Source: Amoebophrya sp. A120
Lineage: Eukaryota > Protista > Dinoflagellata
Assembly (NCBI GenBank): GCA_905178155.1
Contig: CAJINV010000005.1
Location: 4,713,394-4,777,393 of the forward strand
Direction of reading: 5' to 3'
Length of the DNA stretch: 64,000 nt
In this document: positions 1 through 64,000 of the stretch, piece after piece
Position numbering within the stretch: the first letter of the stretch is position 1
How the letters are laid out: each line of letters starts with the position of its first letter
The notes under the pieces: generated by a model
The model's database searches: none
The model's input: the letters and a program-made list of their open reading frames with translations, nothing else
Told to the model about the DNA's origin: nothing
Made by a program: the position numbers and the translations under genes

Positions 1-435
1 AAAAGGGTCCGGCAATTTCTCGCCGCGAGTTTTTGCGACCAACCGCGAGGCGAAAAACCGCAGCCCCGGAAGGGGCACAACCCCCAGAATCCGCCCGGGG
101 AGAAGTATTGCCGACAGAAAAATCTGCATTGCGGACTCGACCTCGCACCAGAGGAGAAAAAGAGGCCAAAAAGGGTCCGGCAATTTCTCGCCGCGAGTTT
201 TTGCGACCCACCGCGAGGCGAAAAACCACAACCCCGGAAGGGGCACAACCCCCAGAATCCGCCCGGGGAGAAGTATTGCCGACAGAAAAATCGGCATTGC
301 GGACCCGACCTCGCACCAGAGGAAAAAAAGAGGCCAAAAAGGGTCCGGCAATTTCTCGCCGCGAGTTTTTGCGGCCCGCCGCGAGGAGAAAAAACCAGCC
401 GAAAAAGTGGCCACATCCCCAGAGTCCGCCTCGGG
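1..435. repeat. Tandem repeat, 168-bp unit (about 2.5 copies visible, runs off the left edge)
   Basis: GGGTCCGGCAATTTCTCGCCGCGAGTTTTTGCG recurs at 5, 173 and 341; last copy degenerates. Confidence 0.9.
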
Positions 436-1303
436 GAACGGGAAGGGAAGTCCTACGAGTACGACTGACTCTTGCAATACATGTATGTTGACATCATAAA
501 AACAGACAACGCCAGCACTCAACAAAGCGCGATGGTGATGGTTCCAAAACAATAGAAAAAGAAAATGATCAACCACGGAACCATTGACGAAAAAGCATGT
601 AAAAACGCTGAAGGAAAAGCACGAACGAAGAAACAATCATCGAAACGCGAAGCGGAACTGGATGGATCCTCATTTTCGACATACCTATAACCTTCTGTGA
701 CAAAAGTATAGTGATTGAGCGCCTCCTTCTGAGAAGGGAGATGATCCAGAAATGATTGTCCATATCGCGGCCGATCATGTGTAGTTCTAGTTCTAGACCA
801 GCTGTGCGACTGATGGTGTTTGCATAGCAGGAACTAATATGGCACCGATCCTCCGTACGAGAGGCGTTCAATCCTATCTTCTGGCTTGTACAGTCCAAGG
901 TGCACGATCACCGTGATGGAAGAACACCTTCTAAGGAAGTGGGTTGTTCTTCTAGCGTTTTCTGTTTTATACGCCATAATTTCACCCGGAGTCTCATATT
1001 TATTGTTCTGTCGTGAAATAATTCATCAAGCAAAAGCGCAAACAAAAGGTCTACTTCGCGAGAAGTGTCGTAGTTGGCAGCTCATGTTGTTCGTCGTAGA
1101 AAGTTCGTTCTTGTTTTGCATTGAATTATGCTGGTAGTCACGACCTGCGAGTACATTCCTGCTTGTTGTCGTGTGGTAGTCAAAGTCATTTTGGTCTACT
1201 TAAATGTCCTCTTCCCTACTGGGTCTCGTGTAACCCAACTTCGCAGGAGTTCATGTGCAGGATGAACGCAGTCCGACGACAATGCTGTCGCAAATAAACA
1301 CGT

Positions 1304-2114
1304 TTAATCGCAAACCTCGGCCTCGCAGCACCCGGCATCGCAGGACTTTTCACTTGGCATGTTCCCCGTGAAGGCCTGCATGAGAAATCCGACTTTGTGT
1401 TGCATATCCGGGTCTTTGGCAGCGTGCATCTGAATCTGGAAGACACCTGATTTTGCATTGAAAAATCTGGGTTTCGTTTTTATTTTGCATAGCAAGCATC
1501 ACAAACACAATTCCACGTACTGCATATGCATGAGAAAGCCATAAAAGATCGTCTATAATACCCATCATCAGTTCCGTTTCCTGAAATCCCAAAGCCGCCA
1601 TCAAATCCCCTACGATCTCCGTGACCGCTGCTGGAAACTTCTGCATTTTTGCCATCATGGGGTTCTCCGCGTTGTTACATTCGTCGACCAAATCCGTTAA
1701 CTTCTTCTTGTTTCCTGTATTGTGAAGAAAAATTCCCCTCCCCCATACCAAAACTGCTTTCTTCTGAAAATTTGTGATGCTGATTTGAGACCACAGATCG
1801 TCTCTGTATTGCAAGAAGGCAAATCCAAAAACCTCGCCGCGTCCTGCTGGCAATTTGTAATGCTGTATGGCCTACGGATGATATGCCTGCCTTGCTAGGC
1901 GCCTACACCAGAACGCTCCTCCTCCAGCATTGTATCTGCCTGCAGTCCTCTACTACAAGACAAAGCCGATTTGTGTACACAAGTCCCGCATCACAGATTT
2001 CCATTTCGATATGGGGCGGGGGGATTTTTCCTTTTGATATCCTGGCTGCTGAAACCGGTTCCAGATTTCGTCCAGGGCGGTTTTCGCCTGCTCGGGAGTG
2101 AGTTGTGGCGGCAT
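1304..2114 (-). CDS. Small protein resembling the C10 / C12orf57 family; 3 exons (about 2114-2040, 1712-1562, 1446-1304)
   Basis: Spliced product MPPQLTPEQAKTALDEIWNRFQQPG|NKKKLTDLVDECNNAENPMMAKMQKFPAAVTEIVGDLMAALGFQETELMM|GVFQIQMHAAKDPDMQHKVGFLMQAFTG... Resemblance by eye to C10 (LSAEQAK..L.E....F..P.N, GF, DP). Intron 1 is an introner; intron 2 is GT-AG 1561-1447. Confidence 0.65.
1718..2039. mobile_element. TIR introner, family B
   Basis: TATTGTGAAGAAAAATTCCCCTCCCCCATA ... TATGGGGCGGGGGGATTTTTCCTTTTGATA; direct repeat TCCTG at 1713-1717 and 2040-2044; removal gives QQPG-NKKK in frame. Confidence 0.85.
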
Positions 2115-2884
2115 CTTTTGGTAAAGGAAATGGTCGTGGTAGGTACGGGGAACAAGTAGGGGTTGTTCACCGTAAATTCCTAAATTTGAAGAAGCAGTAC
2201 TAGAGTCTTCGTTAGAAAAAAGTTGTCCGCTGGGACGGTGAAGATCTAACTAGGAACTTTCTTGCAACTCGCTTGACTTGTCCCGCCTGAACAGAAATAG
2301 ACGTAAAATCGGCCTTTCTTTTTTTGCTAGATTGCGCTAAGTATCTTCAACAGCCAGAAGTTTTGATCGTTTTTCCCACCGTGTGAGTTGTGTGGTAAGT
2401 AAAACTGTTTGGTTCGTTCGACCGTTTTAGATGGATCTCCTCGATAACTACAGATCGAAAAAGAAGTTGGATCAACTCTTGAATGAAAAGCAGGCTTCTA
2501 ATTTGATTGGAACAGCAGCCGGAGAAGAAGCGTAGAAAGCAGAGGACGGACGGAGCCCCGCGGCGACGCCACCTTTTCCTTAGTCAATGTCAATTCTGGA
2601 GCTGCTGGCAACTATCATACACTCGTCTCAGTTAGTTTTGCTTCTTCAGAAAAACTTACAAGCTAGTATTAAAGTTCAATTTTTCTTGTTGTTCTGAAGC
2701 TGGTACATTAACCTATTTTGTACAAGTTTCAGCTTCCGGATCGGGAGTTTTTTACAAGTGACACTTCATTCTTTGAATTTCCAACTCACTTGTCTAGTCG
2801 GCAGACGAAACATGCGACTCCAAAGCGAGCAGGGTTCGTTGTGCTGCCGAAATAAACTCGTTCATTCTGTCTGACAAAATGTCA

Positions 2885-5800
2885 CTACTGCTGAAGCCGC
2901 AAAACCTGACTGTTGCTCCGGCCTGCCGTTCCTGGCGTGCCACCGCGGGCATTGTTGCTGCTAGTGGTCGTTCCGGAGTGATTTGCGTTGCTGTTTATTC
3001 CACCCCCGCCCCCTGCTCTGGTACTGTTCTTGTTCACGACATTCGGACTGGTAGACAACGCGTGGAGCTTCAGCGCCGGGCTCGTTTTTATCGGAGATGA
3101 CTTCAAGTTAGCACTACCTGCGTCTTGCTTTTTCTCATTCACAGAAACCGAATTATCAGAAGAGGAGGATTCCGGCGTGTAGGGATTTATCGTCCCAGTC
3201 TTTACCGGAATCGGGGTACGGGCTGAGAAAACGCCTTTGCTTTTCCTCCCAGCACCCAACCTGCCGCTGTAGGATTGTTTCGCTAGCTTCTGCTCGGTTC
3301 CGGCGACAAAGGGGTCTTCGAGCGGAGGGGAGAGACTCGGTCGCTTCTTCTTGGCGAATGTGGTTATTTGGTTTGTTTCATTCGCCGACTCGTCCTGCTT
3401 CTCTTCACTACTCTGTGTGGGTCGCTGTGGTTGCGGAACTAGTGCTGCTGCGGAGGAGGCCGAGGCGGAAGAGGAAGATAAAACAGGAGACGTCGTGTTT
3501 TTCACTTCCTGCTGTTCTTGCGCATTATTGCCAATCACCGCAGAGGTTCTACCTGCAGCTCCAGTGCCAGTAGGTGGACCATCTTCAGTACGTTGTTGTC
3601 CTATTCGGCTCGCTGACCAGACTTCTGAATCTTGTGCTATCGTAGACTTCACTTCTGATTTTCTCCGTTGTTTGTTTTGAAGATACTTGATCACAATTTC
3701 TCCCTCGTCATTGTAAATATTATCCAAAGGTGGGTAGACAGAGGAATCCTGGGTGAACAAGTAGGGTTGAGGATCAGGTACACCTCGCGACGACGACGAA
3801 GAGGACGATGTCGACGGTACTTCTAACAGAGGTCCACCCTGTTGTAGAAACTCCACCCCTTGTCCTCCTTGACCTTGTGCAATGTCCCGTAGCAGCGCTT
3901 CGCTGGTCTTGCGAAATTCCGCGAGTTTGTCCTCCGGCAAAATTTCTAAATTCGCTAGTTCTTCTTGACTCAAATTCGGCACCCAATCCTCCGACTGACT
4001 GCAATCTTCGCTGTCCGAGTTGTTCGCGCGGCCGTTGGCGCGGCCCTGGAAGTGTGTCTTTTTTTTTCAAGATTTGAATTTGTACTTCATCCTACCATCC
4101 TGGTATCAGAAAGAGATACTGCAATGCGTTGACCCGTCTCTTCGAGATGAAGAGGAAAAATCTTGGACATTGGACATGTCATGCCCAAAAAATGTCCAAT
4201 CTTGGACATTGGACATTTTTGGACATGAGAAAAAATGTCCAATTTGGACATCCGAGTGTCCAACCAGATGTCAAAAAAAAACTAGCTAGAACTTGGACAA
4301 CGCAAGACAAATTCAATCGTCCTACCATCCTGGTATCAGAAAGAGATACTACTTTGCGTTGCCCCGTTTCTTCGAGATGAAGAGGAAAAATCTTGGACAT
4401 TGGACATGCCAAAAAAATGTCCAATCTTGGACATTGGACATTTTTGGACATGAGAAAAAATGTCCAATTTGGACATCCGCGTGCTCAACCAAATGTCCAA
4501 AAGAATCTAGCTAGAACTTGCACAACGCAAGACAAATTCAGTCATCATACCATCCTGGTACCAGAAAGAGATAGGACTATGAGTTGCCTTATCTCTTCAC
4601 AATGCGGAGGAAAAATCTTGGACATTGGACATGCCCAAAAAATGTCCAATCTTGGACATTGGACATTTTTGGGCATGAGAAAAAATGTCCAATTTGGGCA
4701 TCTGAGTGTCCAACCAGATGCCAAAAACAAACTAGGTAGAACTTGGACAACGCAAGACAAGTTCAATCATCCTACCATCCTGGTATCAGAAAGAGGCACT
4801 ACTTTGCGCTGCCCCGTTTCTTCGAGATGAAGAGGAAAAATCTTGGACATTGGACATGCCAAAAAAATGTCCAATCTTGGACATTGGACATTTTTGAACA
4901 TGAGAAAAAATGTCCAATTTGGAGATCCGCGTGTCCAACCAGATGTCAAAAAAAAACTAGCTAGAACTTGGACAACGCAAGACAAGTTCAGTCATCCCAC
5001 CATCCTGGTATCAGAAAGAGATACTACTTTGCGTTGCCCCGTTTCTTCGAGATGAAGAGGAAATATCTTGGACATTGGACATGCCAAAAAAATGTCCAAT
5101 CTTGGACATTGGACATTTTTGGACATGAGAAAAAATGTCCACTTTGGACATCCGCGTGCTCAACCAAATGCCCAAGAGAATCTAGCTAGAACTTGCACAA
5201 CGCAAGACAAATTCAGTCATCATACCAGCCTGGTACCAGAAAGAGATAGGACTATGAGTTGCCCTATCTCTTCACAATGCGGAGGAAAAATCTTGGACAT
5301 TGGACATGCCCAAAAAATGTCCAATCTTGGACATTGGACATTTTTGGGCATGAGAAAAAGTGTCCAGCTTGGGCATCCGAGTGTCCAACCAGATGCCAAA
5401 AACAAACTAGGTAGAACTTGGACAACGCAAGACAAGTTCAATCATCCTACCATCCTGGTATCAGAAAGAGGCACTACTTTGCGCTGCCCCGTTTCTTCGA
5501 GATGAAGAGGAAAAATCTTGGACATTGGACATGCCAAAAAAATGTCCTATTTGGAGATCCGCGGGTCCAACCAGATGTCAAAAAAAAACTAGCTAGAACT
5601 TGGACAACGCAAGACAAATTGAGTCATCCCACCATCCTGGTATCAGAAAGAGATACTACTTTGCGTTGCCCCGTTTCTTCGAGATGAAGAGGAAAAATCT
5701 TGGACATTGGACATGCCAAAAAAATGTCCAATCTTGGACATTGGACATTTTTGAGCATGAGAAAAAATGTCCAATTTGGACATCCGCGTGCCCAAACAGA

Positions 5801-7889
5801 TGTCCAACAAAATCTAGCTAGGATTTGGACAACGCAAGACAAATTCAGTCACCCTACCATCCTGGTATCAGAAAGAGATACTATTTTGCGTTACCCCGTC
5901 TCTTCGAGATGAAGAGGAAAAATCTTGGACATTGGACATGCAAAAAAAATGTGAATGTCCAATCTTGGACATTGGACATTTTTGGACATGAGAAAAAATG
6001 TCCAATTTGGACATCCGCGCGTCCAACCAGACGTCCAAAAAAATCTAGCTAGAACTTGGACAACACAAGACATATGCAGTCGTCCTGCCATCCTGTTCCT
6101 GGTATCAGAAAAAGATACTATTTTGCGTTGCCCCGTTTCTTCGAGATGAAGAGGAAAAGTCTTGGACATTGGACATCCCAAAAAAATGTCCAATCTTGGA
6201 CATTGGACATTTTTGGACATGAGAAAAAATGTCCAATTTGGACATCCGCGTGTCCAAGCTAGCAGATGCCCAAAAAAATCTAGCTAGAACTTGGACAACA
6301 CAAGACATATTCAGTCGCCCTCCCATCATGGTATCAGAAAAAGATACTATTTTGCGTTGCCCCGTTTCTTCGAGATGAAGAGGAAAAGTCTTGGACATTG
6401 GACGTGCCAAAAAAATGTCCAATCTTGGACATTGGACATTTTTGGACATGAGAAAAAATGTCCAATTTGGGCATCCGCGTGCTCCACCAAATGTCGATGT
6501 CCAAAAAAACTCTACTAGTCATATGTTCCGGAGAACCAAGATAGCAAAATCGGGAAAATTGGGAAAACGAAAAAAGAAATCACGCAAGCGTCCTGGTGTG
6601 GCTCTAGTCATTCTCGATCATCGGACTCCGTTGGGCATATGCTGCTCGTGCTCCACCCTGTGCAGCATCGTCTCGAACCGGACAGCCGCAACACTATCTC
6701 AATACTACTCCGGATTTTAGCGTAAAAAAGGGCTTTGGAAACGCAGCCGCGCTGAAAGAAATTTGCCGCAGAAGACTCACAGCAAAATTTTCATGAGAGT
6801 CCGCGAACAAATTTTGCTCATGGAAATCGGGACAAAAGAGTCCGCTTCAAAATTTCGAAACAAAATAAAAAACAAAACCCGAAACAAAATTTCGAAACAA
6901 AATTAGAAAACAAAATCGCGAAAAAAAAATCTAAACTAATGCAACAAAATCGCGAAAACCGGAAAATAGGTGGCGCGAGCGAAAACAAAATTGCTCCGCG
7001 CCGATTTTCATTGCGATTTCAATGGGTTTTCGTGGGTCCGGCGGTTTTCGCGATTTTGTTCACAAAACTGCATTTTGAATTTTCCGCAGCGGAACGGGGA
7101 CCTGAGGCTTGCTGCGGAAAAATTGGCGGCGCCCGGCGTCAAATTTTGCCCGGGGGGCGGGCAGCGTCAATTTCAGGCGGGCGCCGGGCAACGGAATTTT
7201 GGCGGGCGGCGTGCAGGAATTTGAGCGGCGGCCTGCGGCGCCGAGTTTTGTTCGCGCGACTGCCTCTGCGGTTTTGCTCGCTCTGTCACATCGATGGGCG
7301 TGCGAGTTTTGTTTCCGAAAGGACGAGCGAAACACGAGCGCAACCCGGAGCCCCACAAGGACAAGGCTTCGCATGCCGTGGGCACTTACCGCGCTCCTTC
7401 TTTTTTTCCTTCTCTCTCACAACCGTCAAAATTTAAATACCATATAATTTTTTTTCCAGATTTTGCAGATTTTGCCATCTTGGGTCTCGGAACATATGAT
7501 ACTAGAACTTGGACAACGCAAGAGAACTTCAATTTGTATATTCATATTGTAATTGTTTGTCATGCTCATGCAGGTTCACAATGAGCATTAACGTTCTTGC
7601 CAACATGTAGTCGGAATCAGCATTCGAGTTGGACTTCAATTTGGTCAACAAGCATAATCCGATCTTCAAAGACTTCAGCCTATATTACCTGTTGCCCCCC
7701 GCGTCCTCTGCCCGCGGGTCCGTTTCCGCCCGTGCTTCCATTTCCAGTCGCTGCAGCAGTATTGCGATTCCTATCGTGGTTTATCTCGGCGAAGGCTGCG
7801 AAGTCATCATGTCCGGATGGATACCGGTCGTAGGGATCCATCAGATCGTCCGTGGGATCGGCGTCCCACCACTGCCGCAGGGAGATCAT
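2885..7889 (-). CDS. Hypothetical low-complexity (S/T/G/Q-rich) protein; exons 7889-7689 and 4045-2885 separated by a 3.6-kb GT-AG intron
   Basis: ORF 7680-7889 ends CAG|GTAATA; acceptor TTCCAG|GGC at 4046 is in phase 0 with ORF 2885-3982; joined ...GRGGQQ-GRANGRANNSDSED... Confidence 0.6.
4087..6518. repeat. Intronic tandem array, about 225-bp unit (about 11 copies) built from TTGGACA/TGTCCAA words, with a 675-bp higher-order period
   Basis: AACTTG(G/C)ACAAC(G/A)CAAGAC at about 4290, 4515, 4740, 4965, 5190, 5415, 5597, 5822, 6053, 6288; unit resumes at 7506. Confidence 0.92.
6519..7499. mobile_element. Non-autonomous TIR element (MITE-like) inserted in the last unit of the 225-bp array
   Basis: About 45-bp imperfect TIR: TCATATGTTCCGGAGAACCAAGATAGCAAAATC vs GATTTTGCCATCTTGGGTCTCGGAACATATGA; 6-bp direct repeat TACTAG at 6513-6518 and 7500-7505; no transposase ORF. 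Confidence 0.85.
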
Positions 7890-10245
7890 CTTTGCTTACG
7901 AATGCTGGTGGGGTTGAGAGCGAATTGAGGTGGGTCGATTTCACCACATAGGAAATAGGATACTATCATACAAAAAACCGAAGATTGGATATCGAAATTC
8001 CTATTTCACAAAATTTAAATTATCATCAACACACTTCACTACAACCGCGGCTATTGAAGCTGATATTGCAAATTATGCGTGCTGAGATTTATTGTTCTGG
8101 TTCCCGCTTACTTTAATCCCCTCACAAGAACCCTTCGCGCGTCCAAAACGAAACCTAGGTAGCCTGCAGGAAATATTGCAGGCACTTACACTTATTCTCG
8201 GGAAGCGAGTCGAACGCGAGTACAATTTTCACGAACAGCCTAAACATATTTTAAATAAGTTTGTGTATTCACTCATTCTCTCACGATCCCACGATGAGTT
8301 TTTCAACGAACGACGACGCGAAGATATCGCTGCAATGCTGCCGATTTTTACCCTTTCGCATTCGTCAATCACCAACCTTGAGACTATGAGGCGACACGAA
8401 CTATGGAGCAGGGCCCATCGAATATCAGAACACATTATCAAACACACTCACCATTGCTAGCCTAGACAGAGCCAGAGGCAGACGCGTCGAATAAAAATGA
8501 AAGTAACGCACAAGACGGCCGCCACGCGCGACTGCGCAGGCACGCCACCTTTATGCACCCCGGCAAGAGGCCTGGCCGGTACAGCACGCAGGCGCCAGCC
8601 CCTTAGCTAGTAACGAACGAAGGGCCCCGAGGGCCTGCGCGCAACGCAAGTCAACGGGCCCGCGGGGCCACAGAAACAAAGCCGCCGCGGGGGGCGCTCG
8701 CGGGCGCGCGGCGCTCTGCGCGGGGGCGGACAGCAAGCAACGCGCGGCGCGTCGGTCGCCCGCGGACGGCGCGGTAGGCGCCCCCAAAGCCGGCCCGGCG
8801 GGGCCAGCAACAACATCGCCAGGGCCCCGGGCCACCGGGGCGGGGGGGGCGAGGCGAATCACGAAACACGGCCCCCAGGCAGCGCCGCGCGCCCGCGGCT
8901 CCTCGTAATGGGCCGGCGCCGGCCCGCCCGGTGTGTCCGTATGCTGGTCGGAATACGCGCCCGGCGAGTTTTGCCCGTTCTTCTCCAGTCTTTTCTTGGA
9001 CAGCTTCACGCGCGGCATGGTCGCTGCCTGTTAATTTCGACAGCTTTTGGCAGCGGGCTGGGGCGGAAATATCGCCACAAAATCGCAAAGCTTGCCGGCT
9101 GATGCGGTTGCCTGGGGGCTTTCGCTTCCGCACCACAACGCGCGCGCTCCTTTTGCAAGCACCGCGCGAACCATAGGGGCCAAAGGCGTCCGCCTCGTTC
9201 AAGTCGCACACCATAGCGACAAAGCCGCGGGGGATGCCCCGGGGGGGGCTTGCAAAGAGTCAAGGGCCCGCGGCCCGGCTCCTGCCGCGCCTCTGTTCTT
9301 CATCAATCTCGCCGGGGCCTGCAAACAACAAGCAGACGCGTGGCACCGAAGTGGTGCAGGTGAATAGCTGGCCAAACTATCGCACGCGGCCCGGCCTCGG
9401 CTACTTTTGCCCCAAACCACGCGCGTCAGATGGTTGCGGATATCAATCTTCAGGCAACAGAACCACGCGGCGACACCGGGCCGCCCCTGCGCTAGCTTTC
9501 GCACCCTCCAAACCCCCCGGGCCACCTCGCGGCGCTCATGCTCGCGGCGCCCCTGCAGCTCGGGCGCGGCTTTTTTTTTTTAAAGCCCGGGCCCGCGCCC
9601 ACCGGCCGAAGATACTTACTGACCCGGGGGGGGCCCACTGCCCACGGGGGCGCAACTGCCTCGCTTCGGGCGCGCATTTCTCGCGCGCCGCCACTACATT
9701 CGGAGGGCGCGCGTCGCTGCGCGCCAGGCACGTCGACGGCATTGCGCGGGGCGGCGAAATGTGCGCCAGTGGCTCAGCCAGGCCGCGCGGGAACAAAATG
9801 CAGCCGCGCCCGACCAAAGTCGGGGCCCATGCGCCCTATCTCCCTTGCCGATATATTTCAGAAACAGAGGGGGCGCCCAACCATACGACCGCGTTTTCAG
9901 TACCCGTTGGAACACAGACTCGCAACAACTACAGGCCCCACTCTAGTGCGCGGAGGGGTGTGACTCTCAGAAGCCCAACTCTGTTGCCAAAGTGATTGCC
10001 TCCTCGGCTTGTTGTAAAAGTCAAGAAGCCTCCGGTTATCTGGGACCGTTCCCGCTTATGTAGTTCATCGAGGCTCTCGAACAGGAAAAATATAGCAGAC
10101 TTGTACACAACACTAGTACAGCAGAGAGTGGGAAACTCATCAAGCACGAGCACCAAGCGATGCGCATTGTCAATTGATCATCGCCGATAGAAAAAAAACT
10201 GCGTCATCTTCCTCTTTGCTTCTTTTCTTCTATTTTGTTCTTCAC

Positions 10246-12150
10246 CTACTTCTTCGCGTCCGCGAACAGTACGCCTCCCTGCACGACGCACAAGCTGCAC
10301 ACCGCCGCGGTCAGCGAAAATTCCGCACCTTCGATGAACAACAGCTCCAAAAAGTACGTCAACACGATCGCGATGGCGTACACGACGTATTTCGTCGTCG
10401 CCGACAGCTTTTTCACGACAACCGTGCTCACCCAGTTTTTCTGCAGCAGGTAGAAGACCAGGAAGAGTGTGACGAGCGACCAATTGGCGAACAGGCTGCT
10501 GAAGGAGGCGTTGTTAGAACCGGATGACTCGTCGTCTTTTTCATCATCCTTCGCAGAAGGTTTTGGGAACACCGCCTGTCCTATGGGAAACAACACCAGC
10601 GACGCGACTACCGTCCCACAGGAAATATTCGCTGCTTGTACGATGACCGACGTGTCTGCTCCTCGTTTCAGCGCCCGCTCCGCCCAAATGCTGGCTCCAA
10701 CCTTGCAGACGACCGCGACGGCGAGAATGAGCGTGCCGGTGAGGGAGTCGGATTTCGATTTACTTGATGATGAATCATCGTTGTCGCCCTGTTGGTCCAA
10801 CACCACGCTCTTGAACGCCAAAATGCCCGAGAGTGTGAAGAACAAAGCGTGCCACTGAACCCGCGTTGGCGCGGTGCACTCTGGGACTAAAAATTGCGCC
10901 GCCAAGCCGGTGAGCAGCAGTCGGGACTGCAGTAACACCATGTAAGTAGTCGGCGCGACGTACTGTAAGGCGTAAATACTCAAAGAATCCTCCACGGCCC
11001 GGAGCACACCGGTGGGGAGAAACTTCAAAACGTTGGAGGGAGAGATACAGGGGTAGACGGCAGCGGAGAGAATGTTACGACTTCCGGTCGTGATTGCTGT
11101 ACCTGATTCAGCTTGTAAAAACGAGCTCGTCCCGCTTGTACTACTGCTCCCCGTAGAAGTTGTAGTTCTGCTACTGCTCCCGACCACCATTGCACTGACA
11201 AGACACGCGAGTAAAACCGAGCAAACCGACTCGGCCAAAATCACGGAAACAGGGTTGTAGGGAACGTGATTTGTCCCTTCCTTGGACCATTCCACGACAA
11301 AGGGTTGAAAAGCAGCGAGGAGCAAGAGGAGGAGGGAGGAGAAGAGCGCGAGATTGATGTTTTTGTAGTGCAGAGAATTGTAGATGAGGGCTGCTGGACC
11401 AAAATAATTTTGACCAACAGTACCAGGAGTCCACGAGGATTTTATTGTTTTTCCTGTTGTTTTTCCAGCGGTCCTCTCGTTTGATGCGTGGTCATCTTCT
11501 TCTTCCTCGGATGTTGAGGACAGGGTCCTTCTCACACGCGGGACGACAACGCTCGGCTTCTGTGTGCTGACATGAAGATCACCATCCAATTTCGGATAAT
11601 TCACCTCCCGCAGGGCCTGCTCGATCGACAACACCTTCAACTGCTGACAAGATCTCCCCCTGTGCTTGTCAAATTTCTTCGCCGCCTTGCGCAACGCCTC
11701 GCAATTCGCATGGAGATAACGCTCCAGTTGGTGCTGCTGCTCTAGTTGGACTGTCGGGGGCAAGTCGCTGCATGATACGTGCTGAAGATCATCGTGCTCT
11801 GGTTTTTCTTTTCCATCTGGTGTCACGTGGCTTCGGTAAAGCTGCTGGTCGAGTAAATTCGAACCCTGTTCTTTGTTACTAGTAGTTCGACCTGCTTCTA
11901 GTTCCAGCTCCTTCTGTTTTTCGAACAGAAACTCCTTCGCGACCGCCACGAGCGCTGCTGACTTCGAAACCGCGTCTAGCAATGCGTGGAATTCCGCTTC
12001 CCATTTTTCAAAAAACTCGGCCTCGTTTTCGCCTTTGGAGAGCGATTTCTTTAGCTTCTTGTAGTCCACCCAGGAATTGGCTTCCAGTAACGGCTCCAAC
12101 TCCTGTTCTAGCTCCGCACGGAGAGCGGTCAGGCGCTTTTGGTATTTCAT
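10246..12150 (-). CDS. SPX domain fused to a nucleotide-sugar transporter (SLC35A-like / DMT superfamily), 634 aa, intronless
   Basis: SPX motifs MKY..RL, WVDYKKLKK, EFFEKWEAE and NCEALRKAAKKFDK; C-terminal half has about 9-10 hydrophobic segments with NST-like PTTYMVLLQSRLLLTGL, QWHAL, ASIWAERALK and VVKKLSATTK. Confidence 0.75.
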   Translation of the reverse strand: MKYQKRLTALRAELEQELEPLLEANSWVDYKKLKKSLSKGENEAEFFEKWEAEFHALLDAVSKSAALVAVAKEFLFEKQKELELEAGRTTSNKEQGSNLLDQQLYRSHVTPDGKEKPEHDDLQHVSCSDLPPTVQLEQQHQLERYLHANCEALRKAAKKFDKHRGRSCQQLKVLSIEQALREVNYPKLDGDLHVSTQKPSVVVPRVRRTLSSTSEEEEDDHASNERTAGKTTGKTIKSSWTPGTVGQNYFGPAALIYNSLHYKNINLALFSSLLLLLLAAFQPFVVEWSKEGTNHVPYNPVSVILAESVCSVLLACLVSAMVVGSSSRTTTSTGSSSTSGTSSFLQAESGTAITTGSRNILSAAVYPCISPSNVLKFLPTGVLRAVEDSLSIYALQYVAPTTYMVLLQSRLLLTGLAAQFLVPECTAPTRVQWHALFFTLSGILAFKSVVLDQQGDNDDSSSSKSKSDSLTGTLILAVAVVCKVGASIWAERALKRGADTSVIVQAANISCGTVVASLVLFPIGQAVFPKPSAKDDEKDDESSGSNNASFSSLFANWSLVTLFLVFYLLQKNWVSTVVVKKLSATTKYVVYAIAIVLTYFLELLFIEGAEFSLTAAVCSLCVVQGGVLFADAKK

Positions 12151-14942
12151 TTCTTTGATTGCACTTACTTATGGGTTTGGCAGTGGCAGAAGACAATCTT
12201 CGTGGAAGTATTTTGTACCGTAAAAAAACAAAAAGCGAAAAAGCAAGAATGTCGAAGCACGAAAAAAACGGAGAGTGTACTTGAGAGAGTTGTGGCAGTG
12301 ACTCACTTGGTTTTATTTACGCAAATTTCAATCAAACAAAAATTTCAAAACAAATGGGTCGATAACCTGACTGTAGTACGACTCGATTGGTGGGAAAATA
12401 GATGCAACGATGAGCGTGTGAGCGGAACCCGCTGTTTCTACTTACTGATACGAACACTCAACGTTAGACGTAAAGAATCTGAACGGCTGCAAACGCGGCT
12501 AAAGCAAGGGAAGCTACACCGACCAGAATATGAGAGTTTTATCTTGTGCAACCGAGGCGGAGCGAGACAGACAACACCGATGGAGTTTGCAATGAATAAT
12601 GTTAAACCGAGGTGAACTCCACAACGACGACGCCATGTGCGATCCTATCATTGGCCCTTAAAATAGAAATGGCAAACTTAATCTATCACGTATGTTGGCG
12701 AACCGAACGTCACTTTTGAGGCAAATACGAGACGGAGTCCGAATGTTCACAAACGCGAGCGATGCGCTGGGACCGAATCACATCCGACGACGAAAAGGAT
12801 AGTGCCAAAGGTGGCTGAAAATGAGATAGGACATTTCGTCAGGAAGAAGGGCTTGATGAACCCGGTCCCGGGTCGAACAACGCCAACACTAATGCGAAAT
12901 CGTCAAGGGCTTGGCGAGAACCGTTCCAGTTTCCTTTCCTTTCGAACCGCTCCGCCTGTCTGTCTGACAGGTACCGACCGACGCTTGCTTACCACCCAAC
13001 AGGAGCAGGGCCTGTCCAGTCGAAATCTTTTTGGGCCGCCCGGATGGCACATTCACGCAGGGGAATACACGCTCGCCACGCCGCAAGACCGGCGCCCGGG
13101 GAAGCAATCCGCAGGGCCGCTACTCGGTCCGGAGGATGAAGCGGCAATGAAGCCGGGCGAAGCCTGCCACCCCCGCCCCGTGGGCGTCAAGATCGAGGCA
13201 GCAATGCAGCGGCCCCACCCCGAGCGAAAAGAGCGAGGGCACAAGGCAAAGCGAGAAGCTAACCCTGCAGCCCACCAGGGAGGAGCGCCACGAGGTTGGC
13301 CGGCCGGGGCGCGGGGCGTGGCGGGCGGGGGCGCTACTTGCGTGGCCGGGGCACAACGGGCCGCGCAAGCTACCGGGCGAACCCGAGGCGCCCTTCCAGG
13401 TAGCCCCCGAGCGGGCGGCAGCAATGTCATCCCAAAGAAAGAAGGGGGCGGGCCGGCCCGGTCTGTACGTCAGCGATTTTTGGTCGCGGGCCTCATCCGG
13501 CTCTTACTTCCGGCGCGTGCGCCGGCCGACTGACCACGAGGCGCGCTTTCGCGCCGCCAAATTCACGCACCACGCGCCGCGCTGACGCGCGAGCCGCTGC
13601 CCCCTGGCCTTGGCCACGCCCTCGCCTCGGGGCGCCTGGCGCGCACGAACCGCTGGCGGGCCTGGTCGCTCGGCGTTTCCCACCGGGGCCGGGGCCTTGC
13701 GGCGCCGCGACTTGCGGGGGCGCGAACACTGCACGCCGGCCGGCCGCTGCCGCGCCGCGGCGCAACGGGCGCCCGAATCCTTGGCCCTGAATCGCCTGCG
13801 CTCGAAATTGCAGGCCGCGGGACTACGCCCGACGAACCTAGCAGCCCCCGCACGCTCTTGGGCCTGCGCACCCTATTTCTCAATTGCCTTGCTCACTGTT
13901 CAATGATCTTCGCTCGCTCTGAAAAGGCAAACACGTTCGAACAACAGCTGTCCGCTTCTAAACTTCATCCAGCGATAAATTTTCCTTCACCAGGCATTCT
14001 TCTGAATCTGACTGGTCGCTTGCCGGTAATAGCCAACTGAAAGGAAAAACTTTTGTTGCGTCTTTATCAACAGGTCGCAATTTGTGCACTCTGTATTCCT
14101 GGTGCCACTCATTCATCAAATTCACGATGCTATAATCGAAGTTCTCGGAAACAAAAAAAGTCGAAAAGCTCAAGGGGCCCAGCGGCCGCTACTAGAATCT
14201 ATCTTCTTCATAAACATTAGTTTTAGGGTAAAGCGCCAGAAGTTCTGGAAACAATCAGTGTCAGAACTATCGGCGGAGGAAACAAAGAAAAGCTCTCGCT
14301 AACGATAATAGTGCTCTTGCGTTGTATTATCAGGTACTGAAATAACAGAAAACCAAAACTAGAAAAAGCTCAAGTGTTCGCAGGGAACAGCAGATTTTCG
14401 AAGGAAATCTGCTTTGATCTCTAGAGAAACAGAAACCCATGCCTCGACTGCAACATGGCGGAAAAATTGGTGCTGAAAAGCTACTGTAGAAGAAAGGTAT
14501 AGACAAAGTCAACACCAAAATCGAAGTTCTCAATGGAAAAATTCATAAGTTCTGAAAAAGTTCTCAAGTTTGAGACGAGATGAGGGACTGTGAAACAATA
14601 ACGCAGAAAGCGCGTTGCTGTCAACCAAAATCTTATCAAAGCTATAGGGAAAGAAACAGCGGAGCAGGTAGCTCTTCACGCTTACGCTACCTGTGCTGCT
14701 CACGCATCAAACATTTTCCAAAAGGTTTTTCAACATTGTTAGTGTAGAAGTAGCAGCTTCAAATTCATTATTTTTCAGTCCAGTAGTGGTAGTACTAGAT
14801 GATCTAGATCTGTTGTAATTTTCATTTTCAGTGTTTCTTCTTACTCTTAGTCCTAGGATTTTACTTATTACTTTGACTTTTGTTCATTGAGCTCAAAAAT
14901 TTTCAATGAATCCATTTACCTTACAAACCCTCCGACCCTTCT

Positions 14943-17900
14943 TCAATCGCACTGCTTCGGTAACAAATCCGCAAACGACAGCGACGTGAATTTCAAATTT
15001 CCATTCGCCCCTCCTGCTGCGCTACTACTGCTGCTGCTGCTCCCATTCCCCGCACGACCAGAACCTCCCGCATGATTTCCAACCATCTTCTTCCCGCATT
15101 TCGGGCATTTCGCCTCCGCTTCCCTTCCGACGTAAAACTGGTAAAACTTCCCGCAGTTCTTATTCTCGCACTTGTGCACCCGGGCGGTGTGTTTCACGTA
15201 CACCGTTTCGCCCCGGAGCTGGAACGGGTTGTTGTATCTCGTGCTGGTCGGTGTTAAGCAAGAAGTTAAAGGGTTATTTTGCTGACCATTACTCGTCGGA
15301 AAGATCCCAATCGCGGAGTTCAGCTTCTGGTTCACTTTCTGCACCACGTTGGAGAAGAATTGGGAAACGGAACTTTCCGTAGAAGTGGCAGAAGAGGAAA
15401 CAGCGGAGGTGTTCAAAATGTGGCTTTCTTGGTCGAGTCCGGAGGCATCATTGTTGCGGTTCTCACTGTCAAACACATGATCCGCTTCCCCGGTCCGAAT
15501 CAGATTCAGATCTCTCTCCGGCGTGAAACAACCTATCGAGCTGCTGTCACTAGAGGACGTGGAAATGTCAATCACACTGTTCACCACAGCGGTGGGCGCA
15601 AAAGACGTGCTGCTACGCTTCACGTGAATTGGCAATGTGTGCTTCACGAATCGTTTTACTTCACGTCGGGATTTGCGATCAGGGTCAGCACGACGAGATG
15701 AAGCAGCGGCCGGTTGATGAACATCTTCAGCTTCTTGGTTTCCTTCATACAGCTTCGATTGCTCGGATTGCTCCACTGGTTTGTTTTCAAAAACGACTTG
15801 TTCATCCGAAGAGTTGTGACTGCTGCCCACCTTGTCTGCTTTGTCATCTTTCTCCGGCGAACTGAGGCGTAAGAACGCGGTGTCCACCACCTGATCCTCA
15901 TCGTCTTCGTTATCAAATGCAAAAATGTCTGGGTCCTCTGGAAACTTCTTGTGATGCGAGTTTGTAAATGGTGGGCGCATTGCAATACGCAGACGCGCAT
16001 GACAAGTTTTCGAGCTGCTCCTGTGTGTTTCGCTTTCCACATGACAAACTGCATACTTGCATGACAGTCAGAAGAGAGCGTTTTTATTTTTTCCTGCTCA
16101 TGCATTACAGATTTAAGAGTCATGTGAGACAAGCATGACAAACTTTCATTCTTCCAGACCCAGACATATTTGCAACGCATATTCGTCAATCGGCTCCAAC
16201 GCCTCTCCCTTAGCAACAGACGTGTTCGAACACATCGAAATCTGTTCCTGCAGCTTCATTGTCATTCCCATTTCCGCATGACAACTACTACTCTCCCCGA
16301 CTGCAGCTCCCATATCAACCGCGTGCTCAACACCGATCAACCGTGGCGAGTACTGCGGCAGGACCGGGGAGATGGTGAGAGCCGAAATCCCGCCGAAGTT
16401 TGTCATGTAGTTGTCTACTTCCATAGTTGCAACAGGTGGCGGCTGCAGCTTCTTTTCCGCCCCAGATTTCAACATGGAATCTTCCTTCTTGATGTTCGCA
16501 TCATCTTGCTGTAGTTGTTCTCCTAGTTGCTGCTCTTCCGACTCCGCATTATGAACTGCAGAAGTATCGCACTCGTATAAATCGCATGACAAATTAGCTC
16601 AGCATGACAAATGAAATTTGTCATGCTGTTTTACCTTGGGATGAAGATTTGTAAATGCATGACTGCGATTACTACGAGTACGATACTTTTGCACAGGATA
16701 CGCATCGGACAGGGACAACGGGCTCAAATTTCCCTCAATAAACTTCGAGGAAGAATTCAGAATCCGGGAACAGTTCTGCTCCAACATCGCGGAATTGAGG
16801 AAGACAGATCCCGATCCGTAGTTGCTTTCATAATTTTTTTCTTCCTTGTTCATCATCACCGTCTCTTCCTGCACCTTCGCAGCGGCTGCCGCGACTTGCA
16901 ATCCCGAGTCGTCCTTATTGTAATCCACTAGTAAAGACGAAGATTTCTCGTTATTTTCCTCCTCTTCCTATGGAGAGAAAAAAGTTTGTCACAGTCATTA
17001 AGTTGCAGGCTTTGCATTACAAATTTTTTTTGCATCACAACTTCTCCTTGTATTGCAGAAACACGACTAGGGAAATTCCTTATGAGTTGTGGCTGTGATG
17101 CATTTTTACGCATGACAGACAGTTTTGTCTTGCAAAAATGCCCATGAGTGATCGTGACGAACTTCTTTCTTTTGATACTTCCTCCGGATAGTGCAGTAAC
17201 GGCGACTCCCCCAATTTCGACAAATTGAATTTCCCCCCGCCCAAATCAGACCCGCTGGAGTAACCATCTTCATCGTCCACCCCACTTTGATTCAACATAG
17301 ATTCATCCACCGGGCGGGTGGCAGTGGTCGGGAGCTTGGAAACACCGGTGCCGGTGGTTTCATCTGCCGGCTTCGACGCTGCAAGAGCGGTTGCTTTCAA
17401 CTCACCCATGACGCCGCCAGTGAAGGCAATCTGCTTCTTCCCGACACTTCCCTTCGAACCGCTGACTACACCTGCGCGCAATCGTTGTCCCGCAACCGTC
17501 TGCCGCATCATCACGTCGTCATCCGGAGACGCAGCACCAAAGTCTTCTGCAAGAAGTGCTAGTGGTGCTGATGAAGCCGTGTCTGGTTTTTGCTGGGACG
17601 ACGCAACTAAGATCTGTTCTTCGGATATGACTTGTTCAACGTACCCAAGCGATATCGTACCCAAAAATTTTTCAAAAAGGAATAACTACCCATACAGTAT
17701 ACTAATAAACTAGCTAGTTACTTTCGCTAGAAAGATAATGTAGCTAGTTAAGCTCTATATAGTTGAAGCATCCACCGCTGGAGAGTACGACCCAGTCGCT
17801 CTACGGCTTCGCCTCGGGACATAACGTATGGGCAACAACTGACGCGCCGGGATTTTTTCGGCAACATTCGTCGCCTGCCCGGGATATGTTCGAACCATGA

Positions 17901-20900
17901 AAGAAGACCAGCACAGCGAGAAGCTCGGGCAGGCGGCTTTTCCAGCGCTTGCAGGGGCCCGGCTGCAAGCTTCTACGCCTCCGGCCAACCAGCCGCGCGA
18001 CCATCCCTCTCCCCCAATGGCACAACGGGCGCCGGCTATGCACACATCAGGGGGGGCGGGGATGCCCCGCTACGATCCCCTGCCAAAGGCACTCGTGGGC
18101 GCTTTCCTTTTTAGCGCAATCCCGGCGTTGTGGTCAGTTTTTCACTCCCCGCTACAGGGGGATGTCCAGGGGGGTAGGTGATCCCCCTCCTGCCAAGGAA
18201 GGCCGCAAGCTGCCAGACGAGAGACGGATATGCAGTGGGGCTATCCTGTGGCAGTGCCCCTGCAGGAAATCAGAACACGCACAAGAATGGGCAGCGGCGG
18301 CCCAAAAGCCTGCGCGCGCTAGATGAGGGCGCGAAGCATTTCCACGCCCTTCGGCTTTTGAATTATACACGGCCCCGCCCGCCGGTAAGGCTACGAAATT
18401 GCTACGGTTTGACAAGCGTCCCCGGCTCCGATTCGAGGCGAAGCCGTAGAGCGACTGGGTCGTACTCTCCGGCGGTGGATGCTTATTATAGCTGCATTAA
18501 CTACATATGCCTTAAGTAACTACCTTAACAAAATAGTTAGCTTCTGCACTAGATAGTTTGAGTTTTTATACTAAAAAAATTTTTTTTGGGTACGATATCG
18601 TTTGGGTACGTTGAACAAGTCATATCGGACGAGGTGGAGTTATGCTCCTGCACAATCGACTTCGATAGGGTTGAATTGGGGTTAAACGAGCTGTTGAAGA
18701 TTGTTCCCTTGTTGAGCCTTGATTTGCTCTCGTCGTCGCACGAAGACAAAAAATCGCCGGAAATGTTGTCTTGATTTTCCTTTTTGCTAGAAGAGGAGTA
18801 GCAGAGATCTTCGGCACTGTTGGCGGAAGAGAGCAGGTGGTTCGGGGGAGAGGCGTAGTTGACTAGGGTGGCCTGAAGATCGATTATGTTATCCTCTTTC
18901 AAGTACGGGTCTCGGAGGGGAGTGAACTTCTTTGCGACGTTTTCTACCTTGGAATCCAGCGTATTGTCATCTTTCACGACATCTTCTGGTAAAACTTCCT
19001 CGTTTTGGTTGACAAAATTCAAGATCTCTTCACCACTGCCCCGCCGCTTTTCCTGCTTCATTTTCATCAACATTTCCGCAGCTTTGTCCTGCACCAAACT
19101 GAGCGCCAGGTTGCTCTGCGAAATAGGGAAGCCGTACGCGGTTTGGAAAGATTGAAAGCGCTCAAAGCTGCTGTTGTTCTTGACCAGTTTCTGCTGTTTG
19201 TTCAACTCAGTGAGGGTCAAGTTGTTGCTTTGGTGATTTTCTTTCTTCTCAACGGTTTTCTCTTGTTCCTGTCTCCGCGTCTCGTTCTCAAATGTTGCTG
19301 CAAGAGCATGACCAGCACCTTGACCGGTAAGCGGCCCGGTGAATTTCCTCTCAACAGCTTCGTCGTCCGCTACGAGAAAATCACCCCGGAAAACCGTGGA
19401 CCGCTTCTTATTCTTATTTCCCGTCAAACCATTAACATTCTCGCTGAAGAGATTCCCAGTATCCAAAGCGTTCAAAAACGAGTCGTGCAAGTTGTCACCC
19501 TCCAACAAATCGCACCGGAACGCGGACTTCATCGCCTTGGCGGTTTTGATCACGGAACTCAAGCGGCCGCTATTCACATCCGGAAACAAACCAAGCGTGC
19601 TAGAACAGTCCTCCGAAGCAGCTTTCTCCTCTTCAAACAACTCGCCTTCCGTATGCGCATCGGGATTCGTTTCTTCCTCATCCGCTTCTGCTTCCTCGAG
19701 GAACAACTGGCTGCTCTTCTCATCTACATTCACGGCTCCGTAGTTGTCTTGCTGTTGAAAGGAGAACTCCTTCTCGGAACAGAACTCCAAGATGTTGCTT
19801 TCGTCGTTCAGTGCACCAAGTTGCGAAAAACCGACTGCATATCCAGTGCAAATATGTCTGGGTGTGGAAGGTTGCATCAAAGACAAAGTTATCACACTGC
19901 ATGAAAATCATGCAAGTAAGCAAGTCCGCGCTGCATCGAGCAGGCATGTGCCAAATGATTACCGAACAGCCGCCCCCTTTGTTTTGCAAGGATTCTCGGG
20001 AAAAAAGGACGGCACGAAAATCATCGGGCGCGGGTCTGGAGGTAGCTGAAGCCCAGGAGCCTGCGCCACAATCGCGAGAATCTGCCAAGGCTCGCCCCCT
20101 TCCCTCTGGAAGAAGCTGCCCGCGCCAAGCTGAAAGACGCAACCCGGAGGGAGAATTTTTGCGAACTTTCGCGCGACACCAAAACCATCAGAGGCGGTTT
20201 TGGACGTGGCTGAAACTCAGAAGTCTGCGCCAAAATCGCGAGAATCTGCCAAGTTTCGCCCCCCTCCCTCTAGAAGAAGCTGCGCCAAGCTGAAAGGCGC
20301 AACCCGGAAAGCAAATTTGTGCGATTTTTTGCGCGGCACGAAAATCATCAGCGGCGCTTTTCGACGTGGCTGAAGCCCAGAAGTCTGCGCCAAAATCGCG
20401 AGAATCTGCCAAGTTTCGCCCCCCCCCCTCTAGAAGAATCTTTCTGCGCCAAGCTGAAAGGCGCAACCCGGAAAGCAAATTTGTGCGAATTTTTGCGCGG
20501 CACGAAAATCATCAGAGGCGGTTTTGGACGTGGCTGAAGCTCAGAAGTCTGCGCCAAAATCGCGAGAATCTGCCAAGTTTCGCCCCCCTCCCTCTAGAAG
20601 AAGCTGCGCCAAGCTGAAAGGCGCAACCCGGAAAATGAATTTGCGCGAATTTTTGCGCGGCACGAAAATCATCAGAGGCGGTTTTGGACGTGGCTGAAGC
20701 TCAGAAGTCTGCGCCAAAATCGCGAGAATCTGTCAAGTTTCGCCCCCCTCCCTCTAGAAGAAGCTGCGCCAAGCTGAAAGGCGCAACCCGGAAAATGAAT
20801 TTGCGCGAATTTTTGCGCGGCACGAAAATCATCAGAGGCGGTTTTGGACGTGGCTGAAGCTCAGAAGTCTGCGCCAAAATCGCGAGAATCTGTCAAGTTT

Positions 20901-23900
20901 CGCCCCCCTCCCTCTAGAAGAAGCTGCGCCAAGCTGAAAGGCGCAACCCGGAAAATGAATTTGCGCGAATTTTTGCGCGGCACGAAAATCATCAGAGGCG
21001 GTTTTGGACGTGGCTGAAGCTCAGAAGTCTGCGCCAAAATCGCGAGAATCTGTCAAGTTTCGCCCCCCTCCCTCTAGAAGAAGCTGCGCCAAGCTGAAAG
21101 GCGCAACCCGGAAAATGAATTTGCGCGAATTTTTGCGCGGCACGAAAATCATCAGAGGCGGTTTTGGACGTGGCTGAAGCTCAGAAGTCTGCGCCAAAAT
21201 CGCGAGAATCTGTCAAGTTTCGCCCCCCTCCCTCTAGAAGAAGCTGCGCCAAGCTGAAAGGCGCAACCCGGAAAATGAATTTGCGCGAATTTTTGCGCGG
21301 CACGAAAATCATCAGAGGCGGTTTTGGACGTGGCTGAAGCTCAGAAGTCTGCGCCAAAATCGCGAGAATCTGTCAAGTTTCGCCCCCCTCCCTCTAGAAG
21401 AAGCTGCGCCAAGCTGAAAGGCGCAACCCGGAAAATGAATTTGCGCGAATTTTTGCGCGGCACGAAAATCATCAGAGGCGGTTTTGGACGTGGCTGAAGC
21501 TCAGAAGTCTGCGCCAAAATCGCGAGAATCTGTCAAGTTTCGCCCCCCTCCCTCTAGAAGAAGCTGCGCCAAGCTGAAAGGCGCAACCCGGAAAATGAAT
21601 TTGCGCGAATTTTTGCGCGGCACGAAAATCATCAGAGGCGGTTTTGGACGTGGCTGAAGCTCAGAAGTCTGCGCCAAAATCGCGAGAATCTGTCAAGTTT
21701 CGCCCCCCTCCCTCTAGAAGAAGCTGCGCCAAGCTGAAAGGCGCAACCCGGAAAATGAATTTGCGCGAATTTTTGCGCGGCACGAAAATCATCAGAGGCG
21801 GTTTTGGACGTGGCTGAAGCTCAGAAGTCTGCGCCAAAATCGCGAGAATCTGTCAAGTTTCGCCCCCCTCCGTCTAGAAGAAGCTGCGCCAAGCTGAAAG
21901 GCGCAACCCGGAAAGCAAATTTGTGCGAATTTTTGCGCGGCACGAAAATCATCAGAGGCGGTTTTGGACGTGGCTGAAACTCAGAAGTCTGCGCCAAAAT
22001 CGCGAGAATCTGTCAAGTTTCGCCCTCCTCCCTCTAGAAGAAGCTGCGCCAAGCTGGAAGGCGCAACCCGGAAAGCAAACTCTTGCGAACTTTTGCGCGG
22101 CACGCGCGTCATCTATCGGAGGCGGTTTTGGACGTGGCTGAAGCTCAGAAGTCTGCGCCAAAATCGCGAGAATCTGGCAAGTTTCGCCCCCCTCCCTCTA
22201 GAAGAAGCTGCGCCAAGCTGAAAGGCGCAACCCGGAAGGCAAATTTTTGCGAACTTTCGCGCGGCGCGAAAATTATGGGCGGCGTTTTTGGAGGTGGCTG
22301 AAGCTCAGGAGTCTGCGCCAAAATCGCGAGAATCTGCCAAGTCTGCGCTGCTCCTTTACCGACTTCTTGAAGAAGTTGAGAAGAATTCCTTATGCAGGAT
22401 AGGCATGACAGAGATCCCACAAAATTTGTCATGCTAGGCGCTGCAGTCCAGACCTCATGTCATGGGTCACGAAAAACCTAGATGACAAACCCTGCACTCT
22501 TCCCGACCCAGACATATTTGCTTTCGATACGGCAAGAGCATTCGCGATTTCACCTATGTCGGAGGAAGCGTTCGAAATTGCGTCGAACTGGTGTTCTTCT
22601 TCATCTCCTTCTCCTTCTCCCAACGTGGCGGCCAACATTACGCTCTTCCACCCTGCAAACGCCTTACCCACAGTACCTCCTCGCAATAGGAGTAAAGAAA
22701 CCTTGAACAACTCCGCCCGACGTAATCTCTCCTCGGACAGCGACGCCGGCCTTGTTGCAGCCTTCAGCTGATGACAATGCACTGGACTTCTTGCCAAGCC
22801 TTGTAGTTTTTGCTCCATTTGCAACATCCGCTGTTCCCGGCGTTTCTGCTGTTCCCGATGGTAAGCAGCGAATGAATTCTCGTCATTATCTCCGCTTCCC
22901 GGCGATTCAGTCGCAGCAACTAGCTCGGTCCTCCGGTCGAGCGCGAATCCTTTGATCGTATCTGCAGTGGTGTCATTATCCGTGTGGGAATGAGCTTCTT
23001 CCTCGGTTTTGTGGGACAAAGTCAAGGCTTTTTCCGGCACCGGCCTTCGGTGAAGAGAAGTTGGAGGGTTCAACATTCGCGTGCTGCCCGTTTGTTCATC
23101 ACCAACTGTAGCAGATTTGCCTCCGGGTACAACCTGCTTTATCAGGTCGCGGACAGAGGAGATCATCGGTCGTGCGGAGAAAGAGAGAGACGCGTTGGCT
23201 CCTTCCCCTTGCAGAGGACCTCCATCGTGATGTCCATCTTCGGTATTGAGAGTTCCTCGCGAGGGGTCCTCGTTGAGCGTACGCGAGATCGAGACGCCGC
23301 TCTCGGCCTGATATCAGTGTGAAGATTTTTTCAGGATTTTGGTATACAAACTCTGTCATTCCAGATAAGCAAAAGATCGAAGCTTTGTCATGCTGAATAA
23401 CGATAAAAAGGTTCTATGTATCTGTACCTCCGCCTGCAACTGTTTCTTCAACTCCATGACCGTGAAATTCTCCTCCAACATCTTCAGCGCCATGCTCTGC
23501 TGGCGCTGCTGCCGTTCCTGCATCAGAAACTGACTTTCCGATTGCTCGTTCCGGATCTTCACAAAGTCCCGCTTTATTTCCATCTCCTCTTCCATATCGA
23601 ACCGCCTTGCTTTCTTTTTCCCCGCAGACCCCGGCGGGGTGCTGATGGTGAAGTGTTCCACCGGACTCGAGCTGTTTGGAATGTTGTCCACTGCAGAAGC
23701 AAACACTGGCGTTGCTGGGGAAAATGCGCCCGTCTTTTCCAGATCCCGCTTCACATTGATCCTTTCGACCTTGTTGATCCTCATCTTCTCTAAATCGTGC
23801 CCAACAGTCTGAAGCCGCTCCTTGATCGTAGATGGCGGATCTTCGCTGTGGGAAGAAGTTGTGCTGTTGTTCAAGTAAGGTTCAGTTCGAGAAGTTATTC

Positions 23901-26900
23901 CCACACCAGTAAAAGTCCGCTTCATCTTGGCCGGTCGTCCCGGAGCAGCAGGAGCATCTACAATTTTCTCGATGGAAATCAGGTTCTTGATTTTTTCCCT
24001 TTCAACAACAACATCGTCCGCAAAGTAGACTGCGCTTTCCGGAATAGACGCTCCTGCCGGGTGCACAGGTGTGATGTAATTCTTCTCATTTTCCTTTTCT
24101 TGGGCCAGACCCGCGAAGAGTTTCTCGAAATTCTTGTCGTAGAGGTTCTCCAACGCGTTGTCGTGATCACTAGTGTATCAACTGTAAAAAATGTCTGGGT
24201 CTGGAAGAATCCAACTTGTCATGCTGATTTTGGATTCTAAAAAAATCTGTATTGCATGAGCAGCAAAGAGCGTCCAAGTTTTGCTACACGCACAGAGCAT
24301 TTGTCATGCGGTATAGGCATCAGGAAGCGCTCACAAAATCTGTGATGATAGGGCATGCATCACAGACATCAGGAGTCATGCAAAATGTGCATGACAAACC
24401 TGGCAATCTTCAGACCCAGACATTTTTACATTTGGTATGGTTAATTCAGCAGAAAAGTCTGCGCTGTTTTGTTCAGCTTTCTCCGCACTCGGCTTGCAGC
24501 TGTCCGGGGAAGAGGAAATAAAACCGCTGCTGTTGACTACACTCTGGTCGTGCAGATGCGCGCCTCCTGACTCTTGATGCTCACCGCCATTTTTGTCCAC
24601 CACGTCAATGAAAGATCGCTTCGAGAGAATTTTCACGTGCGCCGCCTTGTGGAAGTAACTGGATTTGTTGTTCTTCGCAGACGCGTCGGACAACCCGGCG
24701 AAGGAAACAGTAGAGAAGTTGTTGGGGTTCTTTTCTTGCGTGTAGTCCGACGACCCGTGCAGTTTATTCTTCAAATTCTGCTGCAACACCGCCATCACTT
24801 TACTCTTCTTCGTCTTTTTCAACACCCGCGGCGCTTCCGGCGTGGAGAAAACGGAGTCGTTTTGCTTCTGGTCCTCTAAATCGACGCTTTCATCAACCCA
24901 ATCATCTTCCGGAGGGGACTTGTGCTGGTCCTTCGGAATGTTCGTAGCCGCAGTTTTTGGTTTATTCTTGTGCTCGTCGAGCTTGCCGTCGGCACCAGTA
25001 GCTCCAAAGAAACCGCCAAAAACCGACGTGTCGATTTTCCCAACTAAAGGGGTTCTTGTTGCAGTCGCCCCAATAAATAAACCGCCTTGAAAAACCGTGT
25101 CGATTTTGCCAACATCTAGAGAAGACTGCTCGTCCAAGGTTTCGGAGAGAGGGTGGACCACAATTGCTGCTTCCTTGTCATTTGTTCCCTCCGTAGTTTG
25201 TGCATGAGATGAACTTTGCTCTCTTTCCTGTTTCTTCTTGTCAACAACAGCCTTCACAACTTCCAAAAAGTCCGCTCCGGAATAGGACGACGCCCGCGGC
25301 CGCTTCTTCCTGTTGTTCTCCTCGTCAGAGGAAATTATCGGTGAGGAAGTAGCTTTGTGTAGCAGTTCGGCGATCGAGGCGGACGAACTGCGCGGTCGCT
25401 TGTACAGAATTAGGTTCTTTTTCGACTTGTTCGTTATGTCCTCGCCTTGGTCGTTTTCAACCACGACCGCAACCGGAGCCGGCGGCGGCGCCAACAGAGA
25501 TGACGCGGGTGCACGGTTTTTCGAATTCAAAGGGTTGAATTTCTTCACCGGGGCGTGTTTTTCGAAGTCGGAATCGGAATCTTCGGGCACGACTACCTTC
25601 GGTGGCGCTAAAGCCCTCGCCAAGGTGCGATTTTTCGTGCTTTCCGGGTTGAACTTTTTCACCGGGGCGGAATCGGAATCGGAATCCTCATCTGTCATTG
25701 TTTTGCCAGTTGTTCCGTCTGCCCGGGCAGCTGAAATTCCTCCTGCTTTTTCACAAGAAGTAGAGCCGGTTCTTTCTTCATTGCTAGTTCCGCGGACCGG
25801 CGTCTCTCCAATAATTTTCGGTGGCGCCAAGTCTTTCGCCAGAGTTCTGGTCGTACTGTTCTTGGGGTTGAACTTCTTCACCGGTTCGTCCTGTTCTATT
25901 CCGGACTCCTCCTGCTGAGCAGATTCAGTGCTGGCACCTTCTGCTTCATTCCCCAGCAGTACCTTCGGTGGCGCCAGATCTTTCGCCAAGGTCCTCGTCG
26001 TGGAAGAAGCAGGATTGAACTTTTTCACAGGCTCTTGTTGCACGACATCGTCCTTCTCGACGTCCATTTCTGTTTCATCTTCACCCACTGTAACCTTCGA
26101 AACTTTCGGCGGCACCAGGTCTTTCGCGAGGGTTCTGTTCTTGGAACGGCCTTGGTCAAACTTCTTCACCGGTTCCTCGTTTTCGCTTCGCTGATCAGCG
26201 TCTCCGGTCTCGCTTCCCGCAGAACAGCCTTCTTTTTGATTTTCTCCCGCAGCGCTAGCAGCCGTGTTCTTCTTCGGCAGACTCGGCGGCACCAAATCCT
26301 TCGCCGCCACACGCGGAGCACATGACTTCACACTTGGTTTCTTCTCTGGATCACCGAACGCCGACATCTCGGTGTCCACTCTGTTGTGCTGATCTCCCGA
26401 CTGTTCTTCATTTTGCTCTCCTTTCCTCGCCAAAATGCTCCCTAACGTCGGTGGCACCAAAGCACTCGCTTTGACCTTCGCGTATCCACCGCCGCCATCC
26501 GCACCACTTTTCTTCTCCGGACTGCAAAACCGGTTTCCCTCGGCATCGTATGGCGTTCTCAAACGTTACACTCTCAACTGTTACATGAATTTGTCATGCA
26601 AGACAACCTTAAGCCGCCAGATGATCAAGCTGCTTCGCATGACAAATAATCGAAAGGCCAGACAGAACCTAAATCCATGCAAAATTTGTGATGTAAGACT
26701 TGCAAGCTTGCCCCTTGCCCTATTGCTGTTTTTGCATGTTGACAAATTCATGTAACAGTTGAGAATGTAACAGTTGAGAACGCCATACATCGTGGTAACA
26801 CGTTGTTCCTGCGTCGGCTCCAACGTTCGCATACAGCTTCGCGTAGATGTCGGCTAGCGAGGCAGGCGGCGTCGGCACGAACACCTTCGGGGGGACGGTT

Positions 26901-29900
26901 TCGGACGCTGTCTGCTTTTTGTTCTCCTTGCAGCCTGCAGTTCGGTTCAGAAACTTCTTCACCGGACCCTCGTTGTCGGAGGAGGAATCGCTCTGGTTTT
27001 GTTCCGTATTGTCGCCAGTTTTGCTGTTCGACTGTTGAACACGATCGCCAGCGGGAGAAGAAAGCTCCTTTGGAGTGCCAGGAGCGTGATCCTCCGTTTT
27101 CTTCTCCACTGCAGAATCTTTATTCCTACCGTTGGAAGTAGTTTTGTGCTCCATCACACTGCTATCTGCCATACCGTTCAGAACCGGACTCACCCCCCGT
27201 TCGATGATCGGATGCACCATTCTTGTCGCGCTGATCGACCGTCGCGCCCCACCGCCTAACACCGGCGGCTTGCCCAGCTTCGGGGAGGGGCCGCGGGAAG
27301 TGGAAGCAGTCGTGGTTGGAACGCCAGTCGGAACAGATTTAATTTTCGACGCGTCTTCTTCTTTGGTATTCAACTTCGGAGTAGAGGTGGAGGTCGCTGT
27401 TGTGACATTAAAAGCCGCACGCTTCATCTTGTCAACACCAGCGCCAACAGTTGGCGTATTCGGTGCCGATGCCGAGGCGGTGATTCCGACAAAAGCCTTT
27501 GTACTCTTCTCCGCGGGTCGGAAACCTCCAGAAGCAGCACCGCTTGCCGGCGTTCCAAAACCAGATCCACCAAAACCACACCCTCTTGCACCAGAACTAC
27601 CAAGACCCAAACCAATTCCAGCAACACGACTGCCAGGTGTGCGATTGTTCTGCTTCAACCGGTCAAACCGCACGTTCCGTAGCAACTCGCCAAATTTCAA
27701 AGTCTCCTTCGTATCCGGATCCAACCATTGATTCCCGATCCCATCGGCAATGGTCGTCGGAATCGTCGTTAAAATAAACAAGGACGGGGTCCAGTCAAAA
27801 ACAGCAGCAGAAGTCGCGGACGCGCCTGGTCCTGCAGTTATCTCCTTCTGCAGCAGCGGCTTCAGAAACAACGTTAATTTCGAGTTCCGAAAGGGGATGT
27901 AGCTGACGGAGGAACTTTTTGTGCTCTGGCGCGCCGCGTGCCCCTGAATGTGGCGGGTGGTCGCGGTTAATAAACCAGAGTCCTTTGTGCAGGTACTGGC
28001 GGCGGTGCTCAGGGTGGAAGCGTTCAACAAGTTGCTGTTATTTACTCCCAATAAAGATGAAGATGTTGGCGTGCTTGCAGCAGCACCATGATCTCCTCGT
28101 GGCGAGTTGTGGAACTCCTTCGCTTTCACCTTGGATAACTTCTCCACGACCTCCCGCAAGGCGTTCAAACTCAGGTTCTTCCGGGTCGGGGAGGGGGTAT
28201 GCTGTCGGTTCTTCCCGCCCTTCATCTTCATCACCACTCTCCCCCCGTTCTATGCAAGAAAAAAGCTGCGTGAGTGTAAATCTGTAATGCAGAACACGCA
28301 ACAGAGTCACGCCTGTCATGCCAGACAGCCATGAAGTTCTCTTTTCGTGTGTGTTTTCCCTTACAAGCCACGCATGATAGGTTTTCTCTGTCATGTGGAG
28401 CAAATTTGTGATGCTGTCAGCCAAAGATAGTTACACGAACACAATTTTTTTTCTTGGATACGTTCTGCAGGAAGTTCAAACTCGGGCGGGACAATGGGGA
28501 ACGGGAACTTGCGGTGGGGGAAGAATCAAGGATGGTCGAGGAATTGTGCGTCGAATGGTAGTAATCTTGGTTTTTCACGTTCATCTTGTTGCCATGTTTA
28601 CCGGCCGTAGTTGTAGTTCCGGTCGGCAACAAATTCCGTTGCCAACTCCCCAGGTCGACGAAATGGAGTACCGCGGTTGTCGTGTTTGTTGAAGAGAAAG
28701 TTGCAGTAGATGAACTACCATTGCTAGTAATTACATCCGGCTTCCCAACATCATCCGACGGCGTCTCCTGCAAAACCGGGGAGTTTTGGTGGATGGAGAA
28801 AACCGCGTGTTGCCCCGGAAATTTCGGTTTGTCGAGTTTGCTGTCCCACAAGAGCGACAAAGCCTGCTTGATCTTCTCGCAGATGATGGAAGAAGAAGTG
28901 GGGGCTGTGGCTGAAATCGTGTTTGCATCCTCCTCCCCAACTAAAGGCACGTGCCGGGCGTTCTCGAATCGCGAGATTGTTTGGAGTTCCGGGGGTAAAA
29001 CCGCTTTCGGTTTGTACACGTCGATTTTCTCCTTTATCCTGTGCAAAAGTATCGTACTCGTAGTAATCGCGTTTATGCATGACAAATCTCTTTTTCAAAG
29101 TAAGTATAGCATGAGAAATTCCATTTGTGATGCTGAGCAAATTTGTAATGCGATTGCTACTAGTACGATGCTTTTGCATTTCATATCCTTCAAGCTTGTC
29201 TGATGTTTCTCCGCGAACAAATCGCAAATCTTTTCGTCCGGCAGGAAGGAGACAAAGGTGCAGGTGAAAGATGAGGTCGTGGGGGCGAACGAGAAGTCGT
29301 GTTGTAGTTGCAGTTTATCGCCATCCGCAGATGAAGCCAGCAGCTCTTCTAACTGTTTTAACACCCGCGGGATGATTCCGGAGGAGAAGAATTCCGGGCG
29401 GACCGCAGAAGAAGAACCCGAATCCGCATCGGTCGGCATAACAACTTCCTCTGTGCAGGAGTTCGTCCTGGAGCCACGGACTTCATTGCCCGTCGAAAGT
29501 AGTAGACTTTCCTCTCCGAACATCAACTTCGTCTTCCCGGTGTGTTCAGCGCCGTAGAGCACAACACCGCTGGACTTTTTCCCCGCGACGAAATCTTGGA
29601 TATAGGAGGAAATAGCGGCTTCGATGTGGTGGTTCTGTTGCTGTTGTGTGTGACCTGACGGTACAACTCTTTGCACTGTCTCGTCCTCCTGCTCTTCGGC
29701 AGCGCTTTTCCCGCCATTCGGGACGGCGGAAAGCACGATGGTGCGGAGAAAATTCTCGTCGAAAGCAGGTAGTTGATCGGCGGGTGGTTGCGATGAGGTG
29801 CTGCCGGGTACGGGTTCAGCAGGAGACGCTGCTATTTTTGCGTCCCCGTGCGGCACTCCGACCTTCATGTCGTTGTCCGGCAGAGGCGACCCTTCTGGCG

Positions 29901-29934
29901 GCGCGGTGGAATTGGTCGTCAAGGACGGCATCAT
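14943..29934 (-). CDS. Giant divergent kinesin-like protein (about 3,214 aa, 11 exons): N-terminal degenerate motor domain, long low-complexity tail with PVKKF..PPK repeats, C-terminal C4 zinc-ribbon-like motif
   Basis: Motifs in kinesin order: VVLYGAEHTGKTKLMFG, GIIPRVL, ICDLF, HAVFSI, LHFVDLGS, LSLNALREVV, IPFRNSKLTLFLKPLL, ETLKFG. Removing 10 introns (5,347 bp) from the 14,992-bp span leaves 9,645 bp = 3,215 codons, each junction in frame. Confidence 0.75.
15911..16181. mobile_element. TIR introner, family A
   Basis: TATCAAATGCAAAAATGTCTGGGTC ... GACCCAGACATATTTGCAACGCATA; direct repeat TTCGT; joins EPIDE-DDEDQ. Confidence 0.9.
16550..16700. mobile_element. TIR introner, family C
   Basis: TATGAACTGCAGAAGTATCGCACTCGTA ... 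TACGAGTACGATACTTTTGCACAGGATA; direct repeat CGCAT; joins SLSDA-ESEEQ. Confidence 0.88.
16969..17177. mobile_element. TIR introner, family D
   Basis: TATGGAGAGAAAAAAGTTTGTCAC ... GTGACGAACTTCTTTCTTTTGATA; direct repeat CTTCC; joins HYPEE-EEENNEK. Confidence 0.8.
17626..18624. mobile_element. TIR introner, family E (about 45-bp TIR), containing a nested MITE
   Basis: TATGACTTGTTCAACGTACCCAA(G/A)CGATATCGTACCCAAAAA inverted at both ends; direct repeat TCGGA at 17621-17625 and 18625-18629; joins HNSTSS-EEQILVA. Confidence 0.88.
17766..18484. mobile_element. MITE-like element with 51-bp TIRs nested inside introner E
   Basis: AAGCATCCACCGCTGGAGAGTACGACCCAGTCGCTCTACGGCTTCGCCTCG (17766-17816) is the reverse complement of 18434-18484 with one mismatch; flanks TATATAGTTG / ATTATAGCTG are only partly similar. 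Confidence 0.85.
19840..22529. mobile_element. Family A introner expanded to 2.7 kb by an internal satellite
   Basis: Left TIR TATCCAGTGCAAATATGTCTGGG, right TIR CCCAGACATATTTGCTTTCGATA; flanks CTGCA/CGGCA; joins ANALA-VGFSQ in frame. Confidence 0.82.
20010..22345. repeat. Tandem array, 160-bp unit, about 15 copies; identical centre, degenerate edges
   Basis: CACGAAAATCATCAGAGGCGG at 20501, 20661, 20821 ... 21941 at exact 160-bp steps. Confidence 0.95.
23308..23427 (-). other. GT-AG intron with introner-like geometry
   Basis: GAG|GTACAG ... GATATCAG|GCC; core 23312-23426 starts TATC and ends TA, flanked by CCTGA/CCTCC; contains TTTGTCATGC. Confidence 0.7.
24176..24437. mobile_element. TIR introner, family A (inverted relative to most copies)
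   Basis: TATCAACTGTAAAAAATGTCTGGGTCTGGAAG ... CAGACCCAGACATTTTTACATTTGGTA; flanks TAGTG/TGGTT; joins SAELT-SDHDN. Confidence 0.88.
26549..26787. mobile_element. TIR introner, family F (about 48-bp TIR)
   Basis: TATGGCGTTCTCAA..GTTACA.TCTCAACTGTTACATGAATTTGTCA inverted at both ends; direct repeat CATCG; joins TCYHD-AEGNRF. Confidence 0.9.
28251..28460. mobile_element. TIR introner, family G
   Basis: TATGCAAGAAAAAA ... TTTTTTCTTGGATA; direct repeat CGTTC; joins NFLQN-GGRVVMK. Confidence 0.82.
29035..29185. mobile_element. TIR introner, family C
   Basis: TATCCTGTGCAAAAGTATCGTACTCGTAG ... CTAGTACGATGCTTTTGCATTTCATA; direct repeat TCCTT; joins QTSLK-EKIDVY. Confidence 0.88.
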
Positions 29935-32900
29935 ACAGATTGAGACTTAATTTTGTCCAGGTCTGTTGTATCAAGCTGATGCAGCTGAATCAATACCAGA
30001 CGTCGTTTTAACTTCTAGTAGCAATCAACATAGTATTACCTTTTTTATTTCGCGTTCAACAGGGGAAATCTAAATTTCGTTTGCTTGCCAGAAGTGGTGA
30101 TAATACTCCAAGGCCTCGTGATGCTTCGAGAGAGCAAAAACGAAGAGCTTGCACTGTTTTACGAGGTGAATAATCACAAGAAGTTTGATTCTCGATTTCC
30201 ATTCGGTGCCATTTTTCTCTCGATCTAGACTGTCGACCCGCACACCACATCGCTCTCGCGCATTCTAAGACGAAAATCAAAATGCTGCTTCTGGAGACCC
30301 TACTTACGCCACGCTTCCAAATTGAAAACGAAGACAAACAATTTTCTTCTCATTTGCAGCTGCTCGTCACTCGTTCCACCCATTTTTTAACACTCTCTCA
30401 CGAACAGATAACAAAAAGAACAGAAAACCGAGCTTCTGGCTTTGACGCGTGCGTACTGAGCACCAACGATGGGTGGTCCTGTGAAGAAATTGCCAATTTA
30501 TACATGTCGTGGGAATTGGTGCCCAGAAAGAGCGCGCAGCCATCAAAGCAGCACGGCTGGCAACGATTGCCGCTCGTGCGCAATCTCCCATCATGGTGCC
30601 AACCATTGGGCGAGATTAGCAACACACGGACATCGCGATAGCGAGCTAAAGACGTCGGCGGCCTTCCCGACCTGCGCCCGATCGATAGTGGGCGCCGCGT
30701 TCCTTCCGCGGCAACAGGGGGCGCGCCAAAGCACCCACACCACGAGCGGACCAGCCCGGCAGCGCGCTTCCTCCGATGGCGGCCGGCTGACCTGAAGGGG
30801 GCCCCGCCCCACACAATGGCCGAACGGGCGGCGCTTGGCGGGGCGGCAAAGGCCGGCCCGGCTCGGCAGTGGCGCAACCAAGCGCCGCGGGGGCGTTCGC
30901 AATCGCGGGGGCGCCTTCATCGCTCGCACAATTTGAGCAACCAACTGAACATCTTGGCGGCCAAGCTTTTTTGGTTGCGCCTTGCGCCCGGCCGAAGGCG
31001 CGCGCGCCCCCCGTCCGTCCTCGCGGCGGGCCGTCTCGTCCCCGCGCAGCGAGGGACGCTGCAACAGGAATGGCGCACGGAAGGCGCTGGGACGAGTCGC
31101 GCCCATACTGAGTTGCAGCTGCTGCCTTCTGGCTTTCTTCTTCCTACGAAAAATTCGGCAGCAACGAAAATTATAATGATACTCTGTTCTCCGAAAATTA
31201 TAATACATGGAGATTTATATGAGGCAACTTTCTTTCGTGGCCAACACTGCTCCACTCGGGCGGAATGCTCGGAAGGACACATCACTCTGAAGCAAACGCC
31301 ACTACCTCGTAAGGAATACCCAATCCTTGTAAATTTGGTGGCGCTGCTGATTGCAATACAACCCCTCGAGCTCTCTCCTTTTGGAAACACTTTGCCGCCC
31401 TCCGAACATGAAGATACAGACGCACGTCGAAGACAGCGAAACACCACTTCTATCTTCTTTAATATTTCCGTGCGTCGTTTATTGCAACTGACGCTTCAAT
31501 CTCATCTCGTCACCATCACTCGTTTTATCCTTATTTCTGGAACAGAAAAAGAACACCAGAACGAACTGGCCCCGGAAAGGACTGCAAGAGAAAAAACGAC
31601 CCTGATCAACAGATCAGTAGAAAAAGTGTTAACGACCTAAACCTGCTCGTGGGTATCTTTACTAAATGCTTACATACGCAATACACACACAGGTAAGACA
31701 CGCGCACGAAGGTGCGCAGCGAGCGCGTGCGGCCAGAAACACTCGGTCGAGCGCAACGTCACGACGGCTAGAGGCGCGGGCGGCGCGGGCCAACGCGGCC
31801 GTCGGACAGGGCGTAGGCCAGCCCCACGGGATCGCCCGGGCTGCGCACTGTGACTTCCCACTGGGCAGTATCACTGCGCCCTCTCACAACACACCAAGAG
31901 CGGGCTCTGGGCCGAACGAAACAGAGCCCACCCCTACCGGCGGAAAGGTAGGCGGACCGCGACCACAGCCGGCCCAGGGGGGAGTTAGTCGCAACCGCCG
32001 CAACGCTGCTGGAAACCCCACCAGAGCCAGCGAGGGGCGCCACGCCATTGCTCTGGCTTTCGGTAGCAGAGCCCGGCAAGCCAGCCGCGCCTTTCTTTGC
32101 TCATGACTTCGGCGGGCCCCATACTCGTCTACGGTGTCTTCGCCATGCTTCTTCTAGGTGTCGGGGGCGGGCAGGCCGCGCTCGCCCACTCTGCCTGGCT
32201 CCTTGCCGGCGAGCAGGCCGCGTGGCGAAGAGCCAACGGAAACAAGGAAGGGCCACAAAGGAAAGCCCACGCAGACGCTCGCAATCGCGCGCGCAATATA
32301 AAAGCGCCACCGCTTCGCCCTTCCGCTCCTGTGTGTTTTGCAGCTTCTGGGCCCCCACAGGCGACCGGGCCGCGTTCGTCGAAGACGTCTGTGAGCACTC
32401 GCAACGCGCTCCGCGGAGCCCTCGCATTGTCCGGCCCTCCCATACACAATGCCGAGGCCAGGCGGGGCGCTGCGGTGTGGCGAGCGGACTACGCCACGCA
32501 CTTCATTGCGTCGCTCGTCCACAGAGGATGGATTCATTGGATCGCTCGTCCGTTGTAGTGTTGCGCCTTGTGTTCACACGATAAAACCAAGATCTCGACC
32601 CTCGCCTCAATATGCCACATCCATGACCAAGCACAACTCCCTAAGTAGTTGCGGACAACGCCACTCTTACTCTCATCTCCGCTCCCAGAAAAAACTACTC
32701 AAATCTAGAACACTCCGGTGAACAAGAGTGGAGGTCACCGCTTCGCTGAAATCTTGATGCTGCGCAGCAGCTTTGCCGAGAATCAGACTGACAACTACGT
32801 AAGTGTTCATTTTACACACACATCAAACAGATGGCTCAACATGTCTCATGCGCACTATTATATCAATCTGGGTTTTCATCTTACAGGCTTTGAGTCTCAT

Positions 32901-33433
32901 CAACTCGCACTGCCGTTCCGCTCCAGGCTGACGAATAAGTAGCAGTTTTGGTCGGTTGATCCTCCAGAAAGTGTACCTAAAACATCAATCACGACAAGGA
33001 CGCCACACCCACACCATAATTCGATTATGAATTTTACACATGTAATATCCATCGTGCGTAAATACTACTTCCTTCACGTCCTTCTCCTATTATGTTCCTT
33101 TTCCCAGAACCCAACCGGCTCGCGATACCGTATCCTCATCCCATCGTCGAAACCCATGTGTGAAGATGCTACGTCGGTAAGTCTTCGAACCCCCGTCCCT
33201 CCATGATCGCCACCCACTCGTTTAACTTCCGCAACTGCTCCGTTTTGTGAACTATGCTCTGCAATAAAAGGTCGTGGAATTTATATCGGATGAAGGATTT
33301 TTAGGATTGCAATGCTCGCCATGCAAAAGTCTTTAAGTAGAGTTTGATGTCGTGGAACGGGAAGATAGAAGAAGTAAGTACGACCATCAAACAAGCACAT
33401 CTGTCATGCCGAAGGTGTCATGCAATTCCGATG

Positions 33434-36400
33434 TCAACCACTCCTGCGTCTACCGCACATGAAGATTCTACGCCTTTTGCAAAAATGCGTATGAAGATCA
33501 CACACCACATAGTAGTCGTCGAATTCGCGCAGGCGGTGGGTAGCGTCCTCCTCTTCGCTCTCCGTGTTGAATAATTTCAAAAAATCCCTCTCCCCCCGCT
33601 GCAACTGCTGATGTATCGCCGGTGTTGCGGCACTGGAGGTTCCCAGTTGTGCTGAGTTGTCTCTGAAAGGATTTGGCGCCCGGTTTTCAACCGATGACTC
33701 GTAGGCTGTGCTGTTAAAAAGCGTCGACCTGCTAGAATCTGCGGGCAGGTCGAAGTTGTGCCTCCGAAACGCCATTCTTTGCGTGCTTTCGACGTTCGAG
33801 AAGATTTATGCATTGCAAAAATGTCTGGGTCTGGATGATTCCGGGATTTGTCATGCACTTTTTCCAAGCTCCCGGAAGTCTGGAATGCGGCACCTAACAT
33901 CGCAGGCTCTGCCGCCCTTTCGTGATGCCTATTCTGCATGAGAAATACCCTGTCAGCATGGCCAGAAGGCAGCACCTTTTGCCAGTCATGCAACACAGAT
34001 CTGTGTACGATCCGCAACTCGCATCACAAGTTCGGATCCTTCCAGACCCAGACATTTTTGCATTTGATAAGATTGTAGCCATGGCATCCACAGGAAAAAA
34101 AAAACCAAACACAGCATGACCATCATTCGCAGTCGCATTTGCAGGTTGTAAGTATGACGAGAACCTATAATTGCATCATTATCAATTCATCTACGATCAA
34201 ACATATTCCACGCTTTCTTGCGGCTGACATCTTGGGTCAACAACTACACAGGATGGTTTTTGATTTTTTCCCAGAACGATAAATGGAGCTCAGCGGCCTG
34301 CGTCGCTTATCCAGATACCACTCTTTCCGGTTGATGCGATAGTGGTTTCTATCAAATGCAAATATGTCTCGGTCTGGAAGGATGCAAGGTTTGTCATGCA
34401 CAGTTTTCATGACTCCTGACGTCTGTGATGCATGCCCTAGCATCACAAGTTTTGTGAGGGCTTCCTGATGCCTATACCGCATGAGAAATGCCCTCTCGCC
34501 GTGGCAAAACCCGTACCGCTTTTGCTGTCCATGCAATACAGATTTTTGTATTATTCAAATGCAGCATCACAAGTTGCAACCTTCAGACCCAGACATATTT
34601 GCATTTGATAGTTTCCCGGGCCGCGCAAAAACGTGCCATCTTCAGCAGAATGTGGAACGTGATCTCCGGACGGCGTCGTCGTCGTGGATTCCGGTTGTAT
34701 TTGTGGACCAGTTCCTGATGTTCCTGCTGTCCCTGATGTGCTCGCAGTAGAACCACCGCCGGCAAAACTGGAAATAAAGCTTCTCTCCGAAGCTGTCCGT
34801 AACGCATCCATGGCCAACTCGACAGGAGATCTTCTAGAAGTTCGGCTTTGATGTGACTCTGACTGTGAGGAAGCACCAGCTGCAACCGTACTAGCAGTGC
34901 TGTCCTGCGTTGTACTATCGGGAAGGAACATCGCAGACCTGATCCACTCCGGATCGGCAAACGGGTTTGGTGTTCCCGAAGTAGTAGAAAGAAGAATTGT
35001 GCTCGGTGCTGGTTTGGACAAAAAATTTTGCAACCAGTCTTCGAGATGACCAACATTGTTGCTACTCGTGGTCCCTGCGCCCGTAGAAGTTCTTGATGTT
35101 CTTCTGTCAGCGGCTGAGTCATCTTGTGTTTCTTGTGCCACGCCTTGGACACCTGATTCTGCTTGCGCTTCTTGCGCTGTCACTCCTTGCACTTCACCTT
35201 CAACCTCCTCCTGGTCGATGAAATTATCAACCAAAGGCAGCTCCGTTAACTGAAGAGACACCGCCTGCTGGGCGAGGATGTAGTCGCGACTGGGTTCATA
35301 TCAAATGCAAATATGTCTGGGTCTGGAAGATTGCCAGGTTTGTCATGCATATTCTGCATGAGCCACGAAGCCTGTAATGCATGATCTAGCATCACAGATT
35401 TTTTTTAGAGAGCTTCCTAATGCCTACTCCGCATGAGAAATGCCCCCTCCGCATAACACAAACTTGACTCTTGTTGCTGGTCATGCAATACAGTTTTTTT
35501 GGAATCCAAAGACAGCATTACAAGTTGCACTCTTCCAGACCCAGACATATTTTCACTCCATAGTTCAGCAAACCCCTGCGGTGGGAGGGCGCCGTCTTCG
35601 TACTCGAGCAGCTTGACCAAGTTTGTGCCTCGGCGCTCGCGCCGGTATTCCTGCAGTGGCGGCTTGTTGCGTTCCCGGCAGGTCAACGCGTCGGACTTCC
35701 TAAGCAAAAACGCCCCACCCCAGAGCTGTCATGGAAATGCGCAATGACAGGAACATTTGCAATGCGCATCTCCATGAGAGACATTTCCAGTCGTGTTCTG
35801 GAATTTGTAATGCTGTAAACAGGATGACAAACTGGATTTCTCATATGGCTGCCGCCCTTGCTAACCAGCACTGCGCTGCAGATAGAAACTTGTCATGCAC
35901 AACTCCCAAAACTTGCAGATTTGTGCTGCAGATTTACCAACTTCACTATGGGGTGGGGATGTTTTTGCTCAGGATACCCGGAGCACCGTGAGCTGCGGCC
36001 ACGTTGCCCCACCAATATTGCTCTTTGTCGTTCAGGTCTCCTCCTTCTTTGCGAATAGTAAAGTCGCTCGTCACGAGTATGTATCCACTTGGAGAAAGCG
36101 ATGATCTGGGTCTAGCCTATTTTTCAGAACCTTGTGCTGCTGCTGAGTCGTGGGTGCGTGAAGTACAACTAGAGACGCTTGATTTATTGCAAGCACAGCA
36201 CCACTCAAGGAGCATGAAAAGCTTTTCAACGTTGTCTCAGTCTCACGACACACAGCACGCATGACAAACGAAACACAAACGGCGTTTTTGCATGAGAGAA
36301 GAACAAGTGCCGCTTTGTCGGTCATGCAACACAGATTGAGATTCGAGGTACCGTTCTGGAGCACATGAAAATGCAACACAAGCAAGCGTTTTTGTTTGAC

Positions 36401-38311
36401 AAGTTCAGCTTTTATTACAGACCCATTCCTCTGTCTTCATGTGTCCAATGCCATAGCATGCACACGTCTGTGACCCGGTCCCCGGATGCCTCCTCCTCCC
36501 CCGCAGCTTCTTGCCCCCGCTCCACCTCCTGCGCTACTTGACTATCACGACCCGTCTTCAGGACGTGGCCGAGGTCCGATGTCCTCACCGCTTTCGGCCA
36601 TGCCGCGGACAGCCTCGCCCGTTTCCCCACGGCAAAATTTTTGATCAGCCTCTCCCGCTTCGCATCCCTTTCCCACCCGTTGAAGACGGGTCCGGGGGGG
36701 CGTTCAGCCGTAGCAGTTGTGCCCAACAGCCGGCGCATGACCATGCGGTTTGGCAACCAAAATCTCCCTCGTGGCCCCGCCTTCCAAAAGTCCCTGCTCG
36801 GAAACACCTGACGCAGCGGCAAGTGGGCCGCGGGGTAGCCACCCTTATGCACTGCAAAAGTATCGCACTCGTAGTGATTATCGCAGTCATGCATTAAATA
36901 ATCTATCAAGGTAAAGGCGCATTACAAATGGCATTTGTAATGCTGAGCAAATTTGTGATGTCCTTTATACTAGTAAGCTACTTTTGCAGTTCATACCCCT
37001 TCCCGACTGGTAAGTCTTCCACGAAACGGTCGAGATAGAAGCCGCGAGAGGCCAAGTATCATGTGTAAAAACGTCCCCACCCCAGAACAACTCTGCATGC
37101 TGGAAATGTTTCTCTTTCTCATGCGGAGCCCCATGAGATGCATCCTCTAGCGGTGTTTTGGAATTTGTCATGCTCCAATCAGCATGATATCCTAGATCTG
37201 TGATGCTGCTTAGTTAGATCAAACAGCCCTACACTACGAGTCCAAATTTGTCATGCAAAAAAGCCAAAGCCTGTAGAATTGTCTAGCCGATTCTCCATCT
37301 TGACTATGGGGTGGGGACGTTTTTACAGAGGATACCAAGGAGTCCGTGTTCAGGGCAACCACGCACCTATCCCCGTTGCTCTCGCGGTATCAAATGCAGA
37401 AATGTCTGAGTCTGGAAGAATGCATGTTTGTCATGCTTGTCTGGCTTAGCTCTTAAATCTGTCACGCACGTTACCCAAGAGCTCCATTTTTCTGTGATGC
37501 AGAAGCGCAGTTTGTCATGCAGAATAGGCAACACCTAGAAGCTCAGAAACTTGTCATGCTGAGCCAGCATTTGTGGCCTCATCATGAGACGCCACCCAGC
37601 ATCACAAGTTTCCTGACCCAGACATTTTTACATTTGATACGCGGTACTCCGTGCCAATTTCGGTCCGGGCAATCGGGAACGTGCGAAAACGAAAATCTGA
37701 GAGAGTGACAGATTCTGAGTACGCCCGGAAAACCGCTCCGCCGTGCAGGAGGTCCGACGAGTTTTTTCCATCGGTCCCCGGGGCGTTCTCCTGGTGCACT
37801 TGGCTTTCGAAAACCGTTTTCAGGAAGGCCCGCATTTGCTCATCGTACGACAGTTCGAGTTCCTCGTACGAGTGTTCGAGTGCCGCATTTTGCACCTCGT
37901 TGTACTTGTCCTCGACGACAGCCGAATTCTCTATGCAGTGCAAAGACCGCTGGGTCTTCTACAAGGATCCAAACTTGTCGTGCTGTGTCTCAATCGCACA
38001 AAAAGAAAAATCTGTGTTGCATTCATATACAGCAAAAATTACAACCCACTTGCCACACATAGGGCCAATTTCTGATGCGGAATAGTGATCGAGAAGCCCT
38101 TGTCGCGCATTCTGTGATGCTTCAGGTTGCATTCCAGACCGTCTTTCGTCGTGGTGTACGCGTAGTTTTACACGATGCATGCCAAACCTTACACTCTTCC
38201 AGACCCAGAGATGTACATGAATTTCATATTCTCATCCACAAACCGATTCCCGAACAGCCCCGCTTGCATGTGCGTGGATACTATGGAAGCGACAGAAGAA
38301 GAAATCTTCAG
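33434..38311 (-). CDS. Multi-exon hypothetical protein with 10 introner introns; either the continuation of the kinase-TM gene or a separate gene; 3' end uncertain
   Basis: In-frame joins across all ten elements: FVDE-NSAV, TEYR-ESNG, TDSL-ASRG, PVGK-GGYP, DVCM-LVTS, HGAP-..ALTC, GFAE-PSRD, GPGN-HYRI, IYRS-VDAM, MATI-FSNV. No family motif recognised. Confidence 0.55.
33807..34069. mobile_element. TIR introner, family A
   Basis: Family A TIRs; direct repeat AGATT at 33802-33806 and 34070-34074. Confidence 0.9.
34094..34271. mobile_element. Putative atypical inverted-repeat intron (A-rich TIR, 3-bp direct repeat)
   Basis: GAAAAAAAAAACCA ... TGGTTTTTGATTTTTTCC; CAG at 34091-34093 and 34272-34274; removal bypasses a stop and joins IYRS-VDAMAT. 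Confidence 0.45.
34350..34610. mobile_element. TIR introner, family A
   Basis: Family A TIRs; direct repeat GTTTC. Confidence 0.92.
35299..35562. mobile_element. TIR introner, family A
   Basis: Family A TIRs; direct repeat GTTCA. Confidence 0.92.
35696..35976. mobile_element. TIR introner, family I (left terminus and direct repeat decayed)
   Basis: TCCTAAGCAAAAACGCCCCACCCCA ... TGGGGTGGGGATGTTTTTGCTCAGGATA; removing element plus 5 nt restores frame. Confidence 0.75.
36082..36455. mobile_element. TIR introner, degenerate
   Basis: TATCCACTTGGA ... TCCAATGCCATA; flanks GTATG/GCATG; joins DVCM-LVTSDF. Confidence 0.65.
36846..36995. mobile_element. TIR introner, family C
   Basis: TATGCACTGCAAAAGTATCG ... 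CTACTTTTGCAGTTCATA; flanks ACCCT/CCCCT. Confidence 0.85.
37057..37334. mobile_element. TIR introner, family I
   Basis: TATCATGTGTAAAAACGTCCCCACCCCA ... TGGGGTGGGGACGTTTTTACAGAGGATA; direct repeat CCAAG. Confidence 0.88.
37388..37639. mobile_element. TIR introner, family A
   Basis: Family A TIRs; direct repeat CGCGG; only about 48 bp of exon separates it from the previous element. Confidence 0.88.
37932..38228. mobile_element. TIR introner, family A (degenerate)
   Basis: TATGCAGTGCAAAGACCGCTGGGTC ... GACCCAGAGATGTACATGAATTTCATA; direct repeat TTCTC. Confidence 0.8.
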
Positions 38312-38539
38312 CTATAAGATTTATACGTTTTGATAAGGTCGGATCTTGTTCACGCGGGGGCACACGCGGTGGGTCTGATCATAAACGACGAGAGGAAACA
38401 TCAAAAAGTCAAGTTTAAGACCTATGTAGTGCATCCTGAATGAGGGTTATTTCAAATCGAATGCATGTATGCAGACGTTTGCGGTGGGTTTCTGAAAATC
38501 AGACTGTTGTATGCAGTAGCAGTTTTGCGTCGTCCTATA

Positions 38540-41500
38540 TTAGCACCAAACTCCAGTCAAATTGAAAGTTTCCTGTTCAATCATCGCTTCCATACTATAC
38601 AAGCCTGGTCCCTCGAAATTGGCGCCGTGGTATGCCTCGGCCGGGAGCGTTGGGAGCTGTTGAGATGTGAGCGCAGTATCGAAGAAAATTGCGTCGTGGA
38701 TGCGTTGGGCGTCGCGCGTATAGTAGTAAACCACCTTGGGGTGCGCAAGTGCGGTCCGTGGAAAAAATCGGAGGCTGGTTGTCAATTCAAGAGACATCAA
38801 TTCAGCGTCGTGGTCCAAATCGCTAGTGCTTGTTTCAGCAATCGCATTTCCGAGCGCGATTCGGCGCAGTAACAGTGTCCAAAACATGGTATCCAGCATG
38901 GCCCTGGCTTTCTCCTCGGTAAACGTGTAAGTCCGCTGGAACTCTGGCTCGATGGAACTCATCCTTTCCAGGTCGAGATCGAAAAAAAGGAAAAATGCGT
39001 CCAGGTCCCAGGGATGAACGCGGACTTGCAAAAGGTCTTCAAACATCTTCGCCGTCCGGAACTTCCACGCTAGCAGTTCTTTCACCGACCAATTTGGATT
39101 TGCACTGACCCACTGTTTTTTCATAGTCCACCTCTTGGACACGTCCCCGCCAAATCCCCGGTGTACGCGCCACATGGCCGGCCGCACGGTCTCGTCCAGG
39201 AAGTCGCTTGTCAGGTAGTCGTTCGACATATTGATCGTCTCATCTGCCGACGTTGTCGTGGAGGTGAACGTGCTAAAGTTCGTCAGCATTCTATCAAATG
39301 GAAAAATCGCCCCGCTTCATATTGAAAAGAACGTTTCTGATGCTGGATTTGGATACACAAATCACATCTGTGTTACAGTAGAGGAATGCACGCAGATCCT
39401 GAGCCTAGGCGGGGGCCTTTTGGTGTAGGTGCGTAGCATGCTAGACGGCTACCCTGTAAGCCTTACAGCATCACGCATCGCTTCCATAACGTGGCGGACT
39501 GCCTGCGTGTGCCTTCTTGCAAGACAGGTCCGACTTGTGGCCACAAATCTGCATCGCAAATTTTCAGATGGATGCGTTTTTAATATAGGGAGGGGGGTGG
39601 ATTTTTCCTCACAATACATTCGCATCTGAAGGTAATCCCGAACGGAATTTTGGGAAAAGCCGCCAGGCTGGAGGTTGCCGGCCTCTATCAAACGCAAATC
39701 TGTGTGGGTTTGGAAGATTGCGAGATTTGTCATGCGGGTCCGGCATGACTCTGCCCTCTGTATTGCGGGGCCGCAAAGAGCTCCTTTTCCCTGTCATTCT
39801 TCAAAAACGCACTTTCTCATGCGCAACAAACAACTCACGACCACGGAAAAGACTGGCCATGCTTGGCAGCGCATTAGTACAGTGTGCTCATAATTATTCC
39901 CTAACTTGCATCACAACCTCCCAGAGGACCCAGACATATTTGCAGTGCATATCCGCGTCGTAAAGAAGTCTCGGATTTTCCACGCTCTCCACGTAGGGCC
40001 CGTACACAATTTCCTTCGGAAACGGGGGCCGCGGCTTCAACCTCGCGTAGGAAAGGTGAATTTTGTCGTCGCGAATGTTTTCGAGAAAATGATGCTGGAG
40101 GGTCAGGTTTTTTAGCGCCGTTGGAAGAAGTTGATTGTTCTGCGCAGCTGGGACAGCGGGAGGAGCAGTAGAGCCATCAGCATGCTGAAGATTCTCATTG
40201 TCATGCGCTGGTGGACTTCTAACAGGGGGCGTGCTTGCTGGTGTTAATATGCTTCTCCGATTTATTGTCAGCTGCATTTGAAGGAAAGACATGTCGGATT
40301 GGATTGCCGCGCCACGCCGTGAAGAACGGTCCGGAAGAACATGGTCTTCATCGTGGACACCGTCATCCCCATTCACCTTCGCATGGTGCACTTTTTCTTC
40401 CGCAAGCTCGTCCTGCAGCCCCGTCGAGAGAAAAGAAGCTCGTCCAGCAGGAGCTCCAGCTTGGGCAGAACCAGGCGATGGCGTCTGGGTCTGAAAAACT
40501 TCCGGAAGTGTCGGGCCCTCTATCCCAAACTCACTCAAGTCATACCTCTCCGCCAGCAGACTGGCGACCAATACCTCGTCCCCGCGAAACCGGTTCCACC
40601 GCAGCTCCTTTTTCAGTTCCTCTGTCAGCCGCTGCGACTCCCCGGACCGCATCGGCGCGGGACGCTCCCCTTGGGTTTTCCCACTGGGTGGGACCCACTT
40701 CGCGGGAATTTTGGCGCGGACAGTCGGGGGGATGGCTTTCGGTTTCGGCGGGGCTATAATCTGCGGCGCTTGTTGAGGTGGACTACCTGATGGGGGGGTA
40801 GTAGAACTACTACTACCTGGATCATTCGCCCCACCATCTGGTGCCGGTCGTGCTCCTCCATCTCCTCGCTGCGGACCAATCAAAAGCTCGACATCGGGAA
40901 CAATGCGCCGACTCGGTATTCCTCCACGAGCTCCCCCGGGTCCTGCGCCGCCTGTCGTTCCTCCAAGCGGCTGACCTGGTGCGGGCGCGCCGCCTGGAGC
41001 AGAAGCAGGTCCTCCCAGCGCCGGTGCTGGTTCTTGCTGCATACTACCACCCCCGCCGGCCGCGGTACCACCTCCGGGATGAAGAAGAGTTTGCTCCTCC
41101 TCGTGAGTCGTGGACGACGTCTCTTTTTTCTCGTCATTTTTCTGTTCCTTCGGTACCGAAAAGACCAACACTAACGTGATCGTCAGTGCAACGACGATCA
41201 CAGAAACCACGACGGCTCCGACCGTCCAGACCTTCCAGTTTTTTGCGAGCGCAGATGTGGCAGTGGCATGACCTTCCTCGTCGCTGTGATCCTTAAGAAC
41301 GCGATCCGTTTGGAGATCGTGATACTGGGAGTTATCATAGTCTGCAAGCCGTTTCAGAAAGTCGTCAGAGCGTTTTGCTTCATCATCCGGTTGTAGAACA
41401 AGTTCTTGTTCCTGTATAAGATCTTGCTCGTCACCAGCATCGGCGTTCTGCAGTTGCTGCTGTTGCAACAGCAGCATCTGCGCCATAGCCAATCCCTGCG

Positions 41501-44500
41501 GGTTCTGCCGCTGATCGTGCACCGCCTTTAGGGTGGATAGATTTGGAACGAGAAATCTGGATTTTATTTTCTCCCGGGGGCCACGAGCTGACTCTGGGTC
41601 ACGACCATCTTGATCTTGCCCCTCGCCGTCCTCCTGCTCCGTGCTTTCTTCCTCCCTCACAAAAATCTTCTCGACCACTTCCGGCCTGATTTTTGCTTTC
41701 CTGCAAGTCTTCCAGGAGAAGTCAGAGCCACTCATCTCCTCCAAGGCGGTTTTGATCTCTTCCGCGGATATCCGCTTTTTCGGGTCTTTCACGAGACAGT
41801 GCTGCAGAATACCGTTCAAGTGCTCGAACTGCAACTGACTTTCCTCGGGCAAATAAACTGTAGTTGTTGTGTCGGCTTTTGATTGTGCTGTTGGGGTTGT
41901 ATGATCTGATCGTCCTCTTGCTGGTCCATCTGCGACGGCATCAGGCGCGACGAAGTTTTTGTGTTCTCGAAGTAGGTCATCAGCGTCGTCGTCCTTCGAC
42001 GTCTTTCGGTTATTTGTGCGTGACATTTTCTCTAGTACTTCTAGAGGTTCAACGTGTGAAGAGAACTGTATTAACTTGGATGGCGGGGAAGTGTAACTTT
42101 GCTTTTCTCTGCCACCTGGTGCCGTTTTTGCCGCGGAATCTCGCTGGGACCCTCGGGAACGCGAAGATGGTATGCAGAAAAACAAAATAAAACCTTCGTC
42201 AATGATGAGATGAAGTACACGCACTCTTTAGAAGTGCAGCCTGTACTTACACCAGAAATATATAACGCGCCGTTCTCCTAGACGTAACAGGTTCTTCCTG
42301 GATCTTCATACACAATCGTAAGAAACGATGAATATGAACCAAGCAAAAAAACGGACACTCATCTCCTGGGATTTATGCGTACTGTAATGTCACATCAAAC
42401 ATTCATGCCTCGGTCGTGCACGTGTCGCAGAAACTGCATCTACACAGTAATCGTCATGACGAAAGTAGATTTTCTCGTGCGGATAGATGACGCATGATCT
42501 ACTTCAGCCCCAATGCCAGAAGTCGTCCCCACGTTCTTCGAGGGGGGTATCAAAGTGCTGGCCGTGCTCTGGAATTCCAAGTGCTGCTCGTTCTCTATAA
42601 TAGTGGCCGGGTAAAAATCTTCTTCTTGTTTATCGGAGTTCTTTTTGCTATTTGATTTCGACAGCAATCCCGCCTGGCCGCTTGAAGAAAGTGTAGGCCT
42701 CTTATGTTCCTCGTCTAGTACCCGTTCCACTTCTTCTATGGGAAATCGCTTGACCTGCGGAAACTGAATCACCAAGTCCGGATCTATCACCGCAAACATA
42801 ACCCGATTATACCCCCCTCCGGCGGCTCCGCCCGCCTTGGAACTCAATCGCATCAGGTGCTCGAACGGCGTTCGTAAATGGATCAATTGGTACAGAATGA
42901 TCCCCAACGCCCAGCAGTCCGTATCAAATGCGAAAATGTCTGGGTCTGGAAGAAGCCGCATTTTTGCCATGCTGTTTTCGCATGACACAAGAGGTTCGGC
43001 ATGGAAGCCCCTAGCATCACAGGTTTCTACATCAAGGTTCCGCAATGCCTAATCTGCATGATAAATCCCTCATTTTCTTGGTGACAGGAAAGGGGCAGCT
43101 TTTGCCTCCTATGCATGAGAGATTTTTCTGTGTTCTGAAATGCGCATCACAAGTTTGCATTCTCCCAGACCCCGACATATTTGCAATTCATAGTCCGCCG
43201 CGGGTCGCATTTTCAACAGCTGGTCCGCGTTTTCCAAGTTTTCCGTATCAAAATGAAGAATCCCCCCTCCCCATATCAAAGCGGAAACCTGTGACGCGGG
43301 ATTTGTGTACACAAATCACATTTGTCTTGCAGGAAAGCACTGCTCGCAGATCGCAAGCCTAAGGGGGGGCCTTTTGGTGTAGGGGCCTAGCATGGCAGAC
43401 GTCTGCCCTGCAGGCCTTGCAGCATTACAAACGGCCTGCATATCGCGGCGGACTCTCTGGCCTTGCAAGACAAACAGGACTTGTGGTCACAAATCTGCAT
43501 CACAAATTTGCGGAAAGACATGTTTTCAATATGGGGAGGGGGGATTTTTCATTTTGATATTCCGGCTGGTAAAAGCACTCCGGCGCCATGTACAACAGCG
43601 TCCCCGCGTGGTTTTGCCGAGTCACATACGACTTCTCCTCTGCAAACTGCTTCGCGAGCCCAAAATCGGACAGTTTTATCTTCACATGGAAATAAGACCG
43701 CTTCATATGATTTTCGAACGTCGGTGAACCTCCTTGATCGTCCACTAGAGGTTGCTGCACGTAGTCCGCCTCCACGTTGGAGTGGAAAACGAGGAAGTTC
43801 GCGGGCTTCAAGTCAAAATGAGCGACCTGCACGCTGTGGATGAAGGCGACGGCGTCCACCATCTGGGTCCAACAATGGAGTAGAAGTGGCAGCGACATCC
43901 CCCCGTCTGGAATGTTCATGCTGTGATAAAGCGCTTCGATGGTCCTCTCCGTCTTCTCTGAAGTGAAGTTATCGACTTCTTCCAGCGGTGTTGACGGTGA
44001 GGTTTTCGTGTTACTGCTTTTACGTCCCACCTCAGAATTTTTCATCATCGTCTTGCTTCCCTTCTTCGTCTTCGTGTATTTCAGAAACCTTTTCTGGTAT
44101 TTCGCGAAGTCGCAGTCGGCGAGCTCGAGCAAGAGAAACATTTTCAAATTCTCCGGCTCGTAGTTGGCGCCGTAACTCTGGATGATGCAGTCGAGCTTTT
44201 TCGCGTTTAATTTTTCCAGGATTTCAATTTCCTTCACATACGCGTTGTACTGCCGCTTATCCTGCGCGGAGACCGCCTTCAGCGCGAATTCCCTTTTGCC
44301 TATCAAATGTAAAAATGTCTGGGTCTGGAATATTCTGAGACTTGTCACGCAGGTTTTCCATGGCCCATGATGTCTGTGATGCATGCCCTAGCATCACATA
44401 TTTTTTGAGGGCATCTTGATGCCTAGTCCGCATGACAAATGTCCTCTCTGCGTGGCAAAAATTACATTCTCTTTGCTGCTCATGCAATACAAGTTTTTTT

Positions 44501-45584
44501 GGAATCCAAATGCAGCATCACAAGTTGCAACCTTCCAGACCCAGACATTTTTGCATTTGATATTGCCCCGGGTCGCGCGAAAAACCTCCGCGCTGCCGCC
44601 TCGCCCGAGAAACTCTTGGACGAGGAAGCTGCCCTGAGAGATGTGAAACGAGCTGTTGGTGGTGATCAGAGTCGGTGGTGATAGTTGTTGTACAACGGGT
44701 TCAAGAACTCGTTCATCCAAAATAGCAGGAGGAGGCGCAGCTCGCGCTTGATTACTCCCGAGAACACCTGTAGACACTGAGGCTTTCCATTCTTCATTTT
44801 TCCTGTTGAGTGATAAGCCAGAAGAGGTCCGCGACTTCTGCCCTGTCGAAGTGGTAGACTTCTCAAATTTGTAACTAGGCGGAGGTGGAGTGCCAGTCGT
44901 GGTTCTCCCTTTCGTTCGGTTGGTTGCTGTGCTGGAGTTATTTCTCGTCGTCGACGTCGATTCATAATTTGTTGATGTCGCTGGAGGTCGGTCACTAAAA
45001 ACTTCATCACGGTCGCTCCGTCTTTGTTCTGCTTTTTCCCTTCCTCCAGCCCGTTGTCCCCCCGGCGTGTTCCTCGGAGATAAAGTTGTTCCTGTCGTGT
45101 AGTGGTACAGATCCCCCACGCGCTCGCCATTCTCATCGCTGCTGCTGGTGCTGAGCAAGGTCGGAAACTGCTCGTAGTTGACGATCATGTTGTTGGAACT
45201 GTGGGTAGTTGTTACACGGGGGCTGGAGTTCCTTCTGGGATCGCTGTTGTAGCTGTCGTTTTTACCTTCCTCGTGCTGGTCCGGAGGAGGTTGTAGTGGA
45301 ACCTGAGCCACTCGCTCTGGTGGTAAGAACTCTTCTCTCCCGCGCCCATGCTGTCGTTGCTCTGGACCTTGAGCCGATGCACCAGGTCGTGATGACGAAA
45401 ATAACCGTCCTTGCGGAGCGGGAGGAAGTTGCGAAGAGTCGTCTGTCGCCCAATCCTTCTTCCGCGGTGCCTCGTAGTGATGGTCTTTTTCTTCACCCCC
45501 CTGGTGACTCATCACTTTCCAAACCCGATTCTTGCGTTCCGCCTTTGCTGGTAGTGGTGGTGGTGCAGCTGCTCGGGGGTTCTC
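38540..45584 (-). CDS. Mps1/TTK-like protein kinase followed by a single transmembrane helix and a long C-terminal region; start exon not resolved
   Basis: Spliced motifs LGRGGSAEVF, FALKAV, YVKEIEILEKL, WTQMVDAVAFIH, HFDLKPANFLV, IKLSDFGLA, GTLLYMAPE, DCWALGIILYQL..TPF, AVIDPDLVIQFP and CLVKDPKKRIS; TM VWTVGAVVVSVIVVALTITLVLVFSV (about 41155-41232); six introners removed in frame. Confidence 0.75.
39292..39616. mobile_element. TIR introner, family B
   Basis: TATCAAATGGAAAAATCGCCCC ... GGGGTGGATTTTTCCTCACAATA; direct repeat CATTC; joins LQMRM-LTNF. Confidence 0.85.
39686..39951. mobile_element. TIR introner, family A
   Basis: TATCAAACGCAAATCTGTGTGGGT ... ACCCAGACATATTTGCAGTGCATA; flanks GCCTC/TCCGC; joins LYDA-DGNLQ. 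Confidence 0.8.
42171..42485. mobile_element. TIR introner, degenerate
   Basis: TATGCAG..AAAAT....TTCGTCAATGA vs TCATGACGAAAGTAGATTTT..GCGGATA; flanks GATGG/GATGA; joins DHASS-SRSRG and links kinase subdomain X to XI. Confidence 0.65.
42922..43192. mobile_element. TIR introner, family A
   Basis: Direct repeat GTCCG; removal rebuilds kinase subdomain IX AAD-CWALG. Confidence 0.92.
43246..43559. mobile_element. TIR introner, family B
   Basis: TATCAAAATGAAGAATCCCCCCTCCCCATAT ... ATATGGGGAGGGGGGATTTTTCATTTTGATA; direct repeat TTCCG. Confidence 0.92.
44301..44562. mobile_element. TIR introner, family A
   Basis: Direct repeat TTGCC; removal joins the kinase Gly-loop to the subdomain II lysine (ATRG-KREFALK). 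Confidence 0.93.
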
Positions 45585-46509
45585 CTACATTCGCGAGCAG
45601 TAGCTGGCTGCTTGATTATAGCCGGTCCGAACCTCTTAAAAAGAAAACATTTTAGTGGCGGATATAGTACTACCTGGTATAGAACCAGTACTCAAAGTGT
45701 TTTTGACTTCACCCTATATGGACAAGGACTTGTGATCATGAAGAGGGGGGCACAGGCCCAGCGGCAGGTGCTTCTCTTGTTGAGTTTTGTCATTTCGATC
45801 ATGTCTACCTACAACGACTCCGATTGATCATCTAAACGAGAAAAGCAAAAGCCATCTTCACGACCAAGTGGCTAGAGATATTCTGATGTCTGAACTAAAA
45901 CTATGAGTAGGAGCCAAAGTCAGAAAGACTGTATGATAGCAAGGGTCCTCGTGAGAGGTTGGCTGCAAATACAGTGTGGACAAGTCATGATTTAGATTCT
46001 TGTCGCCGATAGATAATAATCACCACAACTAGAAGTTGCCCAGGAACTACATCAACTAACTTTTTTTTTGTTTTTATCATCATCAGTAGAACTTTCTAGA
46101 CAAAAACGTTGATGTGGTAGTCGTAGAGGTAGTGAATGAATAGTACCAAAGAAAACCGTTTCGCAACCGAAGTGGAAAATAGCAAAAGTGAGAAGTTAAA
46201 TCACTACGTACCGTCGATTGTGAGCGATGACAGACACGATTGCGCGGTCGGTTCCGGTTGTGAAAATTCATATGTGCCGACAGCGAACTTCTCACAGCGA
46301 GTGGCCGCCCGATGAATCATGTTCCGAATCTTGCAGACCGAAGGGGAATCTTCGTGTAACTACCGACACCACGATGTATTCATGATGAGTTGGTCCGAGC
46401 ACTTCTACCTCGAATAGGTGACCACTAGTACATAACTCAGCATCCGATCTTTTGCGACGTAGGACGATATGATCTAGCACTACTCAGTCCGCACAAGCAA
46501 CTTCTTCCT

Positions 46510-48784
46510 CCTCATTTTGGCTTGCTGTTTCGCAGATGCGACTCAGCGCAACGTGCGGATTGGCAGCGCTTCCTTTCCAAAAGGCGTTTTTTGGTCAGTC
46601 TTTCGCGCCCGACATCTTTTGGCTTGTGCCAGAAAGCTGTCGGATAAGAACATAGACAGTCACACGCCGGACTCCGAAAGGCAAAATTCAGAATCCGCAG
46701 GGATATGCGACTTTGTGACGCCACGATCGCCTGTCCCGCGACTTGGAAATGTCTAGACATTTCCAGGAAATGTCTAGACATTTCCAGGAAAAGATGGAAC
46801 TTTTCCGCCTCATCTTGGATTGCTGTTTCGCAGATGCAACTCAGCGCACCGTGCGGATTGGCAGCGCTTCCTTTCCAAAAGGCGCTTTTTGGTCCGCATT
46901 TCGCACCCGACATCTTTTGGCTTGTGCCAGAAAGCTGTGGGATGCGAAGGCAAACAGCCAAGCGCCGGACTCTGAAAGGGAAAGCTCCGAATCCGCACGG
47001 GACTACGACTTTGTGACGCCACGATCCCCTGTCCCGCGACTTGGAAATGTCTAGACATTTCCAGGAAATGTCTAGACATTTCCAGGAAAAGATGGAACTT
47101 TTCTGACTCATTTTGCACTTCTGTTTCGCAGATGCGACTCAGCGCACCACGCGGATTAGCAGCGCTTCCTTTCCAAAAGGCGCTTTTTGGTCCGCCTTTC
47201 GCACCCGACCTCTTTTGGCTTGTGCCAGAAAGCTGTCGGACGCGAAGACAAACAGCCAAACGCCGGACTCCGAAAGGGAAAGTTCCGAATCCGCACGGGA
47301 CTACGACTGTGTGGCGCCACGATCCCCTGCCCCGCGACTTGGAAATGTCTAGACATTTCCAGGAAATGTCTAGACATTTCCAGGAAAAGATGGAACTTTT
47401 CCGACTCATTTTGCACTTCTGTTTCGCAGATGCGACTCAGCGCACCGTGCGGATTAGCAGCGCTTCCTTTCCAAAAGGCGCTTTTTGGTCCGCCTTTCGC
47501 ACCCGACCTCTTTTGGCTTGTGCCAGAAAGCTGTCGGACGCGAAGACAAACAGCCAAACGCCGGACTCCGAAAGGGAAAGTTCCGAATCCGCACGGGACT
47601 ACGACTGTGTGGCGCCACGATCCCCTGCCCCGCGACTTGGAAATGTCTAGACATTTCCAGGAAATGTCTAGACATTTCCAGGAAAAGATGGAACTTTTCC
47701 GACTCATTTTGCACTTCTGTTTCGCAGATGCGACTCAGCGCACCGTGCGGATTAGCAGCGCTTCCTTTCCAAAAGGCGCTTTTTGGTCCGCCTTTCGCAC
47801 CCGACCTCTTTTGGCTTGTGCCAGAAAGCTGTCGGACGCGAAGACAAACAGCCAAACGCCGGACTCCGAAAGGGAAAGTTCCGAATCCGCACGGGACTAC
47901 GACTGTGTGGCGCCACGATCCCCTGCCCCGCGACTTGGAAATGTCTAGACATTTCCAGGAAATGTCTAGACATTTCCAGGAAAAGATGGAACTTTTCCGA
48001 CTCATTTTGCACTTCTGTTTCGCAGATGCGACTCAGCGCACCGTGCGGATTAGCAGCGCTTCCTTTCCAAAAGGCGCTTTTTGGTCCGCCTTTCGCACCC
48101 GACCTCTTTTGGCTTGTGCCAGAAAGCTGTCGGACGCGAAGACAAACAGCCAAACGCCGGACTCCGAAAGGGAAAGTTCCGAATCCGCACGGGACTACGA
48201 CTGTGTGGCGCCACGATCCCCTGCCCCGCGACTTGGAAATGTCTAGACATTTCCAGGAAATGTCTAGACATTTCCAGGAAAAGATGGAACTTTTCCGACT
48301 CATTTTGCACTTCTGTTTCGCAGATGCGACTCAGCGCACCGTGCGGATTAGCAGCGCTTCCTTTCCAAAAGGCGCTTTTTGGTCCGCCTTTCGCACCCGA
48401 CCTCTTTTGGCTTGTGCCAGAAAGCTGTCGGACGCGAAGACAAACAGCCAAACGCCGGACTCCGAAAGGGAAAGTTCCGAATCCGCACGGGACTACGACT
48501 GTGTGGCGCCACGATCCCCTGCCCCGCGACTTGGAAATGTCTAGACATTTCCAGGAAATGTCTAGACATATCCAGGAAAAGATGGAACTTTTCCGCCTCA
48601 TTTTGCACTTCTGTTTCGCAGATGCGACTCAGCGCACCGTGCGGATTAGCAGCACTTCCTTTCCAAAAGGCGCTTTTTGGTCCGTCTTTCGCACCCGACA
48701 TCTTTTGGCTTGTGCCAGAAAGCTGTCGGACGCGAAGACAAACAGCCAAACGCCGGACTCCGAAAGGGAAAGTTCCGAATCCGA
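46510..48784. repeat. Tandem array, 298-bp unit, about 7.6 copies, each full unit with a 43-bp near-perfect palindrome
   Basis: CTCATTTTG..TTTCGCAGATGCGACTCAGCGC at 298-bp steps from 46510 to 48596; TGGAAATGTCTAGACATTTCCAGGAAATGTCTAGACATTTCCA in each full unit. Confidence 0.95.
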
Positions 48785-49846
48785 GCACTGCAACTTCAGG
48801 TGATCACTAGTATATGATCCAGCATCCGATCTACTCCTGCAACATTCATAGGACGATATGATCATCTAGTGCTCAGTGAGCGCAGTTTTGGATCGCTGTA
48901 CAGAACGCAGCTTTGGACACGATATGCTGTAGATATGAACATCCAGCATCTTTTTGTTTCGCTCCTTGACACCAGTAACCAAATTGCACCGACCTGCTCG
49001 TCACTCGTGGCTAGGAATAGGGACGCGGCCGCGCAAAAGACACCAGATATCGCAATCGCTCGCCTTTGGGCTACAAAAAAATTGGCTGCGACCAGCTATG
49101 TTGCAAATTTTCCTTTCACTCGTCCACTCGAGACACTCCAAATGCTTGCAACAATAAGTGGATCCGCAGTCTCCCTTCGAGGTCGTACCAGAAAGTCCTA
49201 AAAACGAAGCAGAGCACAATCAATGTAGGTGAAGCAACAGCTTTCTTGCAGTGGAAACGTTCACGTTCCCAGATTGCCACGCGATTGTTGCACTCTTGAT
49301 GTGCTGCCCCAGCCGACTGGGTTAGCCCCAGCCGACTTGGCGTTCATTCCCGTTCATACACCGGCGTCAAATCAATCGATCTAAGTCTCGGCTTCGGTGG
49401 TTATCAATCTGATCTTTCTTACAGGTTTTGGCTTTCATCAATTTTCCAAACCCAATCGGATGTAGCAGTTCAGGCGAAAGAGTTAGTTATATATATATTT
49501 TCAGTTCAATCAAGTGTAAAACGCGTAACCAGGTTCAGGTACTCTCCTTACTACTTTCATTTTTCAGTTGAGTTTTCATTCATTAATTTTGTTCTATAGC
49601 ATTTCGGATCATTGCCATCCGATCGTACAGCATTCAATTCTCCGCCCACTCGCAGTGCGATCTTGGACGCACAGCTCCGTTCGTTCTTGTACGTCCGCTC
49701 TTGTTCCTTCAGACCACATCCACAGTATGACTAAACAGTTGTTCTTGTTTACTATTCTTCCGTTGAAGTAAATAAATGATCTGCAGTTCACCATTTCCTC
49801 GAGAGTGGTTTGGGTAGCCGTCGTGAAGACCGTCGTCGCGCCCGTA

Positions 49847-51053
49847 CTAAACGGCTCTGCGCCCGTCGTCGTGACGGTGGAATTCCCTCTTCATCAACTG
49901 TTCAATCCAAAACCCGGAGCGCTGGATGTTCAGCTTTTTTTCCAGCTTTTTTCCGATCTGCAGGTAGGATTCCGACGGTCTAGCCAGGATGAACACCTCG
50001 GGATCCGCCAATCCCGCCATGTCGAAAAGGAAAGTCTGGAACTCCGTCCCGTGCATGTCGCGTAATTCCCGGTACTGCTCCGCGACGGCCTGCTTTTGCT
50101 CTACTTATCATATGAAAAACTGTCCAACCAGCAGATTTTTACCGGAAGTGTCTTGCTCCTGTTATTTCATTCTTCCGTGCGACCACGCAGACACTATCAC
50201 TTATTGTTTTAGTTTTTTCCTTTGCTTCATAGAAAATCAAGAACATCAAGACCACTGCACCTTATGTCTTCTGCTGCATTGCGACAGGTGGCACATGCCA
50301 TACAGCGGGGCAAGCATTCCATGCACCGGTGGTCAGGTACGTCTCCACCACACGCGCCCCGCGATGGAAGTCGTCAGCGAGTTTCTTCAGAAAGTCCAGC
50401 TGCAGTGCGTGCGTATAGCGGTGCTGCGCCGTCTTCTCCCACGTCGCGTATCCAATCTCCTCCACATTGACATGGCATATAGCACAGAAAGACACTAGCA
50501 CAGTAGCGTTGTACTTCATTGATTTATTCACGGTTTCTTTCGATTCCGCGTGTAATAAGCACCAGTGGTTCACTGCGGAAGAGGCTCAACAGCGCAGAAC
50601 CCTCCTTCTGGATTTTTGCATGAGTTTTTTCTGTGTTGATAAAGCGCATGACATTGATTGTTTTTCTGTCTACCACCTGATAAAAAATCAATAAAAACGC
50701 AGTGCTAGAAAGATTTATTTCTGTGCCAACATAGCGTCCATGCGGTAGAGATATGCGCGGAAGGTCTTGCGCAGCGACTCGACCTCCGCGAGGGTATCGT
50801 CCAAGGCCTTGATCAACACCCTGGTCTCGGACAAAGCAGCGGCCGCATCGATCTTGTTTTCTTCTCGCAAGGAGACGCTAAGGCTGTCGAGCCACGCTCG
50901 AGAGGCCTCCGAAAACCACTTGTTCGTCAGGGTCATAAGTCGCTCCCGGAAGAGACCGCCAGTCGTCGAGTCGACGACAAGGGGCGGCGGTTCGGCAACA
51001 CCGGTATTGTTCGCATTTGCTCGCGCAAACATGTTTTTTCCTTTGTGCACCAT
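49847..51053 (-). CDS. Possible gene(s) of unknown function; three short protein-like ORFs (51053-50715, 50573-50262, about 50100-49847), exon structure unresolved
   Basis: Co-oriented ORFs with plausible amino-acid composition; no motif recognised and no junction confirmed. Confidence 0.3.
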
Positions 51054-51599
51054 CCCGACGAATGAAGTGCACTGCTTGGCGAAATTGACAAGACGAAAAC
51101 CTATGAAGAGCCACCAGCTGCTTGTGCTTGGAAGAACGTTTTTTCGCGTTTGTTACCGCTAGGCGATTTTTGTTTCTCGGCTCTGAAACTTCTCGAAGTT
51201 GCTTTGTTGCCATAGGAACGGTCAAGTGAAAGGGACTCGTCCGAGAAGATGACAACTTTACTTTGGCAATTCCCGTTGTTTGATCACCATTCAAAATCGA
51301 GAACCGACTCATCGAAAAGAACTAACGAACCCGCAATCCTACGTATTTTTATTTTCGACGACAAAACTTCCGAAATTTTCTCTCCTTGCGTTTATTTCTG
51401 TCTTTTGTCGCCGAGCTAGTAAGCATTGTGGTACTCTCCATCTCCGAACAAAACTGAGAAGGCAACAAAACTGAGAAGAGTCAATTATATTCATTTCAGA
51501 ACAAGTTCAATTGTAAAACGCGTAACCAGGTCCTTATTACTTTCATTTTTGTTATTCAGTTCTTGAGTATCATTTTTTTTAGCATGCGAGAGCGTTCAA

Positions 51600-53147
51600 T
51601 CAGGCTGCGTCGTGCAGCAAACTATTCCGCGCGGGGGTGGGAATCTCCTCCAGCATGACCTCCATCTCCCAGGCGAAAACAGCTTCGTCATCTTCTCCAT
51701 CCCCGTCCTCGTCAAGGCCAGCTTCTATCGGCATGTTCTCCAGGATTCGACGTTGTTGCAGTCGGCGTTTCCACAATGTTCGGGGGCAAAGAAAGCTCTG
51801 CGACAGCCAGTCCTCGGAGACAACGTTAAGGTCGACAAGAAGGAGAAGCCCGACGTCGTACGCAGTCACCAGCCTGCCGACGATGAAAAAGCCGTACTGC
51901 TGGAAATCCTTGGCGAGACCGAGACACACTGCAATCCAAATACTAAGGGGAAAAATGGCGATGCGCAAGTCGAATGCTGTTTGTTCTGCTTCTGCATCGG
52001 GAAAAAAGATCCATGTGATACTGTAGAGGGAAGACCAATATGACGCATACATCTCCACCGAAGCATTGGGGTAGAGCAGAAACAAGACGACAGACAGGTC
52101 GTCGAACGCGAGGCGCCCAGCAGCGGTGCACAGGAACGTTTTTCCGAAGCGACTGGTTGGTATGTGATGAAGGGTGAGGGGGAGAATGCAAATCCCCAAA
52201 ATCAAGTCAACAAGAGGAAGATGATGTCGTGATGGGCCACAACTAGAGGAAGGCCGCGGACGCAACAGGCATACCGGCAACGACTTGTCGCTTCGGCTCG
52301 TCGGCGGCGGAAACCCCCACATCGCCGTGTAGGCCACGTCATGCACTTTGCGATACGCCTCCACCAGCTCGCCCACAAAGGGATTGAAAAACACGTTGTT
52401 CTGGAGGTAGTGCACGGGATCCCTCCATCGGTCATAAACCTCTGTTACTACCCAACCCCGCTCGGAACCGTACAGGGCGAAAGAGGGCCACGCGCCAAAT
52501 ATCTGCTCCCGGATCACCATTTCGTGCACCAAGTACAGGCCCGCTACCATGCAAGCGAACTTTTTGGCGGCTCGTGGAGCAGCTCGGTGAAATGAGGGGT
52601 ACAGTACGAAGAAGATGAAGCAAACCGTTGCAAATACCGCACAGTTGAACAGTCTAAACTTCCACCATTCGTCTCCGGCGAAGTGCTTGTCAACGATTCT
52701 TGCTGCATGCATGTGGGACCGAGCGATGAGCTGCTGCTTTCTCCAGCACGTCTGGGTCTTGTCTTCGAGCTCAGCTTTGTAAATCTCAGACAGGTGCTCG
52801 ACTGCTACGAAATACAGCGGGTTTTGGAGGCGGTCGTACTCTTCAGCTGCTCCATCGTTGAGTTGTAACTCCTCCACATTCCCTGTGAGTAGCAACCTAA
52901 ATTTTTCGAGCTTCTTGTTCTTCGTCCCAAACACGATGGCATAGTCTTTGCTCAAAAGGTGATGCTCGATCGCAACGGCAAGGGACAGCACCCGATGCTC
53001 CACACGAACAGGCGCGGAGTCTTCTCGGACGAGGAAGAAAGGATCGCGGTAGTGGTGTTCTAGGTACAGATCGCTCCGGTCCGGGACTATGGTGGAGTCG
53101 CAGGTTTGGCGGTGCAACAACACCAGCAATCGCAGTGGGTTCACCAT
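51600..53147 (-). CDS. Intronless multi-pass membrane protein, paralog 1 (515 aa)
   Basis: Long ORF with several hydrophobic segments; shares NPLRLLVL.HRQTCDS, LYGSERGWVV, NNVFFNPFVGEL and FDDLSVV with the ORF at 54323. Confidence 0.75.
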   Translation of the reverse strand: MVNPLRLLVLLHRQTCDSTIVPDRSDLYLEHHYRDPFFLVREDSAPVRVEHRVLSLAVAIEHHLLSKDYAIVFGTKNKKLEKFRLLLTGNVEELQLNDGAAEEYDRLQNPLYFVAVEHLSEIYKAELEDKTQTCWRKQQLIARSHMHAARIVDKHFAGDEWWKFRLFNCAVFATVCFIFFVLYPSFHRAAPRAAKKFACMVAGLYLVHEMVIREQIFGAWPSFALYGSERGWVVTEVYDRWRDPVHYLQNNVFFNPFVGELVEAYRKVHDVAYTAMWGFPPPTSRSDKSLPVCLLRPRPSSSCGPSRHHLPLVDLILGICILPLTLHHIPTSRFGKTFLCTAAGRLAFDDLSVVLFLLYPNASVEMYASYWSSLYSITWIFFPDAEAEQTAFDLRIAIFPLSIWIAVCLGLAKDFQQYGFFIVGRLVTAYDVGLLLLVDLNVVSEDWLSQSFLCPRTLWKRRLQQRRILENMPIEAGLDEDGDGEDDEAVFAWEMEVMLEEIPTPARNSLLHDAA

Positions 53148-54322
53148 GGATGTTCGGTCGCGCCGTCGAGAAGGTGTTGTCGCGTTTTGCTCACGTTGGT
53201 AGTGTTGGCGTGCTCAGACCGGTCGTCAGGGAAAACATGAATTAATACCATTAGAACATCTATGGACTTCGAATATGCGTCTGTGGCTGTGCCAATCGAT
53301 CAGAAACACAAAGAGACGGCACTGCGCTGCGTCTGCGTGAGAATCTACCTAGCTTCAATACACAGGATTGCTACTACAATTCTAAAACATATTTGCATTT
53401 TTTATCCGCTACCGCGCACGTGCAGCTGCAGGCAAAACATTTCTGCAGAAAGTGCTTTTTCGCGATATGTGTGCAGCTTCCGGCGCTGAGACGCCTTGCA
53501 GCTGTAGTTTCCGGGGAGAAACAGATGAAACTGTGTCTTGCGATTTGCGAGAAACAGAAAGTCTTGCCTGTTCCAATTTGCTCTCGATACAATTCTCGTC
53601 TCGATCTCGACTGACGACTACGACGCTCTCCTCATCTCAATATACGAAAATCGGAGCATCGCTGAAAACTGTAGCGTTGCTGCTCTCCTACGATGAAGAC
53701 AAAAAAATCAAGCTGACCTTTTCCATTTCCTTCCATATCCATTTGCAAGCGGAAGAATAACTCTTCTCACTTCTCGCTTCAACCTTCTGTACTCGATGTC
53801 AGGGAAAAAAAAAACCTTTTCCTGCCTTTGTGTTTTCTCCCTTTGTTTTGTCGCTGACTTGTGTTCTCAGCCTTGGAACAAAACCCAGAAGGAAATAAAG
53901 CAACGAACTGAAGGGCCCGTCACCCAGCGGCCTCAGAAAGAGTGGTCATTTCATCCGGATTTGTGTATCTCCATCAAATTTCTATTAGACCTTGAACTTC
54001 TGGTATCGACTCCATCAAAACTTCCACAAAATCGATTTTACATCCAGTCAGTAAATCTGACGTCTGAGCGGTCCATCTTTCACTGGCACTCGTTGATGAT
54101 GATTAGTTCACGGGCATTCGTTCAGAAAAGCAAAACTACGTAGAAACAAATAGAGTTGTCGAGGAGGCGGGTATAGAGTATCGAACAAGTGATTCATTCC
54201 AGGGGCAAACGCAACAACTAGTTGCTTCCAGAAGTGAAGCCCTCTCAAAAACGCAAAATTTAGTGTGGTCAGCGAACGTAGTGCTGCGAGCACTCCACCT
54301 ACTTACGTACTAAACACGACGC

Positions 54323-55732
54323 TCATCGTCGGGCAGCCTGCTGAACGGTATTCCGTGCGGCGGTGGGAATTTCGTCCAACTCCCAGGCGAACAATTCGTC
54401 TTCTACCCCATCTTCGGCTCGCATCTGATCTATCATTCCGAATATGCGGTCAAGTTGAACATTCTCATAACGCCGAAGGAGAGGTCCGATGTCGTACAGG
54501 GTCATGATCCTGCCGAAGAAGAAACAGCAAAAGAACAGGTCATCAGCATCTCCGGCTCCGCGAACAAAGCCGTGCATTGCCCAGCAGAAAAAGCAGAGGC
54601 TTGTCGCAGTGAAAATCCCAACGAAAAGAAAATCGAAGTAGTGATATAAAGAATCTTGACGCCGGCGCCGTCCGCATAGCATCTCGTTCGCGCAGTCGAA
54701 GGCAATGACCCAATACGCCCTGTAAATCTCCACCATTGCGTTGGGGTAGAGCAGAAAGAAGACGACAGAAAGGTCGTCGAACGCGATGCGCCCCGCCGCG
54801 GTGCACGACAGAATGCTGGCTTTGCCGGAACACTCGGCTGGGAGGTGGTGGAGAATGAGCGGCAGGAAGAAAATCCATAAAATCCAGTCGAAAAGACAAC
54901 AAGACCACCTGAAGGAAGTAGATCGCCACGGATGCAAGAGGCTTTCCGGCAGTGACATGTCGCTCCGGGTCGGCGGCGGCGGGATTCCCCACATCGTGTA
55001 GGCCGCATCATGGGCTTCGCGATACGCCTCCTCCAACTCGCCCACAAAGGGATTGAAAAACACGTTGTTCTGGTAGTTAGCGGGCTTCCTCCATCGTTCG
55101 TACACCTCTGCTACCACCCAACCCCGCTCGGAACCGTAGAGAACGAAGGAGGGCCACGGGCCGAAAACTTGTTCTCGGATCACCAGTTCGTGCAGAAAGT
55201 ACACGGCAGCGAAAACGCACGAAATTTGTTTCGCGGGCCGCGGCTTAGCCCGGTGAAGATACGGGTACAACACGAACATGATGAAACAGACCACCGCGAG
55301 CACTGCACTGTTGAACAGTTGAAATTTCCACCGCTTTTTCATCTCGAAGTTCCTGTAAATGGCTTGTTTTGCGTGCAGGTGGGACCGAGCGATGAACTGC
55401 CGCTTCCTCCAGCACGTTCCGGTTTTGTTTTCTAAGCGGGCTTTGCGAGTCTCGGATACGTGCTCGACGTCAAAAAAGACGAAAACGCCAAGTCCACTTT
55501 TCAGCGTCCTTTTGGCTTGGCTGATTCGCGACTGGCACTGCTCCATCCCAAAGACTTCAGCACAGTCTTCGTTCAGCAACTCATGCTCCATAGCCGCGGC
55601 GAGCGAGAGTACTCGGTCTCGAGTCCCATGGACGAATTGGTACTGTTCGATCAGGTCGCTCAATTCCGGAACTAAACTTGAGTCGCAGGTTTGGCGGTGC
55701 GAGAGTACAAGCAACCGCAGGGGGTTCATCAT
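54323..55732 (-). CDS. Intronless multi-pass membrane protein, paralog 2 (469 aa)
   Basis: Collinear similarity with 51600-53147 from start to C-terminal FAWE..EIPT.ARN. Confidence 0.75.
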   Translation of the reverse strand: MMNPLRLLVLSHRQTCDSSLVPELSDLIEQYQFVHGTRDRVLSLAAAMEHELLNEDCAEVFGMEQCQSRISQAKRTLKSGLGVFVFFDVEHVSETRKARLENKTGTCWRKRQFIARSHLHAKQAIYRNFEMKKRWKFQLFNSAVLAVVCFIMFVLYPYLHRAKPRPAKQISCVFAAVYFLHELVIREQVFGPWPSFVLYGSERGWVVAEVYERWRKPANYQNNVFFNPFVGELEEAYREAHDAAYTMWGIPPPPTRSDMSLPESLLHPWRSTSFRWSCCLFDWILWIFFLPLILHHLPAECSGKASILSCTAAGRIAFDDLSVVFFLLYPNAMVEIYRAYWVIAFDCANEMLCGRRRRQDSLYHYFDFLFVGIFTATSLCFFCWAMHGFVRGAGDADDLFFCCFFFGRIMTLYDIGPLLRRYENVQLDRIFGMIDQMRAEDGVEDELFAWELDEIPTAARNTVQQAARR

Positions 55733-58700
55733 TTTGAGGCAGGAGTAGTGAACGACGTTGGGCTGCGTCGAGGAGTTTCTGTTGTGTTCGGCTCAAGTAG
55801 GTAGTTGCGTGCTCGAACCAGCTGTCAGCGGACACACCAGATCACTTTTCTTGTGGCTCTGCCAATGAATAAGAAACAGAAACAGTGACGTCGTGTGGCA
55901 ATATAGATTCAAAAAGGGTTGCTAAAGTGAACATTAATACTTACTCAATAACACATTACCCGTTTGCTTGCACATATAGCTGCGGGCAAAAATTTCTGCA
56001 AAAACTACTTCTTCGGGAATGTGTGCTGTTTGTGACGATGAGACGCCTTTTTGTACTACTTACCGCGCTGCCTTTGTTTAAAGATGCAGGATCACGATCA
56101 GTCTGCGAGAAATAGAAGCTGTGTTTTCCATTTGTCTCTCGATACCACGTTCGTCTGGATCTCGATTGACGACTACGACGCTCTCACATTTCTTAATTAC
56201 AAACGAAAATCGGAGCTCTCTGTGCCTCTGCTGCTCTCCGATGAAGACGAAGTCAAGTTCCACTTTTTCATGCATCCATTTGCAAGCGGAAAAAAAAGGA
56301 ACACCACGACACCGAACTGTCTTCGAGGACACGATCGTGCTCAGTCCAAAACGGGACTGCGGCACGCTGAGTGGCCGGAGTGGTTACGAAAATATAAGCA
56401 GGCGACATCAACGCCAAGGAAAGAGGTAGAAAAGGTGACGCGGCGCGGCCAAAAACACAACATACACTTGTGCGCGCGTATCATGGGACCGGCCATTCGC
56501 GTAATTCCCTCGGACCGCCGCGCGCGCGCGGGCAAGGTCGGGCGGCCGAAAAAAAACGAGCGCCGCCGCCGCAGCGGCGGGCGTACCGAACACAGGTCCC
56601 GGATTAATGGGCCAGCCCGAAAATGCGGACTGTGGGGCTGCTCCACGACGGGGGCAGGCGCTACCGCGCGCCCGCCTTGCGCGGGAGGGCTGGCGCGCCG
56701 CTCGGGACAGCGGCGGGGCGGGCGCAGCAAGGCCCTTCCATCCTTGCCGGCGCCCCTAGCATCGACACAGTTAGGGCCCCCAAGAACTAGCCGCCGCCGC
56801 TTGCTCTTCCATAGAAGTAACAGAAGCAACACCCTCTCTATCGTTACTTGTTGGAGCACAGAACGAACAGGGCCGACCCAGGCTCCGAGCGCAAGAGCCG
56901 CGCTACCCCGGCAATGTTTGCAACCCATACGCGGCGCCACACCGAACCGCATCGGACGGCTTTCGTGTTGGCAGCTGTGCTGGTGCTTATGCGAATGAAA
57001 TGCGCGTCCATCCGTTTCCGCTGCGCATCGGCTTCATGCATTCTTTTCTGGGAGGGGAGTTGGCCGACTCTCAGCAGCAAACGCATTCCGATTTGGCTGC
57101 GTTTGGTTCTAGTTTCTTTTCATCTTCAACATGCAAGGCGTTGAACTACGACGCTCGATGCGCATCCAGTCGAAAATGGCGGGCCCGTCACGCATTTTGA
57201 TAGCGCGCACACGAGGAACAGCAGGAGGGCCCGCTCGGGCACCGCTTGACGAGGATCTTCCACACCAGATCGGACATGCCTACGCGCCCCCGCGCCATCA
57301 TGTATATTACCCTCTGCTCAGGGGAGCCAGAGACGGAGTTTTCACTCATGATTGAGTGTGGCATCGACCGCAGTGCTCTATTCAAAAATTGCACGTATAA
57401 TTTCAACGATGTGAAGCTGCTGCAGATCTTTCTATTTCATAACAAGCCACGACTTGTCATTCCCTCGCTTGATTTCCTCTCCCACCACTACCCAGGCTTC
57501 TTTCCTCCCATCTCTGGAACCATCCTTCCGGCCCCAACTCATTCACCGACCTTCCTCGGTTTCTTCTAACCACGTTCTTCACTGATGACGCGCTGCTCTT
57601 CTTTCATCGATGACGGTGTCGTCGCTCCAGTGTTCTTGAGATAACAAATAACTTAATATCCACAACACGGCTGGTCGACTCGCCACCAAAGAGAACAGTA
57701 AAAACTGGCATCAAGCAAGCACCCTGATAATGCTCAGCTCGCGGGCACGACCACGCACGAGCCCGAGCGGGCGGCTTGGGGCCTTCATTAGTTTCTTCGA
57801 CACGCCGCTAGCGGCACAGTAGTGCGTAGTAACTAGCTCCAGCCATGTGTAGTAACCGGCTATTGCGGTAGCTGTGGCGGCCTCGAGCGCGCGGCAGCGC
57901 AGACAAAAGCGCCAGCAGGCCAGCTACACCCTGGCCGCCGCGGGTGCGCCACCTTCATCACAGCCAGACAGTGAGTCAGTGGCCCTCACATTCCTTGAAG
58001 CGCAGAGTGAGACAAGCCTGGGGGCGCAGTCGGGCGGCAGCAGAGAGCCCGGCCCCGGCCCGGCCGAAGGCGAGGCATAAGGCGCGCCACGGGCAGCACG
58101 TATCACCGTGCCACACTATAACCGGGGCCCGGGCAACAATTGCCGCCGGGTGCGCCCGGTCCCCCAACGAAGACTGGCAGCCGGCAGAACAGGCCGGGCC
58201 GGCTGACTCCGCCCGGGGAGCACAGGGCGAGCGCGCTCCCTGGCCCACGTGAGAGGACTCCGGGGCGGGCAGGCAAAACACTGCGGCGACCCCCGCAGAA
58301 CGCGAAGCATCTGGCTGCCGCCCCCACTCCCGTGCCTTGCTCTCGGCAAGCATTCGGAAGAGCATGGCGGACGCTGTGCGCTCGCGTGCTTTTTTCTGCG
58401 GGGAGGGGCTCTTGGCGCGATGCATTTTGATAATAGCCGCCCGAGGTTACGGCGTGCGCAGGGATGTAACGCCTCGGGCTTTATCGAATAAGACGCCACA
58501 TCTTGCCCTGCTTCGTCCACCTCCAAAAAACGACTACTTCTGTCGTCGTCGTGGGTGATAACGTTAACAAGAAAGAAAACTCGCACACCTGTACTATGGC
58601 CATGAGCCCCTACGAGCGCTCGGACAAGGAAGAACAAGAAAAAAAGGCCCATAACTCATCTGTTTCTCTGGGTATCAATCAACTCGCATCACTCGTAGGA

Positions 58701-59300
58701 ATTGTCCCATCAAAAAACTCCGACTCATCGTTGCTGAACTCCCGAACAGCGGGAAAAAGCCACGCGCGCGCCAGCAAACCTCGTCTGTTGCGTTTCACAA
58801 TCGTACTTCCAAATGATCGACAGGGTATTTGCAGTGTCGTGACTGTTATGTATTGATTCAGATTCTATAGAAAAACTCAGCTCGTCTTGTTGCTATTTCC
58901 AGCTCGTTCATCGATGTCACAGTCGTGGATTCATCCATTCCTTAAAAAATTTCTTTTCGAACGATCATCTTTACGCCTCATTCACATATGAAGGGATTCA
59001 ATATTCGTATTCCTGTCCTTCCTAGAAAAAAATATCGAATCTTGTCTGGGACATTTCAAAAGTGGGAAGTTTCAAAAATGCTATGTGGCCATAGATAGAA
59101 AGAATCGCGAGGGACCAACACGGCCAATTTCTGGTTTCGTTCCGTTAGGGACAGACTAGCTTCCTCGAGAAAAGATATTGAACTGCTGAAGGTGCGTCCA
59201 AAGACACCACTCCTTATTTCTCTCCCAACCGTATAATTTCTTTCCTTTACATCAGCTCCCCCGTCTTTCCGCTCCCACCACTGGCCAAACGCCTTTCTTC

Positions 59301-62300
59301 TCAGCGTTGAAACCATTCCGCCGGCCCCAACTCGTCCGTATCCGCCCTGTTCCTACTTCCTCCCCCGACTCCGCTGGTATCCGTATCTTTATCGGCAGCA
59401 CTCGCGGCGGCTCTTTCGCGGGAGGCTTTGTGGGAATCCTCGAACGGCTGTTGCACTTCGTCGTTGACCTCCTCAACTACTGCGGGATGAGCTTTTGATG
59501 CCGCTTCAACACCCGGCCGTAAATCCCTCTCCTGATATTCGGCTCCTTCTGCCCGATGCAGGCTGTCGTTGGCATTATTTCTCTGGTTTGAACTACACTG
59601 CTGCTTCGATTTTATTTCCCGACCACGTCCCCTCGGGAGCCTGTTCGACGCAATGGGCATACCCATGCCGAGGCAGACGCTCATTGCGGTTCGCTCCTGA
59701 AGCATCACGGGAAGGAGAAACCGGTCCAGCACTTGCTGTTTCTTCCTCGCTATCAACTGCAAAAATGTCTGGGTCTGGAAGGACGGAACTTGTGATGCGC
59801 ATCTTACACCACACAAAAATTCCTCATGCATAGACAGCAAGAGTTGCCCACTTTTGTCATCGAAAAATAGGCGATTTGTCATGCGGATTAGGCATCGACG
59901 CAGCTTCTCAAAACTTGTAATGCTAGTGAGACCTTGCTTGCCAGAACTTCCGGGTCATGGAAAAACAGCATGACAAAAATGTCCATCCTTCCAGACCCAG
60001 ACACTTTTGCATTTGATACTCGCTTGCTCAGACGAGGAACACAACTCTCGGTCTGGCTTGACGTGGTTGGATGATGAGCTGCTTGACGAGGATGAACTGT
60101 TGGAAAAGGATGAAGAGGAATTGGTTTTCTTGTTCTTTTTGCGACGACGGCCGTTCATTTCATCTTGAAAAGCTTGCTCGTCTTCTTTCGCGGTGTCTAC
60201 TAGTTGTACATTATCCTCGCAGAAGGCTTTATTCTTGCTCCCAGCGCTCCTGCAAGAGTCGTGATCTTTTCTTTCCCAAGAAAGCCAACTCGAAGCGGAT
60301 GCTGCCGTAGGTGCAGGGTCAAGAGCCGGAGCTTGTTGCTGTTCCAATCCGTGTAAAAAGTCATTTCCTCGTGTCGTGGTTTGCTTGTTCGTCCGGTAAT
60401 CAAAATCCCGGGAAGTAGTCGACGTAGCAGCTTGGTGAGGCAGGCTAGACGAGCCAATGTAGTTGTTGTTTTTGATCATGATGTCATGGTCGCTGTTATT
60501 CGTCATCTTCATGTCAGTATTGTCACTACCTTCGTACGTGTCCACTAAATCCCGCCAATACGCGTCTTCGTCCTCTGCCGCGAGGGAGGGAAAGGATTTC
60601 CAGGAGGAGTATGGATTGCAAAAATGTCTGGGTCTGGAGCAGAAGTTTGTCATGCAGATTTTGCATCATCCATGAGGTCTGTGATGCATGCCCGAGCATC
60701 AGAGATTTTGCGACGGCTTTCTGATGCTCATACCGCATGAGAAATGCCCTCTCCGCGGAGCACAAATTACACCTCTTTTGCTGTTCATGCAATACAGATT
60801 TTATGTAGATTCCAAAAGTAGCATCACGAGTTTGTACTCTTCCAGACCCAGACATTTTTGCATTTGATAAAGAGTAGTTCGAATCGATTGGAGGCTCGTG
60901 GTCGATTTCCACGTGCATTTCATCTTCATCACCAGCACCGTCGCCATCAACAGTGTGGAAAAATGCAGCATGCTGTGGGTTCTCTGCCGAGTCGGACACT
61001 ATCCACTTTCCTTCACTAATCCTACCGTCGGGATTTTCCTTCGCAGTCGAGGATCCGACTAGAAGCAATTCCTCCACTTCCGTAGACGATTTAGAAGACT
61101 TCCGCGAGGAAGAGGAAAATCCGCTCGAAGAACCCTGAAGCAAAGCCCCCCGCAGGTTCGCTTCCGGACCAGGAACCAAAAGATCATGCGACGACAGAAC
61201 ATCGTGATCATTTTTTCCGTCACGATTTTTTCCCGCCTGCGGACACTGGTGGAAGTCGCGAGTAGTAGAGATGAAAGTTGGCTGCTCATCCAGTTGTTCG
61301 TCCACGTCCTGCTGTTCAACTACAAAATCTGTAGTTTCTACAAGCGACCGCTGCTCCGCCGATGCGGACTCCTTCGTCGAGCAAGAACTGGCAGAAGGGG
61401 CGGCTTGGCGAGTAGTTTTGATCTTTGTTCCTTCTCCTGCACTTTTGAGCTCACCTGGAAGAACACTGATGTTGCTTCTGCTCTCCACCTCCATGTCCAC
61501 CTCTTCCACCTCTAACGCCACTTTGTGTCTGCTCGCCGACCAGTTCGACCTGTCTTGCATCATTTGCTCCTCGCCGTGCTGTAGCTGGTTCTGGCTCTTG
61601 TGATGAAAAGTAGAGATTTCCGACTCCAATTGCGTCAGCCGGAGCAAGATTTCCTGTTCTTCTACAGAAAAGTCTGCTAAATCTGCATGATCGTCCTCTA
61701 GGACCTCCGCGACCGGATGAAACTGATCTTGCTGCTGTGACACGGCGGGGCGGAGCATGTTGGTGTTTTCCGCAGCGGGATGATCATGAACACCCGTACT
61801 ACCACTACTAGTACTTCCACTTCCTGGAAGCTGCGCGTGATTTTGATTATCCGCCTGATGACAGGAACGCGACGATTTCGATTTGTCATGCGACATGGGC
61901 GCGTTGTAACTTGAACTTCTGCTTGTACCTCCGGTAGTCTCTGCTTCTTGCGGTCGTGGTACTACACCGCCGCGGTCTCTCTCGCTCGCAGTTGTCGAAA
62001 TCTCATCGACGGAAAAATTTCTGGCTTTATTGAGTACTACTTCACTTGACGCGCCAGGAGCTCGTGCACCTCCGTGATCGACGAATTTTATATCCGTCTG
62101 ATTATCATACACCCATGTTGATTCAGAGATGGCTATACCTGCTCCACCAGCTCCGAGAACTTGAGAACTACGGTGGTCGTTGTTTCCTTCATGCTCCTGC
62201 GCGGAGGTCTTTGTCGACTTTGTCTTGCTAGAAGAGGAAGAGGAGGAGGATGCAGACGCTTTCGTCTTTCCACGACCGCCCGCTGCACTCCCTAAGTTCA

Positions 62301-64000
62301 TCTCTTCCAGAAGTTTCTCCAATTTCGCCTCATCGTCCCCTTCTTTCCCGGTGGTCAAAAACTCGAAGGTGCTAAGGTTAAGGGCTTCTAACGTCCGGAA
62401 CTGCCGTGTGACATCACGGTCATAGTTCTCCAGCAAATCCAGATGATCCATATCATCTTCCGGGTCCGGTTGTTGTGCTTCACCTTTTGATAATTTCAAC
62501 ATTTTGATTTTGCAAATGCACAACACAAATAAGCCTACAATTCTGTCTTGCAGCAATCGGCATGAAGCATACGTGTTCTTTGTCAAGCCAAAATCCTATA
62601 CCATCAATTGTTTATTGTCATGCCAAAATCCTATAGTACCATCTTCGCCGCCGACCACCAGCACTACTCGCCTTCCTTGGTTCGTTTTCACCGGGAAATC
62701 GAACCCGCTTTTTGGCAAGTCGATCATCACCGCTTGAGAGCCCATCCGGCCTTGCCGCAGACTCGGACCAGGGATGGCTGTTTTTGGTTGTATGTAAGGC
62801 TTTTTTTGTCTTTGTCATGCTGAATGACAAAAAAGAAAAACTCTTGGTCTAGAAGGTGAGAAGTCAAGCATGTTCTATGTTCTTGCTCCTCAACAACACA
62901 GACAACTTTGTTCAGCAAATTAAACTCAATACTTTTCTTCGGAGTCCACTCTCTTTCCTGCTGGGAACCTCCAGAGTGGTCTCCATTTCCTCTATTTCCC
63001 GATCCTGTCCCATCATTCGTTCCCGCTAGCCGGTCCAAAAACACGCGTATCCCGTCCCCACGCTGGTGCCCAGGTGCGTCGTTTCCCCTCCCACGACGCG
63101 GCTGGCGTTGGCGGTTTTCCTCGTCCATATCATCCGTGTCTCGCAACGTGTAGCCCCCCGTGTCCGACAGAATCCACCGCTCCAGCAACCTTTTGTCTAC
63201 CTCCTGCAGCGGGCTCTCGTTGTCGCTGTCGTGCGAGAGCAGCTCCCGCGCGTCCCGGTTTCTCAGCGGAGATGGGGGCGGTTCGGAGGAGAAAGAGCTG
63301 CTGCTGGAACAGCTGGGGCTCCTACTGCTGCAACTGTTGAATTCTTGCGAGGAATCATTTAACGAGGAGGCGGAGGAAGAAGCACTGGAAGTCGCGTTCG
63401 TCGTTGTGCCCTTCTGCAACAGAAACGAACGGGAGGCTCTAGTGTTCGTTCTGCTCGTCGTTCTAGTTCTACCGCTGGTGGATATGATTTTGGGGATAGG
63501 AAGCAAGCGATTCTTGCTTTTTTTGCCGGGACCTCCATCAACAGGAGCGGCGCTTGTGGTTGAAGAACAACCCCCGGGTGGTGCAATCCACGCCGAGGAT
63601 GAACTTGAGCTCGTCCCAAAGGTGCTGCTACTACTTGTTTCGTCCCTTCTTGTAGTGGTTCCAGGAAGATGTTGATCAGTATAGTGGTCTTGCTCGAGCG
63701 CAACGGAACAATCCATCGAAGCAGTCGCCGAAGCACTGCTCGCAGAAGAAGATGAAGAAGCGTCGTGTCTGTCCCTTGTAGAACCGCCCGGCCGGGCTTT
63801 TCGTGACTTCTGTGCTCCGCGATCGAAATTTTTACCGCTTGCGGCCCTTCTAGAAGCGGCGGAAGACTATCAAGTGTAAAAGTGTCTGGGTCTGGAAGAT
63901 TACTAGATTTGTCATGCATATTTTCCATGACCCATGATGTGTGTCTGTGATGCATGCCGTAGCATCACAGATTTTTAGAGCGCTTCCTCATACCTATTCC
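59301..64000 (-). CDS. Partial large low-complexity multi-exon protein; 5' part beyond the window, 3' end and the 62480-62850 junctions uncertain
   Basis: ORFs 62727-63716, 60526-62586, 59955-60653 and 59301-59882; in-frame joins SNYS-SWKS and SEQA-RKKQ across introners. Confidence 0.55.
59751..60018. mobile_element. TIR introner, family A (inverted relative to 42922-43192)
   Basis: Family A TIRs; direct repeat CTCGC. Confidence 0.92.
60610..60869. mobile_element. TIR introner, family A
   Basis: Family A TIRs; flanks AGGAG/AAGAG. Confidence 0.9.
63868..64000. mobile_element. TIR introner, family A, truncated by the window edge
   Basis: TATCAAGTGTAAAAGTGTCTGGGTCTGGAAG followed by family A internal sequence. 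Confidence 0.85.

Follow-up and report, generated by a model that had tools for sequence, protein, structure and literature searches.

Host genes and inserted elements

The window (the whole 64-kb stretch of DNA analysed) carries three host genes on the minus strand, one of them predicted, and 30 complete elements, 19 with perfect and 11 with diverged 5-bp direct repeats, together with a degenerate candidate (23312-23426) and an element (63868) truncated at the window end (Table 1). The initial annotation counted 27 complete elements, 19 perfect and 8 diverged; its number of perfect repeats stands, while the total is higher. When both a perfect 5-bp repeat and an arm score ≥6 are required, 18 TAT…ATA pairs remain; 100 dinucleotide shuffles gave 0.02 on average and never more than 1. 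The element at 37932, whose arms are weak, carries the nineteenth perfect repeat.

Table 1. Host genes, elements and micro-exon spacer in the window (k, register of the cuts)
Feature	Position	Strand	5-bp repeat	RNA skip (nt)	Remarks
Host gene 1	33169..45584	-			2467-codon open frame; protein-kinase domain; 18 element introns, no canonical intron
Host gene 2	14943..29946	-			3218-codon open frame once 9 elements and the 23312 candidate are removed
Host gene 3	59301..62595	-			predicted; 918-codon open frame minus 2 elements; bounds from ORF list
Short spacer with 11-nt micro-exon, between two elements	34070..34084	-			from RNA contig joints
Family C (~320 bp)	1718..2039	host probably minus	perfect, TCCTG
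Family A (~262 bp)	15911..16181		perfect		AG in no register
Family B (~150 bp)	16550..16700		perfect		AG in no register
~208-bp family	16969..17177		perfect
999-bp element	17626..18624				long, partly decayed arms; GC-rich core; without shared motif
Family A with ~2.4-kb tandem array	19840..22529		1 mismatch
Candidate decayed element	23312..23426				GT…AG ends at −1/+4 register
Family A	24176..24437		2 mismatches		RNA piece begins 24438, consistent with register
~239-bp family	26549..26787			244
~210-bp family	28251..28460			215
Family B	29035..29185			156
Old element, 5′ end TAC	33253..33491		1 mismatch	244
Family A	33807..34069			268	from joint including micro-exon letters; AG in no register
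Old element, 3′ end ATG	34085..34281			202	k≤4
Family A	34350..34610			266
Family A	35299..35562			269
~280-bp family, 3′ end AAG	35696..35976		3 mismatches	286	k=3 or 4
Old element, almost no predicted arm pairing	36082..36455			379	contig pieces; k≥4
Family B	36846..36995		1 mismatch	155	k≤4
~280-bp family	37057..37334			283
Family A	37388..37639			257
Old element, weak arms	37932..38228		perfect	302
Key element	38282..38594		no aligned repeat left		intron 38278-38595, ends GT…AT
Family C	39292..39616			330
Family A	39686..39951		2 mismatches	271	k=2-4
Old element	42171..42485		1 mismatch	320
Family A	42922..43192			276	within kinase D-x-W-x-x-G motif
Family C	43246..43559			319
Family A	44301..44562			267	contig pieces; directly before kinase A-x-K motif
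Family A	59751..60018		perfect
Family A	60610..60869		1 mismatch
Family A, truncated by window end	63868..64000				from sequence

As the initial annotation had proposed, deletion of the element plus 5 nt restores the reading frame: applied to all 18 elements of host gene 1, it yields a single 2467-codon frame and rebuilds the kinase motifs AA^DCWALG and ATRG^KREFALK. At 17 of the 18 sites, a change of ±1 or ±2 nt in a single intron destroys this frame; the last intron (33253) is uninformative by frame because two of its four shifts give a slightly longer one. The exon at 43500-44384 matches Pkinase (E 2e-20), and no Pfam match was found in the two exons of host gene 2 that were examined or in six internal frames of the 17626..18624 element. 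Deletion of the 23312..23426 candidate fuses frames of 1902 and 1341 codons, and other in-frame right ends do likewise.

Clustering by interior sequence places the 30 elements in 15 clusters, so that the earlier claim of at least eight sequence-unrelated families with terminal inverted repeats holds for the number of families and for their interiors. It does not hold for the ends or for an internal motif, GCAWNACA; because both are common to them, the families are not unrelated. The start TAT-N7-AAA is present in most window elements (missing from 17626 and 38282, shifted or partial in some others); among 108 oriented 5′ ends, A stands at positions 11-13 in 98, 101 and 102. GCAWNACA reaches 12.1/kb in elements versus 0.15/kb in the remainder of the two transcribed genes, and is found in all 12 families having at least four copies. 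Across the window and the further loci searched there are 12 families with 4-186 copies each, and family A occurs in both orientations (46 vs 27). Arms and motif vary less than interiors, a pattern that selection on splicing, selection on transposition and detection bias all fit.

In a second assembly, unbiased collection of inverted-repeat ends (443 pairs) returned TAT…ATA in 158 of the 169 with perfect 5-bp repeats. This assembly contains 323 elements, 251 of them with a fully perfect repeat. The element search found 90 elements in real loci and 0 in the same 129 kb after shuffling. The depth of the DNA run is 10^4-10^5 across elements versus ~50 across exons. A brute-force search of five other regions for further decayed elements gave nothing convincing, Rfam had no match in the window, and viral contigs contained no match to the family-A end pattern.

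Removal from transcripts and position of the cuts

Transcripts are represented by assembled contigs of four runs (X3-X5 and X8) that are presumed to be RNA, three of them from one sample and all from one study. The two regions compared wholly contain 22 elements, and the comparison excludes eight others (1718, 15911, 16550, 16969, 17626, 19840, 59751 and 60610). In these likely-RNA contigs, which drop rare junctions, the skip equals the element length plus 5 without a scar at all 21 junctions counted (24176 was left out, and three were read off contig pieces). The single net excision rule put forward in the initial annotation is thus borne out; the elements are absent from the contigs, and the nearby GT/GC/GA-AG sites that it had named as the alternative are not used. 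At fixed register, GT-AG ends are found in 0 of the 21 junctions. In host gene 1, contigs of 6.4-7.7 kb span 17 junctions, and 33253 is spanned by separate short contigs. Six of 15 listed joints were seen again in a second sample (X8), and the raw-read RNA runs X9 and X10 placed only 9 and 1 reads, at element ends. DNA contigs (X1) keep the elements, running unbroken through four whole stretches (33253, 36082, 37932 with 38282, and 42171) and into others.

With slashes marking the cuts, the only register that fits every junction is N/TAT…ATA·NNNN/, in which the cuts fall at −1 and +4 (k=4). Perfect repeats, present at 13 of the 21 junctions, cannot place the cut. The eight informative junctions, which have diverged repeats, agree on k=4 (38282 admits only k=4, 36082 k≥4, and 34085 and 36846 k≤4), and the chance of eight random registers sharing any one value is 0.028. 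The element at 38282-38594 is the sole junction that fixes k=4 unaided: none of its five repeat positions match in register, and its RNA joint, 38277→38596, cannot slide. The repeat had been regarded as part of the boundary signal; since this element is cut at −1/+4 with no aligned repeat, we consider the repeat to be a scar of transposition and not a signal. An alternative in which 38282 has TG…CA ends and a TACTA repeat predicts a skip of 314 nt; the contig shows 318, and this reading was dropped.

As far as literature searches show, the fixed −1/+4 register is new relative to the published work searched, where borders are called variable. No statement of such a register was found in the text passages and supplementary rows of these sources that were available.

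Splice-site letters and hairpin pairing

The letters at the cuts were counted in 254 oriented elements, comprising 29 of the window's 30 and 225 of the 323 in the second assembly, where open frames and codon use served to predict orientation. At the 5′ end, 86 have GT, 69 AT, 50 TT and 49 CT. AG ends occur in 21 of the 254, and GT-AG in 8 at fixed register and 18 in any register. Both G at +1 and AG are at background rates (flanking G, 0.30), the composition of exon +1 is at background, and positions +1 and −1 show no covariation (p=0.66, n=142). At 15911, 17626, 16550 and 33807 no register gives an AG end, as first reported. Diverged repeats gave no signal of drift to G+1 or AG in the loci, and 3 of 5 in the window.

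T at +2, the first T of the element, is kept in 254/254 5′ ends, versus 8 losses at the 3′ mirror position (p=0.008); one unoriented element (L004:1359) is a possible 5′ exception, which changes the value to p=0.039. This asymmetry was spotted post hoc at one of eight positions tested, and since elements are detected only if one end is intact, conservation is inflated equally at both ends. A mild interior A>G bias on the sense strand (177 vs 153) does not account for it. In Table S4 of Farhat (PMC7789003), T stands at +2 in nine of the nine top A120 non-canonical types. The asymmetry hints at a relaxed spliceosome. Excision had been described as independent of GT-AG and of spliceosomal dinucleotides; GT-AG is indeed not used, but U+2 is invariant on the sense strand.

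Three other candidate signals were dropped. The branch-like motif GCAWNACA is strand-symmetric (38 vs 39 discordant cases) and is unsupported as a branch point; a branch A at −7 has 2 exceptions; and better conservation of the 5′ A-run than of the 3′ U-run (p=0.017) failed position by position with more elements. In the contigs, which do not reveal lariats, neither a branch point nor pairing with an snRNA was seen.

Expected arm-arm pairs number at least 12 in 19 of the 21 RNA-supported introns and fewer than 2 in 36082 and 37932, and for the three terminal bases, predicted pairing in register falls below 0.2 in 8 of the 21. Selection on RNA pairing was not detected in the arms, where G·U is not above A·C (234 vs 210, p=0.28). 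The proposal that the terminal hairpin is read therefore fares poorly: most introns pair strongly, but eight have poor terminal pairing, two have almost no predicted arm pairing, and these are still cut.

Origin of the elements and route of removal

The elements themselves are known; judged by sequence, they match the introner elements of Amoebophrya A120 (Farhat 2021, PMC7789003), and the statement that repeated non-canonical introns with inverted and direct repeats are described in this genus is correct, the TAT start, 5-bp repeat and TA/TA termini all being in print. The motif match makes A120 or a close relative, a parasitic marine dinoflagellate, the likely host. The A120 introner elements are described as TAT, seven loose bases and at least three A, with direct repeats of 3-5 nt (5 bp in the legend of Fig. 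S19); they are non-GT-AG, ~240 nt long and of many families, with no internal transposase. Their splice sites are said to vary in position with respect to the hairpin, the border is given as unknown, general mobilisation by a transposase is ruled out, and A120 is reported to have nearly all spliceosomal proteins and U2, U4, U5 and U6, with no U1 (PMC7789003). Those elements share with ours TAT-N7-AAA, a 3-5-nt repeat over the borders, non-GT-AG removal and repeated families; in contrast, we find one −1/+4 register at all junctions, a repeat that is always 5 bp, and an internal motif common to the families. Gozashti 2025 (PMC12130899) lists A120 DNA introners with terminal inverted repeats of 105-810 bp, family 38 being annotated "Ginger; 5-bp TSD, TA/TA termini". 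Its automatic calls of target-site duplications range over 2-6 bp with mixed splice dinucleotides, and in the 41 of 58 A120 rows available there is no shared rule.

Similar introns are known from two other lineages. The nonconventional introns of Euglena (PMC12501133, PMC11282704) are likewise transposon-like and non-GT-AG, with junctions made slidable by direct repeats, cuts at fixed offsets from paired end motifs and a longer 3′ overhang. Their code is N3CDG…CH′GN5-6/R, compared with N1-TAT…ATA-N4 here, where a purine rule is absent and pairing seems dispensable in old copies. In Fritillaria borealis (PMC13326754, PMC11282704), non-GT-AG introns derived from terminal inverted repeats and target-site duplications are handled by a modified U2 spliceosome, which makes such a spliceosome plausible here. 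Fritillaria favours AG-AC/AG-AT ends and keeps U1, whereas in our elements +1, −2 and −1 are free and only U+2 looks fixed. The available parts of PMC12787238, PMC12005148 and PMC11453091 add nothing on the splicing mechanism.

The termini and 5-bp duplication fall within the definition of Ginger/IS3EU-GingerRoot transposons (TA..TA or TG..CA, 4-6-bp duplication). IS3EU/GingerRoot elements have TA..TA termini and integrase-like DDE enzymes, with duplications that are usually 6 bp, unlike the 5 bp here; Ginger2 has 4-5-bp duplications and the same type of enzyme (PMC10045372). Searches for a transposase in the window, in five elements >400 bp and in 90 of the 103 long frames from the loci were negative (~0.5 Mb searchable). 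The earlier suggestion that one transposase type mobilised all families is plausible in view of the shared ends, duplication and motif, though the enzyme itself did not appear in the window or in the loci frames.

Geometry, net length, the single register, the lack of a preference for G+1 or AG and the retention of the elements in DNA contigs are observed; from these we infer the rest of the explanation. The reading that we favour, and consider probable, is that the elements are non-autonomous TAT…ATA DNA transposons inserted in exons and cut at −1/+4, the likely agent being a relaxed U2-type spliceosome reading transposon ends. Many families would be copied, through their shared ends and GCAWNACA, by an integrase-like DDE transposase that belongs to the Ginger/IS3EU-GingerRoot neighbourhood and acts in trans; this enzyme would make a 5-bp staggered cut. 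In the pre-mRNA, N/UAU would take the place of G/UAU as the 5′ splice site; U+2 would be essential, any base would do at +1, and the 3′ cut would be set by distance, 4 nt beyond AUA, without AG. Arm pairing probably helps to join the ends in young copies and would not be strictly needed in old ones. Since 1+4 equals the duplication length, an insertion would be scarless in either orientation and could spread through coding sequence.

In the published A120 genome, more than 60% of introns are non-canonical, and neither their borders nor their mechanism had been settled. With a single register, the 5′ end of any lariat or circle can be predicted exactly, with U+2 critical and +1, AG and the repeat not, and gene models could be corrected genome-wide. 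Two offsets that sum to the duplication length would explain how transposons could flood exons at low cost. If true, this would be a third independent case, with Euglena and Fritillaria, in which the splicing code of a host is tailored to the ends of transposons. A stronger form of the idea, which we hold to be quite unlikely, is a second dedicated splicing code, N/UAU…AUA-N4/, in which a transposon-end factor (possibly transposase-derived or replacing the missing U1 snRNP) would measure the duplication length and so hide a whole superfamily from mRNA.

The same elements and the same −1/+4 rule could also be served by a non-spliceosomal nuclease and ligase that cuts at fixed offsets from the paired ends, as has been proposed for Euglena, a credible but on balance unlikely route. 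G+1 and AG are both unused, the arms of most introns pair strongly, U1 was not found in A120 (PMC7789003), and the Euglena code is also offset from paired ends, for which its authors suggest non-spliceosomal factors (PMC12501133, PMC11282704). Against it, cutting is still exact in the two introns whose expected arm pairs number fewer than 2 and in the eight with weak terminal pairing, and G·U shows no excess over A·C. Moreover, loss of a terminal pair is tolerated from the 3′ side only (0 vs 8), which points to U+2 being read as sequence and not as a pair. This route is close to the view of the initial annotation. A fixed net length with a cut whose place in the repeat differs between sites is improbable: the perfect repeats at 13 of the 21 junctions would hide it, sites are variable according to the Fig. 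3 legend of Farhat (PMC7789003), and annotated dinucleotides are mixed within each family (Gozashti, PMC12130899). However, k=4 is common to the eight informative junctions, one of which has no repeat, and mixed annotations would be expected of an aligner on slidable junctions.

Two further readings dispense with splicing. In ciliates, sequences bounded by TA are eliminated from DNA, and elements removed from DNA in some life stage would leave transcripts that copy cleaned DNA. The TA ends, the transposon origin and the presumed RNA status of X3-X5 and X8 would suit such elimination, yet it is very improbable: DNA contigs carry unbroken elements, the DNA run covers 30671-32671 but X3 does not, and the X3 pieces end like transcripts, and the register is asymmetric relative to the coding strand even though copies lie in both orientations. 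A hairpin with flanking direct repeats, which is what the elements present, is also a known substrate for template switching by reverse transcriptase, and the skips could in principle be artefacts of this kind. Such an origin is scarcely credible, as no letters are shared at the 38277→38596 joint, elements with poor hairpins are skipped as well, and the 2467-codon frame needs all 18 skips together.

Elements and their host genes

The window contains 30 complete elements, flanked by a 5-bp direct repeat that is perfect in 19 and diverged in 11. Detection combined two scans, one unbiased for inverted repeats and one anchored on TA, and was completed with BLAST of the elements against the window, sequence reading and RNA joints; 18 pass a strict test, against a mean of 0.02 in 100 shuffles. 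One decayed candidate (23312–23426) and one element truncated by the window end are additional. Three minus-strand genes contain 29 of the 30, and the host strand at the element starting at 1718 is probably minus. Excision of element length plus 5 nt at 18 elements of the gene at 33169–45584 yields a single 2467-codon frame, in which the kinase junctions named in the initial annotation are indeed rebuilt. Its observation that no register gives an AG end at 15911, 16550, 17626 and 33807 also holds. The candidate intron listed in the table may be an element in transition to an ordinary intron. The array-bearing family-A element forms a 2.7-kb intron whose ends, judged by frame, still obey the rule.

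Further tandem arrays lie at 4080–7000 (~240-bp units) and 46500–48800 (298-bp units, with long palindromic cores). In a small minus-strand gene (50100–50740), multiple TAT/ATA ends accompanied by A-runs occur together with the GCAWNACA motif; these ends gave no clean pairing. Two minus-strand open frames without introns (51600–53213 and 54323–55792; 537 and 489 codons) visibly resemble each other, lack a Pfam match and are apparently a tandem duplication.

Excised length and register of the cut

A run search with window positions 34001–44000 returned DNA-like runs and contig sets, the RNA status of the latter being an automated guess. In a 10.7-kb minus-strand contig of set X3, pieces are contiguous while 244, 215 and 156 nt of the window are skipped. 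Fifteen joints are listed in contigs from two samples of a single study, one represented by X3, X4 and X5 and the other by X8; one joint bridges two introns and a micro-exon, and two more junctions were deduced from contig pieces. The skip equals element length plus 5 nt at 21/21 junctions, six of which are seen again in X8, which bears out the proposed net excision in presumed-RNA contigs. The evidence consists of contigs rather than reads, so that rare junctions are lost, and the two raw RNA runs contribute no mapping. DNA contigs of run X1 traverse four whole elements unchanged and also enter the remaining ones.

A perfect repeat allows the junction to slide; eight RNA-supported elements have diverged repeats. 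Only k=4 is compatible with all eight (probability of such agreement for random registers, 0.028), and therefore the intron comprises one base, TAT…ATA and four bases. The RNA piece beginning at 24438 is likewise compatible with k=4. A cut fixed at −1/+4 (one base before TAT, four after ATA) is thus highly probable; no statement of a fixed register was found in the literature searched. The direct repeat, previously proposed as part of the signal, is not the thing read, because element 38282, which admits a single register, has no aligned repeat.

Positions of features in the window (k, number of upstream-repeat bases retained in the 5′ exon)
Feature	Position	Length	Detail
Element	38282		k=4 only
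Element	35696		k=3–4
Element	39686		k=2–4
Element	36082		k≥4
Elements	34085 and 36846		k≤4
Elements	33253 and 42171		k≥1
Micro-exon	within 34070–34084	11 nt	between two elements; retained in RNA contigs
Candidate intron	23308–23427	120 nt	decayed arms, GCAWNACA motif, GT…AG ends at −1/+4 register
Tandem array	19960–22360	~2.4 kb	~160-bp units; inside family-A element

Sequence and pairing at the intron ends

The family-A end pattern occurs in 174 stretches of metagenome contigs; among the loci listed, 78/78 come from one other public assembly, whose copies reach 95% identity to window elements and have no gene in common with the window. There, 443 inverted-repeat pairs identified with no assumption on ends show TAT…ATA at 158/169 perfect 5-bp flanking repeats, and the element detector finds 323 elements (0 in shuffled controls). 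Open frame or codon use (concordant in 97/97) oriented 225 of these, 98 being omitted; with 29 window elements the oriented set is n=254. Its 5′ dinucleotides (GT 86, AT 69, TT 50, CT 49), AG ends (21/254) and GT-AG pairs (8 at the −1/+4 register, 18 in any) occur at background rates, and no covariation was found between positions +1 and −1.

In this set the outermost T is lost 0 times at 5′ ends versus 8 losses of the mirror A at 3′ ends (p=0.008, a post hoc test and one of eight tests); two of these 8 losses occur in window introns with RNA support. Counting one unoriented element, a possible 5′ exception, gives p=0.039. Other end positions revealed no asymmetry. The terminal hairpin had been proposed as part of the boundary signal, and most introns are indeed predicted to pair strongly; against this, 36082 and 37932 have almost no predicted pairing, the three terminal pairs are improbable in 8/21 RNA-supported introns, and the arms have no excess of G·U over A·C (234 vs 210). 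We therefore favour a model in which U+2 is read as sequence and the 3′ cut is measured, a strict hairpin requirement being the less likely alternative. U+2 is well established as the most constrained base in spliceosomal donors, and we lean towards spliceosomal chemistry for the excision. Table S4 of Farhat et al. 2021 (PMC7789003) gives T at +2 in 9/9 top A120 non-canonical types, to which aligner habits could contribute.

Families, shared motif and known introners

Grouped by their interiors, the window elements form 15 clusters and the full set forms 39, of which 12 have at least four copies. All 12 contain GCAWNACA in both orientations. The strict motif occurs in 25/30 window elements, at 12.1 per kb in elements versus 0.15 per kb in the remainder of the two transcribed genes. 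It is branch-point-like but strand-symmetric, which fits a putative DNA-binding site of a shared transposase. Relative to genes, family-A copies are found in either orientation (46 vs 27). No transposase was found in the window or the second-assembly loci searched. The TA..TA ends and 5-bp duplication are intermediate between the described IS3EU/GingerRoot and Ginger2 (PMC10045372), and Gozashti et al. 2025 (PMC12130899) annotate one A120 family as Ginger with 5-bp TSD and TA/TA termini.

The window elements very likely belong to the A120 introner kind. Farhat et al. 2021 (PMC7789003) describe TAT-N7-AAA arms, 3–5-nt repeats, variable splice sites and an unknown border, and report no U1 in A120; A120 families number 58 in Gozashti et al. 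2025 (PMC12130899), and the 41 rows covered here are mixed in both dinucleotides and TSD calls. The elements themselves are thus already known; the −1/+4 register, dispensable repeat, U+2 asymmetry and shared motif are additions. For Euglena (PMC12501133, PMC11282704), the code that has been tested places the cut at an offset from paired ends and uses motifs that differ from those here; for Fritillaria (PMC13326754, PMC11282704), a modified U2 spliceosome is described.

Four second-assembly copies of short families are over-long (457–834 bp; L032:632-1465, L036:3314-3770, L070:571-1051, L071:3862-4492), with ends and repeats intact; neither a simple nested element nor a long frame was found in them. 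At L005:1473-1698, one family's left end is fused to another's right end between exons on opposite strands, either by misassembly or by inversion through the GCAWNACA motif.

Follow-up and report, generated by a model that had tools for sequence, protein, structure and literature searches.

The window (the whole stretch of 64,000 nt from Amoebophrya sp. A120 that was analysed) carries at least 26 TA...TA miniature elements with TIRs (150–2690 bp, most of them 150–325 bp), all in minus-strand reading frames. These elements are MITE-like DNA-transposon insertions in coding exons (TA...TA ends, a ~30-nt TIR and a 5-bp TSD). Their removal, together with 5 nt, occurs at the RNA level and is blind to the orientation of the interior; it is probably defined by the stem of the paired TIRs only.

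The elements show the traits of a MITE or non-autonomous TIR DNA transposon, namely a TIR, a TSD of fixed length, multiple copies and no coding capacity, and no transposase domain was found among the window ORFs scanned. The TIR extends over 22–45 aligned columns in 16 of the 26 elements (the remaining 10 are shorter or degenerate), and TAT/ATA termini are present in 25. In family A it reads TAT-CAAATGC-AAAAA, with positions 4–9 variable. In gene sense the ends are N-TAT-CAA... (5') and ...TTG-ATA-N4 (3'), the 3' arm contributing a U-rich ...CAUUUUUGCAUUUGAUA common to all copies. The count of the TIR core motif is beyond chance, with 30 occurrences against 4.3 expected and 0/100 shuffles reaching 30. 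The 5-bp TSD is perfect in 19/26 elements, has one mismatch in 3/26 and two or more in 4/26 (the entry for the element at 50478 was re-read by eye); the duplication is 5 nt and not TA. Some of the starts given in the preliminary description (e.g. 33807, 35299, 42922 and 60610) were one nucleotide off. The elements, and two ordinary introns of the same strand, are as follows.

44301..44562, family A reference, forward; TSD TTGCC; lies between the G-loop and the ALK lysine motif of the kinase
34350..34610, family A, forward; TSD GTTTC; X3 piece begins at 34611
35299..35562, family A, forward; TSD GTTCA; X3 piece stops at 35293
33807..34069, family A, forward; TSD AGATT; supported by RNA-like contigs
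42922..43192, family A, forward; TSD GTCCG; inside the kinase gene
60610..60869, family A, forward; TSD AGGAG / AAGAG; skip 60605–60869 (265 nt) in X3–X5
15911..16181, family A, forward; TSD TTCGT; inverted relative to 37388, 39686 and 59751
63868..64000, family A, forward; clipped by the window end; transcript contigs depart from the window sequence at 63867
24176..24437, family A, reversed; diverged TSD TAGTG / TGGTT; transcript contig skip 24171–24437 (267 nt)
59751..60018, family A, reversed; TSD CTCGC; skip 59746–60018 (273 nt) in X3, X4 and X5
39686..39951, family A, reversed; diverged TSD; skip 39682–39952 (271 nt) reconstructed from X3 record 11, present as pieces
19840..22529, family A, reversed; 2690 bp through a 160-bp tandem array; placed by ORF continuity only
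37388..37639, family A, reversed; TSD CGCGG; placed by ORF only
37932..38228, family A, degenerate, reversed; flanks too short for the frame test; putative removal
1718..2039, family B; TSD TCCTG; inverted relative to the other two B copies; modest ORF support only
39292..39616, family B; TSD CATTC; X3 piece stops at 39286
43246..43559, family B; TSD TTCCG; between kinase subdomains VIII and IX
16550..16700, family C (~150 bp); inverted relative to 29035 and 36846
29035..29185, family C; X3 skip 29030–29185 (156 nt)
36846..36995, family C; TSD ACCCT / CCCCT
26549..26787, other TA..TA introner; X3 skip 26544–26787 (244 nt)
28251..28460, other TA..TA introner; X3 skip 28246–28460 (215 nt)
17626..18624, TA..TA element of 999 bp; 42-nt TIR; TSD TCGGA; placed by ORF continuity only
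50478..50733, old TA..TA introner; skip 50474–50734 (261 nt) with zero positional ambiguity
50106..50302, TA..TA introner; skip 50101–50302 (202 nt) with 1-nt ambiguity
62778..62932, ordinary GT..AG intron, in the transcript contig that also carries the 59751 and 60610 skips
~62484–62639, second ordinary GT..AG intron, in the same contig

The copy at 33807 is followed by a 6-nt micro-exon (34075–34080) and then by a second skipped stretch ending at 34282.

The interiors of these elements are not co-oriented. Within the window, family A (~262 bp) comprises eight forward and six reversed copies, and families B and C are each split 2:1. The segment 24187–24411 is the reverse complement of 44328–44552 (225 nt, 81%) and also of 34377–34584 (208 nt, 82%); 42921–43007 and 43093–43155 are inverted relative to 59933–60019 and 59787–59849 (78–81% over the two blocks); and in family B 1819–2039 is inverted relative to 43246–43466 (221 nt, 76%), with 39292–39505 direct to 43246–43459 (75%). 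When 35 nt had been trimmed off both element ends beforehand, local scores of the interiors were 95–131 in the stated orientation versus 14–50 in the opposite one. Each inversion named in the preliminary description (24176 against 44301 and 34350, 59751 against 42922, 1718 against 43246) is thereby borne out, as are its placement of all host genes on the minus strand, where alone long ORFs appear after removal and where both GT..AG introns read, and its claim that the elements restore the frame. Upon removal of each element plus 5 nt, minus-strand ORFs of 157–1902 codons span all 24 elements entered, and in the frame control the class of +5 nt (k = 2, 5, 8) is the best in 23/26. The exceptions (33807, 34350 and 37932) have flanks that are too short, and RNA-like contigs support 33807 and 34350. 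For the copy at 1718 there are 68 open codons on each side, versus 40–46 in the other frame classes. The principal host genes, all on the minus strand, are listed below.

42443..45584, protein kinase; 760-codon ORF once 3 elements are removed
23359..29946, 1902-codon ORF once 4 elements are removed; covered by the 10.7-kb X3 record 9
14946..23313, 1341-codon ORF once 5 elements are removed
59304..62595, 918-codon ORF once 2 elements are removed; the transcript extends upstream via GT-AG introns

In the kinase gene, the exon between two elements matches kinase profile positions 29–176, and the G-loop/ALK and APE/DCWALG motifs sit on either side of elements; the skips restore the kinase motif order.

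Two kinds of contigs were compared with the window: X1, which is DNA-like (even depth of ~25–30 in unique bins), and X3–X5, transcript-like contigs from one sample whose RNA nature we infer, the label 'RNA?' being a guess. Of the raw RNA runs, X9 contributed 4 reads and X10 contributed 0. The X3 contigs contain the joints 24170>24438 (267 nt), 26543>26788, 28245>28461 and 29029>29186, and X3, X4 and X5 contain 59745>60019 (273 nt), 60604>60870 (265 nt), 50100>50303 and 50473>50735. In these contigs exactly the element plus 5 nt is skipped for reversed copies (24176, 59751, 39686) as well as for forward ones (60610, 33807, 34350, 35299), as the preliminary description would have it. Two ordinary GT-AG introns are also absent from a contig without the elements, their two CT..AC joints on the plus strand being GT..AG on the minus strand. 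In X1 all four X3 joined forms listed above have zero depth, and pieces cross the element-flank borders at a single-copy depth of 20–28, every border shown being carried. Since the elements are kept in X1 and are missing, along with the GT-AG introns, from X3–X5, removal takes place at the RNA level.

The same comparison bears on two rival explanations. Excision of the elements from DNA in transcribed nuclei, in the manner of ciliate IESs, would account for the TA termini and for the exact restoration of the pre-insertion sequence. Yet the element-free contigs also lack the GT-AG introns and have a depth that varies by gene, with zero-depth gaps, and hence look RNA-like; X1 shows even depth, intact element-flank borders and none of the four joined forms; and the duplication is 5 nt rather than TA. 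DNA excision, already held the less likely course in the preliminary description, is thus disfavoured and appears very improbable. If, on the other hand, the host genes were dead or the assembly faulty, with no real removal of elements, this would fit what the searches returned: no Pfam family in 16/18 exon translations and in 12/12 further ORFs, and no homologues for the one exon searched. But rapid protein evolution has been reported for the lineage (Farhat 2021), so that a scarcity of homologues is expected, and there are ORFs of up to 1902 codons and transcript contigs of 7–10.7 kb, at a depth of 63–195, with exact skips. For the copies compared with reads the exact skips refute this explanation, and overall we give it almost no credence.

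Copies with diverged TSDs indicate the probable position of the cuts. The skip of the element at 50478 is free of positional ambiguity and therefore places the cuts 1 nt ahead of this element and 4 nt beyond it (gene sense), the joint being CT..CC. This 1+4 arrangement is the only geometry fitting all five informative copies, a small set in which one member was reconstructed arithmetically from contig pieces, and it points to a fixed geometry, with one cut 1 nt on the 5' side of TAT and the other 4 nt on the 3' side of ATA. A GT..AG placement is possible in 0/26 copies, and GA/GC..AG in 5/26 (39686 permits GA..AG and 44301 permits GC..AG). With the 1+4 geometry, 11/26 introns start with GT, as a spliceosomal 5' site would, and 0/26 end with AG.

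As opposite interiors are both removed in genes of one strand, removal cannot depend on a strand-specific signal inside the element, between the TIRs, just as the preliminary description had argued. Its further proposal of structure-guided RNA excision stands as to the RNA level (X3–X5 versus X1), and as to structure guidance it is consistent with a predicted stem only. The paired TIR ends would fold into a stem of ~29 bp, bringing the two cut sites together, and removal would likely be defined by these ends alone, whatever the orientation of the interior. For two copies the predicted folds have energies of −95.5 kcal/mol (z −6.0) and −112.3 kcal/mol (z −7.25), which 0/200 shuffles equalled. 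The TIR forms a terminal stem in them, 29 bp long in one fold, and the copy at 24176 leaves its terminal 3 bp unpaired. No selection on RNA pairing was found among TIR mismatches (18 G.U versus 18 A.C in the sense transcript). Given a symmetric TIR, either insertion orientation shows the transcript the same ends, which would explain the persistence of both in exons.

It could also be that a relaxed but otherwise ordinary spliceosome reads linear signals in the TIR arms, the hairpin being incidental: a 5' site of the form N|UAU(C/G), /GUAUG-like, and a U-rich 3' arm with UUGAU (YURAY-like). The U-rich stretch in every 3' TIR arm makes such reading possible, in line with the reservation that the preliminary description made for signals within the symmetric TIR, and both arms occur in each copy, so that orientation independence would follow. 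In its favor are the coexistence of GT-AG introns within the same transcript, the 11/26 introns beginning with GT under the 1+4 geometry, the equal numbers of G.U and A.C among the TIR mismatches, and, from Farhat 2021, a near-complete set of spliceosome proteins and the finding that 15% of the canonical introns of A120 have a DR+IR organisation. Against it, no intron ends with AG in the sole geometry fitting all informative copies (0/26) and the unambiguous case is CT..CC; the candidate branch A would lie only 7 nt off the cut; and according to Farhat 2021 neither A25 nor A120 yielded a U1 snRNA. We regard this explanation as unlikely, albeit less so than the two considered above, and favor the hairpin as the presumed recognition feature. 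The catalyst would then be, by a slight preference, a spliceosome with hairpin-set site choice over a separate endonuclease-ligase pathway, the latter resembling that proposed for euglenid nonconventional introns. A more specific, tentative and rather doubtful version is an Amoebophrya hairpin ruler of fixed geometry that would clear the TA...TA insertions from mRNAs, cutting at 1 nt (5') and 4 nt (3') from the TIR stem, blind to interior sequence and orientation and never using AG. If true, it would represent an excision pathway dedicated to measuring structure, one that has converged on the nonconventional splicing of euglenids, and would explain the toleration of tens of thousands of exon insertions.

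The phenomenon is already known, and the orientation tally and the cut geometry are increments to it, a modest addition. Non-canonical introns account for over 60% of the Amoebophrya total, and the possible mechanisms of their removal are narrowed by two observations, the irrelevance of interior orientation and the single cut register to which copies with decayed TSDs point. The introner elements described for A120 (Farhat 2021, BMC Biol) have inverted repeats of at least 8–20 nt at the intron ends, with a motif of TAT, 7 less conserved nt and at least 3 A, and direct repeats of 3–5 nt over the exon/intron boundaries; they form multi-copy families in co-oriented gene blocks, their boundary dinucleotides are not conserved, and a hairpin model was proposed. 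The window elements match them in end inverted repeats, 5-nt repeats, the TAT-7nt-A motif and RNA removal with non-canonical boundaries, and very likely belong to the same system. The main text of that paper does not count how interiors lie relative to the host strand (the word 'strand' is absent from it, and 'orientation' is used of gene blocks only), and according to the legend of its Fig. 3 the precise location of the borders is not known. For A120, Dataset S2 of Gozashti 2025 includes fam12 (331 copies, 260 bp, TIR 33), fam17 (149 bp) as well as fam16/fam21 (305 bp), families whose sites are for the most part non-canonical. The pipeline of that study demanded 5'-to-5' and 3'-to-3' alignment inside families, a requirement that could split or under-count oppositely oriented copies.

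Among other lineages, introners in either orientation are described for Polarella glacialis, also a dinoflagellate, and Aureococcus anophagefferens (Roy et al., 10.1101/2020.10.14.339549), and are likewise TIR/TSD DNA transposons spliced in either orientation. Unlike the window copies (GT..AG possible in 0/26), they use G(T/C/A)..AG recruited from the TSD and element ends; the window elements likewise fall outside the canonical-site introners of Micromonas, Aureococcus, Polarella and Symbiodinium, a G(T/C/A)..AG placement being available in 5/26. Ciliate IESs share terminal TA, a transposon origin and precise ORF-restoring removal; however, they leave DNA, whereas the window elements are retained in DNA-like contigs and missing from RNA-like ones only, and their duplication of 5 nt is unlike that of an IES. 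In euglenids, nonconventional introns (Nomura et al. 2025 PNAS; PMC11282704) have non-canonical borders, with terminal pairing joining the ends, and resemble the window elements in TSD-like repeats, a likely MITE origin and the sufficiency of the terminal signature alone. They leave the transcript as full-length circular RNA once the conventional introns are out. They belong to Euglenozoa rather than Alveolata, and the Euglena signature as given there (5'-N3CDG ... CHGN5-6|R) is absent from the window elements. In both systems the cuts are staggered, the 3' cut lying farther from the helix: 3 nt and 5–6 nt in Euglena, and 1 nt and 4 nt by our reading of the elements described here.

The dispersed repeat of the window (GC content about 50%) has the ends TATCAAATGCAAAAATGTCTGGGTCTGGAAG ... 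CTTCCAGACCCAGACATTTTTGCATTTGATA, and its TIR core is present 30 times where 4.3 would be expected, a number reached in none of 100 shuffles. Combining matches to this core with a TA..TA/TIR/TSD scan and with read-supported joints (contig sequence skipping an element plus 5 nt), we defined 26 complete elements of 150–2690 bp, named here by start position, and one more truncated by the window end. By itself the scan, strict or relaxed, gave too much noise (243 candidates), and candidates were retained only with TIR plus ORF support or with a read-supported joint. The termini are TAT...ATA in 25 of 26 elements (the exception, 24176, has TAC), and the 5-bp direct repeat in the flanks is perfect in 19/26, has one mismatch in 3/26 and two or more in 4/26 (the row for 50478–50733 was read by eye, with the counts unaffected). 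The TIR arms match at positions 1–3 and 10–32 and often differ at positions 4–9 (TATCAAATG versus TATG(G/C)NNTG); the arm bearing this variant tracks neither interior orientation nor transcription direction.

The orientation of the interiors was derived from an all-against-all alignment with 35 nt cut from each end, which gave a consistent two-class graph (classes F and R being the two opposite orientations of family A).

Elements by family and interior orientation, all in minus-strand genes
15911, 33807, 34350, 35299, 42922, 44301, 60610 and the window-end-truncated 63868: family A (about 262 bp), class F
19840, 24176, 37388, 37932, 39686, 59751: family A, class R
1718: family B, inverted relative to 39292 and 43246
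16550: family C (about 150 bp), inverted relative to 29035 and 36846
17626–18624: long TA..TA element, 999 bp, TIR of 42 columns (41 matches), perfect TSD, inside the 1341-codon ORF
19840–22529: swollen family A element whose interior array at 20010–22371 comprises about 15 tandem units of 160 bp with identities of up to 98%

The inverted interiors asserted in the preliminary description are real: 24176 aligns with 44301 and 34350 at 81–82% over 208–225 nt and, in family B, 1718 with 43246 at 76% over 221 nt. Within the window the interiors are not all co-oriented with transcription, the split being 8:6 (F:R) in family A and 2:1 in family B. Element 17626–18624 is far longer than those of the other families. 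Deleting 2690+5 nt at 19840–22529 restores a frame with more than 250 codons on either side, and on this reading-frame evidence the element would be a 2.7-kb introner intron enlarged by a satellite. Long tandem arrays also lie at 4100–6555, 46505–48890 and 1–336 (periods 225 bp, 298 bp and 168 bp); the 298-bp array has 8 copies, 88–90% identical, with several open frames across the two strands.

Removal of each element plus 5 nt turns broken frames into long minus-strand ORFs.

ORFs obtained after removal
1341 codons, minus strand: spans 5 elements
1902 codons, minus strand: spans 4 elements
1028 codons, minus strand: spans 2 elements
760 codons, minus strand: spans 3 elements
918 codons, minus strand: spans 2 elements
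318, 299, 190 and 157 codons, minus strand: the remaining four ORFs

When the extra length was varied from 0 to 8 nt, the +5 class was best in 23 of 26 elements, the flanks of the other three being too short for the test; the claim that frame is restored in both orientations stands. For 1718, 15911, 16550, 16969, 17626, 19840 and 44301 the evidence is that of the ORF only. Some exons between adjacent elements measure 48–65 nt (37340–37387, 37001–37056, 39617–39681, 43198–43245). The 760-codon gene encodes a protein kinase: Pkinase and PK_Tyr_Ser-Thr are matched (profile positions 29–176) by the exon that 44301 and 43246 enclose, 44301 separates the G-loop from the ALK lysine motif, and the pair 43246 and 42922 separates APE from DCWALG. 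Among 30 exon/ORF translations only this kinase exceeded the Pfam cut-off (Kinesin and IBR matches were weak and sub-threshold), and a 573-aa exon (60877–62595) had no homologue at E ≤ 0.001 among proteins of 315–1003 aa, in keeping with the fast protein evolution that the available text of Farhat 2021 reports for the likely source lineage. Two segments 2666 nt apart, 52406–52802 and 55072–55468, are 74–75% identical and each lie within a minus-strand ORF (537 and 489 codons); these are probably tandem paralogous genes outside any Pfam family.

Contigs from runs of one organism were compared with the window over 24000–43999 and 48950–64000. A 10.7-kb contig of X3 (with X4 and X5, transcript-like contigs of one sample), at a depth of 195, skips 24171–24437 (267 = 262+5 nt), 26544–26787 (244), 28246–28460 (215) and 29030–29185 (156); further X3 piece boundaries fall at 34611/35293 and 39286/39953, and a 6-nt micro-exon, GTAGCC (34075–34080), is placed between 33806 and 34283. 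X3, X4 and X5 all skip a class R copy at 59746–60018 (273 = 268+5 nt) and a class F copy at 60605–60869 (265 = 260+5 nt), as well as 50101–50302, 50474–50734 and two ordinary minus-strand GT..AG introns of about 155 nt (62482–62639 and 62778–62932). The transcript contig that lacks these two introns also shows introner skips with non-canonical ends; a single mRNA thus undergoes both kinds of processing. We infer the RNA nature of X3–X5, whose runs are marked 'RNA?' with none on record as RNA, because ordinary introns and elements alike are missing from them and their depth differs from gene to gene. Among the joint rows listed, which contain none for 37388, 37932, 42922 or 43246, explicit joints are present for 24176 and 59751 (class R) and for 60610 (class F); contig pieces support 39686 (class R) as well as 33807, 34350 and 35299 (class F). 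Both orientation classes are therefore removed; the inverted copies 24176 and 59751 are absent from the transcript-like contigs, and the original argument that strand-specific signals in the interior are not required is sound. The raw RNA runs gave four reads (X9) and none (X10) on 24000–43999. Loose ends at 59751, 60018, 60614, 60857 and 60870 belong to RNA-like contigs of other loci, which agree with the element and part from the window sequence where the element ends; the RNA-like assemblies therefore do contain element sequence, whether from unspliced precursors, from excised introns or from carried-over DNA.

Excision at the DNA level had been considered less likely than RNA excision, and the present data speak against it. 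The DNA-like contigs (X1) retain the elements and span their borders (e.g. 24405–26573, 34587–35320, 39706–42949). X1 depth is even, about 25–30 in unique bins, also over stretches that X3 leaves uncovered, and the four X3 joined forms listed within 24000–43999 have zero depth in X1. The proposal that RNA excision is guided by structure is consistent with the data. Sense transcripts of one class R and one class F copy fold far better than shuffles (z of −6.0 and −7.25), with a terminal stem predicted from the TIR in both (9 + 20 bp in 44301), but TIR mismatches carry no signal of selection on RNA pairing (G.U versus A.C, 18:18).

None of the 26 copies can use GT..AG in any TSD-allowed placement, and GA..AG or GC..AG is possible in only five. 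The joint can be positioned where the TSD copies have diverged.

Placements allowed in diverged-TSD copies (gene sense; nt removed before, after the element)
24176, 60610, 50106: each (0, 5) or (1, 4)
39686: (1, 4), (2, 3) or (3, 2), rebuilt by contig-piece arithmetic
50478: only (1, 4), with ends CT..CC

All five are compatible with one register, N + TAT...ATA + NNNN, and we hypothesize a fixed cut 1 nt before and 4 nt after the element (n = 5). Under it the intron would start with GT in 11/26 copies and end in AG in 0/26.

The element system itself is already published. The available text of Farhat et al. 2021 describes, for Amoebophrya A25 and A120, non-canonical introns (>60% of introns), introner elements with inverted repeats of 8–20 nt and direct repeats of 3–5 nt, a hairpin model, U1 snRNA not found and genes in co-oriented blocks. 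Its A120 motif, 'TAT, seven less-conserved nucleotides, at least three As', matches the window TIR exactly, the seven less-conserved positions paralleling the variable positions 4–9, and makes Amoebophrya sp. A120 or a very close relative the probable source of the window. Dataset S2 of Gozashti et al. 2025 lists 58 A120 families, including one of 260 bp (331 copies, TIR of 33 nt) and one of 149 bp, mostly with non-canonical sites; the TIR strings had no match in the searched supplement files of Gozashti 2025 and Farhat 2021. The 2025 pipeline demanded same-orientation alignment, and orientation relative to the host strand receives no treatment for A120 introners in the available published text, figures aside. 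Our increment is the orientation tally with removal of both classes, the evidence against DNA excision and, as a candidate, the fixed cut register. Two other sources are rejected: a hemistasiid diplonemid, whose introns (37–91 nt, C/G-rich 5' end) do not fit the window elements, and Euglena, whose intron signature they lack. Euglenid nonconventional introns, in the accessible parts of Nomura et al. 2025 and PMC11282704, share end pairing and TSD-like repeats with them, although the euglenid signature (Nomura et al. 2025) is absent here. The available text of a preprint (10.1101/2020.10.14.339549) describes Polarella classes that create introns in either orientation and attributes the same to Aureococcus; those introns use canonical sites, whereas the window copies are removed in both orientations with no GT..AG option.
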